Part shown: piece by piece, positions 1 through 49,460 of the stretch | How positions within the stretch are numbered: position 1 is the first letter of the stretch | Layout of the letters: every line of letters begins with the position of its first letter | Source of the DNA: Patescibacteria group bacterium | GTDB lineage: Bacteria; Patescibacteriota; 4484-211 | Assembly (NCBI GenBank): GCA_018824115.1 | Contig: JAHJGY010000022.1 | Location: 1 to 49,460 of the forward strand | Direction: 5' to 3' | DNA length: 49,460 bases | The notes under the pieces: model-generated | What the model saw: the letters and a program-made list of their open reading frames with translations, nothing else | The model's database searches: none | What the model was told of the DNA's origin: nothing | Translations under genes and position numbers: made by a program

Positions 1-140
1 CAGTTAGTTTTGGCCGTGATTTAGGAGGAGATAATGATAGTTATCCCGGGGAGACCTTTATTTTTATGCCAAAGTATTTTTTCACCCTGGAACAGTTAGT
101 TGGTGAAACAAGGATATCTTGGCTGGAAGCAGGAAATTAG
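1..140 (+). CDS. 3' end of a secreted-protein gene (partial), paralog of the next CDS
   Basis: Frame 3 is open from the window edge to TAG at 138-140. It translates to VSFGRDLGGDNDSYPGETFIFMPKYFFTLEQLVGETRISWLEAGN. This parallels the C-terminus of the 236..2242 product (VLGRDLGRTSNPSNEDAPAELFSLPYGYFFNQEFVNLVGSQQEVDYSWREVGL). Confidence 0.5.
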   Translation, partial: VSFGRDLGGDNDSYPGETFIFMPKYFFTLEQLVGETRISWLEAGN

Positions 141-195
141 TCAAAATTGTTTTTGCCCCTTGTCCCCCATCGGTTTGGATAGATGATCTTTCTCC

Positions 196-225
196 TTGAC
201 AGTGCGCTGGTGTTTCCATTAATCT
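196..225 (+). promoter_or_regulatory. putative sigma70-type promoter (TTGACA-N18-TAATCT)
   Basis: TTGACA at 196-201, TAATCT at 220-225, and GTG start 10 nt downstream at 236. The 10-mer cTTGACAGTG (195-204) recurs at 2803-2812. Sequence match only. Confidence 0.35.
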
Positions 226-235
226 TAAAGTAATT

Positions 236-2242
236 GTGAAGGTAACGACTATTAGTACAACTCAGGAGCGATACAATAGTCATGATTGCGGGGTGAGATT
301 GTTGGGCCTGCTAATACTCTGCGCGACTGTTATTCTAAGTGCTGGAGTTGTTTTCGCCGTGGATGATGATCCACCAGTAACGACTCACTCGTATTCAGGT
401 GTAGAGGGAAGTAATGGCTGGTATACTTCAACGGTAGATGTAGCCTTACGGGCTTTTGATATGGAATCAGGGCCCAAGTCGACAACTTATTGGTTAAATA
501 GTGATCCTCCAACCACGAAAGAATACAGTACTGGACAGAATCAGATTCTTAATCCTTCGTTTGAGAGTGGCGGTTGGAAGTGGGAAAATTTGAGTTGGGT
601 CCCTTTTATTAATAATTGGGAGCATAGTGGCGGTGCTGGATTTTGGCAAAGTATGGTTTATCACAGGTTCGATTGGCGGTCGGCTGCTATTGGCAACCTG
701 TTTAGTGGAGGTGATTATTATTATTGGCACAATCGGCAGGATTATGTCCCTGCTGTGGCCGGGGGCAGTTACTCTGTCTCGGCTTGGGTCAAGACGTTAG
801 ATATTACTGGGCTGGGGTCTTGGTTTGAAGTGTGGGCGCGAGGGGAAACTGAGGCGGAAGATCAGTTGATTGTTGCCAGTGATGTGGTGAATGGGTCGGC
901 AGATTGGACCATGCTCGAGAAAAGTTTAATTATGCCTCCCGGGTTTCAGGGTCTCTATCTTAAACTGGGTATGCAAGACCAAAGTGTAGCCGGTTTAACA
1001 TTTTGGGATGGGATTAGTTTGTATGGAGGGTATTCGGCTTTTTCAGAATTTACTGTTGTTGAGAACGGCGATCACGTTCTGCACTACTATAGTGAGGATA
1101 ATTCGGGCAACATTGAGCCCGAGACCAGTGCGCCACTAAAAATAGATACAGTGAGTCCGCGAGGCTGGGATAACTTTTCTTATGTTCCGGGATCAAATGA
1201 CCACTCGTACTATGTTTCGGTTGAAGTTGTTGATGAGACTTCCGGGATAGATGTTTCCACGGCTGTTTACCGTTCGTATACCGACCATCAGGGAACTGGG
1301 TGGAGCTTTGAATCTGGTGAGGCTTGGGATCCTATTGACAGCGTTGTGGTCGTATCGACTGGCCTCCCAGCAGTTGATGGTGAGACTGCCAAGGTCCGCT
1401 TAACCACGCCGGAGATAGATTTTGGAGATTCAGTAACCGTGATGAGGGTTCAGTTTAGGATTGCGGATATGGCGGATAGTTCCGCTGATAGCCCTATGTT
1501 TACTATAGAAGGCGCTTGGGCAGAATCTATGAACGGTATAGTGTATTCGCGCGGACTGATAAACATGCCGAACTCAGCACCTGCAGGAGAGTTTAATTCA
1601 GACGGATTGGTTGTGAGCGGCGGTGGAATTACGCTTTTCGAATCATCAAAATCCTGGACAGTAGAAAATTATAATCACGAGTTAGCCGGTGTCCCTGGCC
1701 TTAACGAAATATTTCTAGCCCATGATGCCTTGAAGCAAACGGCGGTTGCTTTACCGAATAATAAATTACCTGCTAGCAGTGGGGTATATTATTTCGATGG
1801 TGATTATGTTCTTGATCATAACTCTACCCCGTCTGGGTTTGAAAGCAGTGAATTGTCGGCGATTATTTTTATCAACGGGAATTTATATGTTAAGAATAGT
1901 TACACGATGGAGCCTTCTTCGGCTGTGTTGTTTGTAGTTGACGGTGATGTTGGTATTTCAGGGTTGGTGGAAGAAATGTGGGGCGTTTTCTTGGTCAGTG
2001 GGATTTATGATTCCAACTATAATAATAAATTGCGGCGACAACTCGTGCAGAATGGCGGGGTGACTGCATTAGAAGGCATCGTTTTAGGGCGTGATCTGGG
2101 TCGAACGAGCAACCCTTCCAATGAAGACGCTCCAGCAGAGTTGTTTTCTTTGCCGTATGGCTACTTCTTTAATCAGGAGTTTGTTAATCTAGTTGGGTCA
2201 CAGCAGGAAGTAGATTATTCTTGGAGAGAGGTGGGTTTGTAG
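236..2242 (+). CDS. secreted/surface modular protein with Ig-like and CBM4_9-like (jelly-roll) modules, function unknown
   Basis: 668-aa ORF with GTG start and an N-terminal hydrophobic anchor/signal (LLGLLILCATVILSAGVVFAV). Surface-protein Ig-like motifs GSNGWYTSTVDVALRAFDMESG and GDHVLHYYSEDNSGNIEPETSAPLKIDTVSP. Jelly-roll opening motif NQILNPSFESGGWKW. Confidence 0.75.
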   Translation: MKVTTISTTQERYNSHDCGVRLLGLLILCATVILSAGVVFAVDDDPPVTTHSYSGVEGSNGWYTSTVDVALRAFDMESGPKSTTYWLNSDPPTTKEYSTGQNQILNPSFESGGWKWENLSWVPFINNWEHSGGAGFWQSMVYHRFDWRSAAIGNLFSGGDYYYWHNRQDYVPAVAGGSYSVSAWVKTLDITGLGSWFEVWARGETEAEDQLIVASDVVNGSADWTMLEKSLIMPPGFQGLYLKLGMQDQSVAGLTFWDGISLYGGYSAFSEFTVVENGDHVLHYYSEDNSGNIEPETSAPLKIDTVSPRGWDNFSYVPGSNDHSYYVSVEVVDETSGIDVSTAVYRSYTDHQGTGWSFESGEAWDPIDSVVVVSTGLPAVDGETAKVRLTTPEIDFGDSVTVMRVQFRIADMADSSADSPMFTIEGAWAESMNGIVYSRGLINMPNSAPAGEFNSDGLVVSGGGITLFESSKSWTVENYNHELAGVPGLNEIFLAHDALKQTAVALPNNKLPASSGVYYFDGDYVLDHNSTPSGFESSELSAIIFINGNLYVKNSYTMEPSSAVLFVVDGDVGISGLVEEMWGVFLVSGIYDSNYNNKLRRQLVQNGGVTALEGIVLGRDLGRTSNPSNEDAPAELFSLPYGYFFNQEFVNLVGSQQEVDYSWREVGL

Positions 2243-2751
2243 TACTTCCCAGCCATAAGTATTTCCTGAGCTAGTCGATACCCGGTTCTAAAGGGTTCCA
2301 GCGCCTCTAGAGTTTTACCTTCATCTAGAAGCTTTTTCCCTTCAAAGTAGAGTCTTTCAATTGAAGTAGAGGGTAATTGTTCTTGTTTTAGTTCCAAAAT
2401 TGCGCGCGAGAGTTCGCGTGAAGCTTCTTCGGCATTGGTAGTTAGGAGAATTTTAGGAGTAACTAAGGGCAAGTCTGGAGCTGGTGTGGGAGTTAAGTTG
2501 ATCGAAGGAGTTAGTGTCGGAGTTTTTAGAATGCCTGGATAAATTTTTGAGACAGCTTGGTTAAAAATAGAGAGTATTCTACTGGTTAGGTTTTGAGGTG
2601 CAGAGTTTGGACTATCTTGTCCATCTGGTGCAGTTAAAATTGAAATAGTTACTACGAGAAAGAAGGCTAATAAAACTAAAAATCCGGCTGCTGAAGCAAG
2701 AAGAATCTTCTTATTGTAAGTGATTCTAATGAAAGAAGGGTTTTTCTTCAT
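2215..2751 (-). CDS. membrane-anchored hypothetical protein (TM helix, Pro/Thr spacer, helical C-terminus)
   Basis: The ORF opens at TTG 2757; the first ATG is at 2751 (MKKNPSF...). One TM helix (ILLASAAGFLVLLAFFLVVTISIL). Its 3' end overlaps the convergent 236..2242 gene by 28 nt. No family recognised. Confidence 0.55.
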   Translation of the reverse strand: MKKNPSFIRITYNKKILLASAAGFLVLLAFFLVVTISILTAPDGQDSPNSAPQNLTSRILSIFNQAVSKIYPGILKTPTLTPSINLTPTPAPDLPLVTPKILLTTNAEEASRELSRAILELKQEQLPSTSIERLYFEGKKLLDEGKTLEALEPFRTGYRLAQEILMAGKYYKPTSLQE

Positions 2752-2803
2752 TGGCAATTTTATTCTAACATTTGGGTGATTTTATGCAAACTAGGAAGAT
2801 TGC

Positions 2804-2832
2804 TTGACAGTGATTTAGTTTCTCGATAATCT
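2804..2832 (+). promoter_or_regulatory. putative sigma70-type promoter (TTGACA-N17-TAATCT)
   Basis: TTGACA at 2804-2809, TAATCT at 2827-2832 (GATAAT at 2825-2830 is an alternative -10), and ATG 12 nt downstream at 2845. It shares cTTGACAGTG and TAATCT with the 196-225 element. Confidence 0.4.
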
Positions 2833-2844
2833 TTAATAGTAGAA

Positions 2845-3855
2845 ATGGTGGACTCACTTTTTTATCGACTACTTAATATTGTTAGTGGAGTACTTGTGTT
2901 TTTAACGCTCGTCTCCCCTCCCCTGGTTTATGGTCAAGGGGTTCCGGTACTTAGCCTTGAGTTCCCCGAGGGATATAGTTCTGGGCCTTTTTCAGCTGGG
3001 GACCAGGTGGTTGTCGATCTTAAGTTTGACCCGGCGGGTTTAGAGATTCTCAATGCCGATGTTTTTATTCAGATTGATGATGGTGGCCTTCTAGAGCAAA
3101 ATTTGGTTTTGGATTCTGTGGAGCTTGTTGATTCGGAGCTAACGGTAGCACCTGGGTTGGTAGAGATAGTCAGTAATTCACGCAGCACAGACCAGATTGC
3201 TCTAATGGTGATTAAGGTTGTTGGTAGCGGTGCCGGAGCGATAGTGGAACCGATAACCCAAGAGGTTGTTATTGTTAGGCTCACATTTACGGTTGCTGAT
3301 GAAGTTAATATTACGGTAGCAGGGCTAAGATTTCTTGAAGGAACGAGTTTAATATTTACCTATCCTGTCGATGTGGAACCTGCTTTAAATAATTTGACAC
3401 TTACCATAATTCCTAGTGTTCCTACGCCCACATCTATGCCACCAACACCTATTCCTACGGAGATCCCATTTATTCCCGGGGATGGATCCCCTTTAGTGTT
3501 TTTTTCATTTGGATCATTAGCGACAGCAGTCTGTGAATCGCAGGTTTACCCCGAATGCGAGCTGCCTTGTACTACAGTGCCCGTTTTTAAGCGGTGTTTA
3601 AATTTGAACCAGTTTCTGAATCTAGCCATTTCTTGGAGTGCATTATTGGCGGTTTTGGTTTCTCTTGTTCGGTTAGCGGTTGGGACTTTCGGTTATATTA
3701 GTTCAACGGGTGATGCCAAAAAAATGGAGGAAGCTAGGATGACCATGATTTATGCTGTATTAGGCCTTATGATTATAGCTGTTGTTTGGCTATTTATAGT
3801 TATCGGACAGCAACTTGCTCCCGCTTCCTGGCAAATTTGGTTCGGGGGAGGATGA
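2845..3855 (+). CDS. cohesin-like module fused via a Pro/Thr linker to a Cys-rich, two-TM VirB2/TrbC-type pilin-like anchor
   Basis: 336-aa ORF with an N-terminal signal (VLVFLTLVSPPLVYGQG) and a beta-rich module that aligns by eye with the scaffoldin cohesins. A PT linker (SVPTPTSMPPTPIPTEIP) leads to a C-terminal Cys cluster plus two TM helices. Confidence 0.75.
   Translation: MVDSLFYRLLNIVSGVLVFLTLVSPPLVYGQGVPVLSLEFPEGYSSGPFSAGDQVVVDLKFDPAGLEILNADVFIQIDDGGLLEQNLVLDSVELVDSELTVAPGLVEIVSNSRSTDQIALMVIKVVGSGAGAIVEPITQEVVIVRLTFTVADEVNITVAGLRFLEGTSLIFTYPVDVEPALNNLTLTIIPSVPTPTSMPPTPIPTEIPFIPGDGSPLVFFSFGSLATAVCESQVYPECELPCTTVPVFKRCLNLNQFLNLAISWSALLAVLVSLVRLAVGTFGYISSTGDAKKMEEARMTMIYAVLGLMIIAVVWLFIVIGQQLAPASWQIWFGGG
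2941..3411 (+). other. cohesin-like domain (aa ~33-189 of the 2845..3855 product)
   Basis: GDQVVVDLKFDPAGLEILNADVFIQID parallels DDEMVVDINIIDTANLYGFQFDLAYD of scaffoldin cohesin 1. EVVIVRLTFTVADEVNITVAGLRF parallels GTLVGVRFRTLAAGTSVIDIQGLKL. Similarity is distant and judged by eye only. Confidence 0.45.
3532..3810 (+). other. VirB2/TrbC (T4SS pilin)-like Cys-rich double-TM anchor (aa ~230-322)
   Basis: CESQVYPECELPCTTVPVFKRC is followed by TM1 (AISWSALLAVLVSLVRLAVGTFGY), the loop ISSTGDAKKMEEARMT and TM2 (MIYAVLGLMIIAVVWLFIVIG). This matches my recollection of the small T4SS-pilin-like proteins common in CPR genomes. Confidence 0.45.
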
Positions 3856-3869
3856 ACTGAATTAAAAAG

Positions 3870-5726
3870 ATGTTTAAACAAAAAAAAGTTGCCCTTCGCC
3901 AGTTTATGTTTTGTTGCGTGATTCTAATATTGTCTTTTCTCCAAAAACATAAGGACACTAAAGCCCAAACTTGCAAGCATATTGTTTCTTCAAATGAAGA
4001 GTTGGTAAATGCTAATAATGCAGTTAATCCAGGAGAGATAGTATGTCTGGAGAGTGGAACATATAATGTGGGAATTGGCCCCTCTCATTCTGGTGCAGAC
4101 GGATTATATATCACTTATCAAGCGGTTCAAGGAGCGGTCCCAGTTATAACAGAACGATCATACCTCGATGATAAAAGCTATCTGGTTATCAAGGGCATCA
4201 GGTTTGAGTCTGACGGATATACATGGATATCGACGAGTGCAAATTCGCACCACATTCAACTTTTGGAGTGTGGATTTGACTCTTCTGAGGCTGGAAGTTA
4301 TAGCGGTATCTATATAAATGGATCGCAATATATCACCATTAGCGGCTCAACTTTTGGAAAGTGGATGTTTGGTAATGCAATTAGCGGTATGGGTGGTTCC
4401 CATATCCTTATTGAGGACAACGATTTTTCTCAGGCCATTGCTGAACATGGATTGGCTAACATAAGCGCTTCTGATCTAATTATTCGCAATAATTATTTTC
4501 GCAATCCTTGCGACAGAGCTCTTTCTCTTAGAGAGAAAAACAGTACTGCTGAAAATCTGCTCGTAGAAAACAATGTATTTATGGATAGTAATTGGAACAG
4601 AAAAGACTCTTGTTATGGAGAAGAACCTGGTTCAGAACAGGCTCTTAAATTCAATGTTTCCAAGGGAATTTTTCGTAACAATCTTGTTATAAATACCAAT
4701 GAAGGGAAAAATTATGACTATGGCGGCTCCCTCCATTTTTCAACTTATGAGGAGGTCCTAAAATACGAATACAATCGTGTTTATCATAATACATTTTACA
4801 AAAACAAACTTCATGCTATTACCTTTACTAGAAACACGGATACTTGGGATACTCGTAACAACAAAATTACAAATAATGTTATAGCTGAACACAATTTAAT
4901 AAATGATTTTACAAACAGCGATTGCAGTACGCCTGATGAGTGCAAAACTTATTCTGTGTATATTGGGAGGAGTGGCTTGAATTGGCAAACATATCTTTTT
5001 GATTTTAATGTTATTTCTGATTCCCGGAAAGATAATGTGATTTATATCGCTGATGGTGGCAAAGAACAAACTGTTGAAGAAGCCCAAATCAACCATCCAG
5101 ACCAATTTCAAAACAATATTATCCAACTTCCCCAATTCCAAAATGAAAATATCATGTATGACGCTGACCAATATCCTGAAAATTACTCTCTTGTAAACAT
5201 AGATGATTTTTTCGCTGGCTTTGCCCTTACATCGGATAGTTCAGGGAAATATGCAGCTACTCATTTAGCTGAGATTACCGCTTCTAGTACGGGTACAACG
5301 ATTCGGATAGACGATGCTTTATATTTCACCGATGGAATGGGAATGATCAATGGAGACAGAATTATTATTGGTTCTGATAATCAGGTTACAGTTCAGATAA
5401 CTAATGTAGATTATGAAAATAATATTCTAGAAGTGGATCAAGCTATTAGTGTTTTGGTCGGTGATAGAATTTATCTGGAAGCGACAGGAACAAGTCCTGA
5501 TATTGGGGTTTATGGCCGTGAAGGTAGTTTATTTCCTACTCCCCTCCCCTCAGTTGAAGGTGACCTCAACAACGATGGTGTAGTGGACATCTTTGACCTC
5601 GTTATTGTCGGCAGTTGTTTTGGGCAGGAAGCAGTCGGAGATTGCGCCCGCGCAGATGCCAACGGAAACGGTGTTGTGGATATTTTTGATCTGGTGTTGG
5701 TGGGTGGTAATTTTGGAACAAGTTAA
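3870..5726 (+). CDS. secreted right-handed beta-helix protein (polysaccharide lyase-like) with C-terminal dockerin
   Basis: 618-aa ORF with a signal-like N-terminus (FMFCCVILILSFL). The N-terminal motif IVSSNEELVNANNAVNPGEIVCLESGTYN and many NN-x-F/I-x-N turns are typical of parallel beta-helix lyases. It ends in a two-repeat dockerin. Confidence 0.85.
   Translation: MFKQKKVALRQFMFCCVILILSFLQKHKDTKAQTCKHIVSSNEELVNANNAVNPGEIVCLESGTYNVGIGPSHSGADGLYITYQAVQGAVPVITERSYLDDKSYLVIKGIRFESDGYTWISTSANSHHIQLLECGFDSSEAGSYSGIYINGSQYITISGSTFGKWMFGNAISGMGGSHILIEDNDFSQAIAEHGLANISASDLIIRNNYFRNPCDRALSLREKNSTAENLLVENNVFMDSNWNRKDSCYGEEPGSEQALKFNVSKGIFRNNLVINTNEGKNYDYGGSLHFSTYEEVLKYEYNRVYHNTFYKNKLHAITFTRNTDTWDTRNNKITNNVIAEHNLINDFTNSDCSTPDECKTYSVYIGRSGLNWQTYLFDFNVISDSRKDNVIYIADGGKEQTVEEAQINHPDQFQNNIIQLPQFQNENIMYDADQYPENYSLVNIDDFFAGFALTSDSSGKYAATHLAEITASSTGTTIRIDDALYFTDGMGMINGDRIIIGSDNQVTVQITNVDYENNILEVDQAISVLVGDRIYLEATGTSPDIGVYGREGSLFPTPLPSVEGDLNNDGVVDIFDLVIVGSCFGQEAVGDCARADANGNGVVDIFDLVLVGGNFGTS
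5559..5723 (+). repeat. dockerin-module coding repeat, copy 1 of 5
   Basis: GDLNNDGVVDIFDLVIVGSCFGQEAVGDCARADANGNGVVDIFDLVLVGGNFGTS: two DxNxDGxxDxxD-type Ca-binding loops, each followed by a helix. The DNA is near-identical to the other four copies. Confidence 0.85.
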
Positions 5727-5772
5727 ACTTGTCGGGGCTCAGCTTTGTTCAACTCGGTGTATACTAGAGAAT

Positions 5773-5892
5773 ATGCTTATGTTCAAGAAAAAGACAGTTT
5801 CCTGTTTGTTTTTAATCGCAATTATCATACTCGTTTTTAACTCGGCGCAGGTAAGTGTTAAAGGGCAAGACGACTGTACGGTTATTGTTGAT
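5773..5892 (+). repeat. signal-peptide cassette, copy 1 of 2 (pairs with 11719..11838)
   Basis: 120 nt encoding MLMFKKKTVSCLFLIAIIILVFNSAQVSVKGQDDCTVIVD. By eye it differs at about 6 positions from 11719..11838, after which the two genes are unrelated. Confidence 0.8.
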
Positions 5893-7455
5893 AGTTCTGG
5901 CGGGGGAGATTACTTGTCTATACAGGCAGGTTTGGATGCGAGTGAGCCGGGTGACACTATTTGCGTAAGAGGTTCAACTGATGCAGGAAATCCCCGAGTT
6001 TACAATGGCTATCTAAGATTAAATCAAAGTCACTCTGGGACAGTAGGAAATATTAAAACACTTAAAGCCGACGGATCCGTTTCTATCCAGAAAGGAGTCA
6101 GTGATAGCAGATGCCACGCTTTTGTGATTAACACAAGTATTAGTTATTTTACGATTGACGGCTTCGAAATCACTAATTTTGATTGCTTTGCTTTTCAGTT
6201 CGATAATGACGAGCAGTCCATAGATAATCCCTCGCAATACATTACCCTAAGGGATCTAAAAATTCACGATTTAGGGGCAAACGAGCCCGAGGGGTCTTTT
6301 ACAGGGACTCTTCTCAATTGCCAGCATGTGTTAATTGAAAACGTCGAGTTATACAGAAACGCTTCTGGTATTAACATAGGCGGGAATAGTTTTGATGTGG
6401 TAATAAGAAACAGTTCTAGCCACGATATGAGGCACCAATTGGATGGAGATGGATTTAATGCCAGTAATTGGGGTGAAGATGAAGTCGGCACAGATTATCA
6501 TCCCCACAATATCACCATTGAGGACACTTCAGTTTACAACAATGGCGAGGACGGTTTTGACTTTAAGGCAGATGATGTTACCTACCGTCGTTGTCGGAGT
6601 TACAATAATAGGGCTAGGGGCGTTGCGGTTAAGGGACTAAGACAAAAGATTGTAAACTCTCTGATTCATGGTAATGAGAAAAGTGTTAGTATTAGTGGTT
6701 GGAGAGATAGCAGTGTGGCCATTATTAACTCAACGCTTATTAGTGATTATGCAACGTTGTCGTATAGTGCCTATCCGTTTGTAATGGAGGCAGTGGTTAT
6801 AAATAGTATATTTATATCTCCAGACCGGACCGTGCAAATCCTTGAAGGACATAAGCTTTTCGGGGACAACAACATTTATTATAATAGTTCAAACGATGGC
6901 ACGGTGGTGGCTTATTATAGAGAATGGAACAACGGGGGTATTGGTAATGTTATAGAAACGTTTTACATGAATGATGTGAACTCTGGGCATTGGTCGTCAC
7001 AATTAGATTACTACGATGTGGGTGATAATACTGATTCAAATTCGCAGGGCATAAATCCCGCGTTTATTGATTTAGAAGGGTATAACTTGCAATTGCGTAG
7101 CGACTCAACAGCAATTGATGCTGGCGTACCAGATTACAGTTTTGCTGGGACTAGTTATCTTCCAGCATCCATTATAGAAATACCAACTATAGATATTGAT
7201 GGTAATCCGCGCGATTCTGATCCAGACATTGGTGCTTTTGAGTATATAGATGAAGCTGTCCCATCGCCCGGTCCCCTTCCCTCAGTTGAAGGAGATCTCA
7301 ATAGCGACGGAGTAGTGAACATCTTCGACCTCGTTATTATCGGCAATTGTTTTGGGCAGGAAGCAATAGGAACCTGCGCCCGTGCAGACGCCAACGGAAA
7401 CGGAGTGGTGGATATTTTTGATCTGGTAATTGTGGGTAGTCATTTTGGGCAGTAA
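5773..7455 (+). CDS. secreted right-handed beta-helix protein (pectate-lyase-fold) with C-terminal dockerin
   Basis: Start placed at ATG 5773 (MLMFKKKTVSCLFLIAIIILVF..., a signal peptide). The track start at 5593 would read through the preceding dockerin in another frame. Beta-helix motifs SIQAGLDASEPGDTICVRG, IRNSSSHDM and NITIEDTSVYNNGEDGFDFK. C-terminal dockerin. Confidence 0.85.
   Translation: MLMFKKKTVSCLFLIAIIILVFNSAQVSVKGQDDCTVIVDSSGGGDYLSIQAGLDASEPGDTICVRGSTDAGNPRVYNGYLRLNQSHSGTVGNIKTLKADGSVSIQKGVSDSRCHAFVINTSISYFTIDGFEITNFDCFAFQFDNDEQSIDNPSQYITLRDLKIHDLGANEPEGSFTGTLLNCQHVLIENVELYRNASGINIGGNSFDVVIRNSSSHDMRHQLDGDGFNASNWGEDEVGTDYHPHNITIEDTSVYNNGEDGFDFKADDVTYRRCRSYNNRARGVAVKGLRQKIVNSLIHGNEKSVSISGWRDSSVAIINSTLISDYATLSYSAYPFVMEAVVINSIFISPDRTVQILEGHKLFGDNNIYYNSSNDGTVVAYYREWNNGGIGNVIETFYMNDVNSGHWSSQLDYYDVGDNTDSNSQGINPAFIDLEGYNLQLRSDSTAIDAGVPDYSFAGTSYLPASIIEIPTIDIDGNPRDSDPDIGAFEYIDEAVPSPGPLPSVEGDLNSDGVVNIFDLVIIGNCFGQEAIGTCARADANGNGVVDIFDLVIVGSHFGQ
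7291..7452 (+). repeat. dockerin-module coding repeat, copy 2 of 5
   Basis: GDLNSDGVVNIFDLVIIGNCFGQEAIGTCARADANGNGVVDIFDLVIVGSHFGQ. Confidence 0.85.
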
Positions 7456-7479
7456 GAAAAGATTCTCATTTTAGGCAGC

Positions 7480-7508
7480 TTGACGAATCTCGATTTTCTT
7501 GATAGCTT
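7480..7508 (+). promoter_or_regulatory. putative promoter (TTGACG-N17-TAGCTT)
   Basis: TTGACG at 7480-7485, TAGCTT at 7503-7508, and ATG 11 nt downstream at 7520. The -10 match is weak. Confidence 0.3.
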
Positions 7509-7519
7509 GAGTGTGTACT

Positions 7520-9526
7520 ATGAAATTTCTCCGAGCTGTAACTGTCTTTTTTAATGTTTTTATTCTTCTGGTAAACCCTATCCTCATTTTAGCGGCGCCG
7601 CTCACAATTCACCCTAATAACCCTCGTTATTTTACCAATGACACCGGCCAGCCGATTTATATGACTGGTTCTCAGACTTGGTATAACATTCATCAAAATA
7701 CGACTATAGAAACCAATACAACAACATCTGAATATTTCGAAGAATATTTGGATTGGATGCAGTCTCATGGACATAATTTCACCCGCTTATGGACAGGGCT
7801 TAGCTACTTGGATAATCCACCCTTCCCCTGGAATCGCTCAGGGCCGGGTACTGCCAATGATGGCAACCCTCAGTTTGACATGCGCGCCTTTAACCAAAGT
7901 TATTTTGACGCCGTCAAGGAAAGGGTTTCTCAAATTCAATCTCGGGGAATGTACTGTTCGATTATGTTCTTTGGGTCGCACAATGGGTTGAAAAGTGATT
8001 TTATCAACACGGCTTGGCACCCCAATAATAATGTAAACGATGAATTAGATATTTTTGATAATGATGGCTACTTTTTTTTTACCACTGATCCAGAAGCCTT
8101 GGAAACCCAGCGGGCATTGGTTCGGAAATTTATAGACGAGTTGAATGATTTTGACAATCTTATTTGGGAGATTATGAATGAGCCTGGCGAGCAATCTGTG
8201 GAATGGCAGGAGGGAATGATTGAATATGTGAGATCGTACGAATTCAGCAAACCGAAACAGCATCTAATTGGGATGACCGGAGGCTGGAATCTTGGCGCCC
8301 AGATGCTCGAAAGTTCTGCCGAGTGGATTTCGCCAGATTGGGACTGGTACGTAGAAGGTCCAGGAGACTACCGTGAAGGCGGACCTGCCGATTTTTCCGA
8401 AAAGGTAATTATCAACGACACTGATCACCTTTGGGGTTGGTCAGAGCCCGAAAATGCTGAAGAGATGCGAAAATGGGTCTGGAAAACCTTCGCTCGAGGC
8501 AACAATTTGATTTTTATGGATTCGTATGATCATTATAGAGAAGATGTCGAGAACTACGGTGAGATTAACCATGATTGGGATTTGCTCAGGGATACAATGG
8601 GATATACAGTGGATTACTCTCAGAAATTTACTGACATGGCCGCTCTGATGCCTTCGGACAGTTCAACGGAATGTTCAACAACCTATTGTTTACAAAATCC
8701 AGGAATGGAGTATTTTGTGTATCAACCAAGTTCGGGAGAGTTCACAGTAAATCTCGAGCCTGGGAGTTACAATTACGAGTGGTTTAACCCTCAAGTGGGT
8801 AGTGTCTCGCAGACGGGATCGCGAAGTGTGAGTGGTGGAAATACCAGTTTTACGCCACCTTTTAGCGGTGATGCTGTACTCTATTTACAGGTTGTTGTTC
8901 TCACACCCTCTCCTGCATTAAGCCCTACTCCTCAGCCAACACCTGCGGGTGAAAAATTGACGGGGACAGTAATAGGGGTTTGTGAACCTTATGAGGGGAA
9001 TTCTGATACTAGCTACGGTGCAGCCGTGGACGGGAAAACGGAAACGTTTTCGGACTGCGTGGGTGATGAGATGTACGTGGGTTATGATTTTGGTGCAGGA
9101 AGCAATAAAATTATCAATAATATTCGTTATTGGCCTCGAGATGATTGGAATCAAAGAATGGTTGGGAGAACCTTCGAAGGATCACAGGATAATATTTCTT
9201 GGGTGACACTCTTCACAGTACAAACTGCTCCACCATATGACCAGTTTACAACTATTGCCATAGATGACAATACTCCTTTTCGGTTCGTTCGTTACAATGG
9301 TGCAGGTGGATATTTGAATGTCTCTGAAATTGAGTTCTATGGTATAGATGCTTCTTTAGACGGAGACTTAAATGGCAGCGGCACCGTTGACATCTTTGAC
9401 CTCGTTATTATCGGCAGTTGTTTTGGGCAGGAAGCAACTGGTGACTGCGCCCGCGCAGACGCCAACGGGGATGGAGAAGTGGATATTTTTGATTTGGTAA
9501 TTGTGGGTGGGAATTTTGGAGATTAG
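7520..9526 (+). CDS. secreted clan GH-A-like TIM-barrel glycosidase + discoidin/CBM32-like module + dockerin
   Basis: Start at ATG 7520 (MKFLRAVTVFFNVFILLV..., a signal). Motifs: IHPNNPRYFTNDTGQPIYMTGSQTW, acid/base-type WEIMNEPGE, and beta-sandwich FTVNLEPGSYNYEWFNP. A PT linker leads to an F5/8-type-C-like module (IRYWPRDDWNQRMVGRTFEGSQDNISW...FRFVRY) and the dockerin. Confidence 0.85.
   Translation: MKFLRAVTVFFNVFILLVNPILILAAPLTIHPNNPRYFTNDTGQPIYMTGSQTWYNIHQNTTIETNTTTSEYFEEYLDWMQSHGHNFTRLWTGLSYLDNPPFPWNRSGPGTANDGNPQFDMRAFNQSYFDAVKERVSQIQSRGMYCSIMFFGSHNGLKSDFINTAWHPNNNVNDELDIFDNDGYFFFTTDPEALETQRALVRKFIDELNDFDNLIWEIMNEPGEQSVEWQEGMIEYVRSYEFSKPKQHLIGMTGGWNLGAQMLESSAEWISPDWDWYVEGPGDYREGGPADFSEKVIINDTDHLWGWSEPENAEEMRKWVWKTFARGNNLIFMDSYDHYREDVENYGEINHDWDLLRDTMGYTVDYSQKFTDMAALMPSDSSTECSTTYCLQNPGMEYFVYQPSSGEFTVNLEPGSYNYEWFNPQVGSVSQTGSRSVSGGNTSFTPPFSGDAVLYLQVVVLTPSPALSPTPQPTPAGEKLTGTVIGVCEPYEGNSDTSYGAAVDGKTETFSDCVGDEMYVGYDFGAGSNKIINNIRYWPRDDWNQRMVGRTFEGSQDNISWVTLFTVQTAPPYDQFTTIAIDDNTPFRFVRYNGAGGYLNVSEIEFYGIDASLDGDLNGSGTVDIFDLVIIGSCFGQEATGDCARADANGDGEVDIFDLVIVGGNFGD
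9362..9523 (+). repeat. dockerin-module coding repeat, copy 3 of 5
   Basis: GDLNGSGTVDIFDLVIIGSCFGQEATGDCARADANGDGEVDIFDLVIVGGNFGD. Confidence 0.85.
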
Positions 9527-9621
9527 GTGCGGAGAAGGCCCTATCGAAAGCACAAAGCCTTGCTGGTTTGGCACGGATGGAAAGTTAACGGTAATCTACT
9601 GGTAATAGTGTTGCTCATCTT

Positions 9622-11700
9622 ATGCAGAAAAATATTAGTTATAAAATATCAATCCTTTTTTTAAGTATTGGAGTTTATCTAGGACAATTGTTAATTATGC
9701 CTCGAATAACTGTGGAAGCCGCTACCGACCTAAGAGTTGGTAGCAATGGCCGCTGGCTGGTAAAAAGGGACTCGAGTGAGCCCTTTTTTCTTATGACCGA
9801 TTCTGCCTGGCGGCTCCATGCGCTTTCCTCTGGCGAACAAGATACCTATTTTCAAAATAGACAAAGTAAAAAATTTAATGGCACCTATGTTGGATTAACA
9901 ACTTATTGGAATGATGTCGATGCAAGTAATGCAAATGGCGATCTTCCCTTTAATGATGATACTGATTGTCTTGATTGGAATTATGAATACTTTGAATTCT
10001 TTTCGGATATGGTAGAGAAAGCGGGCTCGTATGGCATTTACATTATTATTGAAATTGGAGAAGCGACTGACAGTCGAAGACCATTTTTTGTGGGTACTGG
10101 TAATATTTCAAAGGCAAAAGACTGGGGAAAAATGGTTGGAGAGTATTTTGGAAATCACGAAAATGCAATTTTTGCTCTAGGACAAGATAGGGATGCGGAT
10201 GAAGATGGTTTAGAGTTACACAGAGCAGTAGCAGAAGGTTTAGTAGAGGGTGTAACTGGTCGAGATATAAATTGGGACGAGTCGTCTTCTGCTTGGAACG
10301 AGGTTCTCTTAACATATCACCCTGCAGGGGGAATACTGAATTCGTCTGATTGGTTTCATAATGATCCATGGCTTGATTTTAATAGTATTGAGTTATATGG
10401 TGGGAGCAGGCAAGATGATATTTACCCAGAGATACAAAATGACTATAACAAATCTCCTACAAAACCTACGTGGGTGATTGAGGCAGCCTACGAGGATCGA
10501 GAATCCAGTGTCCCGGAAGATGATCCAAAGGTTGATGAGTATTGGATACGTTTTAGCGCATATCAGGGAGTTTTTGCCGGAGCATTTGGAACCAGCTATG
10601 GACATCATTATAACTACTATTTTCCTGATGATTGGAGAGACAAGCTCGACACGCCTGGGGCTTTGGACATGCCACATTTGTTCAATCTGATTAATAATAG
10701 TAATAGAAATTTTTCACTTCTTCAGCCTGACCAGAATGTTATTACCTCTTTGGTTGGGAGTGGATTTGAACGACGCGTGGCCGTAAGGGCCAGTAACGGA
10801 GCGTTTATATATGTGTATCTTCCCAGGGGAGGATCGGTTACGGTTGATATGACAAAAATATCAACCGGAGATGTTACTGCACAGTGGTACAATCCGCGCA
10901 ATGGTTCCTACTCAAGCATTGGAATGTATGCCAACAGTGGCACACGCTCGTTTTCTGCTGCAAGCAGTGGAAAGGGAAATGATTATGTTCTTGTGCTTAC
11001 TGGCGGCGAAACTTCAACACCTACTCCAACATCTACTCCCGCCTCAACACCAACGCCATTTCCAATTCCCACCCCATATGCAATTCCTGGAAGAGTTGAG
11101 GTAGAAAATTATAATGTGGGTGGGGAAGGACTTGCGTATCACGATACAACATCTGGCAATGAAGGTGGAGAATACAGGGATGAAGATGTGGATATTCAAA
11201 ATTGTGAGGATGAAGGTAGGGGTTATAACATTGGATGGATCAGGGAAGGCGAATGGCTTAAATATGATGTCGAAATTAGCGAGTCAGGGAATTATGAAGT
11301 GAGATTAAGAGTAGCTGGGGATACAGAAGTAAGCGGTTCTGTACATTTTGAGCTTGACGGAGAGAGGGTTACGGAGGATATTATAATTCCCAACACAGGT
11401 GGCTGGCAATCCTGGACGACAGTGAGTATAGATACAACACGAGAGCTTGTTTTAGGAAACCACACTCTAACCATTTATATGGGCGGAAATAGCTTTAATA
11501 TTAATTGGGTGGAGTTAGTTGGTTCGATAACCCCTGGCGACCTTAACAACGATGGCGTGGTTGACATCTTTGACCTGGTCATCATAGGCAGTTGTTTTGG
11601 GCAGGAAGCAGTCGGAGACTGCGCTCGCGCAGACGCCAACGGAAACGGAGTGGTGGATGTTTTTGATCTAGTGATAGTGGGAGGTAATTTTGGAGCGTAG
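9622..11700 (+). CDS. secreted DUF4038/GH140-like TIM-barrel glycosidase + CBM6-like module + dockerin
   Basis: N-terminal signal/anchor. EPFFLMTDSAWRLH and WVIEAAYE are typical of DUF4038-type barrels, and VTAQWYNPRNGSY of the accompanying beta-sandwich. After a PT linker comes a CBM6-like module (IPGRVEVENYNVGGEGLAYHD...TGGWQSWTTVS...FNINWVEL), then the dockerin. Confidence 0.85.
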   Translation: MQKNISYKISILFLSIGVYLGQLLIMPRITVEAATDLRVGSNGRWLVKRDSSEPFFLMTDSAWRLHALSSGEQDTYFQNRQSKKFNGTYVGLTTYWNDVDASNANGDLPFNDDTDCLDWNYEYFEFFSDMVEKAGSYGIYIIIEIGEATDSRRPFFVGTGNISKAKDWGKMVGEYFGNHENAIFALGQDRDADEDGLELHRAVAEGLVEGVTGRDINWDESSSAWNEVLLTYHPAGGILNSSDWFHNDPWLDFNSIELYGGSRQDDIYPEIQNDYNKSPTKPTWVIEAAYEDRESSVPEDDPKVDEYWIRFSAYQGVFAGAFGTSYGHHYNYYFPDDWRDKLDTPGALDMPHLFNLINNSNRNFSLLQPDQNVITSLVGSGFERRVAVRASNGAFIYVYLPRGGSVTVDMTKISTGDVTAQWYNPRNGSYSSIGMYANSGTRSFSAASSGKGNDYVLVLTGGETSTPTPTSTPASTPTPFPIPTPYAIPGRVEVENYNVGGEGLAYHDTTSGNEGGEYRDEDVDIQNCEDEGRGYNIGWIREGEWLKYDVEISESGNYEVRLRVAGDTEVSGSVHFELDGERVTEDIIIPNTGGWQSWTTVSIDTTRELVLGNHTLTIYMGGNSFNINWVELVGSITPGDLNNDGVVDIFDLVIIGSCFGQEAVGDCARADANGNGVVDVFDLVIVGGNFGA
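11536..11697 (+). repeat. dockerin-module coding repeat, copy 4 of 5
   Basis: GDLNNDGVVDIFDLVIIGSCFGQEAVGDCARADANGNGVVDVFDLVIVGGNFGA. Confidence 0.85.
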
Positions 11701-11718
11701 CTAGATTTGACTAAAAAT

Positions 11719-11838
11719 ATGCTTATGTTCAAGAAAAAGATAGTTTCCTGTTTGTTTTTAATCGCAATTATCATACTCGCTTTTGACTCTGCGCAGGTAA
11801 GTGTTAAAGGGCAAGATGACTATACGGTTATTGTTGAT
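11719..11838 (+). repeat. signal-peptide cassette, copy 2 of 2 (pairs with 5773..5892)
   Basis: Encodes MLMFKKKIVSCLFLIAIIILAFDSAQVSVKGQDDYTVIVD. Near-identical DNA to 5773..5892. Confidence 0.8.
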
Positions 11839-13848
11839 GCTAATGAGCCTGTCTCAAGAAACCAATCTTTGAAAGGGCAGGTTTTGCAGGCAAGTGATGC
11901 CAAGACTGGGTATATTCACATGGATCCTTCAGGGAAGGGATTTGTTTACGAAGGAGGGGCGAAATTTATTCCTGTTGGTCACAATGCGCACACTGTATAC
12001 AAAAGGGAATGGCAAGACGATCCAGTTACTGGCAGAGAATATATTTCTCGGTTAGGGGCACGCATTGAAAGAGATGGGTGTACGGATTGGTGTGGGGATG
12101 GGTGTTTACCCGAAACTGAAGGCTTAACCTATGACGAATGGTTTTCACAGTTGGAGGAATCGGGTGTCAACAGCCTGCGTTTGCACTTTAGTTCCAATGT
12201 TTGGCGGCCTGGTGTGCACCCTTTGCCAGTTGGTAAATACAACGTTATGGATGAGCAGGTTTGCGCCATGCTGGATGGCGCTAGAAGTAACGCCGATGGG
12301 TTCCAGGATAAACAGATTGACGGGGAAGACTTAATGATAAACTATCCGAGTTGCAGATGGCCAGATTTTTCCAATGAAAACTGCGGCCCCCTATACGGAC
12401 CCAAGCTACGCAAGAGTCTAATTACTCGAATGCTTGCATCTGCAGAAAGCCACAGCGTAAAGCTAAAAATTGTTTTTTTCGGAACAGATGGCTGGAGTGG
12501 TGACCCCTATGAAGATAATGGTAATTTTAATTGGAACAGCTGGGAAATCAATCCCTTTAACAGCGCTAATTGCCGACACGACGATCCCGGAAGATGCGGG
12601 CCTATTAGCAACAGGTTCGACTTTTGGACCAACGGAACTTGGAACTCGCCACTCTTTTCAGAAGAATCTGCCATAAATTATGCCAAAAGATATGTGGCGT
12701 TTATAATGCACGTTTGGGGAGACAGCACCGCTATTTGGGACTGGGAATTGTGGAACGAAATTAATTACGCCTCCATCTCCTACGGCCACGAGCAGGAAAT
12801 GGCCAATTGGGTAAACAACATGGCTGCTTATGTCAAATCAAATGATCTTCATCACCGCCCTGTTTCCATAAGTTCCTACAATCTTAGCACTAGCACGGAC
12901 AACCAGCAAAAAATGCAAGTATTTGCCTCACCAAACATTGATTACGTCCAATGGCACTACTACCCACGGGACGAAGATGCCAGTGTCCAATACGCCCTTC
13001 AGGCCACAAGAGATATGGAAGATATTTACAACAAGCCGGCTTTTATCGGAGAATTCTGGCCATGGACTGCCCAGATGGGTCCAATTGAACAAGATGTAAC
13101 TGGCATCTTTATTGAAGACAGCCAAAAGGACGATCCTCCCCACGAGGAATATCCATACCGTCCGAGTTTAGCCAGACTTTGGCTACAACTGATTTCTTCT
13201 GGGACTAGTGTTTCTCATCGTTGGCATGAACCAGGATTAACGGGAATTCGCTATTGGGAAGTTCATCGGCTTTATCAAGGCGTGGCCAAATTTATCAACG
13301 TTGTTTCTTGGGATAGTTGGAACTTAGCTAATTCAATTCCCTGGGAAGATTTTATTACTGGGGATATCGATTTTGTTGCTGGGCGGGGTGATGGAGATCA
13401 GATTTTTGCCATGATTCATGGTATAGGTGATTCTGTAAATGTAGAAATCAATAATCTTGATGATGGGACTTATGTTGTGAGATCTTTTGATTTTATTTCT
13501 GGAGAGGTGGCGGAAGTCTACAATGGTCAACAGACATTTGGGAGCACTTTGAGTCTCTCGTTTAGTTTATCTAACTCAACATTAGATGTCGGAAATGACG
13601 GGTATGACAGGAGGAGAGTAGGAATTTTTCTTATAGAAAAAGAGGACATGGGTGTTCCCACTCCCCTCCCCTCGGTTGAAGGAGACCTCAATAATGATGG
13701 TATCGTTGACATTTTCGATCTCGTTATTATCGGCAGTTGTTTTGGGCAGGAAGCAGTCGGAGACTGCGCTCGCGCGGACGCCAACGGAAACGGAGTGGTG
13801 GATGTTTTTGATTTGGTAATTGTGGGTAGTCATTTTGGTATTTGGTAA
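11719..13848 (+). CDS. secreted clan GH-A (GH5-like) glycosidase with C-terminal dockerin
   Basis: Start at ATG 11719, with the same signal peptide as the 5773 gene. Motifs: WELWNEINY (acid/base-type NE) and AFIGEFWPW (nucleophile-type E). C-terminal dockerin. Confidence 0.85.
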   Translation: MLMFKKKIVSCLFLIAIIILAFDSAQVSVKGQDDYTVIVDANEPVSRNQSLKGQVLQASDAKTGYIHMDPSGKGFVYEGGAKFIPVGHNAHTVYKREWQDDPVTGREYISRLGARIERDGCTDWCGDGCLPETEGLTYDEWFSQLEESGVNSLRLHFSSNVWRPGVHPLPVGKYNVMDEQVCAMLDGARSNADGFQDKQIDGEDLMINYPSCRWPDFSNENCGPLYGPKLRKSLITRMLASAESHSVKLKIVFFGTDGWSGDPYEDNGNFNWNSWEINPFNSANCRHDDPGRCGPISNRFDFWTNGTWNSPLFSEESAINYAKRYVAFIMHVWGDSTAIWDWELWNEINYASISYGHEQEMANWVNNMAAYVKSNDLHHRPVSISSYNLSTSTDNQQKMQVFASPNIDYVQWHYYPRDEDASVQYALQATRDMEDIYNKPAFIGEFWPWTAQMGPIEQDVTGIFIEDSQKDDPPHEEYPYRPSLARLWLQLISSGTSVSHRWHEPGLTGIRYWEVHRLYQGVAKFINVVSWDSWNLANSIPWEDFITGDIDFVAGRGDGDQIFAMIHGIGDSVNVEINNLDDGTYVVRSFDFISGEVAEVYNGQQTFGSTLSLSFSLSNSTLDVGNDGYDRRRVGIFLIEKEDMGVPTPLPSVEGDLNNDGIVDIFDLVIIGSCFGQEAVGDCARADANGNGVVDVFDLVIVGSHFGIW
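13681..13845 (+). repeat. dockerin-module coding repeat, copy 5 of 5
   Basis: GDLNNDGIVDIFDLVIIGSCFGQEAVGDCARADANGNGVVDVFDLVIVGSHFGIW. Confidence 0.85.
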
Positions 13849-13909
13849 TATTTAAATATAGGCATTAGGTGCGCAATTGGTATACGGACTTGACAAGGCC
13901 AGTCCGTGT

Positions 13910-13939
13910 TTGACATACTCTAACTGTAGCTTCTATATC
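13910..13939 (+). promoter_or_regulatory. putative promoter (TTGACA-N18-TATATC)
   Basis: TTGACA at 13910-13915 (a second TTGACA lies at 13890-13895), TATATC at 13934-13939, and ATG at 13943. Sequence match only. Confidence 0.3.
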
Positions 13940-13942
13940 GAG

Positions 13943-14209
13943 ATGGAGAATTTTGATCATAAAGAAAATTTTATGGAAGCGGGCACAAATTTCCCCAAAG
14001 TGTCCCCGAGTAGCAGGAAATTCCAGTTTTTATTAGCAGTTATTCTTTTGTTGTTAGTCTTTTTTTTCCCGATAAATGGTAGATCGCTGTTAGATAGATT
14101 AGTAGACTGGAAACAAGAAAGAGTGGTAAATTTGGTTCCAAACCCATCTTTTGAGGAGGGCCTTGATAACCAGCCAGCAGGATGGACAACCAAGAGTCGA
14201 AGTTTGTGA
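13943..14209 (+). CDS. small single-TM protein ending in an orphan NPSFE...GW jelly-roll strand (paralog A); possibly a gene relic
   Basis: The first ATG of ORF 13877..14209 gives 88 aa. TM helix LLAVILLLLVFFFPI, then ...VVNLVPNPSFEEGLDNQPAGWTTKSRSL and a stop. Paralogous to the next ORF. Confidence 0.4.
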   Translation: MENFDHKENFMEAGTNFPKVSPSSRKFQFLLAVILLLLVFFFPINGRSLLDRLVDWKQERVVNLVPNPSFEEGLDNQPAGWTTKSRSL

Positions 14210-14246
14210 GGGTACACAGGCCTTTGATGTTGGTTCAGTATTAAAT

Positions 14247-14537
14247 ATGGAAGGAATTATTCCAGAGGAACAACTGAAACAAGAGAGTCCATTAGAAAAT
14301 GAGGTTCATGATGATCTTGCCAAGTTGCTTTTTAGGAAGAGGTATATTTACATTATTGTTGCTATGGCAGTTCTTTTCTTGTTCTTCTTCCCTATCGGTG
14401 AAAAGTCACTGATAGAGCGATTAGCAGAATTGGGTAAGCAGAAGGCAGAGAATCTAGTTCCGAATCCGAGCTTTGAAAAAGGTTCGGGGGATGAGCCGGC
14501 TGGCTGGACGACGAAAAGTAAATATTCTTCCGAGTAA
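14247..14537 (+). CDS. small single-TM protein ending in an orphan NPSFE...GW jelly-roll strand (paralog B); possibly a gene relic
   Basis: An internal ATG of ORF 14151..14537 (MEGIIPEEQ...) gives 96 aa. TM helix IIVAMAVLFLFFFPI, then ...AENLVPNPSFEKGSGDEPAGWTTKSKYSSE. The TAA stop ends 2 nt before the scaffoldin ATG. Confidence 0.4.
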   Translation: MEGIIPEEQLKQESPLENEVHDDLAKLLFRKRYIYIIVAMAVLFLFFFPIGEKSLIERLAELGKQKAENLVPNPSFEKGSGDEPAGWTTKSKYSSE

Positions 14538-14539
14538 TC

Positions 14540-17359
14540 ATGCAACGTAAAATAGCTATAACCATTAGTGTTTTTGTTCTAGCGCTACTTCTCCCTGTTA
14601 TGGGTGCGGCGCAAGTTGTAGGTTGTGAATATGAGTGGGCTAGTGATTATTTCCACACTGGAGATCGCTCTCTTAAAATTCAAAGTGATGATCCGGGCAC
14701 TGCCTGTAGTTGGGTGAGCGAGGAGGGGGTTGAGGTGACAGCGGGTGAGGAGTATGAGATATCGGGCTGGATTAGAACAGAAGATGTAAATGGTGCTGCG
14801 GTAGTTGAGGTTGTGTTCTACGGTGGTACTGGCACTGAGGTTTTCAGGGAATCGACGCCGGAGTTAGATGGGACGACAAGTAATCCGGACGAGAATGATT
14901 TTGTCGAGAGAACAGCTAGCGCGATTGCGCCTGCGAGCGCAGTAAGCGCGGTATTGGAGTTAACGCTAATAGGAACAGGAATAGTTTGGTTCGATGATGT
15001 TTCTATGAGCCAGGTTTCGGGTGAAGCGAACACAGTTAGGGTGGCGCCGGAGATGCAAACAGTGGGTATTGATGATGAAATGGTCGTAGATATTAATATA
15101 ATAGATACGGCGAATTTGTATGGATTTCAATTTGATCTTGCCTATGATTCGTCCATTCTAGAGTACATTTCCTTGGAAAGAGGAACATTTATTGGTGATT
15201 CGTATAGTACTTACTGGGTTGCTTTAAATACTGGTACCCCGGGGTTAATTGGTAGTATTGCTGTGACGCGAACAACTCCTGGCGAAACAGTATCTGGCTC
15301 GGGAACACTGGTGGGCGTGAGGTTCAGAACTCTGGCAGCGGGAACCTCAGTAATTGATATTCAGGGTCTTAAATTATCAGATGATGATGCAAACGAGATC
15401 TTGTCAACAGCGCAGGATGGCACTGTTATTGTAGCTGGAGAGATAACTCCTCCATCACAGCCCACGCCGACCCCGATACCGACATCTATACCAACCCCAA
15501 CCCCAACTATACCGATACCTACGCCTACGGCGGTGCCTACAGTTACACCCACGGTAGCACCAACAGTGGTGCCCACATTGGCGCCAACGCCAACGCCAAC
15601 GCCTACCATACCGATACCTACGCCTACAACGGCGCCTGCAGTTACACCCACGGTAGCACCAACGGTGACGCCCACATTGGCACCAATACCGACGTTAACA
15701 CCTACACCCCCACCCGAGGATTCCTGTCTTTATGAGTGGGCTACTGATTATTATCGGTCACCGGATCACTCATTAAAAGTCTATAGTGATGACCCGGCTT
15801 CTACTTGCAGTTGGGTTTCCGAGGATCCAATATCAGTTAACGCTGGTAAAGAATACGAATTGGTCGGGTGGATTCGAACAGAGAATGCGGCCGACGGTGT
15901 GTACTTGGAAATAGTGTTTTACGATAGTAATGGTGACGAACTTATGAGAAAGGCGACCTTAGAGGTGATTGGTACGACGGGAGTTTTTGTTGAGAGGAAG
16001 GTTAGTGCGGTAGCACCTTCTGGAAGCATGAGTGTAGCAATAGAACTAACTCTGACGGGAATTGGGACAGCGTGGTTTGACGATATCTCTTTTTCCGAGG
16101 TGTCTATTGAACCGAATACAGTTAAAGTATCACCCGATTCACAAACCGTTGCAGTTGGTGATGCAGTGTCTGTGGATATTAACGTAGTTGAAGTTTCTGA
16201 CCTATATGGATTCCAATTTGATATAACCTATGGATCGACGATATTGGAATTTGCTTCGTTAGAACGTGGGCTTTTTATTGGAGATGCGGACAGTACTTAT
16301 TGGGTTAGTGAAGATACCAGTAGTGCTGGTGTAATTAGGAATATTGCCGCGACACGGACTATTCCCGGAGTAGCTGTTTCGGGGTCAGGTACATTAATTA
16401 CTCTCACATTTAATGCTGTTGCTAGTGGAAGTTCAAGTATTAGAATCGAGAATTTGAAGCTGGCTGGCAGTAATGCCGAAGAAATACCTTCTACGGCTGT
16501 GAGTGGAGTTGTTGTTGTTTCTACAGGAGAGAACGAGTTGCCATTAGTAGATTTAAAGGCAGACAGTTTAGACGGGTCGATTACTATTCCCATTAATAAC
16601 ACTGTTGCCCTTTCCTGGACTTCTGAAAATGCTACCAGTTGTGTGGGTTCGGGAGATTGGTCAGGAGTGAAGCCGCTGGTTGGGCTGGAAGAAACTGGTA
16701 ATTTGACATCTCAGAAGTTTTACACACTAACCTGCACCGGTTCAGGAGGAACAGCTTCGGATAGCGTGACTGTTAACATAGGAGCTACGCCGACACTTTA
16801 TACCAGTTTGCAAGTGGCTGTTGATTCAATGAATTGGCAGAATAGTTTATCGGGCAGTGCTCCCCTGAATGGCGTTGATTTGAAGGCAACGGTGGAGCAG
16901 TGCACGATAAACTATACCTTTTGGTGCCATTGTGCCGATTCCGGTTTGAGCGTTTCAAAGACCATCGAAAAGTGCGGAATTCCCGATTATAAGGTAGATG
17001 GGACTCATCAGAATCCGATGGTGGCAGATGATTTATGTGACTATTCTTTTTCTGGGATCTATACTGCGAAGGTGATTGTGGAAAAATACCTTTCCGAACC
17101 AGTAGAAGATAGAGCTACAATTCTTGTTGCTCCCGAAACGAGCCCGCCACCAGTTTCCCCGATTCCGACACCTGTACCGAGTGATAAGTATGATGTTAAC
17201 GGTGATGGGGTTGTGAATATAGATGACCTTAAGGCGGTAATCAATTGTTGGGGAAAATCTTACTGCCTACCGCTGGAAACGGATATCAACGGAGATGGAA
17301 TCGTCAACGGATGGGATGTAATTGAGTTAACTCGTTATCTAATTGCCCAGAAATTCTAA
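14540..17359 (+). CDS. scaffoldin-like protein: signal, [CBM-like jelly roll + cohesin] x2 joined by a PT linker, Ig-like and PKD-like modules, divergent C-terminal dockerin
   Basis: 939-aa ORF with signal peptide MQRKIAITISVFVLALLLPVMGAAQ. The two-unit internal duplication covers aa 29-299 and aa 396-661. Cohesin hallmarks are LYGFQFDLAYDSSILEYISLERGTFIGD and LYGFQFDITYGSTILEFASLERGLFIGD. Ig-like module VALSWTSENATSCVGSGDWSG...YTLTCTGSGGTASDSVTV. C-terminal DVNGDGVVNIDD...DINGDGIVNGWD. Confidence 0.85.
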   Translation: MQRKIAITISVFVLALLLPVMGAAQVVGCEYEWASDYFHTGDRSLKIQSDDPGTACSWVSEEGVEVTAGEEYEISGWIRTEDVNGAAVVEVVFYGGTGTEVFRESTPELDGTTSNPDENDFVERTASAIAPASAVSAVLELTLIGTGIVWFDDVSMSQVSGEANTVRVAPEMQTVGIDDEMVVDINIIDTANLYGFQFDLAYDSSILEYISLERGTFIGDSYSTYWVALNTGTPGLIGSIAVTRTTPGETVSGSGTLVGVRFRTLAAGTSVIDIQGLKLSDDDANEILSTAQDGTVIVAGEITPPSQPTPTPIPTSIPTPTPTIPIPTPTAVPTVTPTVAPTVVPTLAPTPTPTPTIPIPTPTTAPAVTPTVAPTVTPTLAPIPTLTPTPPPEDSCLYEWATDYYRSPDHSLKVYSDDPASTCSWVSEDPISVNAGKEYELVGWIRTENAADGVYLEIVFYDSNGDELMRKATLEVIGTTGVFVERKVSAVAPSGSMSVAIELTLTGIGTAWFDDISFSEVSIEPNTVKVSPDSQTVAVGDAVSVDINVVEVSDLYGFQFDITYGSTILEFASLERGLFIGDADSTYWVSEDTSSAGVIRNIAATRTIPGVAVSGSGTLITLTFNAVASGSSSIRIENLKLAGSNAEEIPSTAVSGVVVVSTGENELPLVDLKADSLDGSITIPINNTVALSWTSENATSCVGSGDWSGVKPLVGLEETGNLTSQKFYTLTCTGSGGTASDSVTVNIGATPTLYTSLQVAVDSMNWQNSLSGSAPLNGVDLKATVEQCTINYTFWCHCADSGLSVSKTIEKCGIPDYKVDGTHQNPMVADDLCDYSFSGIYTAKVIVEKYLSEPVEDRATILVAPETSPPPVSPIPTPVPSDKYDVNGDGVVNIDDLKAVINCWGKSYCLPLETDINGDGIVNGWDVIELTRYLIAQKF
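15029..15436 (+). other. cohesin domain 1 (aa ~164-299)
   Basis: NTVRVAPEMQTVGIDDEMVVDINIIDTANLYGFQFDLAYDSSILEYISLERGTFIGD...GSGTLVGVRFRTLAAGTSVIDIQGLKLSD. The pattern matches cohesin modules as I recall them. Confidence 0.65.
15506..15703 (+). repeat. 99-nt tandem duplication inside the Pro/Thr linker (2 copies)
   Basis: TIPIPTPTAVPTVTPTVAPTVVPTLAPTPTPTP is followed directly by TIPIPTPTTAPAVTPTVAPTVTPTLAPIPTLTP. The DNA copies are near-identical. Confidence 0.85.
16112..16522 (+). other. cohesin domain 2 (aa ~525-661)
   Basis: NTVKVSPDSQTVAVGDAVSVDINVVEVSDLYGFQFDITYGSTILEFASLERGLFIGD...GSGTLITLTFNAVASGSSSIRIENLKLAG. Confidence 0.65.
17186..17344 (+). other. divergent dockerin at the scaffoldin C-terminus (aa ~883-935)
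   Basis: YDVNGDGVVNIDDLKAVINCWGKSYCLPLETDINGDGIVNGWDVIELTRYLI has two DxNGDGxVNxxD loops. Its helices and linker are unrelated to the five enzyme dockerins. Confidence 0.7.
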
Positions 17360-17418
17360 TTCCCCTTTGGCAATGATTTTTCGGCGGACTTGCCTTCCTT
17401 CGGGTATTTATTCTATTC

Positions 17419-17448
17419 TTGACAAAATTCGGAAGTAAGGGGTAGGAT
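17419..17448 (+). promoter_or_regulatory. putative promoter (TTGACA-N18-TAGGAT) upstream of pilM
   Basis: TTGACA at 17419-17424 and TAGGAT at 17443-17448, in the 180-nt gap after the scaffoldin gene. Confidence 0.3.
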
Positions 17449-17538
17449 AGAGGTAGTCGTGGGATTTAAAGAACCCGCCGGATCGACGGGTTAATTCGGT
17501 CGGTGGTCCGATTTTACATTGGACTGGACTTCAATTTA

Positions 17539-18588
17539 ATGCAACAGTTTTTTGGTTTAGATATAGGATCACGTAATATTAAAGTAGTTGAGTTAAACCG
17601 TGCCCGAGATGGCAGGCCTGAGTTAGTGGCATTTGGCTCGACAGAGACGCCTTCCGGGGCGATGCAGTCAGATTCGGAGATGGATCAGCAGAAGGTGGCT
17701 AAGGCGATTAAGGAGCTGATGAAAGAAAGTAAAATCAAGAGTCAGAAAGTGATTACAGCTTTTCCAGAATCCCGGGTATTTACCAGAGTGATAGAATTTC
17801 CACCATTAAGAGGAGAAGAATTGTACAGGGCTTTAGAGTGGGAATCAGATCGGTTTATTCCTTTGCCTAAAGATAAAGTAAAAGTAAGTTGGATGGTACT
17901 TGATGAAGGGCAACTCCCTGAGGGCGAAGAAGCTGGTCGGAAGATGGAGATATTACTGGTTGCTGCTCCTCTAGATCTGGTGAATAGATATTTAGGTATC
18001 CTTGAAATGGCAGGTGTTGAACCAGTTGCCTTTGAGTCAGAGATTATAGGCATGGTTCGTTCTTTAATTACTGGATCTGACGAGAGTGCCGTAGCATTGA
18101 TTATTTCCTTAGGTGCTTCAGCGACAGATTTGTGTATAGTAGATCGGGGAACAATCCGTTTTACGCGAAGTATTGGTACCAGTGGAGATGATTTAGCTAA
18201 GGCTGTTTCTAGGGATTTGGGATTTGAGGTTGCCCAGGCAGAGGAATACAAGCGAGCTTATGGCTTGATGGAGGATAAATTGGGAGGGAAAATCCTGGCA
18301 GTTGTTAAGCCAGTATTCGATGTAATTGTTAATGAGATTGAGAAAGCGATTATTTCTTATCAAACAAAGGTGCCGATGCGACCCGTTAAAAGAGTTGTGC
18401 TTACGGGAGGTACAGCCAGATTACCTGGAGTAGTTGTGTATTTGGCCGAGAGTCTTGGCATAGAAGTTCAGATTGGAGATCCGTGGGTTAATATTGTGAT
18501 TCCTCCACGGTTTGAAGAAGAAGTTCGTCGCTTGGAAAACCAGACTCAGTTTGCAGTTGCAGGTGGGCTGGCATTAAAGCAAGATTAA
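17539..18588 (+). CDS. pilM: type IV pilus assembly protein PilM (actin-like ATPase fold)
   Basis: FFGLDIGSRNIKVVEL N-terminal phosphate-1-like motif, with LGASATDLCIV and VVLTGGTARLPG. The ORF opens at GTG 17503; ATG 17539 (MQQFFGLDIGS) fits PilM N-termini better. Confidence 0.85.
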   Translation: MQQFFGLDIGSRNIKVVELNRARDGRPELVAFGSTETPSGAMQSDSEMDQQKVAKAIKELMKESKIKSQKVITAFPESRVFTRVIEFPPLRGEELYRALEWESDRFIPLPKDKVKVSWMVLDEGQLPEGEEAGRKMEILLVAAPLDLVNRYLGILEMAGVEPVAFESEIIGMVRSLITGSDESAVALIISLGASATDLCIVDRGTIRFTRSIGTSGDDLAKAVSRDLGFEVAQAEEYKRAYGLMEDKLGGKILAVVKPVFDVIVNEIEKAIISYQTKVPMRPVKRVVLTGGTARLPGVVVYLAESLGIEVQIGDPWVNIVIPPRFEEEVRRLENQTQFAVAGGLALKQD

Positions 18589-18619
18589 CGAGTTGTAAAT
18601 ACCTTCATTATTTTTATCT

Positions 18620-19180
18620 ATGCTATCTATGCAAGGAAAAGGGGTTAACCTATTACCTCAAGAAATTCAAGAACAAGAAGAAAAAGGATTAACATTCCGG
18701 AAGGTTAGTGTGCTTTGTGTTTTGGAGTTAGTTTTATTAGCAGTGATAGTACTTGGTCTTTATCGGTATCGGGAACAAATTGGGTCTCAATGGCAGATAC
18801 TTGACCAGGAGGTATTAACTCAACGGAGTGTAATAAATACTGAAGAGAATCGGAGATTGGAAGGGAAATTTACTGTAGTTAAGAAGAAGATAGGTGCTTT
18901 GGGAGAATACTTTGAACAACGATGGCATTACGCTACTTTCCTTGATGGTCTTACGAAAGCGCTCCCGGCAGGCTTGCAGATGATTTCTCTGAGGCAGACA
19001 GAGACTCCATCCGTTTTTGAGTTTTCAGGTCAAGCTGATAATGTAGGTCAGGTGAACACTTTTATTGATGACTTAGTCCAATGGGATGAGGTTATGTCGG
19101 TGTCGGTAACATTGCTGGATTATCAGATAGATAAGGGACGGTTAATTTTTAATTTAGCTATTACCAGGGAAAATATATGA
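18620..19180 (+). CDS. pilN: PilN-like pilus assembly protein
   Basis: N-terminal VNLLPQEI motif, one TM helix (VLCVLELVLLAVIVLGL) and a coiled C-terminal part. It lies directly after pilM. Confidence 0.7.
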   Translation: MLSMQGKGVNLLPQEIQEQEEKGLTFRKVSVLCVLELVLLAVIVLGLYRYREQIGSQWQILDQEVLTQRSVINTEENRRLEGKFTVVKKKIGALGEYFEQRWHYATFLDGLTKALPAGLQMISLRQTETPSVFEFSGQADNVGQVNTFIDDLVQWDEVMSVSVTLLDYQIDKGRLIFNLAITRENI

Positions 19181-19872
19181 GACAATCACCATTGTTCTTA
19201 ATACTGATTTGCGTAATTACTACTATTTTGGTTGTTGTATTAACGATCTATCCCTGGATTGGAGAGATTGGCTGGATGAAGAGGGAAATTGCAACTAGGG
19301 AAGCGCTACTAAACGATAAATTGTTACCGAAAGTAAATTTATTGCAATCCTTAACCGAGGTAGAGTTGGACTCTAGTATCGCCGCCTTAGAGGAGGCTCT
19401 CCCTTCTTTCCCTCAGGAATGGTCGGTATTTGCCTCGTTAGAAGCGTTGGCTGCAGAATCGAAAGTGGAGCTAGGTTTGTTAAATATAGGCAGTCTCGGA
19501 TTTGATGAGGCTACGTTATTGGAGGGTGGTGGGCGCCTAATGACAGTGGATGTACCAATTACTAGTGTCGGAGATCTTTCTCAAACAGTTGCTTTCCTCA
19601 AAAACATTGAGAGGGCAAAGAGGGTGTTGTCTTTAGCCCAGTTATCTTTGGGGAGTGATGGTGAAGAGATTCGTCTGTCAGGAATAGCAATAGTGCCGTT
19701 TCTCCCCGTCCCATCGAAGTTGGGACCTGTTGATGAACCTCTTGAAGAACTCAAAGTCGGAGACCAAGATATATTAGCTCAAGTCGCCCGTCTTAATTTA
19801 TATGGAATTTCCTTTCAATCCCCCGATTTCACAGGCGGGGATGTTGATTATGGGAAATCTGACCCTTTCTAA
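19177..19872 (+). CDS. pilO: PilO-like pilus assembly protein
   Basis: ATGA start/stop overlap with pilN. One N-terminal TM helix (LFLILICVITTILVVVLTIY), then coiled-coil and a ferredoxin-like C-terminal half. Assigned mainly from position and topology. Confidence 0.55.
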   Translation: MRQSPLFLILICVITTILVVVLTIYPWIGEIGWMKREIATREALLNDKLLPKVNLLQSLTEVELDSSIAALEEALPSFPQEWSVFASLEALAAESKVELGLLNIGSLGFDEATLLEGGGRLMTVDVPITSVGDLSQTVAFLKNIERAKRVLSLAQLSLGSDGEEIRLSGIAIVPFLPVPSKLGPVDEPLEELKVGDQDILAQVARLNLYGISFQSPDFTGGDVDYGKSDPF

Positions 19873-20126
19873 TCCGACTCAGGGCTTTCTTTCTCTTCGA
19901 CATTTAACTGGACGTGGATTCCCTTTGGTAGTGCAATTACGTTTAGTAGGTTACGGATTGACTTTATTACCTTTCCTTTTTTCCCAATGATGAGCGCAAT
20001 ATCTTCGGAGTGACTACTAATCTGAAAGATGGTAGTCCCGTTATCCGGGTCTTCTTTGGTATGAATATCAATTGCATCCGGGTGGTTGGCGATTCTTTTT
20101 ACAACGAAATTTAGTAGTTCCTGCAT
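19869..20126 (-). CDS. KH-domain RNA-binding protein (YlqC/KhpA-like)
   Basis: 85 aa with IALIIGKKGKVIKSIRNLL (GxxG KH motif). It sits downstream of rpsP, as in many bacteria. Confidence 0.8.
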   Translation of the reverse strand: MQELLNFVVKRIANHPDAIDIHTKEDPDNGTTIFQISSHSEDIALIIGKKGKVIKSIRNLLNVIALPKGIHVQLNVEEKESPESD

Positions 20127-20185
20127 TTTGACTATGATGCTAATAGATGCAAATAAAACATGATAGGCACATATCCTTATTAGAA

Positions 20186-20413
20186 TTATGCCTTTAGGAT
20201 TTTCCTAGCGCCTTCGCTCAATTGTGCTCCCTTATCCAGCCAGTAATCTAGGCGATTTTGTTTAACATCCAGTTTAGGAGGCTGGTCCTGGGGATTGTAG
20301 TGACCAATAATTTCAATGCACTTACCATCCCGTTTATTGCGAGAGTCAGTGATTACAATCCGGTAGCTGGGATAATTTTTGCGACCTGTTCGTGACAATC
20401 TAACTTTAAGCAT
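20186..20413 (-). CDS. rpsP: 30S ribosomal protein S16
   Basis: MLKVRLSRTGRKNYPSYRIVITDSRNKRDGKCIEIIGHYNP is a classical S16 N-terminus. Confidence 0.95.
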   Translation of the reverse strand: MLKVRLSRTGRKNYPSYRIVITDSRNKRDGKCIEIIGHYNPQDQPPKLDVKQNRLDYWLDKGAQLSEGARKILKA

Positions 20414-20422
20414 ATTCGAATT

Positions 20423-21115
20423 TTACATATCCCCTTCCCATTTTTCAAGTGCATCTTGTGCGGCTTCGACTTCGGCCTTTTGTTTGCTGTTACCTTCACC
20501 TTCTCCTACGTTTTTCTCATTTACAAATACTCCTGCTTTAAAATGTTTTTCGTGATCAGGGCCCCAAGTTTCGATAATCTTGTATTGCGGGGTTACAGAA
20601 AGAACTTCTTGCGTTAGTTCTTGGAAGCGAGATTTTGCGTCCCTATAAAGGTTGTTTTCAATAATTAATTCTAGTTTGGGTAAAAGAAACCTCTCGACAA
20701 ACTCTCGACATTTGTCTAAACCTGTCTCGAGGTAGCAAGCGCCAAGGAGGGCTTCGAAAGTGTTTGCGAGTAGGTAGCGCGACTGTCTCCCGCCTCCATC
20801 TTCTTCACCTTTTGAGAGTAGTAAGTATTCTCCCAGACCGAGAAATTTTGCGGTTTCGGCTAGGGACTCGGTGTTTACAAGGGCTGAACGTAGATTGGTT
20901 AGGAAACCTTCTGCTTCTTCTGGAAAGTGTTGATAGAGATATTCGGAGACAACAAGTTCGAGGCAGGCGTCTCCAAGGAATTCTAGTCTTTCGTTGGAAC
21001 CAAGGAGGAAATCCTTGTGTTCGTTAAGATATGATCGGTGCACGAAAGCATTTAGCAGGGAGTCTGGGTTGCTAAAACGTAACTTAATTTTAGTTTCTAG
21101 TTTTGTCAGATTCAT
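20423..21115 (-). CDS. rnc: ribonuclease III
   Basis: RNase III signature ERLEFLGDA, second catalytic region ANTFEALLGA, and a C-terminal dsRBD (KSRFQELTQE...GEGNSKQKAEVEAAQDAL). Confidence 0.95.
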   Translation of the reverse strand: MNLTKLETKIKLRFSNPDSLLNAFVHRSYLNEHKDFLLGSNERLEFLGDACLELVVSEYLYQHFPEEAEGFLTNLRSALVNTESLAETAKFLGLGEYLLLSKGEEDGGGRQSRYLLANTFEALLGACYLETGLDKCREFVERFLLPKLELIIENNLYRDAKSRFQELTQEVLSVTPQYKIIETWGPDHEKHFKAGVFVNEKNVGEGEGNSKQKAEVEAAQDALEKWEGDM

Positions 21116-21131
21116 TTAAATTGGTCCCCCG

Positions 21132-21656
21132 CTAGGCGGGATCCGGCTGATCAGCTAGGTCCAGGCGGGTAACAATTGTACCGAGGACCCCGTTAATAAA
21201 CTTTGAGCTATTTTCACCACCATATTCCTTGGATAGCTCTACTGCTTCATCGATGATTACTTTATAAGGAGTAGAAGCGTTTTTTCTGGTTAATTCAGCC
21301 ACTGCCAATCTTAAGACGCTTAAGTCAACGTTGGCGATTTGGACCAGGGGCCATTCTGGTGCCGCATTAGCGATGAGGCAATCAATTTTAGGATACCATT
21401 TAACGACCCTCTTAACAATAATCTTTGCCAGGTCAAAATCTGCACGTTTCCAGCTGGCTGATGATTGTAGCTGGGCCTTTGACCAATGGAGGTATAAAGA
21501 TTGAGCTTGTTTGGTAATCGCCTTCTGGTCTTCAATGTTAATTTCTTGCGGCTTGCCCGGTTCGATACCTCGCAGTTTAAGTTTAGCAGTCCAAGCAAAG
21601 GTTACTTGTAATGCTAGTTGTCTTGCCAGATGTCGAGGATCGTTTGGTGTTTTCAA
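21132..21656 (-). CDS. nusB: transcription antitermination factor NusB-like
   Basis: TTG start. PRHLARQLALQVTF N-terminus and C-terminal IIDEAVELSKEYGGENSSKFINGVLG, with a lineage-specific insert between them. Confidence 0.8.
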   Translation of the reverse strand: MKTPNDPRHLARQLALQVTFAWTAKLKLRGIEPGKPQEINIEDQKAITKQAQSLYLHWSKAQLQSSASWKRADFDLAKIIVKRVVKWYPKIDCLIANAAPEWPLVQIANVDLSVLRLAVAELTRKNASTPYKVIIDEAVELSKEYGGENSSKFINGVLGTIVTRLDLADQPDPA

Positions 21657-21787
21657 TGAGACTCAGAAATATTCGACGTTAGTTGAATATTTCTGCCAGT
21701 CGACCTGCCCGCAACGCTTCGCGTAGCGAGGCGGGCGGGATTAATCCTTTTGTAGCCCTAACGGGGCGGAGGAGGATTCAATGAGCC

Positions 21788-22000
21788 CTACACCTTGCTA
21801 TCCTTGGGATTTTTTGCTTTAATTTCGATCACCTTTTTATCTCGGAGGTAACCGCAATGAGGGCAGACACGGTGTGGTAATTTCAGCTTATCACAATTCT
21901 TGCAGTTTTGGTAACGAGGCAACTTCTGGCGGTTCAACCAAGCAGTTCTTCTGGTTCTTGTTTGGTGCTTAGATGGTTTTTTCTTTGGTACTGCTCCCAT
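21788..22000 (-). CDS. rpmF: 50S ribosomal protein L32
   Basis: MGAVPKKKPSKHQTRTRR N-terminus and zinc ribbon CKNC...CPHCG. Confidence 0.9.
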   Translation of the reverse strand: MGAVPKKKPSKHQTRTRRTAWLNRQKLPRYQNCKNCDKLKLPHRVCPHCGYLRDKKVIEIKAKNPKDSKV

Positions 22001-22059
22001 AATTTATCTTTTTCGCTGATTAGCTTGTTAGCTTCTTAATTACACTGCGATATTTTATG

Positions 22060-22599
22060 TCAATTTTCTACCTTTGTCAAAAAGGTAACTCCGGTTAATC
22101 CGTATTTACGTGTTTCTTTGTAATCAAGGCCACTAATTTTAGATGGAGGGAGAGCATCCCGGTGATGTAAGTAAACAACAACGCTATCATCCTTAAGTAC
22201 TCTTAGCAGTTTAACTAGGATGTGATCAATGTTAAATTCGTAAGGGGGATCGGCAAGTACAATGTTGTATTGATTTGGAAGACAAGAAGTTAGATATTCC
22301 TCTGCGCTGATCTGATGAACTTCTGTTTTGCCTCTAAATCGTGTATAGTTAACATTTTGCTTAATTGCAGTACAAGCTTCTTGGTTAATGTCAACGAAGT
22401 CAGCCCAAATAGCTCCTCTGGAAAGGGCTTCAATGCCTAGAGATCCACTTCCAGCGAAAATATCTAGCACGCGTGTCCCCTTAATATTTCCGAGGATGCT
22501 AAAAATGGCCTGCCTGACCATACTTTTGGTAGGCCTAAGTCCGGGAACGGCGGGAATGTGTAGTTGGTGGCCTTTGGCGACACCGGAGGAAATTCTCAC
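22060..22599 (-). CDS. rsmD: 16S rRNA (guanine966-N2)-methyltransferase RsmD
   Basis: GLRPTKSMVRQAIFSILG, SAM-binding VLDIFAGSGSLGIEALSRGA, and catalytic ADPPY. Confidence 0.85.
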   Translation of the reverse strand: MRISSGVAKGHQLHIPAVPGLRPTKSMVRQAIFSILGNIKGTRVLDIFAGSGSLGIEALSRGAIWADFVDINQEACTAIKQNVNYTRFRGKTEVHQISAEEYLTSCLPNQYNIVLADPPYEFNIDHILVKLLRVLKDDSVVVYLHHRDALPPSKISGLDYKETRKYGLTGVTFLTKVEN

Positions 22600-22609
22600 T
22601 AGATGTTCA

Positions 22610-24637
22610 CTAGATGTTTCTTATTTTACCATATTCTCGAGCCGCATTTTTAGTTTTCTCAATCAATCTTAAATCCGATAAACTTGCAATTTTGAGATCC
22701 CAGAAGCCATGTTGCCTGGTTCCGAAGAGTTCACCGGGCCCCCGAATTTCGAGGTCTATTTCCGCGAGCTTTAAACCATTATGGTATTTTCTCATAGCAT
22801 TTAGGCGTTGGTTTTGTTCGGGGTTATGGGTGGAGGTGAAAAGCAGGCAGTAGGCTTGTTCTCCGCTCCTGCCGATACGGCCACGAAGTTGATGTAGGGA
22901 AGCTAGTCCGAATCGTTCCGCTCCCTCGATAATCATCAAATTTGCTTTTGGTATATCAATGCCTACTTCTACCACAGGAGTAGCAACCAGAATGTGGAGT
23001 TCTCCATTTCTGAATTTAACCAGTACTTCATTTTTCTCCTTAGCCTTGAGTTTGCCGTGCACAAGGCCTAATATTAGGTCAGGGAAGACATCTTTTTGAA
23101 GTCGAGAAAACTCTGCCTTGGCAGCTTTAACTGTTTGTAAAGTTTCATGTTCGGATTCCTCGATAAATGGGCAGACAATGAATGCTTGATGGTTTTTCCT
23201 TTTGATTTGTTCTTTAACCCACATTAATGCTCCAGGTCGTTTCTTACCCGGTACTAGCCAGGTTATAACCGGTTTTCGGCCGGGTGGCATCTCGTTGATT
23301 ACAGAGAGATCTTGATCGCCGTAAACAGTTAAGGCTATAGATCGTGGGATTGGGGTAGCGGTAAGGCTGAGAATGTGCGGGGTAAGTGCTTTATTTGTTT
23401 CAATCCCCTTGTCGACTAGTTTGCCCCGTTGTTTTACCCCAAAACGGTGTTGTTCATCGATTACTATTAAACCGACTTTCTTTAATTCAGCTGGGCTGTG
23501 GAATAAAGCGTGTGTCCCGATAACAAGATTGCTTTCCTGTAAGTTATGACTTGTCGGTTTGGTACTCCCAGTTAATAGTGCGATTTTTAGTTTAGCTGAT
23601 ACTTTGAATAATTCAGATAACGTTCTCAAATGCTGTCGTGCGAGGATTTCTGTTGGTGCCATGAGTAAAGATTTATAACCGGATAAATATGTTGCGTAGA
23701 CAGCAGCTGCCGCTACTACAGTTTTCCCGCTTCCCACATCACCCTGTAGTAATCTATTCATCGGTATGTTTCGCTTTAGATCTTCAGATATTCTCTGGGT
23801 AACGTTCTTCTGTGCGTTGGTGAGAGTAAATGGCAAAGAGGTGATGAATTTTTGGATGGCAGTTTTGTTTTTTTCTAAATTGAGGCTGTAAGTTGCTCTC
23901 CTATTTTCCCAAGATTGACGGCGGTGCTGGTTCTTTAGTTGAAGACCGAACAGTTCGTCGAAAGCGAGACGCTCACGTGCTCGGCTTACTTCACCAAAGT
24001 TATTGGGAAAATGAATCCAAGAGAGAGCTAAAGGAAGGTATAAAAGGTTGTATTTTTTTCTGAATTCTAAAGGATAGTTGTCGAGTTCAGTTTCTTGGTT
24101 GCTAGTTTCATTTAGCTCTTTATAACCGAGAATTTTTAAAACGGCGTTAGTCCGCGACCTCAGCCATTTAGAGCTAATACCTTCGCCTTCCGGGTAAATT
24201 GGTACAATCCCGGAAGTATGAATGGTCTCAGTGTTTTCGAGTTCATAGTCAGGGCTGGTTAGAGTAAGCTTGCGGCTAAAGAAAGCAACTTTACCGGAAA
24301 AATAGTAGTTCTGCCCTACTCTAAGCGTTTGTTTAATCCAGGGTTGGTTCCACCAAACTGCTTGAATGGATCCCGAATCATCAGCGAGAGTTGCCATGAT
24401 ATAACTTTTTCTTGTCCGGGTAAAATGCTGGGTCAATGCTGTGACAGGGGCCTTGATTGTTGTCTTCTCCCCTACCCTTATCGAAGCGAGCGGTTTAATT
24501 TGGGTGAAATCGTCGTAACGGTGAGGAAAGTGATAAAGCAAATCCTTGACAGTGTTAATTTTTAGTTTTTCCAGTTTTTTTGCCTGTACGGGGCCAATAA
24601 GCGGCACTTTCGTTACTGGATCTTTAAGAGTTATCAT
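22610..24637 (-). CDS. recG: ATP-dependent DNA helicase RecG
   Basis: DLLYHFPHRYDD wedge-domain N-terminus. Helicase motifs GDVGSGKT, DEQHRFG, SLTATPIPRS and QLRGRIGRS. The ORF opens at TTG 24694; ATG 24637 (MITLKDPV...) fits RecG N-termini better. Confidence 0.9.
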   Translation of the reverse strand: MITLKDPVTKVPLIGPVQAKKLEKLKINTVKDLLYHFPHRYDDFTQIKPLASIRVGEKTTIKAPVTALTQHFTRTRKSYIMATLADDSGSIQAVWWNQPWIKQTLRVGQNYYFSGKVAFFSRKLTLTSPDYELENTETIHTSGIVPIYPEGEGISSKWLRSRTNAVLKILGYKELNETSNQETELDNYPLEFRKKYNLLYLPLALSWIHFPNNFGEVSRARERLAFDELFGLQLKNQHRRQSWENRRATYSLNLEKNKTAIQKFITSLPFTLTNAQKNVTQRISEDLKRNIPMNRLLQGDVGSGKTVVAAAAVYATYLSGYKSLLMAPTEILARQHLRTLSELFKVSAKLKIALLTGSTKPTSHNLQESNLVIGTHALFHSPAELKKVGLIVIDEQHRFGVKQRGKLVDKGIETNKALTPHILSLTATPIPRSIALTVYGDQDLSVINEMPPGRKPVITWLVPGKKRPGALMWVKEQIKRKNHQAFIVCPFIEESEHETLQTVKAAKAEFSRLQKDVFPDLILGLVHGKLKAKEKNEVLVKFRNGELHILVATPVVEVGIDIPKANLMIIEGAERFGLASLHQLRGRIGRSGEQAYCLLFTSTHNPEQNQRLNAMRKYHNGLKLAEIDLEIRGPGELFGTRQHGFWDLKIASLSDLRLIEKTKNAAREYGKIRNI

Positions 24638-24795
24638 TCTCTCAATTCTAGCACCAAAACGAATATTGGGCAGTGTTGCTCCAGTGATTATCAACGGCTA
24701 GACCGTCGACATCGGTTCAGTGAGGGTTTTGGTGTGGGTATTTTCTTACAATGCCGTTTCTGGGCATAAAGATAGGTTTTGTTTGCTATGCAGAT

Positions 24796-25539
24796 TCAGG
24801 CCAGCGGGCTATTGAAATAATCGATAGATCTTTGGGTGTAATAATGTAAGTTTTTCATCTGTCTTTGGGAAATGTGATCGCAAGCGTGTCCCCAATGGTA
24901 ACTTATCTTATCTCCCACTTTTAACTTATCCAGAAATCCTTTCCCTTTGTAACCCAGCTCAACTTCCCTTGCGGTCGCGGCACCCAGTTTTAACTGTTGG
25001 TTTTCAAAAACCAACGGGTGTGTTCTTACTAATAAAGAGGTCAGCTTGTTTTCGATCAATTGTCCCCAGCTAATACGGCAGTTGTCCATGGTGTTTAAGG
25101 TGTGATAAGAGGGATCCTTTCCTGTCCTTTTAAAGATATTGAAAACATGGAATGAGTGGTGCGGGAGAAGAGTATAGCTGGCGATTTTACTCCCTGTTTT
25201 GTTGTATTCAAATTGTCCCATTCTTTTACGGAGCAGTAAAAGTTCGTTAAGGAATCTCCAGTATTTTATATTTGTTACTTTTTCCAGTAACTGGTTACCA
25301 ACCCAATAGGCTTCGACTACTCGTTTGTCAAACGGGTCGTCAATGCGATTTTCCTGGGATATTAAGCGCAAATAGGGATACAGGGTTTCGAATTGTGAAA
25401 GGATGTTTCCTAGTTCTAAGTCTCCCCTACTCTCCTTTAGATGGTCTAAAACACTGGAATTTTGTGCCGGCCCGCAGTAACCAAAGAAATTAGGGGATGC
25501 GGCGTACTTAGCGCACATTAAAATGCCCGATTTATCCAT
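24796..25539 (-). CDS. conserved hypothetical protein (family not identified with confidence)
   Basis: 247-aa ORF whose start overlaps the upstream transporter stop by 8 nt. N-terminal CAKYAASPNFFGYCGP motif. No catalytic motifs recognised. Confidence 0.65.
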   Translation of the reverse strand: MDKSGILMCAKYAASPNFFGYCGPAQNSSVLDHLKESRGDLELGNILSQFETLYPYLRLISQENRIDDPFDKRVVEAYWVGNQLLEKVTNIKYWRFLNELLLLRKRMGQFEYNKTGSKIASYTLLPHHSFHVFNIFKRTGKDPSYHTLNTMDNCRISWGQLIENKLTSLLVRTHPLVFENQQLKLGAATAREVELGYKGKGFLDKLKVGDKISYHWGHACDHISQRQMKNLHYYTQRSIDYFNSPLA

Positions 25540-26443
25540 GATGCAGATATTGTTGTTTGCGAAGCGGTTTCTGTTGTAAAAGTATAACTACGATCACACC
25601 TGCTGTGATTAATAACGAAGAATACAAGGTTGTTAGTGGGAAATTTACTTTGTTAAAAGCGCCAGTTAGGGCATTGCCTACGACTACCGAGAAAGTATAG
25701 ACCAAAGTTGCCAAACTAGCTGGTGCGTACTTTAGAGCCCTGTACCAAAAGTAGAGGGTTGTAAAAACCATTAGGCTGCCAATTAGAATAATTAACGTTT
25801 GGGCTGAACTAAGGTTGGCCATGATGCTACCGCGACCTGTTAGTAGCACGGCGAGTAGAAGGAGTGTAGAGCCGATACCTAACCTGAATAATCCTACATG
25901 CTCAGCGGAGACCGATTTCAGTACTTGCTTGGCAATTATGTGCTCCACGGCCCACAGAATTGTTGCTGCAAAGATCATAATTTCTCCTTTACTACCGGAA
26001 AACTTTAATGGGGCAAAGTAGAAATTGCCCAAGATTATGGCAAGGTAACTAAGTAGGTATAAAGGGTTAAGCCGTTCACCTAAAAAGGTAATTGCTAATA
26101 AAGAAGTCCAGATGAACAAGGTTTTATGAATCACGTTAGCCGTTTGTCCTTCTATCAACTGTAGCCCTGTGAAATAGAGGTAGAAAGGCAGAGCCCCACC
26201 AACCAAACCTGTTAGTATAAGGAGTCTTAGGTTTCTCTTTCCTAGCTTCCTAATTTTCCGAAACTTTCCCGAGCTGATAAGGATCAGTAGAAAAGCTAAG
26301 GTTGCTAGAATATTCCGGCTCGTAGTCAGAATTAACGGATCAACTTCAACCACTGATGTTTTTGAGTAAAAAATAGCAATCCCGGAACCTAGAGATGCCA
26401 TAAAGGCATAAATTATCCCTTTTAAAGTATTAGTGTTGTCCAT
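25532..26443 (-). CDS. DMT/EamA-family transporter
   Basis: 303 aa with about 10 predicted TM helices in two similar halves, typical of EamA-domain duplication. Confidence 0.8.
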   Translation of the reverse strand: MDNTNTLKGIIYAFMASLGSGIAIFYSKTSVVEVDPLILTTSRNILATLAFLLILISSGKFRKIRKLGKRNLRLLILTGLVGGALPFYLYFTGLQLIEGQTANVIHKTLFIWTSLLAITFLGERLNPLYLLSYLAIILGNFYFAPLKFSGSKGEIMIFAATILWAVEHIIAKQVLKSVSAEHVGLFRLGIGSTLLLLAVLLTGRGSIMANLSSAQTLIILIGSLMVFTTLYFWYRALKYAPASLATLVYTFSVVVGNALTGAFNKVNFPLTTLYSSLLITAGVIVVILLQQKPLRKQQYLHHG

Positions 26444-26734
26444 GTCTACCCACGAAGCAGATATTGGTGTTAACTTTGGAGCTTGTTGCCAACAAGTGAA
26501 TTTAGGACGATCTCATCGGCCTTCTCCACCGTTTCCTAAAAATATCTAAGTGTAGCATAAGCTAATAGCGAAATGTTGTCTAGTGTGTTTGGGAATTGAT
26601 CGTTGCAAGTTAACTTCACTACCGCACAAATAAACTGATGATTGGCAGCAGTACCATTGAGGTAAGGGTGATGAGGATAACGATAGTCCAAAACCTTTGG
26701 TGTTTGCGGAAGATGTCCATAGGGAGATTATAAA

Positions 26735-27679
26735 TTACGGGACGGTAAAAGTCATCTCGAAATAACTAGTTACCTGTTGCGGGTGTCCACCGAGCAGTAA
26801 AGCGCTGTTGGTATGGTCGATAATTTCTAGATCGGTTGCTTTGAGTTCTCTCATCGCATTGAGCAAGACTGAAATTGATGGCGCAGAATCAAGATAGCTG
26901 TTATCCAAATTAAAAAGAGATTCCGTATCAAATTCTTTTATGAGTTGTTCAGTGAGAGTATCGTTTATTAGTGATTCCTCTGCGTTCAGGTAATGTGAAA
27001 AATCTACGGAGGCTACTAAGACAACATTTTCATTTAGAATCTCGCTTGCCAGTAAAATTCCCAAGTCTTTCGCGTCCTGATTATCTAGTGAAGACATAAG
27101 AATGATCGGGACAACTTTTGTTTCTGGAAGGTAATATTTAAGGTAAGGCATCATGCCAGCGATAGAGTGCTCTTTTTGTAAGGTGTAATTGTCTTCTTGA
27201 ACAATGCTCCCCGCGATTAGTTTTTGAGTGATTTGGGTATTTGAGTGTATCTGGCCAAAAGGTGTTTCCCAGCCCCGTGTGGTTGTTAAGATTTTTCCTT
27301 TCCCAGCGTGATGGTGGTTAGGGCCAAGTAGAACAATAGATTCTGGGTATTGTTGATTTAATCTAGAAAAGAAATCTGAGAGTAATCTGCTTGCCAGTAA
27401 GTGATGCGGGACAATTCCTCCCTGCATCTTACTCTGCTGAGCGGTCTCCCCTACTCCAGTGGTGTTAATGCCACGGTAAAAATTGCCAGGTTCAAAGTAT
27501 TCAACCTCGAGAAAATGAATCGGTTCGTCGATAAGATTCTCGCTAACCGAGATACCCAGTGTTTCATTTTCTGGGCTAGTTTTTGTTAACATTAACCTAC
27601 TGTCAATAAAGTCAACTCCGTTGATTAAGATTATGATTAAAAACAGAGTGGTTATTAAGAAGATATTCTTTCTCGTCAT
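26735..27679 (-). CDS. Memo-like (AmmeMemoRadiSam system protein B family) protein with N-terminal membrane anchor
   Basis: GGIVPHHLLAS, GPNHHHAG and ASVDFSHY motifs of the Memo/dioxygenase-B fold. N-terminal TM helix (IFLITTLFLIIILINGV). Its ATG overlaps the stop of the upstream A2M-like gene (TAATG). Confidence 0.75.
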   Translation of the reverse strand: MTRKNIFLITTLFLIIILINGVDFIDSRLMLTKTSPENETLGISVSENLIDEPIHFLEVEYFEPGNFYRGINTTGVGETAQQSKMQGGIVPHHLLASRLLSDFFSRLNQQYPESIVLLGPNHHHAGKGKILTTTRGWETPFGQIHSNTQITQKLIAGSIVQEDNYTLQKEHSIAGMMPYLKYYLPETKVVPIILMSSLDNQDAKDLGILLASEILNENVVLVASVDFSHYLNAEESLINDTLTEQLIKEFDTESLFNLDNSYLDSAPSISVLLNAMRELKATDLEIIDHTNSALLLGGHPQQVTSYFEMTFTVP

Positions 27680-30600
27680 TACTCAATAATAATTGATGTT
27701 TCTGTTCCTAGGTTAAGATCATCCAGTGCATTCTGAGATTGGATAAGCACTGGTTCTCCCACGTATTCTCCCTTGGAAATAACGCGTGCATAGTAAACAA
27801 GTGGGTTTTGTTGGCTATTTCGGTAAGTGCAGAAATTTATTCTTTGTCCGACAGTTTCGTAAGGATAAGTGACTTCTAGTTGGTCTGACTGGGAAATTCC
27901 CCAACTGGATAATTTAGTAATCGGGCGTAATCCAGAAGGTAAGAAGTCGGTCACTTGGTAACAGCCGCCGTAAGCTTTGTTGGCTAACTTGTAAGTGATC
28001 TTTACTTTTACTAAATCTGATTCAGCCACCATTTTTACTGGTTGGTCATTCACTAAAAATGTGCGGTTTACCGCGGCATAGGGACTTTTATCAATGGTAG
28101 TTGAATCCACTGCCGTTTGGCGTACAATCGATAGGCCGACATTGTCACTAACCTCGCTAAAGGTAATACTTTCTGCTTCTGTGGAATTCAAATTCAGTTG
28201 CCATGACCTACCTAGTTCCAAATTCTTGGTTTCTGTAACGTTATTAACTGAGTAGGTGAAACTGACAGGCTCGGGGTTAGCCGAAGGGAGACTATTTGTT
28301 AAGTAAGAAAGTTTTTCAAGGTTAGTTAAGATATCTTTGGTGCGGTGATCATCAATGTATTTAAATAGCTTTTCACTTTTAGTATCGTTGAAAGCTTGAG
28401 CAATCTGGGCTGCTATGGTGGTAGCGGTTAGGATATCATCTTGATCCGAACCCGTGTTTAGGCGCAGGTACGGGCCAGACTCTTCACCGCAAGATTCGAC
28501 TACCTGCCGGTAGATAGCGTGGGCGTTTTGATAATCACCGGCCTCTGTTAACCCTAGAGCAAGATAGAGTTTCTCTGTTGTCGTAAGGCCAGATTGGGTA
28601 GATAGTCGTTTTAACATGACGAGAACCGGTTCGTCTAAAGAAGCTAGTCCATATAAAGCGCTGATTGTTTCATTAATATTAGAAGTTCGATTTTCAGTAA
28701 TTGCCCAGAAATAGTTTTTTAAGGCGGTCGAATCAAATTCATTTCCCGCGAGGGCGCTGACTTTAGCGCTAAGGTCAATTTCACTGCTGCTGTATGGCAG
28801 TAAGGTAATCCCGCCGTTGGGGGCCTGGTAAAGGGAAGGATTAAAATCGGGGATTGAACGATTAGTTTCAAAGTATTGGTTTAGCAGTTGAGTGCCTTTT
28901 ACGCGAGTAAGTCGTTGGTCAACGCGGTCTCCCCAGGCCCAGGATAGTTGGTTAAGTGGAGGATAATATCGTCCACGGTTATCATCGCTAAAAATAAGGG
29001 AAACACTGTCCTGGTGAGGGTTATCAACTATGGTATCTTCGGTTAGTTGAGTGTAAATAGCTTCCGTTCTAGCAAGACGTGAGCTAATTACTCGGAAAGT
29101 ACGAGCAACGGCATCGCTATAATTTCCTGCTTTGGCTTGGACGATTAGACGATGCTCACCTTCCTGTAAAACCGGAAGAGTATATTCTACTGTTTCAAAA
29201 GCAGAACCGGTAACGCTTTGTGGTTCGGTTACGCCAAGCGAAGGGATACTTATGGAGTATTTCACTTCTTGACCTTTTTGCAGAGTATCTCCATAGGCAC
29301 GTAACTTGATTTTTGGTTTATCTTTTAGCAAATATTCATTACTGATGGATAATTCGATGAAGAAAGGGAGCCGGACAATAAGATTGTTAGTACCGTGATT
29401 TGCTTTTAAGTCCTGAGTGATTCCGTGATAAGTAATACGCCAGGAAGTGAGGTTATCGGGAAGCTTAAATTTGAAAGTCCCATGGCCTTGTGAATCAGTC
29501 TGGGTAATGCCGAAAAACGCGTTGTCAGCGAAATTTTCCCTCACCAAGCCTTTCTCATTATGGACATAAAATCCTCCGGCTAAGTAGGTCTTATGATCCT
29601 TAATCTGGAGGTTGTAGACATTAAATTGTCCGTACTTTTGTTCAATTGAGGTGATCATGACACTGTCGCCATTCTCGTCTAGAAGAAAGTCTCCCGGTTC
29701 GGCTAGTCCGATTGGTTTCCATACTCCATTAATGAATAATCGATGTTCGGGAGTAACTTGGAGATCATGATTGATGACTAGTAGATGTTGTACCTTATGT
29801 TTATCTACGCGAATTACCTGGTCAGAGGTACTAATTTTACTTCCGGGAGAAGTAAGGGTTTGGATATTATCCCCTACTGTGATTTGGTCAATGGGTTGGT
29901 AAGATCCATTTGCTAGTTTGACTGGCGTTCCTTGGAGGAAGCAGCCGCCGCCGTATTCTGCGCTTACTTTGTCAACTGGGTATTGATGCGAAGAGTAGGT
30001 TTGGAGAATTCCCGAGGATATTTGGGTGTAAAGATCATCTAAGAAAGTGACGTATTGTTTTTTTAGTGCAAAGAAAGCTTCGTCTACTAAACTAACATTT
30101 ACTTCGGCTGCTTGTCCTTTACCTTCTTGATCTTTTACTTCCACGTTTAGCTCTACCTCTTCAGTTGGCTGGTATTGTAATTTTACTGGCTGGACAGTAA
30201 TATCTAGTTCTTTATCGCTACTGCGATAGATGACATTGGTTGAACTTGAGGTTTGATAGGTCCGTCCGTTGAAGTAAATTCCTCGGAGATAAACATTAGG
30301 GATATATTGTGGTGCCATCGTAAATTCAAATGATGGAGTAGTCTGTAGTTGATACTGGCTTAAGCCTCTTTGGTCAAGAAGGAATAAGTAATGCTGATCT
30401 TTTTGTTCTGGGAGAAGCTCTTCTCCGTCTTGGAAATCGGCTAATACCTGTTCGTCTAAACTGTACTTGTTCTCGTTCCCGCGCAGGACCAAGTGGTAGT
30501 AACCAGAGGAAGAAGGAGAGTTAACTGAGGATCCGGAGCGGCCATAGTAATATTCGTGACCATAGCAATAGACCGTTTGTTTAGTGACTCTCCCTCGTTC

Positions 30601-33093
30601 GTCTGTAGCAGTAAATTGCAGTTCATACAATTCCTTTTCTGCCATTGTAAATTGATAGGTTGCATCCCCGTTATTATCGCTAGTCAGGGAAATATTATCG
30701 ATCACCTCACTGTGGGAAGAGTAGGTATAACGCTTGCGAACCTTCTTGTTAATGAAATCATAATATTCTCCAGACTCCTTCTTTTCCCACCATTTTCGGG
30801 ACAAAGTACCAGTTATTTTTTGGTTGGCAATCGGCTCCCCGAGGTATTCAGTTGTTGTTCCCTGGTTGATTCCTTCTAAATTAATTTCATTAGCAGTAAT
30901 GGTCACCTTAGCTTGATTGTTTGTAAGGTATTCACGTTGTGCACTAAGATAAACTTTAGGGCCAAAAACACTAACAAAAGTACTCCCGGTGATTTCGCCT
31001 TCTTCAGATACTTTGGGTACAAATTCGATGTATTTTGTGCGCGGGTAGGAAATATAAGAATCAGTCTCGTATCCAGGAGTGTAGGGAATTTGAAATTGTC
31101 CTTTATCATCACTGGTTACTTCGCCCTCGATACTCCCACTGTATTTAAGTGTAACTTGTGGTACAGGAGATCCTTCATAAAAGGCAACTTCACCGTTAAG
31201 GGTTACGGGATCACCGGCAAAAACAGCTTTCGTTCCTGGCGTCACCGAGATTTTGTAGGCGGGCTTAGTATAGGCTTTGATGTTGATCCAGTTGGAGCTG
31301 ATGGTTTCTCCTTCGACCGAAAGGACAACTTGATAGTCTCCCGCTTTAAGGTTTGTAAATGAGAGATTTCCATTAAATGTACCGAAATCTGATGGAGAAA
31401 GAACTTTCTCTTGGACAGTACTTACTTGGTTGTTACCCGATGGCTCGAGGGCAACCTTAACCTCCGGGCGGTTAGCCGGTTGATCCCGATGTTTAATTAG
31501 TCCCCAGAAATAGATAGTATCAGTGGGCTGGTAAAGATCGCGGTCAAAATATAAATAGGCCCAGTAATTATCATTAGCTTGAGAGTAGTAGTACCACGGC
31601 GCTTCGTAATCAGTAAAGAAACGGCCGTAATTACCGTAATAGGCTTGATTAGCGGGTAGAACGAGACGTTCGCCATCATTGCCTGAGATAAGAAAATATT
31701 GGGCCTTGCTTTCCTCTTTGATAACTGCCGGTGTGTCGAAATAGGCAATGCCCTGTTCGTTGGTAGTGGTTTGGTAGTTCTCTCCGATTAAAGTTACGGT
31801 AGCGTTACCGAACGGTTTCTTAGAAGACAGATGATGGACCCAGATGATAGTCTTTGTTTTACTCGTTCCGATATAGCTGGAGAGGTCAGTGACTTGCATG
31901 AGAACTTGTTTGACAGTTTGCTCGTGGATTCCCTGGACAAGGTAGTAGCCATAACTTATTTTTTCCGGGAAGATGATGTACCCTTGATTCTCGCCCTTTT
32001 GAATCGGGGATGTGAAGGTTGAGATATGCTCAAGATTGTCGGTGCTTGTTAGGTATTTTGTCCAGCTGGCACTTGCCCATAAAGGCACTTTTTTTCTTTG
32101 CTTTAGTTCCTCAATAAAGGATTCTTGGGTGGGGAATCGGTAAATTTCAAAGGTTAGTTCAAGGTCGTTGGGTAGCTCATAAGCGTAGATGCCCAGAGCT
32201 GGCTCCTCAAACGATGGTACTTCAACGAATTGTTTCGCAAAATCGAAGTTGTAAACGGTATCCTTGGGGGTTGGCGTTGGCGGAGCCTGAGTCTCGAATT
32301 GGAAAGTATAATTACTGGCGAGTGTTTCATTGCTTTCGGCAAGGCCAAGTTCCTTACTAATGGTAACGGTATAAATGGTGGCGTATTCGAGTTTTTTGGG
32401 AACAAAGACGGCCGTCTTTTTATGCCGCTCAAAACTGCCTTCAACGGTAGGAGTGACACCAAAAAATAAGGAAGGGTCTTGGTAATTTTCGTGACTAAAA
32501 GTGATTTCTAGGCCTGTGTCAATTGGCACATTGCCCACTTTATCTCGAGGAAGCGAACTGGTGACCTTAAACGTCTTTTTAGTTTGGAATGCCCATTGGC
32601 AGGACTCGCCCGATTTAGCGAATCCATTTGTTAGGTGAAATCGGTAGATAGTGTCTGGTGTAAGTGTTTGGCTGGGAATAAGTTTAACGGTGGTGTCATT
32701 GATTTGTGAAAGCTGATAATTAAATTCTGGCTGTGCTGACAGAGAGTTCCTTACTTGATTAAGAGGTAATGCTTCCTTGCTGGTGATAAGAAACGGAGTC
32801 GTTAAAGTAACTCCGATACTGTCGGCAATTTCGGCTCTCATAGAAAATACGGGTTCGTCTACTGTTACTGGTTGTCCGTGCCAGTCGATTGGTGTGGGAG
32901 TAGGTGTTGGGCTAGGGCCAGTTGGTGGAATTAAGAGGTTAGGGAAAACTAGAAAAAGGATTGATAGGATAAAAATTAAACTGCTGAGGGCAAGCCAAAT
33001 TACCTTTTTACCGGATAAGTTCTGGATGGTGTCTCGAGAAAACAACGACCTCAATTTATTAGCGACAGTTCTCTTTTCAATCCGATCATCCAT
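27679..33093 (-). CDS. alpha-2-macroglobulin-family (MG-domain) giant surface protein with embedded Hint domain; no CxEQ thioester motif
   Basis: 1804 aa with an N-terminal TM anchor and a PSPTPTPTP linker. MG2-type DRDLYQPTDTIYFWGLIKHRD. A pre-bait block AAEVNVSLVDEAFFALKK and a post-bait block ENFADNAFFGITQTDSQGHGTFKFKLPDNLTSWRITYHG. Helical TED-like region and a C-terminal YQVTDFLPSGLRPI receptor-domain-like motif. Confidence 0.85.
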   Translation of the reverse strand: MDDRIEKRTVANKLRSLFSRDTIQNLSGKKVIWLALSSLIFILSILFLVFPNLLIPPTGPSPTPTPTPIDWHGQPVTVDEPVFSMRAEIADSIGVTLTTPFLITSKEALPLNQVRNSLSAQPEFNYQLSQINDTTVKLIPSQTLTPDTIYRFHLTNGFAKSGESCQWAFQTKKTFKVTSSLPRDKVGNVPIDTGLEITFSHENYQDPSLFFGVTPTVEGSFERHKKTAVFVPKKLEYATIYTVTISKELGLAESNETLASNYTFQFETQAPPTPTPKDTVYNFDFAKQFVEVPSFEEPALGIYAYELPNDLELTFEIYRFPTQESFIEELKQRKKVPLWASASWTKYLTSTDNLEHISTFTSPIQKGENQGYIIFPEKISYGYYLVQGIHEQTVKQVLMQVTDLSSYIGTSKTKTIIWVHHLSSKKPFGNATVTLIGENYQTTTNEQGIAYFDTPAVIKEESKAQYFLISGNDGERLVLPANQAYYGNYGRFFTDYEAPWYYYSQANDNYWAYLYFDRDLYQPTDTIYFWGLIKHRDQPANRPEVKVALEPSGNNQVSTVQEKVLSPSDFGTFNGNLSFTNLKAGDYQVVLSVEGETISSNWINIKAYTKPAYKISVTPGTKAVFAGDPVTLNGEVAFYEGSPVPQVTLKYSGSIEGEVTSDDKGQFQIPYTPGYETDSYISYPRTKYIEFVPKVSEEGEITGSTFVSVFGPKVYLSAQREYLTNNQAKVTITANEINLEGINQGTTTEYLGEPIANQKITGTLSRKWWEKKESGEYYDFINKKVRKRYTYSSHSEVIDNISLTSDNNGDATYQFTMAEKELYELQFTATDERGRVTKQTVYCYGHEYYYGRSGSSVNSPSSSGYYHLVLRGNENKYSLDEQVLADFQDGEELLPEQKDQHYLFLLDQRGLSQYQLQTTPSFEFTMAPQYIPNVYLRGIYFNGRTYQTSSSTNVIYRSSDKELDITVQPVKLQYQPTEEVELNVEVKDQEGKGQAAEVNVSLVDEAFFALKKQYVTFLDDLYTQISSGILQTYSSHQYPVDKVSAEYGGGCFLQGTPVKLANGSYQPIDQITVGDNIQTLTSPGSKISTSDQVIRVDKHKVQHLLVINHDLQVTPEHRLFINGVWKPIGLAEPGDFLLDENGDSVMITSIEQKYGQFNVYNLQIKDHKTYLAGGFYVHNEKGLVRENFADNAFFGITQTDSQGHGTFKFKLPDNLTSWRITYHGITQDLKANHGTNNLIVRLPFFIELSISNEYLLKDKPKIKLRAYGDTLQKGQEVKYSISIPSLGVTEPQSVTGSAFETVEYTLPVLQEGEHRLIVQAKAGNYSDAVARTFRVISSRLARTEAIYTQLTEDTIVDNPHQDSVSLIFSDDNRGRYYPPLNQLSWAWGDRVDQRLTRVKGTQLLNQYFETNRSIPDFNPSLYQAPNGGITLLPYSSSEIDLSAKVSALAGNEFDSTALKNYFWAITENRTSNINETISALYGLASLDEPVLVMLKRLSTQSGLTTTEKLYLALGLTEAGDYQNAHAIYRQVVESCGEESGPYLRLNTGSDQDDILTATTIAAQIAQAFNDTKSEKLFKYIDDHRTKDILTNLEKLSYLTNSLPSANPEPVSFTYSVNNVTETKNLELGRSWQLNLNSTEAESITFSEVSDNVGLSIVRQTAVDSTTIDKSPYAAVNRTFLVNDQPVKMVAESDLVKVKITYKLANKAYGGCYQVTDFLPSGLRPITKLSSWGISQSDQLEVTYPYETVGQRINFCTYRNSQQNPLVYYARVISKGEYVGEPVLIQSQNALDDLNLGTETSIIIE
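29557..29943 (-). other. Hint / bacterial intein-like domain (aa 1051-1179 of the A2M-like protein)
   Basis: Block A is CFLQGTPVKLANGSYQPIDQITVGDNI (Cys1 codon at 29943-29941). Block B is TPEH (TxxH). The C-terminal block is VYNLQIKDHKTYLAGGFYVHN (Asn codon at 29559-29557). The +1 residue is Glu, not Cys/Ser/Thr. Confidence 0.75.
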
Positions 33094-33152
33094 AATCTAT
33101 ACTTTATCACAACGACCAACTCCTGGCCAAGCTTATCGCACGGCGCGATCTG

Positions 33153-34364
33153 CTAATTCGTGATTCTGACAAATTTTCTTTTCCCAGCTTTGATGATAGT
33201 TCCATCTTTAACTCTAAATTCTAAGGTGGCATCGCCTACTCTCTGGTTATCTACTTCTACGGCCCCTTGTTGAATTAAACGTTTAGCTTCGGATTTGCTC
33301 GATGCCAGCTTGGTTAGCGTGAGTAACTCGAGGAGATCTATCTTTTTCTTATTAATTTTTACACTCGGAATATCAGTGGGAAAGTCCCCTCTTTGTACTA
33401 CTTTCTCAAACTCGTTTTCTGCCTGATTAGCTTTTTTTTCACCGTGGTAGAATTTGGTTACAGTGTAAGCGAGAACTTTTTTGATCTCCATCGGATTTTC
33501 ACCCTGAGCTAATTGCTCCTTGAAGTTATCTAATTCTTCGGGGCAGAATTCAGTACACATCTGCAGATAATCCATCATCAGCTCATCTTTGACAGACATT
33601 AATTTGCCATACATGTTCTTTGGTATGTCAAATACGTTAATCATGTTACCGAAACTCTTGCTCATTTTCTGGCCGTCTGATCCAACAAGCAATTTGCAGG
33701 TAAAGACTAGCTTTTCCTTGTTCTTTAAGCATTTCATTAATGTCCGGCCGGCAAGCATATTAAAAGTTTGGTCCGTTCCTCCAATCTCGGCATCGACATC
33801 CATAGCTACACAGTCATAGCCTTGCATTAATGGGTAGAAAAATTCATGCAGGTAGATTGGTTTGTTGTTCTTGAGGCGCTCTTGGTACATATCGCGCTCA
33901 ATCATCTGTTGTACGGTAAAATTACTGGCTAGTTCAACTAAATCTTTAAATGTTAGTTCTGCTAACCAATTACTATTAAATCGAACCTCGGCGGGGTTGC
34001 CGCCTTCGAAATTAAGTATTAACGAGACCTGTTTTTTATAGGTTTTGGCGTTGAGCTTAACTTGTTGAGGTGTCAATTTTACCCGCGCCGCGGATTTATC
34101 AGTGGGATCGCCAATCATTCCAGTGAAGTCCCCGATTAAAAAGATAACCTTGTGGCCTAATTGTTGAAATTCTCGCAGTTTGCGGATAACAACCGCGTTT
34201 CCTAAATGGATGTTGGGAGACGAGGGGTCTACGCCTAGATAGATGGAAATTTGTTTCCCGCTGTTTAGTATTTCCCGTGCGGTCTCCGCAGATGGGTACA
34301 CGGTGTCGATGTTGTAGGTTAAAAGGTGGTCAAGATCCTCCTTAGTTGGTTTAGGTAATTGCAT
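33153..34364 (-). CDS. tyrS: tyrosine--tRNA ligase
   Basis: HIGH-type PNIHLGN, the KMSKS motif (QKMSKSFGN), and a C-terminal S4-like domain (SKSEAKRLIQQGAVEVDNQRV). Confidence 0.95.
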   Translation of the reverse strand: MQLPKPTKEDLDHLLTYNIDTVYPSAETAREILNSGKQISIYLGVDPSSPNIHLGNAVVIRKLREFQQLGHKVIFLIGDFTGMIGDPTDKSAARVKLTPQQVKLNAKTYKKQVSLILNFEGGNPAEVRFNSNWLAELTFKDLVELASNFTVQQMIERDMYQERLKNNKPIYLHEFFYPLMQGYDCVAMDVDAEIGGTDQTFNMLAGRTLMKCLKNKEKLVFTCKLLVGSDGQKMSKSFGNMINVFDIPKNMYGKLMSVKDELMMDYLQMCTEFCPEELDNFKEQLAQGENPMEIKKVLAYTVTKFYHGEKKANQAENEFEKVVQRGDFPTDIPSVKINKKKIDLLELLTLTKLASSKSEAKRLIQQGAVEVDNQRVGDATLEFRVKDGTIIKAGKRKFVRITN

Positions 34365-34409
34365 TTAACCTAATTATATATATGAGGGTGATTGGAGACA
34401 AGGTAGAGA

Positions 34410-34438
34410 TTGAGAAAGCTGTCTTTTATTTGTATAAT
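34410..34438 (+). promoter_or_regulatory. putative promoter TTGAGA-N17-TATAAT for the PBP gene
   Basis: TTGAGA at 34410-34415, a 17-nt spacer, and consensus TATAAT at 34433-34438. This places the transcript start near 34445, downstream of the ORF's first two in-frame ATGs (34382, 34442). Confidence 0.5.
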
Positions 34439-34462
34439 TCAATGAGACCCAGAAAACACGTC

Positions 34463-37084
34463 ATGCCGCGAAGGATTTCATCGAAACGAGCTAAACATAA
34501 AAACAAGTTTTGGGTTGCTGCTTCAAAGCGGAGATCTAAAATTAAAGGGGAAAAAAGAGTTAAGCGTGAACGGGTAGTACGCATCATTTCCTGGATTGCC
34601 ATTGGAATGGTAGCTTGTTGTATTTTGGGTTTAGTTTCTGCAGTAACTGTAGTCGCGTTTTTTTCAAAAGATTTACCTTCTCCAAATACATTAACTGAAC
34701 GTGAAATACCGCAATCAACTAAGATATTTTCTCGAGACGGGCATCTCCTTTACGAAATATATGCCGAAGAAAGGCGGACTTTGGTGGAACTAAAAGATAT
34801 CCCTCAATATTTAATTGATGCAACGCTAGCTACTGAAGATGCGGATTTCTATAAACATAGAGGATTTGATATCAGAGGGTTTGTTTATGCACTTTACCGG
34901 AATATACTTACCGGGAGTAGACAGGGAGGGTCCACAATTCCTCAGCAGTTAGTGAAGAATGTTTTATTATCTCCGGAGAAGACTTTAATTCGGAAGATTA
35001 AGGAATTTCTTTTAGCTCTCGAAGTGGAGCGCCGGTACAGTAAAGACGAAATTTTGCAGATGTATCTTAATGAAGTTCCTTACGGAGGTCAGGCGTGGGG
35101 CGTGGGTGCTGCTTCGGAAATGTATTTTGGTAAGCACGTGCGGGATGTAAGTCTGGCCGAAGCAACTTTGTTGGCAGGATTACCTCAGAGTCCAACCTAC
35201 TACTCACCATTTGGGACATATCCGGAGAACGCAAAGGCCCGGCAGGAATATGTTTTAACTTTAATGGTTAAACATGGTTCTATTACCCAGGAAGAGGCTG
35301 ACGAAGCAAAGAACGTTACATTACACTACCTACCACAGGCGATTAGTATTAAAGCACCGCACTTTGTGATGTTTGTGAAAAATAAGTTAGTTCAGGAATT
35401 TGGAGAGAAGATGGTGGAGCAAGGGGGATTGCGGGTAGTAACCACGTTGGATATGCAATTACAGAAAATTGCCGAAGAGGAAGTAAAATATCAACTTGAT
35501 CGTTTGGCAGAATCAAATGCGAGCGCGGGTAATGCGGGCCTTGTCTCTGTAGATCCGGAAAAGGGTGAAATTCTAGCGATGGTTGGTTCCAAGGACTATT
35601 TTGACGTGGAACACGATGGCAATGTAAATGTTACTTTAGCTGAGCGACAGCCTGGCTCTTCAATAAAACCGATTATGTACGTAACCGCTTTTGAGATGGG
35701 ATATACTCCAGCTACATACCTTTCTGACATTCGTACTTGCTGGAATGCACCTAGCGGTGATTTTTGTCCGCTTGAATCCGATGGAAAGTATTGGGGGCCA
35801 ATGCTTTTGAGAGATGCGTTAGCTAACTCACGAAATGTCCCGGCTGTGAAAATGCTGCAGCAGGTGGGAATTCAAAATACAATAGATACAGCTCATGCGA
35901 TGGGGATCACGACGTTGAATGAGCCGGAGCGGTATGGATTGTCGTTAACTCTGGGTGGGGGTGAGGTAAAGCTGATCGATATGGTGCAAGCTTTTTCCGT
36001 ATTTGCCCGGGGTGGTGTGAAAACCGATATTACGCCCTTGTTACGAGTGGAAGATAGCAAAGGAAAGGTACTTAAGAAGAAAGTTCAACCAAATGAGAAA
36101 AGAGTGCTTGATGAGAAATATGTGTATTTAATCAATAACGTTTTATCAGATAATGTTACACGGCAAAGGCTGTTTGGTGCAAGGAATTTATTGGAGATTG
36201 GAAGGCCAGCAGCAGTGAAGACAGGAACGACGAATGATAATCGCGACGCGTGGTGTATTGGTTACACTCCACAGCTGGTAACTGGCATCTGGGTGGGTAA
36301 TAATGATAATTCGCCAATGGCACAGAACGTTCAGGGTTCAACTGGAGCAACTCCGATTTGGCATCACTTTATGCGACGGGCTTTAGAGGGTCAGGAAGTT
36401 AGAGATTGGGAGAGACCGGACTCCATAATTAAGGTAACGGTTGATTTGTTATCAGGTAAATTACCGCAGGAAGGGAGGGATTACGCGAATCGGACAGAGA
36501 TTTTTGTGAAAGATACCGAGCCGACTCAAATTGATGATTTTCATATCACTGTTGATGTTTGTAAAGATAACGAAAATTTACTCGCGACTGACTATCATAT
36601 TGATCACGGCTTATCGATTCAACGGACTTTGCGAAAATTGGTCGAGATTAATAGTGATTGGCAGAGTTATACAGACCGATGGATTGGAGGTTTGCCGGAG
36701 TACCAAAGTCCACCCACCGAGTATTGTGCCATTGAGGTAGATGAACGAGATGCAGAAGAACCGATTGTGGAGATAAAATTGCCCGAAGATGGAGCGGAAC
36801 TACTGGTTTACGGGTTCGATGTGGAAGCAGAGGTCTATACGAACTCTACAATTACCAAGGTAGAATTTTACTGGGATGATATTTTGGTTGAGGAGGTTAC
36901 TTCGGTTCCTTATGCGGTTACTTATTCTTTATCAATGAACGAGCAGGGAGAACACCAGATTGTGGTTAAAGCTTTTGATAGTGAAGGTGATGAAGGGTCA
37001 TCGGCAATAACTGTTCACTTACCGATTAAAGAAAAAGTACCTACACCGACAATAAAAATTTCTCCAACTCTCGAAGTATTTTGA
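34463..37084 (+). CDS. class A penicillin-binding protein (glycosyltransferase + transpeptidase) with C-terminal Ig-like module
   Basis: GT51 motifs EDADFYKHRGFD, GGSTIPQQLVKN and RKIKE. Transpeptidase motifs SSIKP (SxxK), SRN (SxN) and KTGTT (KTG). The start is uncertain: in-frame ATGs lie at 34382, 34442 and 34463, and 34463 was chosen because of the promoter at 34410-34438. Confidence 0.9.
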   Translation: MPRRISSKRAKHKNKFWVAASKRRSKIKGEKRVKRERVVRIISWIAIGMVACCILGLVSAVTVVAFFSKDLPSPNTLTEREIPQSTKIFSRDGHLLYEIYAEERRTLVELKDIPQYLIDATLATEDADFYKHRGFDIRGFVYALYRNILTGSRQGGSTIPQQLVKNVLLSPEKTLIRKIKEFLLALEVERRYSKDEILQMYLNEVPYGGQAWGVGAASEMYFGKHVRDVSLAEATLLAGLPQSPTYYSPFGTYPENAKARQEYVLTLMVKHGSITQEEADEAKNVTLHYLPQAISIKAPHFVMFVKNKLVQEFGEKMVEQGGLRVVTTLDMQLQKIAEEEVKYQLDRLAESNASAGNAGLVSVDPEKGEILAMVGSKDYFDVEHDGNVNVTLAERQPGSSIKPIMYVTAFEMGYTPATYLSDIRTCWNAPSGDFCPLESDGKYWGPMLLRDALANSRNVPAVKMLQQVGIQNTIDTAHAMGITTLNEPERYGLSLTLGGGEVKLIDMVQAFSVFARGGVKTDITPLLRVEDSKGKVLKKKVQPNEKRVLDEKYVYLINNVLSDNVTRQRLFGARNLLEIGRPAAVKTGTTNDNRDAWCIGYTPQLVTGIWVGNNDNSPMAQNVQGSTGATPIWHHFMRRALEGQEVRDWERPDSIIKVTVDLLSGKLPQEGRDYANRTEIFVKDTEPTQIDDFHITVDVCKDNENLLATDYHIDHGLSIQRTLRKLVEINSDWQSYTDRWIGGLPEYQSPPTEYCAIEVDERDAEEPIVEIKLPEDGAELLVYGFDVEAEVYTNSTITKVEFYWDDILVEEVTSVPYAVTYSLSMNEQGEHQIVVKAFDSEGDEGSSAITVHLPIKEKVPTPTIKISPTLEVF

Positions 37085-37096
37085 TTGTACTTAGTC

Positions 37097-38182
37097 CTAC
37101 AAATACTCACCCATCTTTCTTTTTTCTAGTTCAGCAACTAGGTCTCTAACATCGAGAGCTGCATCTTTATGGACAACAACAGAAGCATCTTTGGTGTTGA
37201 CGACCACCATTCCGTTCAAGCCCACAGCAGAAACGAGCTTGTTTTTCTCTTGGTTGTAGATCAAGCAATCTTTGCAGTTCAGAGCTAAAGTCTTCCCCTT
37301 GGTAACATTTGCAGTTAATGATTTCTGCTGGGCTTCCTTTAACGCGTAGAGTGTGCCTGGGTCACTCCAACCCATATCCAGCCTAAGGACAATCATTTCG
37401 GAATGATTAACCTCATCCATAATTGCGTTGTCGAAATGGATACTGTGCATAGTTGGGTAAATCTTGGCGACAACAGCACTTTCCTGATCGGTATCAAAGG
37501 AATTAGCCATTTTTTTTAGTTTGGTGTACATCTCAGGCTGGAATTTCTTATATAAGGAGAGGACAAAGTCAATCGATGTAATCCAATATCCAGGGTTCCA
37601 GAGCCAGTTACCAGATTGAAACATCTGCTTGCATTTTTTTAATGGTGGTCGATACCACCAACCTTTGAATTTATGGATGGAAGTCTTTTTCCTTTCGTCG
37701 ATTTTTTTACCAATTTTTACCCATCCCACGTTGTTCTCGGCGTAACGCGGTTCTTCGGCAAGGTGGACGAAGCGCTCCGGGTTTTCCAAAATTAGTTTTT
37801 CGCCTAATTTCAAACCTTCTTGGAAGGCCTTAGGCCTTTCCATTAGGTGATCGCTCCAAATGATGGCGATTGGTTCGTTAATGTTTTGTTTTCTGAGCTT
37901 CATGAAGGCAAACCCAATAGCTGGACCGACGTCGCGTTTCTCTGGTTCTGCGAAAATATTTGATAAGGGGAGCTCAGGGACCTGTTCTTTGATGGTAGAT
38001 ACGTAACTTTCTAAGGTTTGGATGTAAACGTTATAGAGGCCAAAAACGGGTTTAACGCGTTCAATAGCCATTTGGAGTGTTGATTTTCCGTTAATCAGTT
38101 TATCGAACTGTTTTGGAGAATTTTTACGAGACAAAGGCCACAGTCTTGTACCTGTACCTCCGGCAAAGATGACAATTTTCAT
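37097..38182 (-). CDS. mannose-1-phosphate guanylyltransferase-like sugar-phosphate nucleotidyltransferase
   Basis: MKIVIFAGGTGTRLWPLSRKNSPKQF N-terminal motif. No C-terminal isomerase/cupin domain. Confidence 0.8.
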   Translation of the reverse strand: MKIVIFAGGTGTRLWPLSRKNSPKQFDKLINGKSTLQMAIERVKPVFGLYNVYIQTLESYVSTIKEQVPELPLSNIFAEPEKRDVGPAIGFAFMKLRKQNINEPIAIIWSDHLMERPKAFQEGLKLGEKLILENPERFVHLAEEPRYAENNVGWVKIGKKIDERKKTSIHKFKGWWYRPPLKKCKQMFQSGNWLWNPGYWITSIDFVLSLYKKFQPEMYTKLKKMANSFDTDQESAVVAKIYPTMHSIHFDNAIMDEVNHSEMIVLRLDMGWSDPGTLYALKEAQQKSLTANVTKGKTLALNCKDCLIYNQEKNKLVSAVGLNGMVVVNTKDASVVVHKDAALDVRDLVAELEKRKMGEYL

Positions 38183-38251
38183 TCAAATGGTATTTAAGAT
38201 GTAATTGGCAGGAGCTGAGAAGAATGGTTTAGCTGATTAGCTGACGACTGC

Positions 38252-40336
38252 TCATCTCCGCACCTTCCCCTGAAACTCCGATTCTATCATGTGGTAGATT
38301 TTCTCGACAACCTTAGATACTTCTTGGTGAGAAAGGGAACCAAAGGGAGATTGGAAAGTAAGATGTAAAGAGATAGACTTCTCGTTTTCATTCATTTTCT
38401 TCTCGTCGGTAAAAACATCAAAAATCTCAACCAGTTGTAGCAATTTACCACCAGCTTGCTGGGTACTTTCAGTCAAGAAGCCAAGGTTGACATTTTTGTT
38501 AATAATCATCGATAGGTCTTGCTTGACTTCGGGGTGAGAATAAACAGGGTGATAAGTAGGTTTTTCCGCTGGTTGGTTATAGATCATATCGAGATTTATT
38601 TCAGCTACAACCAAGCTGGAGTCCGAGAGTGTAAAATTTTCTTTAATTGTGGAGGAGACCAGGCCCAAGTGCCCTAGTTTTTGTTTTTGGCCATTAGTTA
38701 TCTCTACTTGGAAAGATTTGTCTAGTGACCTAATTGTGGTTGTAGGATTAAAATAGAAATCAATATTCCCTAGATATGACAGTAGTTGCTCAGTCTTTCC
38801 TTTTAGAGAGAAATAAGCAGGCAATGGACTGAGTTTTTTGGTGTTTGTTTCCACTAATGCTAAATGTTCGGTCTCGGTGGGTAGTTCTCCCTTATCCCCT
38901 GCTTTAATGTGTTTACCAATTTCAAATAATTGGAATTGATCAAAACGCTTCCTGTTCTCGGCGCAAATTTCTAACAATCCTGGAAGGAGGCTTTGTCTAA
39001 TGTGGGTATGCTCAGCCGATAGCGGATTTTTTAATTTAATATTGTCGGTGATTGATTTCTCATACTTGCGAACAGTCTCTTCGTTTGTGAATGAGTAATT
39101 ATAAATTTCATTAAAGCCCAAGCTTTGCAGGAATTGTTTGATCCTCCTGCGCAATTCGACATTTTTGTTAAGTGGAGTTGGAGTGAGATCTCTTGCCGGT
39201 AACGTAGGTTGAATTTTGTTGTAACCGTATAGCCGCGCAAGTTCTTCTAGTAGATCCTCTTCAATATTGAGGTCGGATCTAAAAGTGGGGACAGTAACTT
39301 TGTAGTAGCGGAATTTATTCCGCGATTTTTCTTTGGGAACTTCAACTTTTAGCTGCAACGATTCCAGCAATTCTTTGGATCTTACGGGTGTTAGGTTAAT
39401 CCCTAAGAATGTGTCTACACGGTCGGGGTTGAGCTTTATAACTTTATCTTTTCGTGTCTTAGGATAGACATCAGTGATTGAGGAGACGATTGTTGTGTTA
39501 GCGTGTCGTTTCAATAGGTCGACGGCTTGGTTAAAGCCAATCGAGGCTAAGTTCGGGTCTTGATTTTTTTCAAAACGTGTAGAAGCATCGGTTCGCAATC
39601 CTAGTTGATTTGAAGTCTTGCGGATAGAGTACATTTCAAAGTTGGCCGCTTCGAGAACAATCTCAGTAGTCCTATCCGTGATCTCGGTTTCCTTTCCACC
39701 CATGACACCGGCGATAGCAATGGGTTTTTTACTATCGGCGATGACCATCATTGATTCGTCAAGTACCCGAAGTTTGCCGTCAATAGTGGTGATAGTCTCC
39801 TGTGTAGTTGTTTGCCTGATGATAACTTTTAACTTTTCATTTTTCATTTTTAACTTGAGTGCGTCAAACGCATGCAACGGCTGTCCGTATTTCAGCATGA
39901 TATAGTTGGTGATATCAACGACATTATTTACGGGTCTAAGGCCCATTGATTCAATGAATTGTATCAACCAGTTTGGAGATTGGGTTATTTCTACGGAGAG
40001 AACAGCTCCAATATAACGAACACAAGATGGAGTACGAAGACTGATTTCTAGGCCTAATTTAGGGATGATCCCTATTTTAGGGACCATCCCTATTTTAGGG
40101 ATCATCCCTATTTTAAGCTGGTAGTAAGCGGCGAGATCGCGAGCAATACCCCAATGAGAAAAACAGTCGGGACGGTTGGTTAAAGACTTGTTCTCTATCT
40201 CTAGGATATGATCATCACCTAACCGGTTTACCGATTCAACTTCGGCTAGCTTGAGGCTAAGTTGTTCAGCTATTTCTTGAGGGCTTTTATTTAAATCTGG
40301 AAGGAAATCTTTGAGTAGGTTATATGAAATTTTCAT
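38252..40336 (-). CDS. pheT: phenylalanine--tRNA ligase beta subunit
   Basis: MKISYNLLKDFL N-terminus, B3/4 region (QPLHAFDALKL...IAGVMGG), and B5 region (DRVDTFLGINL). Located directly downstream of pheS. Confidence 0.95.
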   Translation of the reverse strand: MKISYNLLKDFLPDLNKSPQEIAEQLSLKLAEVESVNRLGDDHILEIENKSLTNRPDCFSHWGIARDLAAYYQLKIGMIPKIGMVPKIGIIPKLGLEISLRTPSCVRYIGAVLSVEITQSPNWLIQFIESMGLRPVNNVVDITNYIMLKYGQPLHAFDALKLKMKNEKLKVIIRQTTTQETITTIDGKLRVLDESMMVIADSKKPIAIAGVMGGKETEITDRTTEIVLEAANFEMYSIRKTSNQLGLRTDASTRFEKNQDPNLASIGFNQAVDLLKRHANTTIVSSITDVYPKTRKDKVIKLNPDRVDTFLGINLTPVRSKELLESLQLKVEVPKEKSRNKFRYYKVTVPTFRSDLNIEEDLLEELARLYGYNKIQPTLPARDLTPTPLNKNVELRRRIKQFLQSLGFNEIYNYSFTNEETVRKYEKSITDNIKLKNPLSAEHTHIRQSLLPGLLEICAENRKRFDQFQLFEIGKHIKAGDKGELPTETEHLALVETNTKKLSPLPAYFSLKGKTEQLLSYLGNIDFYFNPTTTIRSLDKSFQVEITNGQKQKLGHLGLVSSTIKENFTLSDSSLVVAEINLDMIYNQPAEKPTYHPVYSHPEVKQDLSMIINKNVNLGFLTESTQQAGGKLLQLVEIFDVFTDEKKMNENEKSISLHLTFQSPFGSLSHQEVSKVVEKIYHMIESEFQGKVRR
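40058..40111. repeat. 3 x 18-nt in-frame tandem repeat inside pheT; each unit is a 7-bp-arm palindrome (TAGGGAT-N-ATCCCTA)
   Basis: tttagggatgatccctat / tttagggaccatccctat / tttagggatcatccctat. On the - strand this encodes KIGMIP-KIGMVP-KIGIIP. Confidence 0.9.
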
Positions 40337-40354
40337 AGGATAAAAGGTATGGCT

Positions 40355-41407
40355 CTAAAATTGCTGTATAAATCTTAAATCTCCACGATTAAAATGACGG
40401 ATATCTTCGATACCGTATTTCATCATTACTAAGCGGTCTAGACCGAATCCCCAGGCAAACCCAGAATATTTTTGTGAATCAAGTCCGGCTTCCGCGAGAA
40501 CATTGGGATGAATCATCCCGGCGCCAGCGAGTTCAATCCAGCCGTTGCCGCCGCAGGTAGAGCACCGGTCCTTGTTAATTATGCCTGTTCCTTGACAGAG
40601 ACTGCAGTCGAGCAAAAATTCAATTCCTGGTTCAACGAAAGGGAAATGGCTGGGTTGGGTTTTAATTTTCACATCGCGTTGATAGAATTCATCAAGGAAT
40701 TTTTTAAAGGTACCGATGAGATCGCTCAATTTAATGTTTTTATCTACATAGAGGCCTTCAATCTGGTGTAGGGTGTGTTCGTGTCTAGCGTCTAGCGCCT
40801 CGTTACGGAAGCAGCGTCCAACGATGATTGCCCTAATTGGGATCGATTTGGAGGTAAGAATTCTAATTTGCATGTTTGAAGTATGGGTGATACAGACAAG
40901 CCCGTTTTCTGTCCAGAAAGTATCCCATAAATCTCGTGCCGGGTGCTGAGGGGGCATGTTTAGAGATTCGAAGTTGTGATAATCATCGTCAACCTCACGG
41001 GTTTCGTGAACCTCAAAGCCCATTCTGATGAAGATATCTTCGGCATACTGCCGCATTTGAGTTATTGGATGAAGATGTCCTAGGGGGACACGTTTCCCTG
41101 GTGCGGTGAGGTCAAAAAATGTGCCAGGTGGAACTGAGTGAGAGCTTGGCGTTCTGGTAGCTAATTCCTGTTTCCGTTTTTGTGCTGCAATCGATAATTC
41201 TTGCTTTAAGTCGTTAATAAGCGTACCAATAATCGGTCGTTCAACGGAGTTAAGTTCGCAGACTTGTTTTGTGATATTGACAACTTCTCCCTTTTTCCCT
41301 AGGTATTTTTTCTCCCAGTTAGATAGAGAAAGCAAATCATCAACTCTTTCTAAAACTTGGAAAGCGTTGGATTTAACTACGTTGATAGTTTCTTTGTTAA
41401 GAGGCAT
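40355..41407 (-). CDS. pheS: phenylalanine--tRNA ligase alpha subunit
   Basis: PPQHPARDLWDTF, RCFRNEALDARHEHTLHQIEG (motif 2 region), FPFVEPG and GFAWGFGLDRLVMM (motif 3). Confidence 0.95.
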   Translation of the reverse strand: MPLNKETINVVKSNAFQVLERVDDLLSLSNWEKKYLGKKGEVVNITKQVCELNSVERPIIGTLINDLKQELSIAAQKRKQELATRTPSSHSVPPGTFFDLTAPGKRVPLGHLHPITQMRQYAEDIFIRMGFEVHETREVDDDYHNFESLNMPPQHPARDLWDTFWTENGLVCITHTSNMQIRILTSKSIPIRAIIVGRCFRNEALDARHEHTLHQIEGLYVDKNIKLSDLIGTFKKFLDEFYQRDVKIKTQPSHFPFVEPGIEFLLDCSLCQGTGIINKDRCSTCGGNGWIELAGAGMIHPNVLAEAGLDSQKYSGFAWGFGLDRLVMMKYGIEDIRHFNRGDLRFIQQF

Positions 41408-41425
41408 TTCTTGGTCAAGTGATCC

Positions 41426-41635
41426 TTAAACTCTAAAAAACCAGGTTAGGAACTTCCTGAATAGTGGAACGACAAGAATGTAGAAGAGAGCGATACTAAG
41501 GCTAGTGAAGAGGTATTTTGGCTGGAAGAGTTTGATGAAGACAGTAATAATATCTGGCTTGGCTTTATACTCGTAATATCCGAATACTATTTGAATTGCT
41601 GCGAAGATTATTAAAGCTTGTTGAATTGAAGTCAT
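41426..41635 (-). CDS. small two-TM membrane protein, hypothetical
   Basis: 69-aa ORF packed between rplT (2-nt gap) and pheS (18-nt gap), with two hydrophobic helices. No family recognised. Confidence 0.5.
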   Translation of the reverse strand: MTSIQQALIIFAAIQIVFGYYEYKAKPDIITVFIKLFQPKYLFTSLSIALFYILVVPLFRKFLTWFFRV

Positions 41636-41637
41636 TG

Positions 41638-41994
41638 CTACACTTGCGTTTTTAGGACCTCGCTAATTATCTTACTAAATGTTTTAGGGTCATGTAAAGC
41701 GATTCGGCTCAATATTAGGCGGTTAAGCTGGATATCCTTACTTTTAAGCTTGTTAATGAAATTACTGTAAGAAATTCCGTTTTCCTTAAGCGCCGCATTA
41801 AGGCGAGTGATCCATAAACGGCGTAAGTCTCGTTTTCTGGTTCGGCGATCACGGTATGCGTGATGCAGGGCGTGCATTAGTCCCTCCTTCGCTCCCTTAA
41901 GAGTATGGCCACGATGACTACGGAATCCTTTCGCCAGCTTTCTTATTTTGTTGTGTCGTCGCCGGCGTTTCACGCCAGTTTTAGTTCTTGGCAC
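41638..41994 (-). CDS. rplT: 50S ribosomal protein L20
   Basis: GTG start. MPRTKTGVKRRRRHNKIRKLAKGF... is a classical L20 N-terminus. Confidence 0.95.
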   Translation of the reverse strand: MPRTKTGVKRRRRHNKIRKLAKGFRSHRGHTLKGAKEGLMHALHHAYRDRRTRKRDLRRLWITRLNAALKENGISYSNFINKLKSKDIQLNRLILSRIALHDPKTFSKIISEVLKTQV

Positions 41995-42086
41995 GATATA
42001 TAGCTAGTTAGCTTATTAGCTACATTAGCTAGTTAGAAAAAGAGTCTTCTCCTAAGAAGCTAAAAGCTAATGAAGCTAGTGAAGCT
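41995..42086 (-). repeat. rpmI-rplT spacer filled with short TAGCT-based repeats able to fold into a long imperfect hairpin
   Basis: The + strand reads tagctagttagcttattagctacattagctagttag (42001-42036) and gaagctaaaagctaatgaagctagtgaagct (42057-42085). On the - strand a UAGCUU-rich half faces an AAGCUA/UAGCUAA-rich half. Confidence 0.6.
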
Positions 42087-42287
42087 CTACTTATACGGAA
42101 GTAAACTTTCTACCCGTTTCCTATCCGCTTTGCTTACTTCGGTTAATTTCCTCTTTTGTCGTTTAGCTTTACTGCTTTGCTTTGTTTTAAGATGCGACGA
42201 ACGGACATGGCCACGGAGGTACTTACCCTTCCCACCATTAGTTGTTTTTATTCTTTTTTTCAATCCCTTATGTGTTTTTAGTTTCAT
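42087..42287 (-). CDS. rpmI: 50S ribosomal protein L35
   Basis: MKLKTHKGLKKRIKTTNGGK..., between infC and rplT. Confidence 0.95.
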   Translation of the reverse strand: MKLKTHKGLKKRIKTTNGGKGKYLRGHVRSSHLKTKQSSKAKRQKRKLTEVSKADRKRVESLLPYK

Positions 42288-42290
42288 CAG

Positions 42291-42791
42291 TTATTTAGGT
42301 TTAACGATGACCATTAGCCTCTTGCCTTCGTACCATGGTTCTTTTTCAATATCAACCAAATCAGCTAGTTGTTCAAGTATTAAGTTTAGTTTCTCCTCGC
42401 CGACTTCCTTATGGGTTATTTGTCTACCCATAAATTGAATAATGAACTTTACCACATTCCCATTTTCGAGAAACCCACGAGCGCGCTTAATTCTAATTTC
42501 AAGGTCATGAAGGGCGATATTAGGTTTAAATCGCAGCTTTTTTAATTCCCTACTTTTTCCTTTTTTCCGGGTAGTCTGTTGTTTCTTTCGTTCCTCGTAG
42601 AGAAATTTTCTGAAATCGGTGATTTTTGCTACCGGAGGATCCGCTTTTTGGTTAACAATGACTAAATCCAAGTTTTGTTCTTTAGCCTTTTCTAAAGCTT
42701 TTTCCCGTGGCAAGATACCTAGGCCTTTTCCATCGTCCGAGACTACGAATAACTGCTCTGCCCTAATGTTTAAGTTAACAGGAAAAAACAA
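42291..42791 (-). CDS. infC: translation initiation factor IF-3
   Basis: NIRAEQLFVVSDDGKGLGILPREKALEKAKEQNLDLVIV N-domain and a C-domain up to KRLMVIVKPK. The track start is TTG 42791. The frame stays open upstream through two ATT codons (42818-42816, 42821-42819), so a non-canonical ATT start is possible. Confidence 0.9.
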   Translation of the reverse strand: MFFPVNLNIRAEQLFVVSDDGKGLGILPREKALEKAKEQNLDLVIVNQKADPPVAKITDFRKFLYEERKKQQTTRKKGKSRELKKLRFKPNIALHDLEIRIKRARGFLENGNVVKFIIQFMGRQITHKEVGEEKLNLILEQLADLVDIEKEPWYEGKRLMVIVKPK

Positions 42792-42879
42792 CCGTTTTTG
42801 CCTTTTTGCGCCTTGAATAATACACGAATAATAGCAGAAACAGGTAGAGGAATCAAGGTTTAAGAGTTAAGACCTAAGC

Positions 42880-44700
42880 TTACAGTTTCAGTGACTTGCT
42901 TTCTATTCCTTTCTTCACGTGGCCGATAAGTTCCCTAAGCGTTTGTTCTCCCAAATTCTCTCCCGATCGTAAACGGACACATACGGTGTTATTTTCGGTT
43001 TCTTTATTACCGACGATGAGCATATACGGCACTTTTTCTAGTTGGGCGTTGCGGATTTTAGCTTGCATGGTCTCGTCTCGTGAGTCAGTTTCGCAGCGGA
43101 TATTGTTTTCTTTAAGCTCTTGATAGATCTGTTTGGCATAATCGTTCTGTTCCTTAGAGATTGGAATTACTTTGATTTGTACCGGAGAGAGCCAGGGAGG
43201 GAATGCACCGTCGAAATGTTCAATTAATAAAGCCAGAAGTCTTTCGTAGGAGCCCAGTACCGCTCGGTGTACCATAACTGGAGGTATTTGTTCTCCATTC
43301 TCATCTATGTAGAAAAGACCGAATCTCTTGGGTGATGCAAAGTCGACTTGAACGGTAGGGATTTGTATTTCATTACCCAATGTGTCTTTAAACATAAAAT
43401 CAAGTTTTGGGCCGTAAAGTGCGGCTTCACCCTCCATTTTTTTAGCGTCAAGTTTCATTTCTTTCGACACCTCTTCTAGCATATTCTCACATTTATCCCA
43501 GTCTTCAGGTAAACCAATGTAATTTTCAGGATGGTCATAATCCCTCACAGACAGTGATACCCAGTGGTTTCCCCAGAGGCCAAGAACATTATAGAAATCC
43601 TTGATAATGTTGACCATTCCAATGACTTCGGCTTTTACTTGATCTACGCGGCAAAAGGAGTGTCCATCCTCTACATTGATAGCATAAACCCTGTTTAATC
43701 CCCCCACCTCACCAGATTTCTCGGCGCGGTATTGATGGTTAGATTCCATGTATCTTAAGGGTAGGTCGCGATAAGAACGTGTTTTTGAGGCATAGATTTG
43801 TGTTTGGTGAGGGCACTGGACTGGTTTCATAACGAATTGATGGCCCCTTGGCGAGGAAACTTGAAACAACTCTTCATTAAATTTATTGGCGTGACCGGAA
43901 AGTTCGTACAGCTCCGCTTTCGCGATATGAGGGGTAATTACTTTTTCAAACCCGTACTTGCGGCATACAGACTCGATGTGTTTTTGTAGTTCCTCAATGA
44001 TAATTGTTCCTTTTGGAGTGTAAAGTGGAAGTCCGGGTCCGACTAGCTCTGAGAAGCAAAACAGATCTAATTGTTTTCCCAATTTCCGGTGGTCTCGCTT
44101 TTTGGCTTCTTCTCTGAGTTCAAGATATTCTTTTAGTTTTTTCCTGGAGTCGAATGCTGTCCCGTAGATTCGGGTTAGCATCTTATTATTTTCATCTCCG
44201 CGCCAATAGGCACCAGCAATAGATAGAAGTTTAAAGGCTTTAATTTTACCGGTAGACTTAATGTGCGGACCAGCGCACAAATCGACAAATGGTTCGACTG
44301 GCTTACCACTAGCTTCTTCAACGGGCTCCGGACAAGATTTATCAGAAGGTATTGAACCGGTCCAATAAATGGTGGCGGTGTCCGATTCTTGAGAAATATC
44401 ATCCAGCCATTCCTGTTTATACGGGTTGTCTTTAAAGAGTTGACGCGCTTCTTTGATGCTGACCCCCTCTTTATTCAGAGGCAGGTCAGTATCGACAATT
44501 TTCTGCATCTCTGCTTCAATTTTAGGGAAATCGGTTTCATAAATCTTGTGTTCTCCTGGGTCGAAATCGAAGTAGAATCCGTCCTTTGTTGCTGGACCCA
44601 TGGCCGCTTGAATCTCTGGATATAGTTTATACATGGCCTGAGTAAGGACATGTTCAGTGGTGTGTCTTAAAGCATGGAGATGGTCGTTTGATTCGGACAT
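42880..44700 (-). CDS. thrS: threonine--tRNA ligase (no N-terminal TGS domain)
   Basis: It begins at the editing/SAD region (LRHTTEHVLTQAMYKLYP). Class II core LPLRYMESNHQYRAEKSGEVGGLNRV and a C-terminal anticodon-binding domain. Confidence 0.95.
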   Translation of the reverse strand: MSESNDHLHALRHTTEHVLTQAMYKLYPEIQAAMGPATKDGFYFDFDPGEHKIYETDFPKIEAEMQKIVDTDLPLNKEGVSIKEARQLFKDNPYKQEWLDDISQESDTATIYWTGSIPSDKSCPEPVEEASGKPVEPFVDLCAGPHIKSTGKIKAFKLLSIAGAYWRGDENNKMLTRIYGTAFDSRKKLKEYLELREEAKKRDHRKLGKQLDLFCFSELVGPGLPLYTPKGTIIIEELQKHIESVCRKYGFEKVITPHIAKAELYELSGHANKFNEELFQVSSPRGHQFVMKPVQCPHQTQIYASKTRSYRDLPLRYMESNHQYRAEKSGEVGGLNRVYAINVEDGHSFCRVDQVKAEVIGMVNIIKDFYNVLGLWGNHWVSLSVRDYDHPENYIGLPEDWDKCENMLEEVSKEMKLDAKKMEGEAALYGPKLDFMFKDTLGNEIQIPTVQVDFASPKRFGLFYIDENGEQIPPVMVHRAVLGSYERLLALLIEHFDGAFPPWLSPVQIKVIPISKEQNDYAKQIYQELKENNIRCETDSRDETMQAKIRNAQLEKVPYMLIVGNKETENNTVCVRLRSGENLGEQTLRELIGHVKKGIESKSLKL

Positions 44701-44720
44701 AGTTCCTAAATTAAACAGAA

Positions 44721-44916
44721 AGGTCGCTATAACTCATAGGATCCCGGTTTCGGGCCGGGAGGTTCCATCCTATTTGTCTTGCGACCTCTTAATTAATATA
44801 TCGTTCGTGATACTGTCGTTACAGCGTGTATTTGAGTGGTATTTAGAGGCTCAGCTCGAATTTCTCAACTTCAGCATTCGTCTCTGTAAACTGAGATTCT
44901 CCTACGCTCTCAAACT
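44721..44916 (-). promoter_or_regulatory. T-box leader (tRNA-sensing riboswitch), Thr specifier ACC, upstream of thrS
   Basis: Read on the - strand. The Stem I base GUUUGAG (44915-44909) pairs with CUCAAAU (44836-44830). There is an AG-bulge ACAGAGA and a distal loop GUUGAGA. The specifier loop AAAU-ACC-A has ACC at 44840-44838. The antiterminator is AUAGGA-[UGGAACC]-UCCCGG-CCCGAAA-CCGGGA-UCCUAU (44773-44736), with the 7-nt UGGNACC bulge of the T-box consensus. Confidence 0.7.
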
Positions 44917-44959
44917 GTAAGATTCTATTAAGTCCATTATAACTCTGGTGTCAATCAAT

Positions 44960-45226
44960 TTACGGTATCTGACTAGTTCCTTCGCGCGCGATACGTGAGA
45001 CAACTTGAATTAACTTGCCCAGCACGGGGATATCACCGTAGGTGCCAATAAGAAAACCGAGGAGTCCAATTAATACAGTGGCACCAATTACTGTACCAAA
45101 ACCCCAGGCTAAACCGCCGATAAAATTGTTTCTAACAATAATACTAACAGGTATCTTTGTCCGTATTTCCGCTAATTCTTCGTAAAAGGGGTGTAAATTT
45201 TGTGATTGTTCTTTTCTTGGAGGCAT
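44960..45226 (-). CDS. small membrane protein, hypothetical
   Basis: 88-aa ORF with two Gly-rich TM helices (FIGGLAWGFGTVIGATVLIGLLGFLIG), downstream of tRNA-Val. Confidence 0.55.
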   Translation of the reverse strand: MPPRKEQSQNLHPFYEELAEIRTKIPVSIIVRNNFIGGLAWGFGTVIGATVLIGLLGFLIGTYGDIPVLGKLIQVVSRIAREGTSQIP

Positions 45227-45239
45227 ATTGCTTTGACAG

Positions 45240-45316
45240 TGGTGGGTGGTAGAGGACTCGAACCTCCGACCTCCACGATGTCAACGTGACGCTCTAACCA
45301 GCTGAGCTAACCACCC
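45240..45316 (-). tRNA. tRNA-Val (anticodon GAC), CCA encoded
   Basis: The reverse complement is GGGTGGTTAGCTCAGCTGGTTAGAGCGTCACGTTGACATCGTGGAGGTCGGAGGTTCGAGTCCTCTACCACCCACCA. It folds by hand into a 7-bp acceptor stem, GCTC/GAGC D stem, TCACG/CGTGG anticodon stem with loop TTGACAT, GGAGG/CCTCT T stem with TTCGAGT loop, and A73-CCA. Confidence 0.95.
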
Positions 45317-45319
45317 GAG

Positions 45320-46453
45320 CTAACCACTCTTCCCTACCCTATCCTTTAACCACTTAACTGTTTTCGTTTGTCTAATCATAAATTTAATATACTCTCTTTG
45401 CTCTGGCTTTTCAAACTGTGCTTTCAACTTTTCATCACGGACTAGCTTAATCTCTCGGGAGACTTCTTCATCCTCAACGGCAACCTTTTGTTCATCGGCA
45501 ATCTGTTGGAGAATGAGTTCAATTTTAAGATTCTTTTCGATAACTTGCCGCCACTTCATTTTTATCTCCTCTAAAGTTTGTTTTCTTTGCTTAAGAAAGT
45601 CATCAAGACTCGTTTTTGTTCGCTCGAGTTGTTGGCGTAGCTGTTTTTCCTCACGTTCAAGCTGATCATTTATTAAACTTTCCGGGATGTCGAAAGAAGG
45701 ATTTTGGGCGATGAGGGTGTCGAAAATCTGCTGTTCGAGCATTTTCTCAGCATCTGCTCGTTTGGCCGACAAAAGAAGTTCTTTAACCTTTGCTTTCAGC
45801 GAATTTAAGTCTATTTCACCAATAATTTGAGCCCATTCGTCATCCGGGTGTGATTTCTCGATTTTGGCAAGTGTTTCCGCATTCTTCTGTTGGGCCTGTG
45901 TGGCTTTTTGTTCCGCTTCGGATAATGTAGTAGCGGTAGCAATCTCGTTTTCTTCCTTGACGGGTTGATTCCCCTTCCATTCAGTGAAGATATTCTGGAT
46001 AGCCTTTTCTATTTCACTTTCCTTAATCATTACCGAGGGTTTTGAAACGGGCAGATTCTCGTAATTCTCAAGTTTTATCTCGGGTCTGATCTCAACGGTG
46101 TACTCAATGCTAAAATCCTTAATTTGCGTTAATTCCTGAATATCCTTTTGGGAATCGGGTGATTTTGGGAGGGATACTTCTGGCCGGGAAACAGGCCAGA
46201 GATTGTGCTGTTTAATTGCTTCTCGGAATAAATCGGTAGCAAGAATGTCTAAAGCATCCATTGACAGTTTAGTATCGTTAATACGTTCCCGAACCATGTT
46301 CAATGGAGCTTTTCCTTTTCGGAAGCCGGGAATGTCAATCTGTTCGGACAATTGCCGTAAGGCTTTATTTACCGCTTCTTTAATCTCTTTTTGTGTTGGT
46401 TTAGCGGTAATTTTAACCTTGCTTTTCGGTAATTTCTCGACGCTAATAGCCAT
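45320..46453 (-). CDS. tig: trigger factor lacking the PPIase (FKBP) domain
   Basis: Ribosome-binding N-domain with GFRKGKAP, and C-terminal arm repeats. The region where the FKBP domain normally sits is about 50 aa of low-complexity sequence (EENEIATATTLSEAEQKATQAQQKNAETLAKIE). Confidence 0.9.
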   Translation of the reverse strand: MAISVEKLPKSKVKITAKPTQKEIKEAVNKALRQLSEQIDIPGFRKGKAPLNMVRERINDTKLSMDALDILATDLFREAIKQHNLWPVSRPEVSLPKSPDSQKDIQELTQIKDFSIEYTVEIRPEIKLENYENLPVSKPSVMIKESEIEKAIQNIFTEWKGNQPVKEENEIATATTLSEAEQKATQAQQKNAETLAKIEKSHPDDEWAQIIGEIDLNSLKAKVKELLLSAKRADAEKMLEQQIFDTLIAQNPSFDIPESLINDQLEREEKQLRQQLERTKTSLDDFLKQRKQTLEEIKMKWRQVIEKNLKIELILQQIADEQKVAVEDEEVSREIKLVRDEKLKAQFEKPEQREYIKFMIRQTKTVKWLKDRVGKSG

Positions 46454-46460
46454 AAAAGGG

Positions 46461-46469
46461 ATTATATCA
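46461..46469 (-). promoter_or_regulatory. extended -10 promoter (TGaTATAAT) for tig, 7 nt from the ATG
   Basis: The - strand reads ctgTGATATAATcccttttATG, and the -10 ends 7 nt before the A of the start codon at 46453. This implies a leaderless or near-leaderless mRNA. Confidence 0.45.
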
Positions 46470-46491
46470 CAGCCTCCTTTTAAAACGCCGG

Positions 46492-46513
46492 GCGTTTTAG
46501 AAGCGTTTTAGAA
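46492..46513 (+). repeat. perfect tandem 11-mer (gcgttttagaa x2) in the divergent promoter region
   Basis: 46492-46502 and 46503-46513 are identical. The first copy overlaps the 3' arm of the hairpin aaaacgcc/ggcgtttt (46482-46498). Confidence 0.85.
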
Positions 46514-46520
46514 GGGAAGT

Positions 46521-46529
46521 TGTTATAAT
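46521..46529 (+). promoter_or_regulatory. extended -10 promoter (TGtTATAAT) for the exonuclease-like gene
   Basis: TGT TATAAT at 46521-46529. GTG 46535 and ATG 46544 lie 6 and 15 nt downstream. Confidence 0.45.
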
Positions 46530-46534
46530 TACGG

Positions 46535-47143
46535 GTGAATACCATGGTGGACACTTTGGTGTTAGATATTGAAACAAAGAGATTAATTAGGGATATCGGT
46601 CGGGATCCGAGAAGAATGCCCGAACTAGGGGTTTCACTGATTGGTGTTTACAGTTATGAACGAGGTGAGTTTATTGTTTATCACGAAGATCAATTCCTGG
46701 AGTTGGAAGAGTTGTTAAAACAAGCAGGGCAAGTTGTGGGTTTTAATTTAAAGGGGTTTGATTACCCGGTTTTACAAGGGCATTTAGATTTTGATTTCAC
46801 AAAAATACAGACGGTAGACGTTATGGAGGACATTAGGCGAGTTATTAGTCGGAGGATTAGCTTAAACGAAGTTGCTGGAGCAACTTTGGGGGTGCAGAAA
46901 AGTGCAGATGGTTTGCAGGCGGTACGTTATTATCATGAAGGAAAATGGGAGGAGTTAGAAAAGTATTGTTTATCTGATGTGCGCATTACCCGGGATTTAT
47001 TTGATTTTGGCCGACGGAATAAGCATGTAAAAGTACCAGGGAGTTACGGGTTAGGCAGCAAGAACATTAGAGTGAATTGGCGCCTACTAGAAGCTGGGTT
47101 TTCTGGGTCTTTTTCCGACGCTTCTCAAGCTCCTCTATTTTAG
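46535..47143 (+). CDS. RNase H-fold DEDD-type 3'-5' exonuclease-like protein
   Basis: LVLDIET (Exo I), GFNLKGFDYPVL (Exo II) and YCLSDVRITRDLF (Exo III, Y-x3-D). The start is GTG 46535 or ATG 46544. Confidence 0.7.
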   Translation: MNTMVDTLVLDIETKRLIRDIGRDPRRMPELGVSLIGVYSYERGEFIVYHEDQFLELEELLKQAGQVVGFNLKGFDYPVLQGHLDFDFTKIQTVDVMEDIRRVISRRISLNEVAGATLGVQKSADGLQAVRYYHEGKWEELEKYCLSDVRITRDLFDFGRRNKHVKVPGSYGLGSKNIRVNWRLLEAGFSGSFSDASQAPLF

Positions 47144-47214
47144 GTCATGGACAACGACGGCACGATTGGTGGCTTGACCAAATTGTGTGATAAGATAGAT
47201 TTGATCTAATAGTA

Positions 47215-49179
47215 ATGTCCAAATGTAATTTCTCTGAGAAATTGCTGGCTATTTTTGTTAGTGCTTGCTGTTTACTTATCTTTTTCCTCTCATACACAAC
47301 TCCCCTCCCCTCTTCAACATTAAACCCGGCCTGGCATGAATACTATGATTTTGGATTGCTGGGCTTAGCTAACCAGATTTCTGATATTTATGTAGATACC
47401 AGTAATCCCGCGTTGATTTATGTGCTAAGTCAGAAGGGCTTTTACAAAAGTAGTGATTATGGGCACAATTTTACGCGCTTAATAAATGGAAAATTCGCAG
47501 GGAGAATTCTAACTATTGATGAGCAGAGGTTGGCCTTTTCCGCCTACGATGGGATTTATTACTCAACAAATGGTGGAGCGAGTTGGTTCCATCACTCCTT
47601 TGTTGGTTTAAGCGCTCCGGTATTTGGCCCATCGGAAGAGTATCTTTACTTTGGGCGTGTTTTTGGCCAGTGCTTGCCGCATCAGGGAATCTGTGGGATA
47701 TATCGGCTTAATCTAAATACACATCAGGTAGAGTATTTGCTTAATAAAGAGGCCAAACATCTGCTGTATATTCCCGAGCGGAACGCGCTGTTAGCTTATC
47801 ATGAAAATTTCTGGTGGACATCAGAAGACGCTGGGCAGAATTGGCAGGAACAGACTTTATCTGTGGGTGAGCCGGGCGAAAGGGTTTACTTTATAGGACT
47901 AGTACCCGATGTTGAAACGGGAACGATTTATGCTCTTACCCTATTCATAAATGCGCAAAATCAGCGATCAACTGGGCTAATCAAATCAGATGATAGCGGT
48001 TCCTCTTGGGTGATAATTAATCGGGAATTACTTCCTGGTGTTAATCCGTTGCGTTTGTACGCGGATAATGGCAAATTATACGTGCTAGCTGATCCGGGGA
48101 AAGGAATTTATGTTAGTGATAATGGCGGACTTAACTGGAGTGAGTTAAATAATGGGTTTTCGGAGAGTCAGATTCCGAGCGTGATGTCGTTGGGTTTTGG
48201 GGCGTCGGATTTTTACAATTGGGCAATTTATGCCGGAGATGCGTTGGGTAAAATATATCGGCTGGGTGCACAGCCAAAGGATGATCCGGTGATATATATA
48301 CACGGTTTAGGGGGGCATTTTACGGATTGGACTACAGGGAACAAATCAATGCACTTTGAGGCCTTGCGGGAAGCAGGTTATCCAGAACATTACCTAAACA
48401 CTTATGCTTACGCAGATGCAGATGGAAATCCAGACACATATGACAGCCAGGCAGATGTTAGACTGATTAGTGCAGATTTAGATGAACAGGTAAATACCCT
48501 TTCGCAATTATCTCTTGAGGAAGGTGGATCTGGTAAGGTTGACTTGGTTGGTTTCTCGCTTGGGGGTATCATTGCGCGTTACTACCTTAACCAGCATGGG
48601 GAGGAGAAAGTTGATGATCTGGTGACCATCGGAAGCCCGCATTTGGGGGCTGAAATTTTGCATTTTGAAGACTGGATTGAGATGATTCCTTGGTTTGGTG
48701 TTCCTTTGAGGAAGGCTTTTGGAATAGCTTTTCACAGTTTCTTTGACAGCGTTGGTTATACACCACCTGATCCAAACAGTCCTGCTGCACAACAGGTGAG
48801 GCCTTCAAGCCAATTCATTGAGGATTTGAATACAAGTACATATGTGTCCGTTGATGGATATACTGGAGCAGGAGATATCGATGTAAAGCTCAACTTCAGG
48901 TTCTTCTTTTGGGATTTAACGAGGAAATTCTCAATCGGAGATGGTCTCATGACCACAACCAGCGCGTCATCCCTACCTTGTTCAGATAAAATCAGTAGAG
49001 TATTCTCAGAGCCATCCTTCGTCGTTGCTAAACACACCATTCAGAATAGTATTGATATTGGATACAAATATCAGGTTGACTTAGTGACGACCGAAGATTT
49101 AAACTATTGGCACGGGATGCTGATAAGGCAATCGGATGTTGTTGAGTCTGTTATTAAATGGTTAACCCATGAATGGTAG
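47215..49179 (+). CDS. membrane-anchored BNR/Asp-box beta-propeller fused to a class-2-lipase-like alpha/beta hydrolase
   Basis: N-terminal TM helix. Five S-x-D-x-G-x-x-W/F Asp-boxes: SSDYGHNF, STNGGASW, SEDAGQNW, SDDSGSSW and SDNGGLNW. The C-terminal half has PVIYIHGLGGH, the nucleophile elbow VGFSLGG (GxSxG) and IGSPHLG. Confidence 0.8.
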   Translation: MSKCNFSEKLLAIFVSACCLLIFFLSYTTPLPSSTLNPAWHEYYDFGLLGLANQISDIYVDTSNPALIYVLSQKGFYKSSDYGHNFTRLINGKFAGRILTIDEQRLAFSAYDGIYYSTNGGASWFHHSFVGLSAPVFGPSEEYLYFGRVFGQCLPHQGICGIYRLNLNTHQVEYLLNKEAKHLLYIPERNALLAYHENFWWTSEDAGQNWQEQTLSVGEPGERVYFIGLVPDVETGTIYALTLFINAQNQRSTGLIKSDDSGSSWVIINRELLPGVNPLRLYADNGKLYVLADPGKGIYVSDNGGLNWSELNNGFSESQIPSVMSLGFGASDFYNWAIYAGDALGKIYRLGAQPKDDPVIYIHGLGGHFTDWTTGNKSMHFEALREAGYPEHYLNTYAYADADGNPDTYDSQADVRLISADLDEQVNTLSQLSLEEGGSGKVDLVGFSLGGIIARYYLNQHGEEKVDDLVTIGSPHLGAEILHFEDWIEMIPWFGVPLRKAFGIAFHSFFDSVGYTPPDPNSPAAQQVRPSSQFIEDLNTSTYVSVDGYTGAGDIDVKLNFRFFFWDLTRKFSIGDGLMTTTSASSLPCSDKISRVFSEPSFVVAKHTIQNSIDIGYKYQVDLVTTEDLNYWHGMLIRQSDVVESVIKWLTHEW

Positions 49180-49460
49180 ATTTCTTACTAGTGTCATTTG
49201 GACAATACTCACCCTATTCATAGTGGTTGGTTTGGCGTTCTTATGGGCAGTTATTTTTTCAATTGTATTAATTTTGTTGTTTAATATCTTGGTGTCTGTT
49301 TTTAATAAACAGTCAGCTGCTGAGGGGGAATTTGCCTTGGTGGCAGCGGGTATGTTCCTGGGCATTCTCTCAACACCCCTCTCCCTCCTCCCCTCTTACA
49401 AACTCTCCTTAAAACTCGCCGAATGGATAGAGAAAAAGTGGGGTGTTGCAGTAGATAATC
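49169..49460 (+). CDS. membrane protein, 5' partial (runs off the window)
   Basis: ATG at 49169 overlaps the preceding stop (cATGAATGGTAG). The frame is open to the window end: MNGRFLTSVIWTILTLFIVVGLAFLWAVIFSIVLILLFNILVSVFNK..., clearly TM-helical. It is absent from the ORF track, presumably because no stop lies in the window. Confidence 0.45.
   Translation, partial: MNGRFLTSVIWTILTLFIVVGLAFLWAVIFSIVLILLFNILVSVFNKQSAAEGEFALVAAGMFLGILSTPLSLLPSYKLSLKLAEWIEKKWGVAVDN

Follow-up and report, generated by a model that had tools for sequence, protein, structure and literature searches.

A compact cohesin-dockerin gene block with putative membrane tethers in a Patescibacteria genome

Gene content and host of the block

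The DNA analysed in this study (the window) is the whole stretch of 49,460 nt of contig JAHJGY010000022.1 from a Patescibacteria group bacterium (assembly GCA_018824115.1). At positions 2845-17359 of its forward strand lies a block of genes encoding a putative anchoring protein (protein A), five enzymes (E1-E5), two small membrane proteins (s1 and s2) and a scaffoldin, with the ORFs found where an earlier reading of the letters (the original prediction) had placed them. The genes are co-oriented and operon-like, with intergenic gaps of 2-95 nt, and a promoter/terminator scan revealed no convincing internal terminator (the number of sites was not above that of shuffled sequence). Both ORFs and Pfam matches agree with the single co-oriented cluster of dockerin enzymes and a two-cohesin scaffoldin that had been predicted. 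Genes for type IV pilus assembly are located directly downstream of the block.

The best named matches of the threonyl-tRNA synthetase (ThrRS) encoded in the window come from Patescibacteria and WWE3 (65-66% identity), and close relatives of the scaffoldin were found, among 185,579 species genomes, only in one Patescibacteria and one Saccharibacteria MAG. Judged by these matches, the host of the block is a member of the Patescibacteria (CPR), as the original prediction had proposed from the housekeeping genes, suggesting thrS as one of the markers for placement. It could be argued that the block arose as a chimera of the assembly or was recently acquired from Firmicutes, the classical home of cellulosomes, and the GC content does fall slightly (to 0.39-0.42) at 4-8 kb. 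However, GC content stays within 0.39-0.46 across the window and GC skew runs without a break, the scaffoldin is joined to the downstream PilM, rpsP and rnc genes on an independent Logan assembly as well, the nearest homologues are all from Patescibacteria, with Firmicute matches nowhere near as close, and the anchor type described below is characteristic of CPR (bioRxiv 10.1101/2025.01.22.634366). A foreign origin is therefore considered highly improbable.

Enzymes, dockerins and scaffoldin

E1 (3870..5726, +; 618 aa) combines a right-handed, lyase-like beta-helix (Pfam Beta_helix, E 8.5e-8) with a type-I-like dockerin (repeat copy 5533-5716; Pfam Dockerin_1, 28.4 bits), and its N-terminus weakly matches chondroitinase B (1dbg, E 0.004). 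E2 (~560 aa; 5773..7455, +, with the ATG at 5773 in an ORF that opens at 5593) also joins a beta-helix, NosD-like and with an NCBIfam choice-of-anchor Q match of 27 bits, to a dockerin (7265-7448; 32.4 bits). E3 (7511..9526, +; 671 aa) is composed of a clan GH-A barrel, a Collagen_bind_2 beta-sandwich, a CBM62-like module and a dockerin (9336-9519; 30.3 bits). Its barrel is GH5/GH140-like (Pfam Cellulase 28.2 bits, Apiosidase 32.1 bits), and the CBM62-like module matches a Clostridium thermocellum Xyl5A chain (PDB 2yb7, E 7.9e-21) which was deposited as 'carbohydrate binding family 6' and which we take to be a CBM62. E4 (9622..11700, +; 692 aa) carries a GH140 apiosidase-like domain (Pfam Apiosidase, E 1.5e-52; PDB apiosidase 8t9w, E 8.5e-50, and 3kzs/5msy, E 3.5e-28), Collagen_bind_2, a CBM6 (Pfam CBM_6, E 5.7e-22) and a dockerin (11510-11693; 29.6 bits). 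The last enzyme, E5 (11707..13848, +, probable ATG 11719; 713 aa), has a distant, weakly GH5-like barrel (PDB 9gmj, E 2.4e-7; GH5 mannanase 1uuq, E 6e-6) and a dockerin (13655-13838; 26.7 bits). The predicted set of two beta-helix proteins and three GH-A-like barrels, two of them with a CBM-type module, was thus recovered in the Pfam and PDB searches (weakly for E5), while no GH48 or GH9 match was obtained for the block enzymes in Pfam, NCBIfam or PDB. The 5' ends of E2 and E5 are 95% identical over 123 nt.

All five enzymes exceed the Dockerin_1 gathering cut-off of 22.9 bits (26.7-32.4 bits), in line with the shared two-repeat dockerin originally ascribed to these secreted proteins, for which a search with the Pfam dockerin model had been suggested. 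The scaffoldin exceeds it as well: a sixth, divergent dockerin, which does not appear in the original prediction, is encoded at its C-terminus (nt 17186-17356; 36.8 bits). The pattern D-x-N-x-D-G-x-x-D-x-x-D is present in both repeats of the enzyme dockerins, and a Ca-loop expression (D.[NDS].[DNS]G.[IVLA][NDST]..D) applied to all six frames of the 49 kb gave 12 matches, every one of them in the C-termini of these six block genes. At the nucleotide level, the dockerin and linker coding segment forms a 184-nt direct repeat present in five copies (73-86% identical). The enzyme dockerins are 73-94% identical among themselves and attached to unrelated catalytic parts, an arrangement that, as far as sequence can tell, would reflect the module shuffling typical of cellulosomal enzyme sets. 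They are also internally symmetric, both repeats having 'IF' at loop positions 10-11, whereas the recognition positions of the scaffoldin dockerin are asymmetric (ID/GW). This second, divergent dockerin on the scaffoldin implies a two-tier layout. The best match of all block dockerins is 2y3n_B.

The scaffoldin (14540..17359, +; 939 aa) begins with a signal peptide, followed by a truncated CBM-like module 1 (nt 14615-15037), cohesin 1 (nt 15038-15439), a Pro/Thr linker with a 99-nt tandem repeat (15491-15688), a truncated CBM-like module 2 (15713-16111), cohesin 2 (16112-16525) and two Ig/PKD-like domains that precede the dockerin. Two stretches match Pfam Cohesin (E 6.2e-19; 69 bits, cut-off 24.1), and a profile of the clade to which these cohesins belong matches cellulosomal cohesins of solved structure (6kgc_A along its entire length, E 7.8e-6; 3l8q_A, E 6e-9). 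No catalytic domain was found in the 939 residues, and Pfam gave no CBM3 match in this protein. The predicted pair of cohesins, each placed after a CBM-like jelly roll, thereby passes the Pfam cohesin search that had been suggested for it, and the jelly rolls are CBM4/16/22-like. The closest scaffoldin (P0004, 49% identity over 95% of the length) is encoded in a Patescibacteria MAG and is recorded as 'cohesin domain-containing protein [Patescibacteria group bacterium]'.

Binding between enzyme dockerins and scaffoldin cohesins is argued from their co-location and from the homogenisation of the dockerins. The opposite case, that these are orphan 'non-cellulosomal' modules which do not bind each other and form no complex, can point to the cohesin subtype (NLYGFQFD), which occurs also in DPANN archaea, Poribacteria, Bryobacteraceae, Chloroflexota and others, where most modules of such kind are uncharacterised. 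It does not sit well, however, with five enzymes with homogenised dockerins adjoining a multi-cohesin protein, with the presence of two distinct dockerin types, or with the retention of the arrangement in other Patescibacteria contigs; clustering of enzymes with a scaffoldin is moreover the pattern that defines functional systems. We consider the absence of any complex improbable. Among the related loci, one (L001/L048) encodes two dockerin enzymes, 2 small ORFs and a scaffoldin, and another (L002) comprises the end of a dockerin enzyme, 1 small ORF and a protein that joins an enzyme domain to a truncated CBM, a cohesin and a T4SS_pilin anchor.

Protein A and the split jelly rolls as putative tethers

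Protein A (2845..3855, +; 336 aa), the first gene of the block, ends 14 nt upstream of E1. An N-terminal signal peptide is followed by an orphan all-beta module (aa ~28-190, nt 2926-3414), a Pro/Thr linker, a Cys-rich segment and a VirB2/T4SS_pilin-like two-TM anchor (aa ~255-325). The anchor scores 22.3 bits with Pfam T4SS_pilin (PF18895), under the cut-off of 26.6; the sequence shows two hydrophobic helices, NCBIfam assigns a pilin-like conjugal transfer protein (E 0.0022), and the segment is homologous to the C-terminal anchor of another protein (P0006; BLASTP E 1.2e-9) that exceeds the Pfam cut-off (33.6 bits). Within the window, no virB4 gene was noticed.

The N-terminal module is an orphan in the databases searched. 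A word-seeded search of 5.8e9 proteins returned only the protein itself, HMMER against 1.84e9 representatives added only a low-complexity repeat protein (P0002) and no homologue, and phmmer against the PDB gave no match; a partial homologue of protein A is encoded in the related locus L047 (41% identity over 223 aa, E 2e-50). The module gave nothing in BLASTP against the scaffoldin, a non-significant 4 bits against a clade-specific cohesin HMM (hmmsearch) and 2.9% probability against cohesins in hhalign, including a two-sequence profile built with the L047 homologue. A single-sequence AF2 model reached a pLDDT of only 43.6, which makes the Foldseek list obtained with it (cohesins alongside Ig domains of Gram-positive pilins, best E 1.5e-3) unreliable. 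Of the membrane-anchored cohesin-like protein in the original prediction, the anchor is retained, as a VirB2-like two-TM element, while the module shows no significant cohesin similarity.

Protein A might accordingly be a hypervariable VirB2-like pilin or surface protein whose beta-domain is unrelated to the otherwise real enzyme/scaffoldin part, the scaffoldin dockerin then binding a cohesin whose gene lies elsewhere or that belongs to another cell, or the scaffoldin being tethered by s1/s2 only, or released. The orphan state of the module fits such a role, as do the numerous VirB2-like pilins of CPR, whose mean identity within arrays is only 25% (bioRxiv 10.1101/2025.01.22.634366), and the cohesin+dockerin proteins of other lineages that have no A-like partner in view (P0015, P0022). 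Against it stand the position of protein A at the head of the block, the L047 locus, in which its homologue again adjoins a pair of a small ORF and a secreted protein, the lack of a terminal dockerin in relatives that carry the anchor on the scaffoldin itself, and the cohesins among the top Foldseek matches of the weak model. In P0005/L007 and P0006, cohesins are fused straight to the anchor family found in protein A, which suggests a domain-fission logic for protein A as the scaffoldin partner. On balance, a role of protein A other than that of anchor is regarded as rather unlikely.

Two small ORFs at 13877-14537, not mentioned in the original prediction, encode single-TM proteins: s1 (13877..14209, +, probable ATG 13943) and s2 (14151..14537, +, probable ATG 14247), which stops 2 nt short of the scaffoldin ATG. 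The ectodomain of s1 ends with NLVPNPSFEEG..PAGWTTKS, i.e. the opening ~21 positions of a jelly roll of the CBM_4_9 type, and matches positions 1-19 of an HMM of intact modules; the same C-terminal motif is present in s2. The scaffoldin modules, in turn, are devoid of profile positions 1-21, which include the N-terminal N-x-G-F-E strand of a complete jelly roll. Across this block and the related loci, all 5 truncated scaffoldin modules match positions 22/24-140 of the intact-CBM HMM (E 1e-12 to 1e-13 for the two modules of the block). Five small ORFs were compared with the same HMM, and four of them align to its start, from position 1 to 18-21 (individually weak, E 0.006-0.03). Homologous small ORFs occupy the same position in L001, L002 and L047, and the split arrangement is kept in four lineages, which are all that were found. 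In the four loci where both could be counted, small ORFs and truncated modules number 2:2, 2:2, 1:1 and 0:0. The small ORF is separated from the downstream gene by a 2-nt gap, a 2-nt gap or a 7-nt gap, or joined to it by an ATGA overlap (translational coupling), and this coupling persists at about 40-67% protein identity.

When the s2 ectodomain was joined to scaffoldin module 1, the chimera was modelled as a complete CBM16/4/22-like jelly roll (pLDDT 92.7, pTM 0.88) with disorder only at the artificial junction, and Foldseek retrieved CBM16, CBM4 and CBM22 structures (CBM16, E 2.7e-11); the alignment behind this model held intact homologues, and the confident fold shows compatibility only, not assembly in trans. 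A Pfam CBM_4_9 match (15.7 bits, cut-off 25.9) emerged only when the s2 C-terminus was prepended to module 1, and the chimera of s1 and module 2 gave no CBM_4_9 match. Identity matrices revealed no signal of pairing between small-ORF type and module type. A role of s1 and s2 as RsgI/anti-sigma proteins was rejected, since they have no Pfam or NCBIfam match and no sigma factor was found in the flanking ORFs scanned.

Tentatively, s1 and s2 may hold the scaffoldin on the membrane by trans-complementation, each donating the ~21-residue segment (NLxPNxxFExG...GW) that the modules lack. Such a tether would resemble the donor-strand complementation of chaperone-usher pili as well as engineered split domains (SpyTag/SpyCatcher, split GFP), in which an incomplete beta-sandwich is completed by a short segment from a second chain, and would differ from them in using a CBM4/16/22-type jelly roll with a single-pass membrane protein as the putative donor. 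We know of no trans-complemented CBM, which, together with the weakness of each small-ORF match, favours another reading, to which we give a little less than an even chance: s1 and s2 are not structural partners but independent membrane proteins (RsgI-like sensors, gene-split remnants or regulators), and the jelly rolls are self-sufficient X-modules. A pair of cysteines conserved in the truncated modules (C.YEW...C[SA]W) may keep them stable even when no partner is bound. Independence of s1 and s2 is, however, difficult to reconcile with a split falling exactly at HMM position 21/22 in all 5 modules and in four of the five small ORFs, with the agreement of the counts and with the conserved coupling, and neither the small ORFs, nor the other block genes, nor 20 flanking ORFs gave a Pfam match to an RsgI, anti-sigma or sigma factor domain. 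Furthermore, since module 2 lies inside the scaffoldin, the scaffoldin chain itself cannot be the source of the segment that this module lacks. If it exists, the trans-complementation tether may act alongside the link from dockerin to VirB2-like anchor in what would be an ultra-small episymbiotic bacterium.

Proposed assembly and its relation to known systems

The module identities, the clustering, the host lineage and the conserved split-module pattern are best explained if the block encodes a real, compact system by which a CPR bacterium displays several enzymes through cohesins and dockerins, with putative tethers and a non-cellulosic target, and we regard this as probable; each binding event and the substrate named below are what we infer from the genes. 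The five Sec-exported enzymes would dock in a Ca-dependent manner, via their dockerins, onto the two scaffoldin cohesins, so that two of the five would be aboard the bivalent scaffoldin at any moment. Tethering would follow one or both of two routes: the C-terminal dockerin of the scaffoldin may bind the N-terminal beta-module of protein A, itself held in the membrane by the VirB2-like anchor, or s1 and s2 may each supply in trans the N-terminal segment absent from one truncated jelly roll. The scaffold appears to be fixed to the membrane by means that classical cellulosomes do not show. The target might be a complex glycan other than cellulose, resembling pectin/RG-II or else belonging to the exopolysaccharides or envelope glycans of a host or neighbouring cell, and the complex would feed a cell of minimal metabolism.

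The block shares several features with clostridial cellulosomes (C. thermocellum CipA/SdbA-OlpB, C. acetobutylicum CipA and Pseudobacteroides cellulosolvens ScaA/ScaB): enzymes ending in duplicated Ca-loop dockerins, a non-catalytic scaffoldin built of cohesins, CBM-like modules and Pro/Thr linkers, a second, divergent scaffoldin dockerin implying a two-tier hierarchy, and clustered genes. Its best PDB matches come from the same systems (2y3n, a P. cellulosolvens cohesin-dockerin pair, and 6kgc, a C. acetobutylicum cohesin). It differs in its reduced-genome CPR host, in having two cohesins only, in its GH140-like, GH5-like and beta-helix enzymes in place of GH48, GH9 and CBM3, and in its VirB2-like anchor with two TM helices, and possibly in small TM proteins that complete split jelly rolls. 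No SLH domain was found by Pfam in any block protein, and no LPXTG-type sorting signal was seen by eye in the block translations. Because GH48/GH9, CBM3 and an SLH or sortase anchor are missing and the enzyme set is not cellulolytic, the block is, on its gene content, a cellulosome-like complex and not a cellulosome sensu stricto; of the true-cellulosome set originally predicted, the clustered enzymes and scaffoldin stand.

Cohesin-dockerin assembly of enzymes acting on non-cellulosic glycans, outside classical cellulolytic lineages, is also represented by the Ruminococcus bromii amylosome, the Archaeoglobus fulgidus pair and the Clostridium perfringens glycosidase complexes. To our knowledge, no VirB2-like anchor and no split CBM partner has been reported for any of the non-cellulosomal systems, and none of them has been detailed for CPR. 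Literature on CPR cohesins, dockerins and scaffoldins yielded passing mentions only: a cluster of genes putatively related to cellulosomes in OD1 RAAC4 and a 'dockerin-like protein, cellulosome anchoring protein' in SR1 (Kantor 2013, PMC3812714), and, in Saccharibacteria, the dockerin protein SEML1_0315, which is essential (Wang 2023, PMC10633639). These cohesin/dockerin annotations belong to the same superphylum and were likewise read as degradation of complex carbon or host glycans, but they are one-line annotations without scaffoldin/enzyme/anchor architecture, dockerin typing or split-module partners. The RAAC4 cluster softens the original view of an unusual host, the CPR placement of which stands.

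CPR/Patescibacteria constitute a large share of bacterial diversity, have minimal metabolism and live mostly attached to other cells; little is known about their ways of acquiring carbon and of acting on host surfaces. A minimal enzyme-display system consisting of five enzymes, a bivalent scaffold and putative membrane tethers would provide a testable model for extracellular glycan harvesting or attack on the host envelope, and would extend cohesin-dockerin biology to new anchoring solutions. The split-jelly-roll tether, if true, would be a mode of cohesin-dockerin anchoring without earlier description and a natural, ligation-free 'catcher/tag' pair of possible use in synthetic scaffolds.

Cohesin and dockerin modules of the gene block

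The block consists of nine close-packed genes on the + strand (2845-17359; spacing of 2-95 nt), in the order: A, a 336-aa putative anchor protein (2845-3855), five dockerin enzymes E1-E5 (3870-13848), two small ORFs, s1 and s2 (13877-14537), and a scaffoldin of 939 aa (14540-17359). A simple scan revealed no convincing terminator inside it. The Pfam searches proposed in the original prediction confirmed that five enzymes end in the same dockerin (Dockerin_1 above the gathering score in 5/5; 26.7-32.4 bits vs 22.9) and that the scaffoldin carries two cohesins (two Cohesin stretches, 69 bits vs 24.1). A sixth dockerin, previously missed, was found at the scaffoldin C-terminus (Dockerin_1, 36.8 bits). 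The six dockerins are encoded at 5559-5726, 7291-7455, 9362-9526, 11536-11700, 13681-13848 and 17186-17356, and when all six reading frames of the 49-kb window were searched with a Ca-loop regular expression, matches were confined to the C-termini of six block genes.

The segment coding for the dockerin occurs as five direct-repeat copies of 184 nt (73-86% identity). The dockerins of E1-E5 share 73-94% identity while the catalytic parts are unrelated, and such homogenised modules are typical of cellulosomal enzyme sets. At the recognition positions (loop residues 10-11) the scaffoldin dockerin has ID and GW, and the enzyme dockerins IF and IF; having two dockerin types implies dual binding specificity, a feature of hierarchical cellulosomes. 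A Cys pair in or beside the inter-repeat linker is conserved in all six dockerins (GSCFGQEAVGDCARAD in the enzymes, NCWGKSYC in the scaffoldin), and the truncated jelly rolls of the scaffoldin also have one (C.YEW...C[SA]W); in both module types, these pairs may form stabilising extracellular disulfides.

Judged by its sequence, the block very probably encodes a functional cohesin-dockerin enzyme-display system. Its parts are those by which a cohesin-dockerin enzyme complex is defined architecturally, but it differs from a cellulosome sensu stricto in its enzymes, CBM3 and anchor, and the proposed cellulosome-type assembly is thus supported in its architecture and not in the strict sense.

Enzymes and the putative anchor

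As predicted, the enzymes comprise two beta-helix proteins and three barrels. E1 and E2 are right-handed beta-helices (the N-terminus of E1 being weakly chondroitinase-B-like), and the three barrels are: (i) E3, a GH5/GH140-like barrel whose extra module matches the Clostridium thermocellum Xyl5A module 2yb7 (E 7.9e-21), deposited as 'carbohydrate binding family 6' and which we take to be a galactose-binding CBM62, (ii) E4, a clear GH140 apiosidase homologue with a CBM6, and (iii) E5, a distant GH5-like barrel. No GH48, GH9, CBM3, SLH or sortase signal was seen in the block, and therefore the architecture is considered cellulosome-like, with complex non-cellulosic glycans as the likely target; candidate substrates are pectin/RG-II-like material, uronans, and host exopolysaccharide or envelope glycans.

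The E2 and E5 genes share a 123-nt 5' segment (5770-5892 and 11716-11838, both +; 95% identity) encoding the signal peptide MLMFKKK(T/I)VSCLFLIAIIIL. Apart from this segment and the dockerin they are unrelated, a sign that both gene ends recently underwent recombination or gene conversion.

Protein A was predicted to be a membrane-tethered cohesin-like protein. The tether was upheld: the protein ends in a two-TM VirB2/T4SS_pilin-like domain (Pfam 22.3 bits, under the cut-off; NCBIfam pilin-like conjugal protein, E 0.002), homologous (BLASTP E 1.2e-9) to the C-terminus of the related cohesin protein P0006, which exceeds the Pfam cut-off (33.6 bits). This VirB2-like family is widespread and hypervariable across CPR (bioRxiv 10.1101/2025.01.22.634366). 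Metagenome contig L047 encodes a partial homologue of A (41% identity over 223 aa, E 2e-50) beside a small ORF/secreted-protein pair. The N-terminal module is a sequence orphan without significant cohesin signal (clade HMM 4 bits; hhalign probability 2.9%, the alignment being collinear and full length). Its sole structural model is poor (pLDDT 43.6); Foldseek placed cohesins at ranks 2, 7, 8, 10 and 14-17, amid Gram-positive pilin Ig domains, none of the matches reaching E 1e-3. That this module is a cohesin is plausible but unproven, with about even chances, and we regard the role of A as cohesin-type anchor of the system as equally balanced.

In P0006, P0005 and the L007 protein, cohesins are joined directly to the VirB2-like anchor and a terminal dockerin is absent, whereas here anchor and scaffold are encoded by different genes, and it is the scaffold that carries a dockerin. 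Compared with its fused relatives, the scaffold would have gained the dockerin upon domain fission, and this pattern is the best argument for its binding to the N-terminal module of A.

A split jelly roll in the scaffoldin family

The small proteins s1 and s2, missed in the original prediction, each have one TM helix between a short cytoplasmic tail and a ~50-aa ectodomain with the C-terminus NLVPNPSFE(E/K)G...PAGWTTKS. This C-terminus corresponds to the opening ~21 residues of a CBM_4_9-type jelly roll, a segment absent from the downstream scaffoldin jelly rolls. Against an HMM built from nine intact CBM_4_9-type modules, all five scaffoldin-family modules compared (two from the window, two from the closest homologue P0004 and one from P0006) covered only positions 22/24-140 (E 1e-9 to 1e-17), and 4/5 small ORFs tested aligned to positions 1 to 18-21, that of contig L002 giving only a weak match (positions 5-13). 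Small ORFs and truncated modules are equal in number in four loci: 2:2 in the window and in the related Patescibacteria locus L001/L048, 1:1 in L002 and 0:0 in L003. The L003 ortholog on L007, with just 8 nt of contig upstream, likewise lacks CBM-like modules. Small single-TM ORFs also occur at 4120-4814 (L001), 243-563 (L002) and 1241-1528 (L047). In the window and these three loci, translational coupling links the last small ORF to the secreted protein that follows it: the two are 2 nt apart in the window and L001 and 7 nt apart in L002, and overlap by ATGA in L047.

When the s2 ectodomain was joined to scaffoldin module 1, the chimera was modelled with pLDDT 92.7 and pTM 0.88 (from an alignment that included intact homologues), low confidence being limited to the artificial junction (residues 21-30), and resembled CBM16/CBM4/CBM22 structures (2zey, E 2.7e-11; TM 0.7-0.8). 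The prediction shows sequences compatible with a complete fold, i.e. compatibility and not trans-assembly. That s1 and s2 hold the scaffoldin by trans-complementation of split jelly rolls is a tentative idea, which we are somewhat inclined to doubt.

Just 5' of the block, a 668-aa membrane/secreted protein (236-2242, +) without dockerin contains an OmpL47-type domain and an intact CBM_4_9-like module (NQILNPSFESGGWKW...), and thus unsplit jelly rolls are also kept in this genome.

Host, relatives and genomic neighbourhood

The predicted CPR-like host was corroborated by the thrS check: ThrRS shares 65-66% identity with entries named 'Patescibacteria group bacterium' and 'candidate division WWE3 bacterium', with other matches named Nealsonbacteria, Parcubacteria and Paceibacterota. 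The block might have been a product of chimerism or contamination, but this is unlikely, because GC content and GC skew continue through it without a break and a separate Logan assembly also links this scaffoldin with PilM, rpsP and rnc. The nearest scaffoldin homologue is a 'cohesin domain-containing protein [Patescibacteria group bacterium]' (49% identity, 95% coverage). Among 185,579 species-representative genomes, cohesin relatives of >60% identity were found only in that Patescibacteria MAG and one Saccharibacteria MAG, and more distant members of the subtype in DPANN archaea, Poribacteria, Bryobacteraceae and others. In L001/L048 (GCA_018818265.1, contig JAHISN010000051.1; Ga0180007_10011545) the dockerin enzymes differ from those of the window: a BNR_4 protein and a second dockerin-bearing protein, of which L048 has the C-terminal end, with an AlbA_2/HATPase_c_4 (Schlafen-like) gene on the opposite strand between the dockerin genes. 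Evidently, the enzyme cargo differs by lineage around a conserved core of small ORFs and scaffoldin.

Two further proteins of the window were noted. In an 1804-aa alpha-2-macroglobulin-like protein (27679-33093, -), bait region and A2M domain are separated by a Hint/intein-like insertion (aa ~1050-1180; start G|CFLQGTPV, end YVHN|E); the +1 residue of the insertion is Glu, not Cys/Ser/Thr, and it therefore resembles a bacterial intein-like (BIL) domain and not a splicing intein. In a 654-aa secreted protein without dockerin (47215-49179, +), BNR/Sortilin-like repeats occur together with a lipase/PGAP1-like alpha/beta hydrolase.

Cohesin/dockerin-type modules in CPR are not in themselves new, given a passing mention of cellulosome-related gene clusters (Kantor et al. 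2013, PMC3812714) and a dockerin-domain protein essential in a Saccharibacterium (Wang et al. 2023, PMC10633639). In the literature searched, no description was found of a CPR genome encoding the full two-tier architecture with its dockerins assigned to types, of a VirB2-like membrane anchor replacing SLH/sortase anchoring, or of a jelly roll that is split in a conserved way, with the complementing peptides anchored in the membrane.

Directly after the block, 143 nt 3' of the scaffoldin, type IV pilus genes begin (17503-19872, +): PilM (E 2.3e-46), a weak PilN (20.2 bits, below the cut-off of 22.8) and, in the PilO position, a third ORF without family match. CPR attach to their hosts by type IV pili (PMC10633639; bioRxiv 10.1101/2025.01.22.634366). 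The adjacent pilus genes fit, without proving, a surface-interaction role of the complex, and attachment and enzyme display may be functionally tied in this organism.

Follow-up and report, generated by a model that had tools for sequence, protein, structure and literature searches.

A candidate cohesin-like module on a VirB2-like pilin hairpin, encoded at the head of a dockerin/cohesin gene cluster in a Patescibacteria bacterium

The DNA analysed here, hereafter the window, is a 49,460-nucleotide contig (JAHJGY010000022.1, assembly GCA_018824115.1) of a Patescibacteria group bacterium, which is probably a CPR organism of the Microgenomatia type. Its + strand carries, between nucleotides 2845 and 17359, a same-strand run of dockerin- and cohesin-related genes that is headed by the gene at 2845..3855, just as the first-pass annotation had placed it. 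The stop codon of this first gene is separated by 14 nt from the start of the next, and downstream of it lie five genes whose products end in a C-terminal Pfam Dockerin_1 domain and another gene encoding two Pfam Cohesin domains together with a dockerin. Enzyme 1 (3870..5726, + strand as all that follow) combines a right-handed beta-helix (PF13229) with a dockerin (PF00404). Enzyme 2 (PF00404) is listed as an open reading frame from 5593, and its likely ATG lies at 5773 (5773..7455), a start which yields a signal peptide in the translation. Enzyme 3 (7511..9526) is composed, according to Pfam, of a GH5/apiosidase-like domain, an F5/8-type-C-like module and a dockerin; enzyme 4 (9622..11700) of an apiosidase-like catalytic domain (PF13204, E 1.5e-52), a CBM6/35 module (CBM_6) and a dockerin (PF00404); and enzyme 5 (11707..13848, likely start 11719) of a catalytic region without a family assignment and a dockerin (PF00404). 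At their 5' ends, the genes of enzymes 2 and 5 are repeats of one another with 95% identity.

The last gene of the run (14540..17359) encodes a scaffoldin-like protein with two cohesins (PF00963, E 6e-19, two stretches) at about nt 15029-15439 and 16115-16522, and with a dockerin (PF00404) starting at nt 17186. The second cohesin, which was the one queried, resembles the type II cohesins 1tyj and 2y3n. The dockerins of the cluster fall into two classes, namely the near-identical A-type found in all five enzymes and a single B-type, of differing sequence, in the scaffoldin. The window consequently holds both dockerin-bearing enzymes and a scaffoldin with a second type of dockerin, the context by which an anchoring scaffoldin is recognized. 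Downstream of the cluster lies a set of type IV pilus genes (PilM/N(/O-like)), and a scan of the cluster for promoter and terminator consensus sequences gave matches at chance level.

The gene 2845..3855 (+ strand, ATG start) encodes a 336-aa product which, as read from the translation, is secreted and anchored in the membrane by a hairpin. As judged by sequence comparison, this is a true gene and not a chance reading frame, because a 357-aa homologue (P0002) aligns with it over its full length (aa 24-334, 36% identity, E 6e-34) and because identical copies are present on independent metagenome contigs (L001 and L007); the possibility of a spurious open reading frame was ruled out by this homologue. 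A word-indexed homology search with the whole 336-aa protein returned the self-match alone, and the corresponding PDB sequence search gave no relatives. A Kyte-Doolittle scan marked three segments as hydrophobic and no others, namely 2-30, 254-286 and 296-328. The first of them, contained in aa 1-30 (2845..2934) and predicted to be helical at 2-23, corresponds to a signal peptide that would be cleaved after the residues VYG. It is followed by an all-beta ectodomain (aa 33-189, 2941..3411), considered here as a candidate dockerin receptor, and by the Pro/Thr-rich linker PSVPTPTSMPPTPIPTEIPFIPGDGSPL (aa 190-217, 3412..3495), which is predicted to be disordered (pLDDT <50). Four cysteines (C230, C238, C242 and C251; 3532..3597) form a neck right ahead of the first transmembrane helix, in a region modelled with a small beta-hairpin at 243-252; P0002 retains all four of them, and in the subfamily alignment C251 is nearly invariant. 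The helical hairpin itself (3604..3816), supported by HMM matches and the model, consists of TM1 (aa 254-284), the loop ISSTGDAKKMEEARMT (aa 285-300) and TM2 (aa 301-324), its helices spanning 254-286 and 291-324 in the AF2 model with a pLDDT of 82-93. The C-terminal tail APASWQIWFGGG (3817..3852) shows the subfamily motif P-x-x-W-x-[IV]-x-[FL], in which P326 and W329 are nearly invariant (alignment A1), and it would be placed extracytoplasmically. The layout originally proposed for this protein, a beta module, a PT linker, a Cys-rich segment and two transmembrane helices separated by a loop, was thus seen again in translation and hydropathy, and the topology prediction that had been suggested as a check yielded a signal segment and two transmembrane helices by both hydropathy and the AF2 model.

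The same annotation had likened the C-terminus to VirB2/TrbC pilins, and family searches bore this out. The T4SS_pilin profile PF18895, which covers VirB2-like pilins from Patescibacteria and from monoderms, matched aa 262-318 over profile positions 13-68 of 71 (E 1.4e-4), although the score of 22.3 bits lies below the Pfam gathering cut-off of 26.6 bits, so that the protein would not be assigned to the family by its own score. An overlapping match (aa 256-320, E 2e-3) was obtained with NF045849, the NCBIfam model for a pilin-like conjugal transfer protein. An exhaustive phmmer search retrieved 291 library proteins matching aa ~230-336 at E<=1e-3, and these specific relatives ruled out a generic pair of transmembrane helices. 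The best 150 of the 291 without exception matched PF18895 at E<=1e-3 (best 2.9e-71), and 36 of these 150 also matched PF04956 (TrbC/VirB2); in a smaller set of relatives PF18895 was matched by 32 out of 32, and one relative (P0007) reached 43 bits with PF04956, where the cut-off is 27.9. The contigs of the three nearest hairpin relatives are shorter than 1.1 kb and were uninformative on gene context. Through these relatives, the C-terminal segment of ~100 aa is assigned, by homology, to the Patescibacterial VirB2-like pilin family PF18895 as a diverged member.

VirB2-like pilins are widespread in Patescibacteria (PMC12102498), and the 336-aa protein shares with them and with the VirB2/TrbC pilins (PF04956, PF18895) the signal peptide, the two hydrophobic helices and a short, charged, polar loop with the pattern G-D ... 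A-[RK]. The loop bears the family motif S-x-GD...A-[RK]; in the alignment G289 is invariant, and A304 is nearly so. In contrast to these pilins, whose mature forms are small (roughly 70-100 aa), an ectodomain, linker and Cys neck of together ~220 aa are inserted between signal peptide and hairpin, the gene lies outside pilin arrays and, within the window, away from T4SS genes, and the PxxW tail and the Cys pair preceding TM1 are specific to the subfamily. A PDB search with the C-terminal profile reached no solved VirB2/TraA pilin. Over the PDB sequence searches with the whole protein, the N-terminal profile and the C-terminal profile, no relative was retrieved, and the hits, designed helical proteins and a rhodopsin transducer, were dismissed as chance.

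In ten of the best 150 relatives, an ectodomain of >150 aa precedes a single C-terminal module; a further 17 carry an extension of 61-150 aa. One fusion protein (L011:1976-4525) consists of an M64 peptidase, Big_7, a PT linker and PF18895 (29.8 bits, above the cut-off), the M64 peptidase protein having 850 aa; another (L016:7187-8221) combines PF18895 with SLT, the hairpin being N-terminal to the enzyme domain in the SLT proteins; a third (L014:21-1199) is an Ig-like protein with PF18895; and additional fusions have Big_2, PKD or Cys-rich heads. Like the product of 2845..3855, these proteins present a large extracytoplasmic domain on the same hairpin, usually behind a Pro/Thr-rich linker, but their heads are protease, lytic transglycosylase or Ig-like domains, and some of their genes are found beside arrays of small pilins. 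As the same hairpin is joined to so many unrelated ectodomains, a role as tether agrees with this pattern no less well than one as filament subunit, and from these domain combinations the PF18895 hairpin looks like a general surface tether.

An alternative that we consider quite unlikely, and which goes back to the first-pass annotation, is that the protein is a true polymerising pilin. A T4SS encoded elsewhere in the genome would then pull the hairpin out of the membrane and build a VirB2-type filament, either from this protein alone or with ordinary pilins among which it is a minor component, and the N-terminal modules would decorate the filament and display many dockerin-bearing complexes. 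In conjugative pili, as known from cryo-EM of the F- and T-pilus, both ends of the pilin point to the outside and the loop between the helices borders the lumen, and an N-terminal fusion would therefore be topologically allowed. Homology of the hairpin to the pilin family and retention of its S-x-GD...A-[RK] loop are in line with polymerisation, and so is the common occurrence of T4SS components such as VirB4 and VirB6 in Patescibacteria, where many pilin genes lie away from virB4 (PMC12102498). However, a search for the VirB/Trb assembly genes envisaged by the first-pass annotation, which covered the gene neighbourhoods, found no virB4, virB6 or virB3/prgI among the open reading frames of the 49 kb window or in the 10.9-kb locus of P0002 (on a 12.3-kb contig). 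The window furthermore contains one PF18895 module and not a pilin array, ectodomains as large as that of the 850-aa M64 peptidase protein would be hard to pack on every subunit of a helical filament, and the Cys pair ahead of TM1 and the PxxW tail are not described for canonical pilins. The extended version, in which the hairpin is still a working pilin and the cohesin-like modules, the scaffoldin and the five enzymes are shown along a pilus or at its tip, is in our estimation slightly less probable again. If it were true, such a 'cellulosome on a conjugative-type pilus' could make contact with remote substrates or host cells, and the PF18895 pilins with large protease, lytic transglycosylase or Ig-like heads would represent a general CPR system for enzyme display on filaments.

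The membrane tether inferred from the hairpin fusions differs from the usual wall anchors. Neither SLH nor sortase-signal modules were detected in the 336-aa protein by Pfam or NCBIfam, and the window lacks a sortase motif and, in all its open reading frames, an LPXTG-type tail. The first-pass idea that a classical wall anchor may be missing from the cell was nevertheless weakened by a sortase encoded on the contig of the homologue P0002.

The N-terminal module (aa 33-189) was modelled by AF2 with nine main strands between aa 35 and 174, the pLDDT of 10-residue blocks being mostly 71-90 with dips to 54-64, from an alignment only two sequences deep. Using this model, the 12 best PDB matches of Foldseek were all cohesins (E 1e-3 to 4e-3), with a TM to target of 0.26-0.45 and an rmsd of 6.5-13 A. 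With a single-sequence AF2 model cohesins were again the commonest family, mixed with Gram-positive pilins, and over both models the cohesin matches (6kgd, 1g1k, 5m0y, 2b59, 2bm3, 1qzn and 1aoh among the structures retrieved) had E-values of about 1e-3, an rmsd of about 6-13 A and a probability of up to 1.0. Comparable TM values were also obtained for other small beta-sandwiches, such as a chitin-binding domain, a lipoprotein of a conjugative transposon and BslA. The Foldseek comparison that had been proposed for this region hence placed cohesins on top, as foreseen, but with a borderline E of ~1e-3, a TM of 0.33-0.45 and a high rmsd.

Searches at the level of primary sequence gave no link between the module and cohesins. 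Pfam returned nothing for the isolated module and its homologue even when the threshold was relaxed to E<=10, cohesins were absent from the hits of a PDB profile search with aa 33-189, and no match to the module was obtained by BLASTP against the cohesins of the window or with a local cohesin HMM, so that a paralogous relation to these Pfam cohesins received no support. Word-indexed searches with the N-terminal alignment and with a cohesin of the window likewise gave nothing, and P0002 is the one homologue of the module that was found. In an hhalign comparison of the two-sequence N-terminal profile with a five-sequence cohesin profile (three PDB and two in-window cohesins) the probability was <1% (P 0.08), which is not significant; the register of this alignment (G-D-x-V ... 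a-D ... L-E) agreed with that expected by eye and was not counted as evidence. The earlier description of the module as cohesin-like is accordingly upheld in part, by predicted fold in two models and by gene context, and not by Pfam, PDB profile, BLASTP or hhalign searches.

The gene context includes a second genome. P0002, the sole homologue, is encoded on contig JAHISN010000040 of a Patescibacteria MAG, and directly upstream of it lies a gene fragment that ends in a dockerin, cut by the contig end in such a way that the dockerin alone is visible. This dockerin aligns with the B-type dockerin of the window without gaps (46% identical, 70% similar, 60.5 bits, E 5e-16) and reaches only 31 bits with the A-type. 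The downstream neighbour of P0002 is a P-type ATPase, not a series of dockerin enzymes. By these alignments, a B-type dockerin next to the module is a conserved neighbourhood in the one other genome that has the module. On account of the predicted-fold similarity and the gene context, including this B-type neighbour, we take the outer domain to be a probable, though not a certain, dockerin receptor of cohesin-like type.

It is also conceivable, though rather doubtful in our view, that the module is no dockerin receptor but a generic beta-sandwich, serving as an adhesin or as a carbohydrate-binding head on top of a pilin-type tether. The protein would in that case belong to the many variable surface proteins of Patescibacteria and bind a substrate glycan or the surface of a host cell; the proximity of dockerin genes would then reflect a common role in glycan foraging or host attack and not direct binding. 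The missing sequence link to cohesins would agree with such a head, as would the Foldseek TM for cohesins, which does not exceed the values for other sandwiches, CBMs and adhesin domains among them, and the Ig-like, PKD, Big_2 and Cys-rich heads of the hairpin relatives. The type IV pilus genes after the cluster belong to a system implicated in CPR host attachment (PMC12102498). Against an adhesin, cohesins make up a tiny share of PDB chains and yet fill the top 12 places with the alignment-based model and outnumber every other family in the single-sequence list, the B-type dockerin neighbourhood is kept in the only other genome with the module, and in the window no other candidate receptor is visible for the dockerin class of the scaffoldin.

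We therefore somewhat favour, over these alternatives, the reading of 2845..3855 as the gene of a membrane-tethered anchoring scaffoldin in which a pilin-type hairpin replaces SLH repeats or a sortase signal. The 336-aa protein would be exported by Sec and its signal peptide removed. Based on the family topology and the positive-inside rule, the hairpin would be inserted in the cytoplasmic membrane so that both of its ends face outwards and the loop with its Lys/Arg residues faces the cell interior, while the Pro/Thr linker and the disulfide-capable neck would keep the beta-sandwich of ~155 aa off the membrane. The module would act as a highly diverged cohesin-like receptor, whose likeliest ligand, given the fold similarity and the conserved gene neighbourhood, is the B-type dockerin of the scaffoldin 14540-17359. 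The cohesins of the latter would in turn recruit the five enzymes with A-type dockerins, resulting in a three-tier, cell-bound glycan-degrading assembly; all of these dockerin-cohesin pairings are ones that we infer. The hairpin would take over the job of the SLH repeats or sortase signal, for which polymerisation is not required.

Anchoring scaffoldins are attached by SLH repeats in SdbA and OlpB of Clostridium thermocellum and by a sortase signal in ScaE of Ruminococcus flavefaciens, and to our knowledge these are the few ways in which cellulosomes are fixed to cells. The protein described here resembles them in that a single cohesin-type module, here a candidate one, is presented on a Pro/Thr linker at the cell surface, in being encoded together with a scaffoldin that carries cohesins and a dockerin unlike those of the enzymes, and in the proposed order of enzyme, scaffoldin and anchor. 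It differs in its CPR host, in its anchor, a C-terminal two-helix VirB2-like hairpin and not SLH or LPXTG, and in that its putative cohesin has no sequence similarity to Pfam Cohesin. Among CPR bacteria, Microgenomates encode cohesin and dockerin proteins that were detected by proteomics, and cohesin/dockerin ('cellulosome') genes have been reported in Ca. Shapirobacterales and Ca. Roizmanbacterium (PMC9123182 and its reference 117). These systems combine Pfam cohesins and dockerins with glycoside hydrolases and lyases and are probable counterparts of the 3870-17359 cluster; the passages of PMC9123182 considered here do not describe how the complex is attached to the cell, in contrast to the pilin-type anchor suggested here.

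If the favoured reading is true, the VirB2-like hairpin would be a third way of fixing a cellulosome to a cell, in an ultra-small CPR bacterium with a poorly understood cell surface, and it would supply the cell anchor missing from the Microgenomates cohesin/dockerin systems as far as these are covered in PMC9123182. Surveys that search for cohesins with Pfam would miss the anchor gene 2845..3855. Moreover, the Patescibacterial 'VirB2-like pilins', as counted, include proteins with large ectodomains, and part of the PF18895 family may be surface tethers instead of, or besides, pilus subunits, a role that would affect the interpretation of T4SS pilin arrays in Patescibacteria.

The ORF at 2845-3855 on the forward strand begins with an ATG and encodes 336 amino acids, and every part of the architecture listed in the first-pass annotation was present in its translation. 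A hydrophobic N-terminus (aa 1-30) precedes an N-terminal module free of hydrophobic segments (aa 33-189), a Pro/Thr linker, PSVPTPTSMPPTPIPTEIPFIPGDGSPL (aa 190-217), and four cysteines (positions 230, 238, 242 and 251), followed by two hydrophobic helices (aa 254-284 and aa 301-324) that are separated by the loop ISSTGDAKKMEEARMT (aa 285-300), and by a 12-residue C-terminal tail (3817-3852, forward strand). A Kyte-Doolittle scan revealed only these three hydrophobic segments in the protein. A TTGACA-15 nt-GATAAT motif lies 5' of the ORF at 2804-2830; promoter and terminator scans across the cluster performed no better than chance.

The C-terminal helix pair, or hairpin, matched PF18895, the Patescibacterial VirB2-like T4SS_pilin family of Pfam, over aa 262-318 (E = 1.4e-4; 22.3 bits, under the 26.6-bit cut-off), and was independently matched over aa 256-320 by the NCBIfam model 'pilin-like conjugal transfer protein' (E = 2e-3). 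A word-indexed search with the whole protein returned only the protein itself, whereas phmmer, run exhaustively over 1.84 billion cluster representatives (E ≤ 1e-3), yielded 291 relatives, nearly all aligning only over aa ∼230-336. PF18895 was matched by all 32 aligned single-copy relatives and by each of the best 150 of the 291, with 36 of these 150 also matching TrbC/VirB2 (PF04956); one relative, P0007, scored 43 bits against the latter family (cut-off 27.9). The loop motif S-x-G-D-P-x-K-x-E-x-A-R was conserved in the hairpin alignment, from which AlphaFold2 predicted two long helices (pLDDT 82-93). The hairpin therefore belongs to the PF18895 superfamily, and the C-terminus of the protein is almost certainly a PF18895-type module. 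As the hairpin profile reached no solved pilin in the PDB, the link to VirB2 is drawn from the Pfam families and not from structures. A local hairpin HMM detected no second copy in the window. In the closest hairpin subfamily, the alignment of relatives (A1) also showed conservation of a Cys pair directly ahead of the first helix and of an extracytoplasmic tail, P-x-x-W-x-[IV]-x-[FL] (here within 3817-3852), which could be processing or assembly signals.

Among the best 150 of the 291 relatives, 86 carry two to six tandem hairpins, 37 have a single hairpin after a short leader like ordinary pilins, 17 possess a Cys-rich extension of 61-150 aa, and 10, including the 336-aa protein and its 357-aa homologue P0002, bear an ectodomain of more than 150 aa ahead of a single C-terminal hairpin. 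Named heads on the relatives include Big_2, PKD and the hyaluronate-lyase N-terminal beta domain, and a metagenome scan revealed a 392-aa Ig-like hairpin protein adjoining an array of small pilins. Large extracytoplasmic domains thus recur on the hairpin, a pattern that suits a membrane tether no less than a filament subunit. On the metagenome contig L011, an 850-aa protein (1976-4525) shares the head-linker-pilin hairpin design of the 336-aa protein: it has an M64 peptidase domain, Big_7 and Cys-rich segments, as well as a long Pro/Thr linker and, at the C-terminus, a PF18895 module scoring 29.8 bits (over the cut-off). On a Hainich groundwater contig (L016), two proteins (7187-8221 and 8206-9120) open with an N-terminal PF18895 module and continue into a further domain, in one case an SLT lytic transglycosylase (E = 6.5e-23), which makes that protein a VirB2-like plus VirB1-like fusion; next to both, three or four small PF18895 pilins form an array.

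The N-terminal module had been described as cohesin-like, and here sequence and structure comparisons diverged, as every sequence test against cohesins failed whereas cohesins led the Foldseek lists. Its only homologue among the 1.84 billion cluster representatives was P0002 (29% identity over the module). Neither the isolated module nor its P0002 counterpart matched any Pfam family even at E ≤ 10, a profile search of PDB sequences with aa 33-189 retrieved no cohesin, BLASTP against the scaffoldin in the window and a local cohesin HMM gave no match, and hhalign against a small cohesin profile returned a probability below 1% (P = 0.08). A single-sequence structure model was all-beta and poor (pLDDT 49.8), and in Foldseek searches with it cohesins were the commonest family, amid Gram-positive pilins. 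A model based on an alignment of two full-length sequences plus 25 hairpins reached pLDDT 70.6 and contained nine main strands in the module, whose blocks were mostly at pLDDT 71-90 with dips to 54-64. In the PDB, ranks 1-12 of the Foldseek search with this model were all cohesins (6kgd/6kgc/6kge/6kgf, 5k39, 5m0y, 1g1k, 4fl4_K, 2b59, 2bm3 and 1qzn; probability up to 1.0, E = 1e-3 to 4e-3), with borderline scores (TM to target 0.26-0.45, rmsd 6.5-13 Å) and TM values similar to those of unrelated small sandwiches. The module is likely to have a cohesin-like fold, and we lean modestly towards its being a dockerin receptor.

The gene stands first in a dockerin/cohesin cluster (2845-17359), since a minus-strand ORF closes the upstream neighbourhood; all genes of the cluster lie on the forward strand, and the next one starts 14 nt after the stop of 2845-3855. 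Five downstream products end in a Pfam Dockerin_1 domain: two belong to the right-handed beta-helix or a similar kind, two are apiosidase/GH5-like with a CBM6/35 or F5/8-type-C-like module, and in the remaining one the catalytic region is unassigned. The dockerins of these five products (A-type) are near-identical, DLNNDGVVDIFDLVI.GSCFGQEAVGDCARADANGNGVVD.FDLVIVG..FG, and are encoded by a 184-nt repeat whose five copies (5533-5716, 7265-7448, 9336-9519, 11510-11693 and 13655-13838; 73-86% identical) lie at the 3' ends of the five genes. The final gene of the run (14540-17359, forward strand) encodes a 939-aa scaffoldin with two Pfam cohesins (E = 6e-19), the second of which, the one queried, most closely resembled 1tyj and 2y3n, both type II cohesins, and with a dockerin of a different class (B-type), DVNGDGVVNIDDLKAVINCWGKSYCLPLETDINGDGIVNGWDVIELTRYLI. 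Known dockerins with the same recognition residues in both repeats tend to show a dual binding mode, and those with different residues a single one. As read from the sequence, the A-type carries I-F in both repeats and the B-type I-D and G-W, which may be interpreted as the dual and the single binding-mode pattern, respectively.

Several further features were observed in and beside the cluster. Two dockerin enzyme genes that otherwise differ share a 123-nt direct repeat at their 5' ends (5770-5892 and 11716-11838; 95% identity), so that their signal peptides, MLMFKKK.VSCLFLIAIIIL.F.SAQVSVKGQDD, are near-identical. The repeat points to a recent recombination or gene conversion event, and because of it the probable start of the second enzyme gene was placed at 5773. 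A tandem 99-nt Pro/Thr-linker repeat lies inside the scaffoldin gene at 15491-15688. A 128-aa ORF (14151-14537, forward strand) with one TM segment and no Pfam family stops 3 nt ahead of the scaffoldin start, and its motif NLVPNPSFEKGSG..AGW is similar to NQILNPSFESGGW of a 668-aa protein encoded just ahead of the cluster (236-2242, forward strand). That protein, which has a TM segment at its N-terminus and lacks a dockerin, gave a sub-threshold match to an OmpL47-type beta-barrel domain (NCBIfam; 33.7 bits, cut-off 40) and a weak one to DUF7305.

The P0002 gene was found on contig JAHISN010000040 (L002) of a Patescibacteria MAG and on two further contigs of the same organism. It is followed by genes for a P-type ATPase, peptide deformylase, a sortase (PF04203, 54 bits), rpsL, rpsG and fusA, and all 348 nt of JAHISN010000040 located 5' of it encode the end of a protein terminating in a dockerin, FDINGDGVVDVDDLVDLLKCWGKTYCPLPRADIDRNGEINARDALALVMYLL. 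This dockerin aligned ungapped with the B-type dockerin of the window (46% identical, 70% similar, 60.5 bits, E = 5e-16), sharing its CWGK[ST]YC linker and YL tail, and scored 31 bits against an A-type dockerin. Despite no more than 36% identity, the 336-aa protein and its orthologue P0002 are both encoded near a B-type dockerin, and this conserved neighbourhood is the strongest evidence that the N-terminal module and the B-type class work together.

Following presumed Sec export and leader cleavage, the hairpin would lie in the membrane with both ends outside and the K/R loop inside, the Pro/Thr linker may act as a spacer through the envelope, and the N-terminal module would bind the B-type dockerin of the scaffoldin, whose two cohesins would recruit the five A-type enzymes. 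The first-pass annotation had proposed a pilin-type anchor and envisaged a module polymerising like a pilin and displaying cohesins along a filament. This interpretation is supported in part, the hairpin being homologous to VirB2-type pilins. No T4SS assembly gene was present anywhere in the 49 kb window; the genes directly 3' of the scaffoldin gene (17503-19872, forward strand), encoding PilM (PF11104, E = 2e-46), a weak PilN-like match (PF05137; 20.2 bits, under the 22.8-bit cut-off) and a third product with no Pfam match, belong to a type IV pilus and not to a T4SS. Filament display of the N-terminal module appears improbable and, given a PF18895 module joined to a dockerin receptor, the protein is probably a membrane tether. 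The sortase on the P0002 contig makes the further idea of a cell without classical wall anchoring less likely; the window itself contained no sortase motif or LPXTG tail.

Elsewhere in the window, a minus-strand gene (27679-33093) encodes a 1803-aa alpha-2-macroglobulin-like protein (domains A2M_BRD, MG2, bMG3 and A2M). Its Hint-type matches (Vint, PT-HINT), located at aa ∼1049-1179 with the bait region on one side and the A2M domain on the other, have the look of an intein-like insertion into a bacterial A2M. GC skew was positive in 22 of 24 2-kb bins (up to +0.23), also across stretches with genes exclusively on the minus strand, and slightly negative only at 42-46 kb; a Microgenomates genome with an unusual strand composition disparity is the subject of PMC7143001.

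According to PMC9123182, cohesin and dockerin proteins have been reported, also by proteomics, in Microgenomates CPR bacteria, with a Roizmanbacterium study cited for such proteins, so the cluster in itself is no novelty. The proposed layout, in which the scaffoldin bears type-II-like cohesins for the enzymes and the anchor a different one, is reminiscent, by analogy only, of the arrangement of Pseudobacteroides cellulosolvens. VirB2-like pilins (PF04956 or PF18895) are widespread in Patescibacteria, often in arrays, notably in Microgenomatia and Saccharimonadia (PMC12102498), and ectodomain-fused pilins are not mentioned there. In the literature searched, the wider finding that ectodomain carriers are among the PF18895 'pilins' appears to be new, as does the candidate anchor, in which a VirB2-like hairpin bearing a cohesin-like module would replace SLH repeats or a sortase signal.

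Follow-up and report, generated by a model that had tools for sequence, protein, structure and literature searches.

A jelly-roll fold divided between a scaffoldin and two putative membrane proteins in a CPR3 bacterium, with a possible role in surface tethering

Introduction

Chaperone-usher pilus assembly relies on donor-strand complementation, in which a β-sandwich lacking a strand is completed by another polypeptide. A membrane-anchored donor has been described in a single-membrane bacterium, where the chaperone ElrE complements the WxL pilin ElrD (10.64898/2026.10.17.759780). The locus described here resembles these systems in that its acceptor fold lacks strands that its relatives have, and candidate strands are found on separate, conserved polypeptides. 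It differs in its fold, which is a jelly-roll CBM rather than an Ig-like or WxL domain, and in what would be donated, namely two N-terminal strands instead of one C-terminal strand. The putative donor is a minimal TM helix plus hairpin, with ~45 external residues, and not a folded chaperone. The locus shows no usher, polymerising subunit or exchange, and no sequence relationship to the donor-strand systems was found.

Cellulosome scaffoldins are anchored by SLH domains, sortase signals or anchoring scaffoldins. As in cellulosomes, the present locus places cohesins on a non-catalytic protein with a CBM-like module, and dockerin-bearing glycoside-hydrolase-like enzymes are encoded alongside. In contrast, its scaffoldin shows no SLH match, C-terminal sorting signal or additional TM segment, the tether proposed here is a CBM-like domain in two parts, and its host is an ultra-small CPR3 bacterium from groundwater with a genome of ~1 Mb.

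CBM4_9, CBM22 and CBM16 modules (PF02018 and relatives) share the fold predicted here, and their opening motif, N-P-x-F-E..G-W, matches that carried by two small ORFs of the locus. They differ in that here the first two strands lie on a separate, putative membrane protein and the modules are without a Pfam match. Split PH domains, which are interrupted by a domain inserted in the same chain, offer a further comparison. A protein of a related genome (P0009 in G001) is similarly built, its hairpin and jelly-roll body being parted by an inserted enzyme, whereas the parts in the window (the whole 49,460-nucleotide stretch of DNA analysed) lie on separate gene products, each inferred from its targeting to be exported independently.

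Little is known of how enzymes and adhesins are displayed on the surface of CPR/Patescibacteria, which live in attachment to a host or substrate. Neither a split CBM serving as a membrane tether nor a cohesin-dockerin system in CPR3 was found in the open-access literature searched.

Results

Two tandem small ORFs lie directly upstream of a scaffoldin gene

Two short ORFs are followed at once by the scaffoldin gene, with only 2 bases (tc) between the ORF2 stop and the scaffoldin ATG at 14540. The upstream features are as follows.

13890..13919 (+): promoter-like site 5' of ORF1 (TTGACA, 18 nt, CATACT with a preceding TG); consensus match
13943..14209 (+): ORF1, 88 aa, ATG at 13943 to stop at 14209; putative N-in/C-out membrane protein with an orphan β1-β2 hairpin
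14021..14074 (+): hydrophobic helix of ORF1, aa 27-44, FQFLLAVILLLLVFFFPI, with R25 and K26 before it; sequence reading
14129..14197 (+): hairpin of ORF1, aa 63-85, NLVPNPSFEEGLDNQPAGWTTKS; family alignment
14247..14537 (+): ORF2, 96 aa, ATG at 14247 to TAA at 14535-14537; paralog of ORF1, protein collection entry P0001
14343..14396 (+): hydrophobic helix of ORF2, aa 33-50, YIYIIVAMAVLFLFFFPI, with R30, K31 and R32 before it; sequence reading
14451..14519 (+): hairpin of ORF2, aa 69-91, NLVPNPSFEKGSGDEPAGWTTKS; co-fold interface and mapping onto P0100

The two products are paralogs (28 of 62 positions identical, 45%, BLASTP E 1e-23) and are the only two matches in the 1.0-Mb genome; a Pfam search assigned neither to a family. 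As read from sequence, each consists of an N-terminal tail, one hydrophobic stretch of ~18 residues and a further 44-46 residues, and this C-terminal segment ends NLVPNPSFE(E/K)G..PAGWTTKS in both. All nine members of the family meet the criteria of a signal anchor, with a single hydrophobic helix of ~18-20 residues, basic residues on its N-terminal side and no cleavage motif behind it, again by sequence reading. The N-in/C-out topology is inferred from sequence alone, under the positive-inside rule. The promoter-like site agrees with the consensus at 10 of 12 positions and could conceivably start an ORF1-ORF2-scaffoldin transcript, on the strength of a consensus match only; the region yields 13 such sites against 6.5 expected, and a look for RNA evidence over 13850-15100 returned nothing.

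Both scaffoldin modules begin two strands late

The scaffoldin and its parts are arranged as follows.

14540..17359 (+): scaffoldin, 939 aa; signal peptide, module 1, cohesin 1, Pro/Thr linker, module 2, cohesin 2, unassigned region, dockerin
14540..14611 (+): predicted signal peptide, aa 1-24, MQRK, hydrophobic core and GAA; sequence reading, cleavage inferred
14621..15019 (+): truncated jelly-roll module 1, aa 28-160, starting G-C-E-Y-E-W; profile match 14624-15019, E 1.1e-48
15083..15433 (+): cohesin 1, PF00963, E 1.0e-9, above cut-off
15722..16102 (+): truncated jelly-roll module 2, aa 395-521, starting S-C-L-Y-E-W; profile match E 3.8e-44
16121..16519 (+): cohesin 2, PF00963, E 5.1e-13, above cut-off
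17189..17341 (+): C-terminal dockerin, aa 884-934; Dockerin_1, E 4.6e-9

Searched whole, the scaffoldin matches Pfam Cohesin at E 6.2e-19 across two stretches. Both modules open at C-x-Y-E-W, and the motif N-P-x-F-E ... G-W is absent upstream of either; its place is taken directly by the signal peptide in module 1 and by the Pro/Thr linker in module 2. What is missing from each comprises two strands, β1 (NLVPNPSFE) and β2 (GWTTKS).

No Pfam CBM family, CBM_4_9 included, was matched by the whole scaffoldin (E up to 1) or by the isolated modules (E up to 10). The CBM4_9-type label stands on three other observations, and sugar binding remains inferred. Firstly, an AlphaFold2 model of module 1 alone (pLDDT 95.7) retrieves 289 PDB structures in Foldseek with E no higher than 0.001, headed by CBM16, CBM22, CBM4 and a hyaluronan-binding module; they include 2zey_A (E 4.2e-8, TMq 0.72), 4xup, 1gui and 1dyo. 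Secondly, a profile of the modules matches the solved CBM22 of Xyn10B (2w5f, E 8e-7). Thirdly, residues 54-188 of a homolog, P0100, which is 32% identical to module 1, pass Pfam CBM_4_9 (PF02018, E 1.2e-7, 32.6 bits, cut-off 25.9). A confident model of the lone module is no proof of a complete domain, because structure predictors fold truncated domains confidently.

Two features of the modules were considered and set aside. A lipobox-like V-V-G-C (aa 26-29) could have made the scaffoldin a lipoprotein; its Cys was assigned to the module because it is not kept as such in the second-genus genome G002, which has Q-A-A-C, and because the same Cys starts the internal module 2. A C29/C56 pair was rejected as an adaptation to truncation, since the complete relatives P0019 (included in the alignment) and P0039 (read from its sequence) also carry it.

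An earlier sequence-only reading of this region fares well to this point. Its coordinates and lengths for the small ORFs, their tandem paralogy and 2-nt gap, and the tail, TM helix and NLVPNPSFE...GW ending that it ascribed to both all held. Its claim that the modules lack an opening strand held too, but two strands are missing rather than one, and its CBM4_9 assignment held only in part, with support from fold, CBM22 profile and P0100 instead of a Pfam match.

The split falls between strands 2 and 3

Sequence mapping shows that the modules start two strands late and that the jelly-roll is split between polypeptides at the strand 2-strand 3 loop. On P0100, residues 65-78 of ORF2 align to positions 50-63, and residues 5-135 of module 1 align to 79-207. 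The register is exact in a single-chain relative (L016), where the hairpin matches residues 911-933 and the module 935-1058, adjacent and without overlap. Within the window itself, the 236..2242 product contains a complete-type opening, ILNPSFESGGWKW, followed by a module match, as the earlier reading had pointed out.

Wider comparisons agree. The module lies directly downstream of the hairpin in 8 of 23 hairpin relatives from outside CPR3, and all 23 genomic hairpin matches outside CPR3 run on in frame for at least 149 aa. Among the best 150 of 624 module relatives, 206 of 257 domain copies carry a relaxed opening motif no more than 45 aa upstream, whereas 6 of 257 control segments do so (four copies without upstream sequence were skipped); 112 of 261 copies satisfy the strict motif.

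A frameshift or read-through fusion of ORF2 and scaffoldin was rejected. The junction would insert the scaffoldin's hydrophobic signal segment after strand 2 and before strand 3, the module would return to the cytoplasm, and the two-gene layout with its 2-nt spacing is kept in G002.

The small ORFs are conserved and under purifying selection

Nine family members could be aligned, eight of them stand-alone and called by gene callers at 84-110 aa. The reading frame is intact in all nine, across at least three genera and metagenomes. All nine share, without exception, the hairpin residues N, L, P, N, F, E, G, P, G and W; the 'ME..' start and the stop position are conserved, while the presumed cytoplasmic N-tails vary. 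In all eight stand-alone members no more than 10 residues follow GWTT.S; the P0005 sequence, which stops at GWATK, is perhaps incomplete.

In G002, the order of dockerin gene, two small ORFs and scaffoldin is retained with identical 2-nt spacing, and four additional stand-alone homologs come from metagenomes (P0005-P0008). The earlier reading had proposed conservation and dN/dS as a check, and the small ORFs passed it. Among them, pN is 0.30-0.45 against a pS of 0.69-0.97, and dN/dS, which could be computed for 4 of 10 pairs, lies at 0.17-0.37 in these. Synonymous sites are saturated in the other six, so that pN against pS is usable there and dN/dS proper is not. These values show that purifying selection acts on the small ORFs. 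No within-species variants were available: contig pieces from runs X2, X3, X4 and X6 are all identical to the window over the region, and X2 may be the sample from which the window itself derives.

A metagenome scan with P0006 returned two partial matches (L036 and L037, query residues 61-99), and the contig of P0006 itself was not among them. Separately, P0008 and P0012 both derive from a 3307-base ENA contig, a hint of a hairpin ORF beside a protein with a single truncated module.

Orphan hairpins and truncated modules occur together

The co-occurrence of the two halves is evident across the class. Its 13 genomes contain 18 module matches, of which 13 were judged by eye to have an opening motif in cis and five are truncated. 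The truncated ones are confined to G000 (two), G002 (two) and G001 (one), and no other genome among the 13 has orphan hairpins; the ratios of orphan hairpin to truncated module are 2:2, 2:2 and 1:1, respectively. These are three related genomes and one family, and they are not independent. Beyond ORF1 and ORF2, no further orphan hairpin or N-terminal extension able to act as a donor was identified in the genome.

The G001 case is P0009, in which hairpin (aa 66-88) and truncated module (~aa 650-785) share one chain but stand ~560 aa apart, with a DUF5060 and apiosidase-like enzyme between them. P0009 has an N-terminal TM segment and a C-terminal T4SS_pilin-like domain, and P0012 also ends in a T4SS_pilin-like domain. 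Because these truncated-module relatives possess their own membrane anchors, anchoring does not by itself explain the split.

Co-folding predicts that the ORF2 hairpin docks on module 1

Co-folding of ORF2 with module 1, which the earlier reading had also proposed, gave a confident and reproducible predicted interface. The score was 0.65 (runs of 0.67, 0.65 and 0.61), whereas the best of three controls reached 0.01. Of 80 solved complexes 58 attain the mark applied, as do 2 of 110 mismatched pairs; our own alignments were used, so that these calibration counts are only roughly valid. At least 87% of contacts are common to the runs, and partner pLDDT is at least 66. The interface occupies residues 68-94 of ORF2, and the model places the NLVP strand against the last strand of the module and the GWTTKS strand against its CSWVS strand.

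It is possible that the pass derives in part from the predictor's memory of intact CBM folds. Conservation at the predicted interface (0.66, against 0.59 elsewhere) does not discriminate, because complete modules show the same slight excess (0.49 against 0.39).

No other anchor is recognised on the scaffoldin

Dockerin_1 is found on five products (3870.., 5593.., 7511.., 9622.. and 11707..), some of which also have Beta_helix, apiosidase-like, cellulase-like or CBM_6 domains. Pfam finds no cohesins in the genome apart from those of the scaffoldin itself, and binding between these cohesins and the dockerins is inferred. A search for SLH domains gave no match in the genome. The scaffoldin shows no TM segment beyond its signal peptide and no visible C-terminal sorting signal; its C-terminus is the dockerin. 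This dockerin could provide another route to the surface, for example via the membrane protein at 2845..3855, whose N-terminal domain has no Pfam match.

Discussion

The split of the jelly-roll, its register and its conservation are established here, as is the joint occurrence of the two halves. What follows from them is less certain. We consider it modestly favoured, and no more than that, that two-strand complementation in trans keeps the scaffoldin at the membrane; binding is only predicted, and there are no transcript or peptide data.

In the mechanism we propose, ORF1 and ORF2 would be single-pass proteins with a short cytoplasmic N-tail and the C-terminus outside, presenting strands 1 and 2 alone (NLVPNPSFE, a loop and GWTTKS) ~20 residues beyond the membrane. 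The scaffoldin would be exported by its own signal peptide, with two jelly-roll bodies that begin at strand 3. Outside the cell, one hairpin would insert into each body, although which hairpin pairs with which module can only be inferred. Strand 1 would pair with the last module strand (WFDDVS) and strand 2 with the CSWVS strand. The completed sandwich would hold the scaffoldin, and with it the dockerin-bearing enzymes encoded upstream, on the membrane surface, an anchoring role that is likewise inferred. With only 2 nt separating ORF2 from the scaffoldin, translation of the two may be coupled.

This is the interpretation that the sequence-only reading had judged worth testing, and it is supported with the reservations that binding is predicted only and that tethering may not be the sole purpose. 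That reading had named three outcomes as refuting: modules that fold as complete jelly rolls without an added strand, small ORFs absent or disrupted in close relatives, and no confident co-fold interface. None of them clearly occurred. The first comes closest, and given the pLDDT of the lone module it remains possible that the module is stable without its hairpin.

The alternative that survives best, although considerably less likely than tethering, is that the small ORFs are relics of gene fission with another job. The modules would now be autonomous, and the small proteins might be ligand binders (for host or substrate), sensors or coupling upstream cistrons. The confident fold of the lone module, the anchors owned by some truncated-module proteins and a 2-nt spacing compatible with translational coupling are all in keeping with this possibility. 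Against it, the invariant residues of the orphan hairpins are those that define cis opening strands packed on a jelly-roll body, and there is no obvious reason for a free peptide of ~25 residues to retain them. The matching numbers of hairpins and modules in all three genomes also count against it, and the poorly conserved cytoplasmic tails speak against a signalling role.

A second alternative, which we regard as unlikely, is transient, chaperone-like complementation, in which the tethered hairpin would prime or stabilise the module around export and later be displaced, perhaps by a strand of another protein. An incomplete fold with a membrane-anchored strand donor follows the logic of ElrE and ElrD (10.64898/2026.10.17.759780), and some proteins with truncated modules have an anchor already. 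However, the genome offers no replacement orphan hairpin or N-terminal extension, and each scaffoldin has two modules and two donors with no polymerising subunit in sight.

The remaining proposal, also raised by the sequence-only reading, that the ORFs are non-functional remnants left by decay of the 5' part of an ancestral scaffoldin with a membrane anchor, is very unlikely and was already disfavoured: homology of the hairpins to the start of complete modules makes an origin by fission or duplication likely, and this historical part stays plausible, but the nine intact frames, a pN far under the saturated pS and the conserved start and stop positions speak against decay.

Returning to complementation in trans, a bolder form of the proposal is that the split jelly-roll constitutes a non-covalent surface tether for a cellulosome-like complex in a CPR bacterium, and that the same hairpin and body work in cis across the 560-residue inserted enzyme of G001. 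We see the case for this wider reading as evenly balanced.

If the proposal is correct, the locus would supply a small natural two-strand tag-and-catcher pair with potential use in protein engineering. It would also represent a carbohydrate-binding-type fold that is divided over two genes and reassembled outside the cell. For the organism, it would amount to a previously undescribed route for anchoring a scaffoldin, additional to SLH domains, sortase signals and anchoring scaffoldins.

Organisation of the scaffoldin cluster

Two small open reading frames, ORF1 and ORF2, sit between a dockerin-bearing gene (11707..13848) and the gene for a 939-aa scaffoldin (14540..17359), both reading on the forward strand. 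Only two bases separate the TAA of ORF2 from the scaffoldin ATG.

Features of the small-ORF region (coordinates in the window, strand, description)
13890-13919, just 5' of ORF1: sigma-70-like site (TTGACA, 18 nt, CATACT), consensus match only
13943 (ATG)..14209, forward strand: ORF1, 88 aa
14247 (ATG)..14537, forward strand: ORF2, 96 aa

The two products are paralogous (28/62 residues identical, E 1e-23), with no third sequence like them in the genome (1,008,991 bases, 86 contigs, 95.8% complete), and neither matches a Pfam family. Each runs from a variable N-terminal tail through basic residues and an 18-residue hydrophobic stretch to a conserved P-I-x-G-[KR]-S-L-x-x-R-L, and ends in a hairpin, NLVPNPSFE(E/K)G..PAGWTTKS (strands 1 and 2), plus 3-5 residues.

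Pfam identifies two cohesins in the scaffoldin and a dockerin at its C-terminus; with dockerin-bearing proteins encoded by five consecutive upstream genes (3870..13848), the name is a fair one. Some of these five products have extra domains beside the dockerin, which between them comprise Beta_helix (right-handed), apiosidase-like, GH5-like, Collagen_bind_2, CBM_6/35 and F5/8 domains. Judged by sequence alone, this is a cellulosome-like set of enzymes, carried by a genome of ~1 Mb. The listed ORFs 3870..5726 and 5593..7455 share 134 nt, and the TTG start listed for the latter is probably placed too far upstream. Directly downstream of the scaffoldin lie type IV pilus assembly genes (17503..19872; PilM at E 2.3e-46, a weak match to PilN, and one more ORF), with a promoter-like site nearby at 17419-17448.

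One module of ~130 residues precedes each cohesin (module 1, aa 28-160; module 2, aa 395-521). Both open with C-x-Y-E-W, right after the signal peptide (module 1) or a long Pro/Thr linker (module 2), and both are unrecognised by Pfam, even at E up to 10. The scaffoldin region between cohesin 2 and the dockerin (aa 664-882, 16529..17185) likewise has no Pfam family; by eye, the related scaffoldin P0163 has a similar stretch, 'VDLKA..DG.ITI...YTLTCTG'.

A jelly roll divided between genes

We place the modules as CBM-like jelly rolls on three grounds. An AlphaFold2 model of module 1 alone, resting on a 25-row alignment (pLDDT 95.7), has CBM16, CBM22, CBM4 and a hyaluronan-binding module as its best PDB matches (2zey_A, E 4.2e-8, TMq 0.72); the profile of the modules matches the solved CBM22 of Xyn10B (E 8e-7); and the homolog P0100 passes Pfam CBM_4_9.

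Searched against 1.84 billion representative proteins, module 1 had 624 relatives with E no higher than 0.001, of which the best 150 were examined. A relaxed opening motif ([ND]-small-x-hydrophobic-E), sought up to 45 residues upstream of the domain, was present in 206/257 domain copies versus 6/257 control segments from inside the module (4 copies with too little upstream sequence were skipped); the strict N[PSGA]xFE form was present in 112/261. Many of the remaining 51 copies show obvious variants by eye, and the clear exceptions, with a linker or signal peptide ahead of an opening C-x-[YF]-x-[WY], are modules 1 and 2 and the related proteins P0012 and P0085. Scanning for the hairpin motif, one genome per species, confirmed 24 loci, 23 of them outside CPR3, the group holding this genome and its relatives. 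At 23/23 of the latter the motif continues in frame for at least 149 more residues, and at 8/23 a module 1 match directly follows the hairpin match; in a single-chain relative (locus L016) the hairpin occupies 911-933 and the module 935-1058. Within one Pfam CBM_4_9 domain of P0100, positions 50-63 align with ORF2 residues 65-78 and positions 79-207 with module residues 5-135. Given this cis opening motif in relatives and these adjacent matches in single chains, the small ORFs and the modules very likely each supply one half of a single domain, whose break lies in the loop linking strands 2 and 3. The sequence-only reading thus held in describing orphan opening strands on two small ORFs and incomplete scaffoldin modules; its count of one missing strand needs correcting, as two are absent.

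Other copies of the module were also noted. The product of 236..2242 has a complete module whose opening strand is in cis (ILNPSFESGGWKW); a conserved '...GPKSTTYWL.S..PTTK...' segment lies ahead of it. Counterparts exist in 4/4 genomes of the family. The distant P0085 (391 aa, metagenomic) is 30% identical to module 1; its module opens C-Q-Y-Q right after the signal peptide and is followed by a PKD domain and a T4SS_pilin-like anchor.

Conservation and co-occurrence of the two halves

G002, a genome of the same class and another genus, keeps the layout: a dockerin gene, then two small TM-hairpin ORFs and, after a gap of 2 nt, a scaffoldin whose two modules are of the C-x-[FY]-x-W type. A 5.8-billion-protein collection yielded eight stand-alone family members, called at 84-110 aa, 4/8 from other metagenomes. 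All end no more than 10 residues from the GW strand; P0005, ending at GWATK, may be cut short. In a nine-row alignment the hairpin N, L, P, N, F, E, G, P, G and W and a juxtamembrane P and R are invariant, while the N-terminal tails vary except for a common 'ME..' start. Five CPR3 sequences give pN 0.30-0.45 versus pS 0.69-0.97 (saturated), and dN/dS is 0.17-0.37 in the 4/10 pairs where dS is computable. It is very likely, as a joint claim, that both small ORFs are functional genes and that the domain has genuinely been split.

Of the 13 genomes of the class in the collection, three have orphan hairpins: two each in the window's genome (G000) and G002, and one in G001. The module profile has 18 matches in 11/13 genomes; 5/18 are truncated, in the same three genomes at the same counts. 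By eye, the other 13 have the opening motif upstream in frame, that of genome G012 being a variant. In G001 no separate gene encodes the hairpin, which instead comes after the N-terminal TM helix of the 1506-aa P0009; this protein continues from the hairpin (aa 66-88) through DUF5060, an apiosidase-like domain, a Pro/Thr linker, a truncated module (opening C-E-F-T-W at ~aa 650) and a beta-helix to a T4SS_pilin-like C-terminal membrane domain. The domain thus comes in two arrangements, with an interruption of ~560 residues in G001 and shared between genes in G000 and G002. Since the three genomes are relatives, this co-occurrence is suggestive, not statistical.

Predicted association and anchoring

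Co-folding of module 1 (alignment A2) with ORF2 residues 49-96 (alignment A3) scored 0.65 (runs 0.67, 0.65, 0.61) versus 0.01 for the best of three controls; in the tool's calibration the mark is reached by 58/80 solved complexes and 2/110 mismatched pairs. At least 87% of contacts are common to the runs, and partner pLDDT is at least 66. The predicted interface involves hairpin residues 68-94 and module residues 4-9, 14-21, 27-40, 115-116 and 127-134, with GWTTKS antiparallel to the CSWVS strand and NLVP beside the last strand of the module. N- and C-terminal strands neighbour each other in such jelly rolls, and the predicted geometry is what a hairpin standing in for the absent strands should give. 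The co-folding tool warns that halves of a split fold are apt to reach the mark because they resemble structures already solved, and our own alignments lay outside its calibration. The co-fold supports, without showing, binding between hairpin and module. Of the two options in the sequence-only reading, the evidence as a whole favours the one in which the ORFs complete the jelly rolls in trans and tether the scaffoldin; we lean modestly towards binding in trans, which remains a prediction.

In the proposed mechanism, the small proteins would take an N-in/C-out orientation in the membrane, a topology inferred from the basic residues before the helix, the lack of any cleavage motif beyond it and an N-tail longer than is typical of signal peptides. 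The scaffoldin would be exported and its signal peptide removed; each hairpin, ~20 residues from the membrane, would complete one module, and the completed modules would hold the scaffoldin on the cell, where it would recruit the dockerin enzymes encoded upstream. No other recognised anchor is present in the scaffoldin, which lacks a further TM segment and has the dockerin at its end. SLH matches are absent from the genome, as are Pfam cohesins other than the scaffoldin's own; three sortase genes are present, yet no sorting signal is visible at the scaffoldin C-terminus. A candidate lipobox (V-V-G-C, aa 26-29, 14615..14626) was rejected: G002 does not conserve it, and module 2, which is internal, opens with that Cys too.

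Alternative explanations

The confident prediction of module 1 without the hairpin counts against trans completion and tethering. Tethering as the sole role is further weakened by P0009 and P0012 (a GDSL-like domain, truncated module, cohesin and T4SS_pilin-like anchor), which combine truncated modules with membrane anchors of their own, and by P0163, which has none of these modules and ends in a hydrophobic, membrane-anchor-like tail (read from the sequence, without a family search). Positioning, control of folding or regulated assembly may therefore be purposes of the split as much as tethering is.

The membrane-tethered hairpin may also act transiently, like a chaperone, which would parallel ElrE, described in a 2026 preprint as a membrane-anchored donor-strand chaperone, but no third party able to take over the strands was found in the genome.

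The scaffoldin dockerin might instead reach the membrane through the 336-aa product of 2845..3855, which has a signal peptide, an unassigned ~160-aa beta-rich domain, a Pro/Thr linker and, at the C-terminus, a membrane domain with a weak T4SS_pilin match (E 1.4e-4, below cut-off). The C-terminal part looks, by eye, like that of P0009, and a C-terminal Pfam T4SS_pilin domain is found in P0012 and P0085 too.

Decayed 5' fragments, the other option of the sequence-only reading, are all but excluded by the layout kept in G002, the intact conserved members and pN below pS.

Implications

Donor-strand complementation and split domains are principles already known. For completion of the scaffoldin modules by the small ORFs, the open-access literature searched held no precedent for a CBM-like jelly roll as the fold involved, a donated N-terminal two-strand hairpin, a minimal TM-hairpin donor, or the setting of a cohesin-dockerin cluster in a ~1 Mb CPR3 genome; within that scope, the fold, the mode of donation, the donor and the setting are new.

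Follow-up and report, generated by a model that had tools for sequence, protein, structure and literature searches.

The window analysed here comes from a bacterium of the candidate phyla radiation (CPR) and comprises 49,460 nucleotides (contig JAHJGY010000022.1); its minus strand carries an intact open reading frame for an A2M-like protein of 1804 amino acids (27679..33093). This protein is host to a Hint domain of 129 aa (aa 1051-1179; 29557..29943, minus strand), which translation, Pfam, AF2 and Foldseek identify as BIL-type. The other Pfam domains found in the protein are Big_5, bMG3, MG2, A2M_BRD and A2M, together with a weak bMG10 match. The A2M_BRD match (PF07703, E = 5.6e-11) covers the pre-bait MG body at aa 873-1010 (30064..30477, minus strand), a region that was modelled as beta-sandwich domains with a pLDDT of about 90. 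The post-bait MG domain, matched by Pfam A2M (MG7; PF00207, E = 1.4e-7), spans aa 1193-1252 (29338..29517, minus strand) and contains the signature LPDNLTSWR, whose residues P1212, N1214, T1216 and W1218 do not vary within the family. Downstream of the Hint domain the A2M scaffold continues with its MG7 region, a CUB/TED-like region and a C-terminal MG region. The MG array, the bait-region domain and the C-terminal MG domain place the protein in the A2M/thioester-containing superfamily. Positions 192-1636 of the family profile align to residues 72-1609 of E. coli YfhM/ECAM (E = 3e-65), the Salmonella A2M is likewise aligned end to end, and a Foldseek search with a 444-aa model of the Hint domain and its flanking MG regions matched A2ML1, C3/C4/C5, CD109 and ECAM. 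NCBIfam returned no family for the entire protein and only sub-threshold intein matches for the Hint domain, and no Pfam thioester-domain model matched the protein at E ≤ 0.1. The sole hydrophobic segment is an N-terminal transmembrane anchor at aa 28-60 (32914..33012, minus strand; Kyte-Doolittle mean 2.8), followed by a PTPTPTP linker, so the bulk of the protein is predicted to be extracytoplasmic.

The gene that follows encodes a Memo-like protein of 314 aa (26735..27679, minus strand; PF01875, E = 1e-32) whose hydrophobic N-terminus (aa 1-31) would act as a membrane anchor, and its start overlaps the stop codon of the A2M-like gene. The same arrangement recurs beside the homologs P0014, P0022 and P0003 and beside the Hint-less Firmicute protein P0036, and the Memo-like gene is a conserved operon partner. 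The window also contains a class-A PBP gene at a distance of about 1.3 kb. A linkage of the yfhM-pbpC kind was considered and rejected: this gene is missing near the homologous loci L001 and L003, and the class-A PBP is therefore not a conserved partner.

Translation of the minus strand of 29557-29943 gives the 129 residues CFLQGTPV...GGFYVHN. For the isolated domain Pfam reported Vint (2.3e-7), PT-HINT (7.4e-7), Hint_2 (9.5e-6) and Intein_splicing (2.1e-5). The best full-length match was PT-HINT (PF07591, positions 8-132 of 137), which scored 29.9 bits for the isolated domain and 26.6 bits within the entire protein, at a cut-off of 27.7. The AF2 model of the domain is all-beta with a pLDDT of 97.3. 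Foldseek returned 60 PDB matches at E ≤ 1e-3, and all 50 matches listed are Hint-fold proteins, a fold in which the termini are brought together. The top five are BIL domains (6y75, 6tmm, 2lwy), with TM scores of 0.89 for BIL2 of Tetrahymena BUBL1 and 0.88 for the C. thermocellum BIL 2lwy; mini-inteins (about 0.8) and hedgehog (0.72) rank below them. A phmmer search against the PDB sequences matched only the BIL2 domain 6tmm/6y75. The Hint assignment lies far above chance level, and by these structural and sequence matches BIL domains appear to be nearer to the domain than inteins or Hog domains are. Three other assignments were rejected. A hedgehog-type Hint has the lower TM score of 0.72, and the domain here ends in His-Asn and has no sterol-recognition region. 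A PT-HINT toxin-release module would lie directly upstream of the C-terminal toxin domain that it releases in polymorphic toxins, whereas here no toxin domain follows and the domain is internal to the A2M scaffold. A canonical intein is contradicted by the +1 residue, the missing endonuclease and the vertical inheritance described below.

A word-indexed homolog search with the 129-aa domain alone gave no matches, and its relatives were gathered by an exhaustive profile search instead. The key residues on the minus strand are Cys1051 (29941-29943), His1099, Thr1114 and His1117 (TPEH block), Asn1161, His1178 and Asn1179 (29557-29559). In domain numbering C1, F2, T6, T29, V43, H49, T64, H67, V109, N111, A122, V127, H128 and N129 are invariant in 60 relatives; they include the class-1 intein set of Cys or Ser at position 1, a block-B TxxH and a terminal His-Asn (here C1, T64/H67 and H128/N129). 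A class-1 intein is followed by Cys, Ser or Thr at +1. Here the C-extein junction EKGLVRENF (aa 1180-1188; 29530..29556, minus strand), a disordered linker, starts with Glu+1, Lys+2 and Gly+3, and the +1 residue is non-nucleophilic in 56 of the 60 relatives (32 D, 13 E, 6 Q, 2 I, 2 A and 1 M, with Ser in 3 and Thr in 1) as well as in 34 of 35 Hint-bearing loci of GTDB species-representative genomes (L008-L087). Of the neighbouring positions, +2 is Lys in 59/60, +3 is Gly in 50/60 and -1 is Gly in 54/60. Intein-like N-terminal motifs, a C-terminal His-Asn and a non-nucleophilic C-terminal flank are the features of a type-A BIL. The domain measures 129 aa in 59 of the 60 proteins, its pN/pS is about 0.14 in the closest pairs, and with a p-distance of 0.53 compared to 0.63 for the host it is the more conserved part. 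The sequence-only reading had described a 129-aa Hint domain of BIL resemblance with a non-nucleophilic Glu at +1 in a giant MG-domain protein. The exact coordinates, Pfam, AF2 and Foldseek agree with it on the domain, BIL domains outrank inteins in Foldseek, and the +1 residue is of the same kind in nearly all relatives. It had also called for HMM and structure searches of aa 1051-1179, which matched Hint families and BIL domains, and for a survey of homologs for the insert, which yielded the 60 Hint-bearing proteins and Hint-less relatives.

The insert appears to be old and to have been inherited vertically over many CPR phyla. The Hint-bearing proteins fall into a single clade. The distances between Hint domains correlate with those between their hosts (r = 0.79), and the GC content of the domain matches that of its host. 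We found no signs of a homing endonuclease or of mobility in the 129 residues, and the distribution is not the selfish, sporadic one of inteins. A recent horizontal insertion was rejected on account of the host-like GC, the fixed length and the co-divergence with the host. The domain was cleanly lost at least three times, leaving a continuous poly-Gly linker in its place. The same clade of 'HN-K' Hint domains also occurs in tandem in pilin-like secreted CPR proteins, separated by spacers of 2-4 residues.

We then located the insert within the scaffold. The domain sits between the Pfam matches A2M_BRD (aa 873-1010) and A2M (1193-1252), and it is flanked by ...SAEYGGG on the N-terminal side and by EKGLVRENFADNAFFG...LPDNLTSWRITYHG on the C-terminal side. 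Upstream of it lies a disordered linker, TYSSHQYPVDKVSAEYGGG (aa 1032-1050; 29944..30000, minus strand), which ends in a conserved AE-x-GG motif. Both linkers fall below a pLDDT of 50, at model residues 172-188 and 322-328, respectively. The upstream linker aligns to the ECAM bait segment ...GQGRLAALRFGGDGD and the C-extein linker to ECAM 953-963. In ECAM, residues 923-942 are the disordered, elastase-cleaved loop, and residues 953-963 dock onto the C-terminal MG domain once the bait has been cleaved, with R956, G958 and N963 binding that domain (PMC4498604). The profile alignment puts the insertion point at about ECAM 947-953, just after the loop 923-942 and before R956/G958/N963. By this alignment the Hint domain lies within the bait-region domain, a short way C-terminal to the loop that proteases cleave, and the linker of aa 1032-1050 corresponds to what is left of the bait loop, with the N-extein junction at Gly-1. 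The insert interrupts the motif AE-x-GG|EGG, which is kept in Hint-less relatives, and the acidic +1 residue matches the Glu of that motif. In the literature we found no published description of a Hint domain in an A2M bait region.

The motif CxEQ is absent from the entire 1804-aa protein, which has six Cys; the only similar string, CGEE at 1535, lies off the thioester position. The eight distant thioester-bearing homologs in alignment A1 place their CxEQ in one column, opposite Arg1390, and we observed the degenerate site R1390-V-D-Q1393 (28915..28926, minus strand) in place of C-x-E-Q. The string LLPYSSSEID was rejected as the thioester position since the thioester-bearing homologs align to GDRVDQ (1388-1393) instead. 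The motif GDR[VIL][DE]Q is conserved in family members with and without the Hint domain, and the thioester Cys is missing throughout the family including Hint-less Clostridia, Chloroflexi and CPR members. CxEQ has not reappeared in lineages from which the domain was lost. Thioester loss and Hint gain are thus uncoupled, and because the RVDQ replacement is family-wide the Hint domain is not needed to compensate for the thioester. Without CxEQ the protein agrees with the thioester-less class of bacterial A2Ms, which is already known from MagD (PMC3735191), and this half of the finding is therefore not new. These alignments bear on three claims of the sequence-only reading. The bait-region position is supported by Pfam, the profile alignment to ECAM and the modelled flanking linkers, and an alignment of the flanks with bacterial A2Ms, which that reading had proposed, places the insert in the bait-region domain and not outside it. 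Its missing CxEQ holds, with RVDQ in the aligned column. Its suggestion that the Cys1 thioester substitutes for CxEQ is weakened, as Hint-less relatives lack the motif too.

To put the protein in context we compared it with the known systems that it resembles. Type-A BILs (Amitai et al. 2003; 2lwy) share the Hint fold (TM 0.88), Cys1, TxxH and His-Asn, the non-nucleophilic +1 residue, the missing homing endonuclease and a place in an exported protein. Described BILs occupy hypervariable regions of non-conserved proteins (PMC7765530), whereas the insert here sits at a fixed site in a conserved motif of a conserved family and is inherited vertically at a nearly fixed 129 aa across many CPR phyla. 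BIL2 of Tetrahymena thermophila BUBL1 (6y75, 6tmm) is the best match by sequence and by structure. Like the domain here it has a Gly-rich N-extein end before Cys1 and a lysine close downstream of the C-terminal junction, and its two zinc ligands align with invariant positions. However, BIL2 is eukaryotic and cytoplasmic, has ubiquitin-like flanks and shares only 23% identity, and its isopeptide conjugation is demonstrated whereas the Hint domain here is known from sequence and model. The bacterial A2Ms, namely ECAM and SaA2M of the thioester class and the thioester-less MagD of P. aeruginosa, share the MG, bait-region and C-terminal MG domains and align end to end; they are also membrane-tethered and extracytoplasmic, and MagD likewise has no thioester Cys. 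The protein described here differs from them in that a transmembrane helix replaces the lipobox, the bait region holds a Hint domain and the operon partner is Memo-like instead of PBP1c (yfhM-pbpC) or magABCDEF. The complement proteins C3/C4/C5 carry an ANA domain and a furin-processed linker at the bait position, where an external protease cuts the tetra-Arg site. As in our protein, the insert is a folded domain at this topological position within the bait-carrying MG domain. In C3/C4/C5 the chain is broken at the insert during maturation and both chains stay together; the inserted domain there is an anaphylatoxin, whereas the Hint domain would make the cut by itself.

Our favoured reading, to which we give an even chance, is that the insert is a domesticated type-A BIL Hint, a built-in module for autoprocessing of the bait region that breaks the chain. 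The BIL-like fold, the invariant catalytic residues with their low pN/pS, the non-nucleophilic +1 residue, the position in the bait region and the tandem Hint domains of the pilin-like proteins speak for it. The A2M-like protein would be exported and stay tethered through the N-terminal transmembrane helix, with the Hint domain folding between the two flexible linkers. Cys1051, helped by Thr1114 and His1117, would convert the Gly1050-Cys1051 bond through an N-S acyl shift, so that the N-terminal half (MG domains and residual bait loop) would end in a glycyl thioester. Since +1 is not Cys, Ser or Thr, no branched intermediate would form. Cyclisation of Asn1179, assisted by His1178, would cut Asn1179-Glu1180 and free the N-terminus EKGLVRENF..., and the thioester would be resolved mostly by hydrolysis as in characterised type-A BILs. 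The expected outcome is two chains that stay together through the MG domain spanning the bait, and a released Hint of 129 aa. On its own, the domain would thus make the cut for which the classical bait needs a protease and the equivalent site of C3/C4/C5 needs furin. The scission would free the segment equivalent to the one whose docking onto the C-terminal MG domain drives the conformational change in E. coli A2M. C3/C4/C5 carry their furin site at the bait-equivalent position, and BIL domains occur in secreted and surface proteins, which an extracytoplasmic location fits. Two-chain or cleaved forms at the bait site are normal in the A2M superfamily; MagD, itself thioester-less, is cut in vivo from 165 kDa down to 100 kDa (PMC3735191). 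In type-A BILs with a terminal His-Asn and no +1 nucleophile, cleavage products dominate (PMC4031507, PMC7664689). Several points speak against the cleavage reading. Constitutive scission would fire a spring-loaded trap early if the family works like ECAM, and a continuous chain is compatible with function because at least three lineages swapped the domain for a poly-Gly linker. Purifying selection on the catalytic residues is also expected for a tolerated self-excising element, and simple hydrolysis leaves the near-invariant Lys+2 unexplained.

The main competing explanation for the junctions is that the Hint domain is a splicing-proficient BIL that is excised while the halves are rejoined to a continuous A2M-like chain. 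It would add nothing to the trap and be a fixed element whose loss has to be precise, and the mature chain would equal that of the Hint-less relatives. The position within a host motif, with a +1 residue that matches the Glu, is what a splicing element restoring the host sequence would leave, and the product AEYGGG-EKG-LVRENF resembles the Hint-less AE-x-GG-EGG-x-ER-x-F. The clean losses in favour of short Gly linkers agree with this. One of two amines would act as the joining nucleophile: the new alpha-amine of +1, a route that has been put forward for type-A BILs, or the epsilon-amine of Lys+2, with an isopeptide splice as the product. Both have precedents: type-A BILs can splice via free-amine attack on the thioester (PMC4031507), and BIL2 forms an isopeptide between a Lys epsilon-amine and the C-terminus (PMC8616854). 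Lys+2 in 59/60 and Gly-1 in 54/60 would suit an optimised ligation. However, cleavage outweighs splicing in the type-A BILs tested (PMC4031507, PMC7664689), and a tolerated element should keep or regain Cys, Ser or Thr at +1, which is Ser or Thr in only 4/60. The absence of an endonuclease or mobility, the correlation with the host and the matching GC also count against it, and plain splicing would seem to make little sense for the tandem domains of the pilin-like proteins. Overall we regard splicing as possible but rather unlikely.

A thioester at Gly1050 could also be attacked by a foreign amine, so that the membrane-anchored N-terminal half ends up covalently bound to a target, for instance to a lysine of the attacking protease, to a protein on the host-cell surface or to an amine of the cell wall. 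The domain would then functionally replace the CxEQ warhead or serve as a covalent adhesin. BIL2, the closest solved relative, couples its N-extein to lysines on other proteins and needs no ATP to do so (PMC8616854), and in the phmmer alignment its two zinc ligands align with the invariant H49 and N111. The reactive bond would also lie in an exposed disordered loop, where the protease that cleaves ECAM would be positioned, in a family with no canonical thioester. With BIL2 and the mainly cleaving type-A BILs (PMC4031507) as precedents, both mechanisms put forward in the sequence-only reading, a replacement warhead and a self-cleaving bait, are chemically plausible. However, the Hint-less members lack the thioester as well and lineages that lost the domain did not regain it, so the family seems to need no warhead; an unprotected loop thioester would hydrolyse or meet the adjacent Lys+2 or the new alpha-amine, and no target-binding element is evident beside the domain. 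We consider this transfer improbable. The same doubtful standing applies to a broader version in which the Hint domain is the reactive centre of a new A2M-like device, with an amine and not water resolving the Gly-Cys thioester and the BIL thioester taking over the capture role of CxEQ. The amine would be Lys+2 in cis, giving an isopeptide-spliced bait, or in trans a lysine of a captured protease or host-cell surface protein. If this were true, episymbiotic bacteria would possess, in the tandem 'HN-K' Hints of pilin-like CPR surface proteins, a general means of covalent cross-linking. Finally, the domain might be catalytically silent, a folded spacer or interaction module with proteases cutting the surrounding linkers. 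Some Hint domains have become inactive in other contexts, and the upstream linker of aa 1032-1050 is still a plausible protease-accessible bait. Against this stand the catalytic positions, invariant in 60 diverged sequences and including Cys1 and the terminal Asn, which have no structural role, as well as the fixed length of 129 aa in 59/60; we hold a silent domain to be very unlikely.

To our knowledge it is always an external protease, through a cut at the bait or activation site, that triggers the proteins of the A2M family (A2M, C3/C4/C5, insect TEPs and bacterial A2Ms). The finding suggests that this A2M-like protein cuts or re-links its own bait. If a self-cleaving Hint domain holds the bait site, these would be the first A2M-family members with a built-in trigger, and Hint-bearing A2Ms would offer a natural system for the effect of bait scission alone on the scaffold. 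For intein biology the family provides a clear case of a BIL that is fixed at a single site in a conserved protein and apparently passed on vertically throughout a large radiation. Natural 'deletion mutants' come with it, and by analogy the near-invariant Lys+2 points to an amine-based ligation chemistry like that of BIL2. For the biology of the CPR, the subject is a large surface protein that is widely distributed and accompanied by a conserved Memo-like partner. This surface protein may serve in defence against host cells or in attachment to them.

The gene under study encodes an A2M-like protein of 1804 aa in a single uninterrupted ORF on the minus strand (27679-33093), and the 129-aa Hint domain occupies its residues 1051-1179 (29557-29943, minus strand; translation CFLQGTPVKLANG...YLAGGFYVHN). 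The sequence-only reading had located the domain correctly, as read on the minus strand, and had quoted its flanks as we found them, with ...YPVDKVSAEYGGG preceding it and EKGLVRENFADNAFFGITQTD...LPDNLTSWRITYHG following. Pfam assigned Big_5 (aa 174-268), bMG3 (aa 401-477), MG2 (aa 512-599), A2M_BRD (aa 873-1010), several Hint families (aa 1050-1180), A2M/MG7 (aa 1193-1252) and a weak bMG10 (aa 1688-1779). A single hydrophobic helix (aa 28-60) is followed by a PT-repeat linker, which puts the bulk of the protein outside the cytoplasm.

The assignment of the insert to the Hint superfamily held when the isolated domain was compared with Pfam (E 2e-7 to 2e-5; Vint, PT-HINT, Hint_2, Intein_splicing). 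AlphaFold2 on a 24-sequence alignment returned an all-beta model (pLDDT 97.3). In the Foldseek search against the PDB the first four ranks were taken by BIL2, the bacterial-intein-like (BIL) domain of Tetrahymena BUBL1 (6y75, 6tmm; TM 0.89), and the fifth by a C. thermocellum BIL domain (2lwy; TM 0.88); the RecA, DnaB and gp41-1 mini-inteins came next (TM about 0.8) and Hedgehog lower down (1at0; TM 0.72). BIL2 was also the sole PDB sequence match. In its predicted structure the insert is a Hint fold nearest to BIL domains, in line with the likeness suspected earlier. The reported zinc ligands of BIL2, His48 and His125, align with the family-invariant His49 and Asn111 of the Hint domain (window 29797-29799 and 29611-29613), which may bind a metal in a regulatory role or be a conserved element of the active site.

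For the position of the insert we aligned a family profile of 44 members to A2M superfamily proteins. The profile matched E. coli YfhM (ECAM) end to end (E 3e-65) and Salmonella A2M with E 2e-56, and matched TEP1, CD109, human A2M and C3/C5 more weakly. The insertion point (profile ...aeggG, then hnekgge..RedF) falls opposite ECAM ...RLAALRFGGDGDELKRGGKPPVNHV. ECAM Arg923-Leu942 (RYGADIYDIYGQVIEGQGRL) is a disordered loop removed by elastase, and Arg956, Gly958 and Asn963 belong to the stretch of bait that, once cut, docks onto the C-terminal MG domain and displaces the thioester domain (PMC4498604). Together, the alignment and these residue roles place the Hint domain around ECAM 947-953, after the cleavable loop and before the docking segment, so that its proposed location in the bait region is borne out against a bacterial A2M. 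A model of aa 861-1304 (444 aa, pLDDT 84) showed MG domains and the Hint domain with good confidence, joined by two low-confidence linkers (aa 1032-1048 and 1182-1188), and matched both A2M-family structures and BIL2 in Foldseek.

As had been remarked before, we found no CxEQ motif in the whole A2M-like protein; it has only six cysteines. The C-x-E-Q of eight distant homologs that retain the thioester domain fell into one alignment column, where the query reads R1390-V-D-Q1393. The motif GDR[VIL][DE]Q is common to Hint-bearing and Hint-less members, and judged from these sequences the thioester is missing throughout the family. A thioester-less bacterial A2M is already known, P. aeruginosa MagD, which was found cleaved in vivo from 165 to 100 kDa (PMC3735191).

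Conservation was counted across sixty distinct A2M-embedded Hint domains. The length was exactly 129 aa in 59 of the 60, and C1, F2, T6, T29, V43, H49, T64, H67, V109, N111, A122, V127, H128 and N129 were invariant. Residue -1 was G in 54 cases, A in 5 and S in 1. At +1 we observed D (32), E (13), Q (6), S (3), I (2), A (2), M (1) and T (1); the query has the non-nucleophilic Glu pointed out earlier, and Ser or Thr stands there in only four of 60. Residue +2 was Lys in 59/60 and residue +3 Gly in 50/60. The Hint domain was more conserved than its host, pN/pS was 0.14 in the closest pairs, and its GC content equalled that of the gene.

The insert was present in 29 of the 120 best homologs and in 35 of the 80 best loci among GTDB species representatives, and an exhaustive profile search gave many further Hint clusters. 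Most Hint loci are labelled CPR/Patescibacteria (Collier-, Gottesman-, Roizman-, Parcu-, Morani-, Peregrini-, Peri-, Uhr-, Falkow-, Kerfeld-, Doudna- and Saccharibacteria), some are automatically labelled TPA bins and one carries the label Candidatus Bathyarchaeia (locus L038, DATKWK010000017.1). Loci L008, L009, L017, L031, L033, L037 and L039 come from bins labelled Gammaproteobacteria or Pseudomonadales; such labels may be automatic, wrong, or reflect transferred genes. L037-L040 form a subgroup with its own junction (KGGSGGG before C, QKG after HN). Hint-less relatives occur in Clostridia and other Bacillota, in Dehalococcoidia and other Chloroflexi, and in a few CPR.

In an unbootstrapped neighbour-joining tree of the host with the Hint domain removed, 28 Hint-bearing sequences fell into one clade of 35, and the seven Hint-less ones were nested at three places inside it, a pattern consistent with a single gain and three or more losses. 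Pairwise distances of the Hint domain and of its host correlated (Pearson 0.79). The Hint-less protein P0005 is 83% identical to the Hint-bearing P0003, and its DNA shows a clean replacement of A-[Hint]-IK by GGG. Hint-less outgroups have a conserved AE-x-GG-EGG-x-ER-x-DF at the site; the domain is inserted between GG and E, and its +1 D/E matches the Glu of this motif. In Firmicute and Chloroflexi relatives without the insert (e.g. P0037-P0047, P0059) the bait position is not hypervariable. It is acidic and glycine-rich (AE-x-GG-EGG-S-ER-K-DF), with an AECGEGG variant in some Hint-less members. In a protease trap of broad spectrum, such conservation of the "bait" is unusual.

The A2M-like stop codon is overlapped by a Memo-like gene (PF01875; 26735-27679, minus strand), whose product has an N-terminal membrane anchor of its own. 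The pairing is kept in distant Hint-bearing CPR loci and in one Hint-less Firmicute (partners at L001 13217-14941, L003 13418-14332, L005 10854-11729, L007 8397-10196), and in some of the CPR loci the Memo-like gene is fused to a PGA_cap domain. The two genes look like a module. Downstream of the Memo-like and EamA transporter genes lies a DUF6390 protein (24796-25539, minus strand; E 1e-57). A class-A penicillin-binding protein gene (34382-37084, plus strand; transglycosylase, transpeptidase, Big_7) lies some 1.3 kb away from the A2M-like gene, and tyrS separates the two. The arrangement recalls the E. coli yfhM-pbpC linkage, but loci L001 and L003 do not show this closeness.

Members of the same Hint clade are also found in small proteins whose N-termini are pilin-like, arrayed in tandem in 2-13 copies (P0122-P0148; e.g. 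P0123, P0124, P0127, P0148). Spacers are 2-7 residues (KGG, KP or MKSGGGGGGG between HN and C), +1 is Lys in 146/218 array domains and -1 is Gly in 106/218. We know of no description of such arrays, which hint at thioester-lysine cross-linking.

Type-A BIL domains form an N-terminal thioester and cut their C-terminus through Asn cyclisation; cleavage products predominate, though the flanks can be ligated when the amine thus released attacks the thioester (PMC4031507; PMC7664689). At the level of sequence, our family shows the full invariant catalytic set predicted for an N-S acyl shift and Asn cyclisation, together with the missing +1 nucleophile, an exposed bait position, an extracytoplasmic host and strong purifying selection. 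We favour, at roughly an even chance, a self-cleaving bait. After export the domain would cut the chain between Gly1050 and Cys1051 and between Asn1179 and Glu1180, leaving a two-chain protein with a freed EKGLVRENF... end. The bait of ECAM is cut by a protease, whereas here the analogous cut would be made by the protein itself. C3, C4 and C5 are processed by furin, which offers another analogy to the proposed self-cut.

In the main rival reading the two halves are efficiently re-ligated, possibly by way of the near-invariant Lys+2, and the mature protein would equal its Hint-less relatives. In its favour are the conserved motif of the host on either side of the insert and the viability of the Gly-linker descendants; we regard it as possible if rather unlikely. 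The replacement warhead of the sequence-only reading, a Gly1050 thioester handed to a foreign amine, has direct chemical precedent in BIL2, whose thioester is resolved by a lysine epsilon-amine so that the N-extein is conjugated to other proteins (PMC8616854). The family does not require it, because Hint-less members also lack CxEQ, and we consider it improbable. A silent, purely structural domain is very unlikely because Cys1 and Asn129 are invariant.

Full-text searches for Hint, BIL or intein together with macroglobulin returned nothing relevant, and a CPR genome paper describes A2M-domain membrane proteins as possibly defensive without mentioning Hint (PMC8080830). The architecture is visible in the precomputed Pfam annotations of database entries, so the combination is already recorded there, though we found no paper describing it. 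While each part is of a known kind, Hint and A2M are combined here in a variant set apart by its fixed site, by being conserved across a radiation and by a near-invariant Lys+2.
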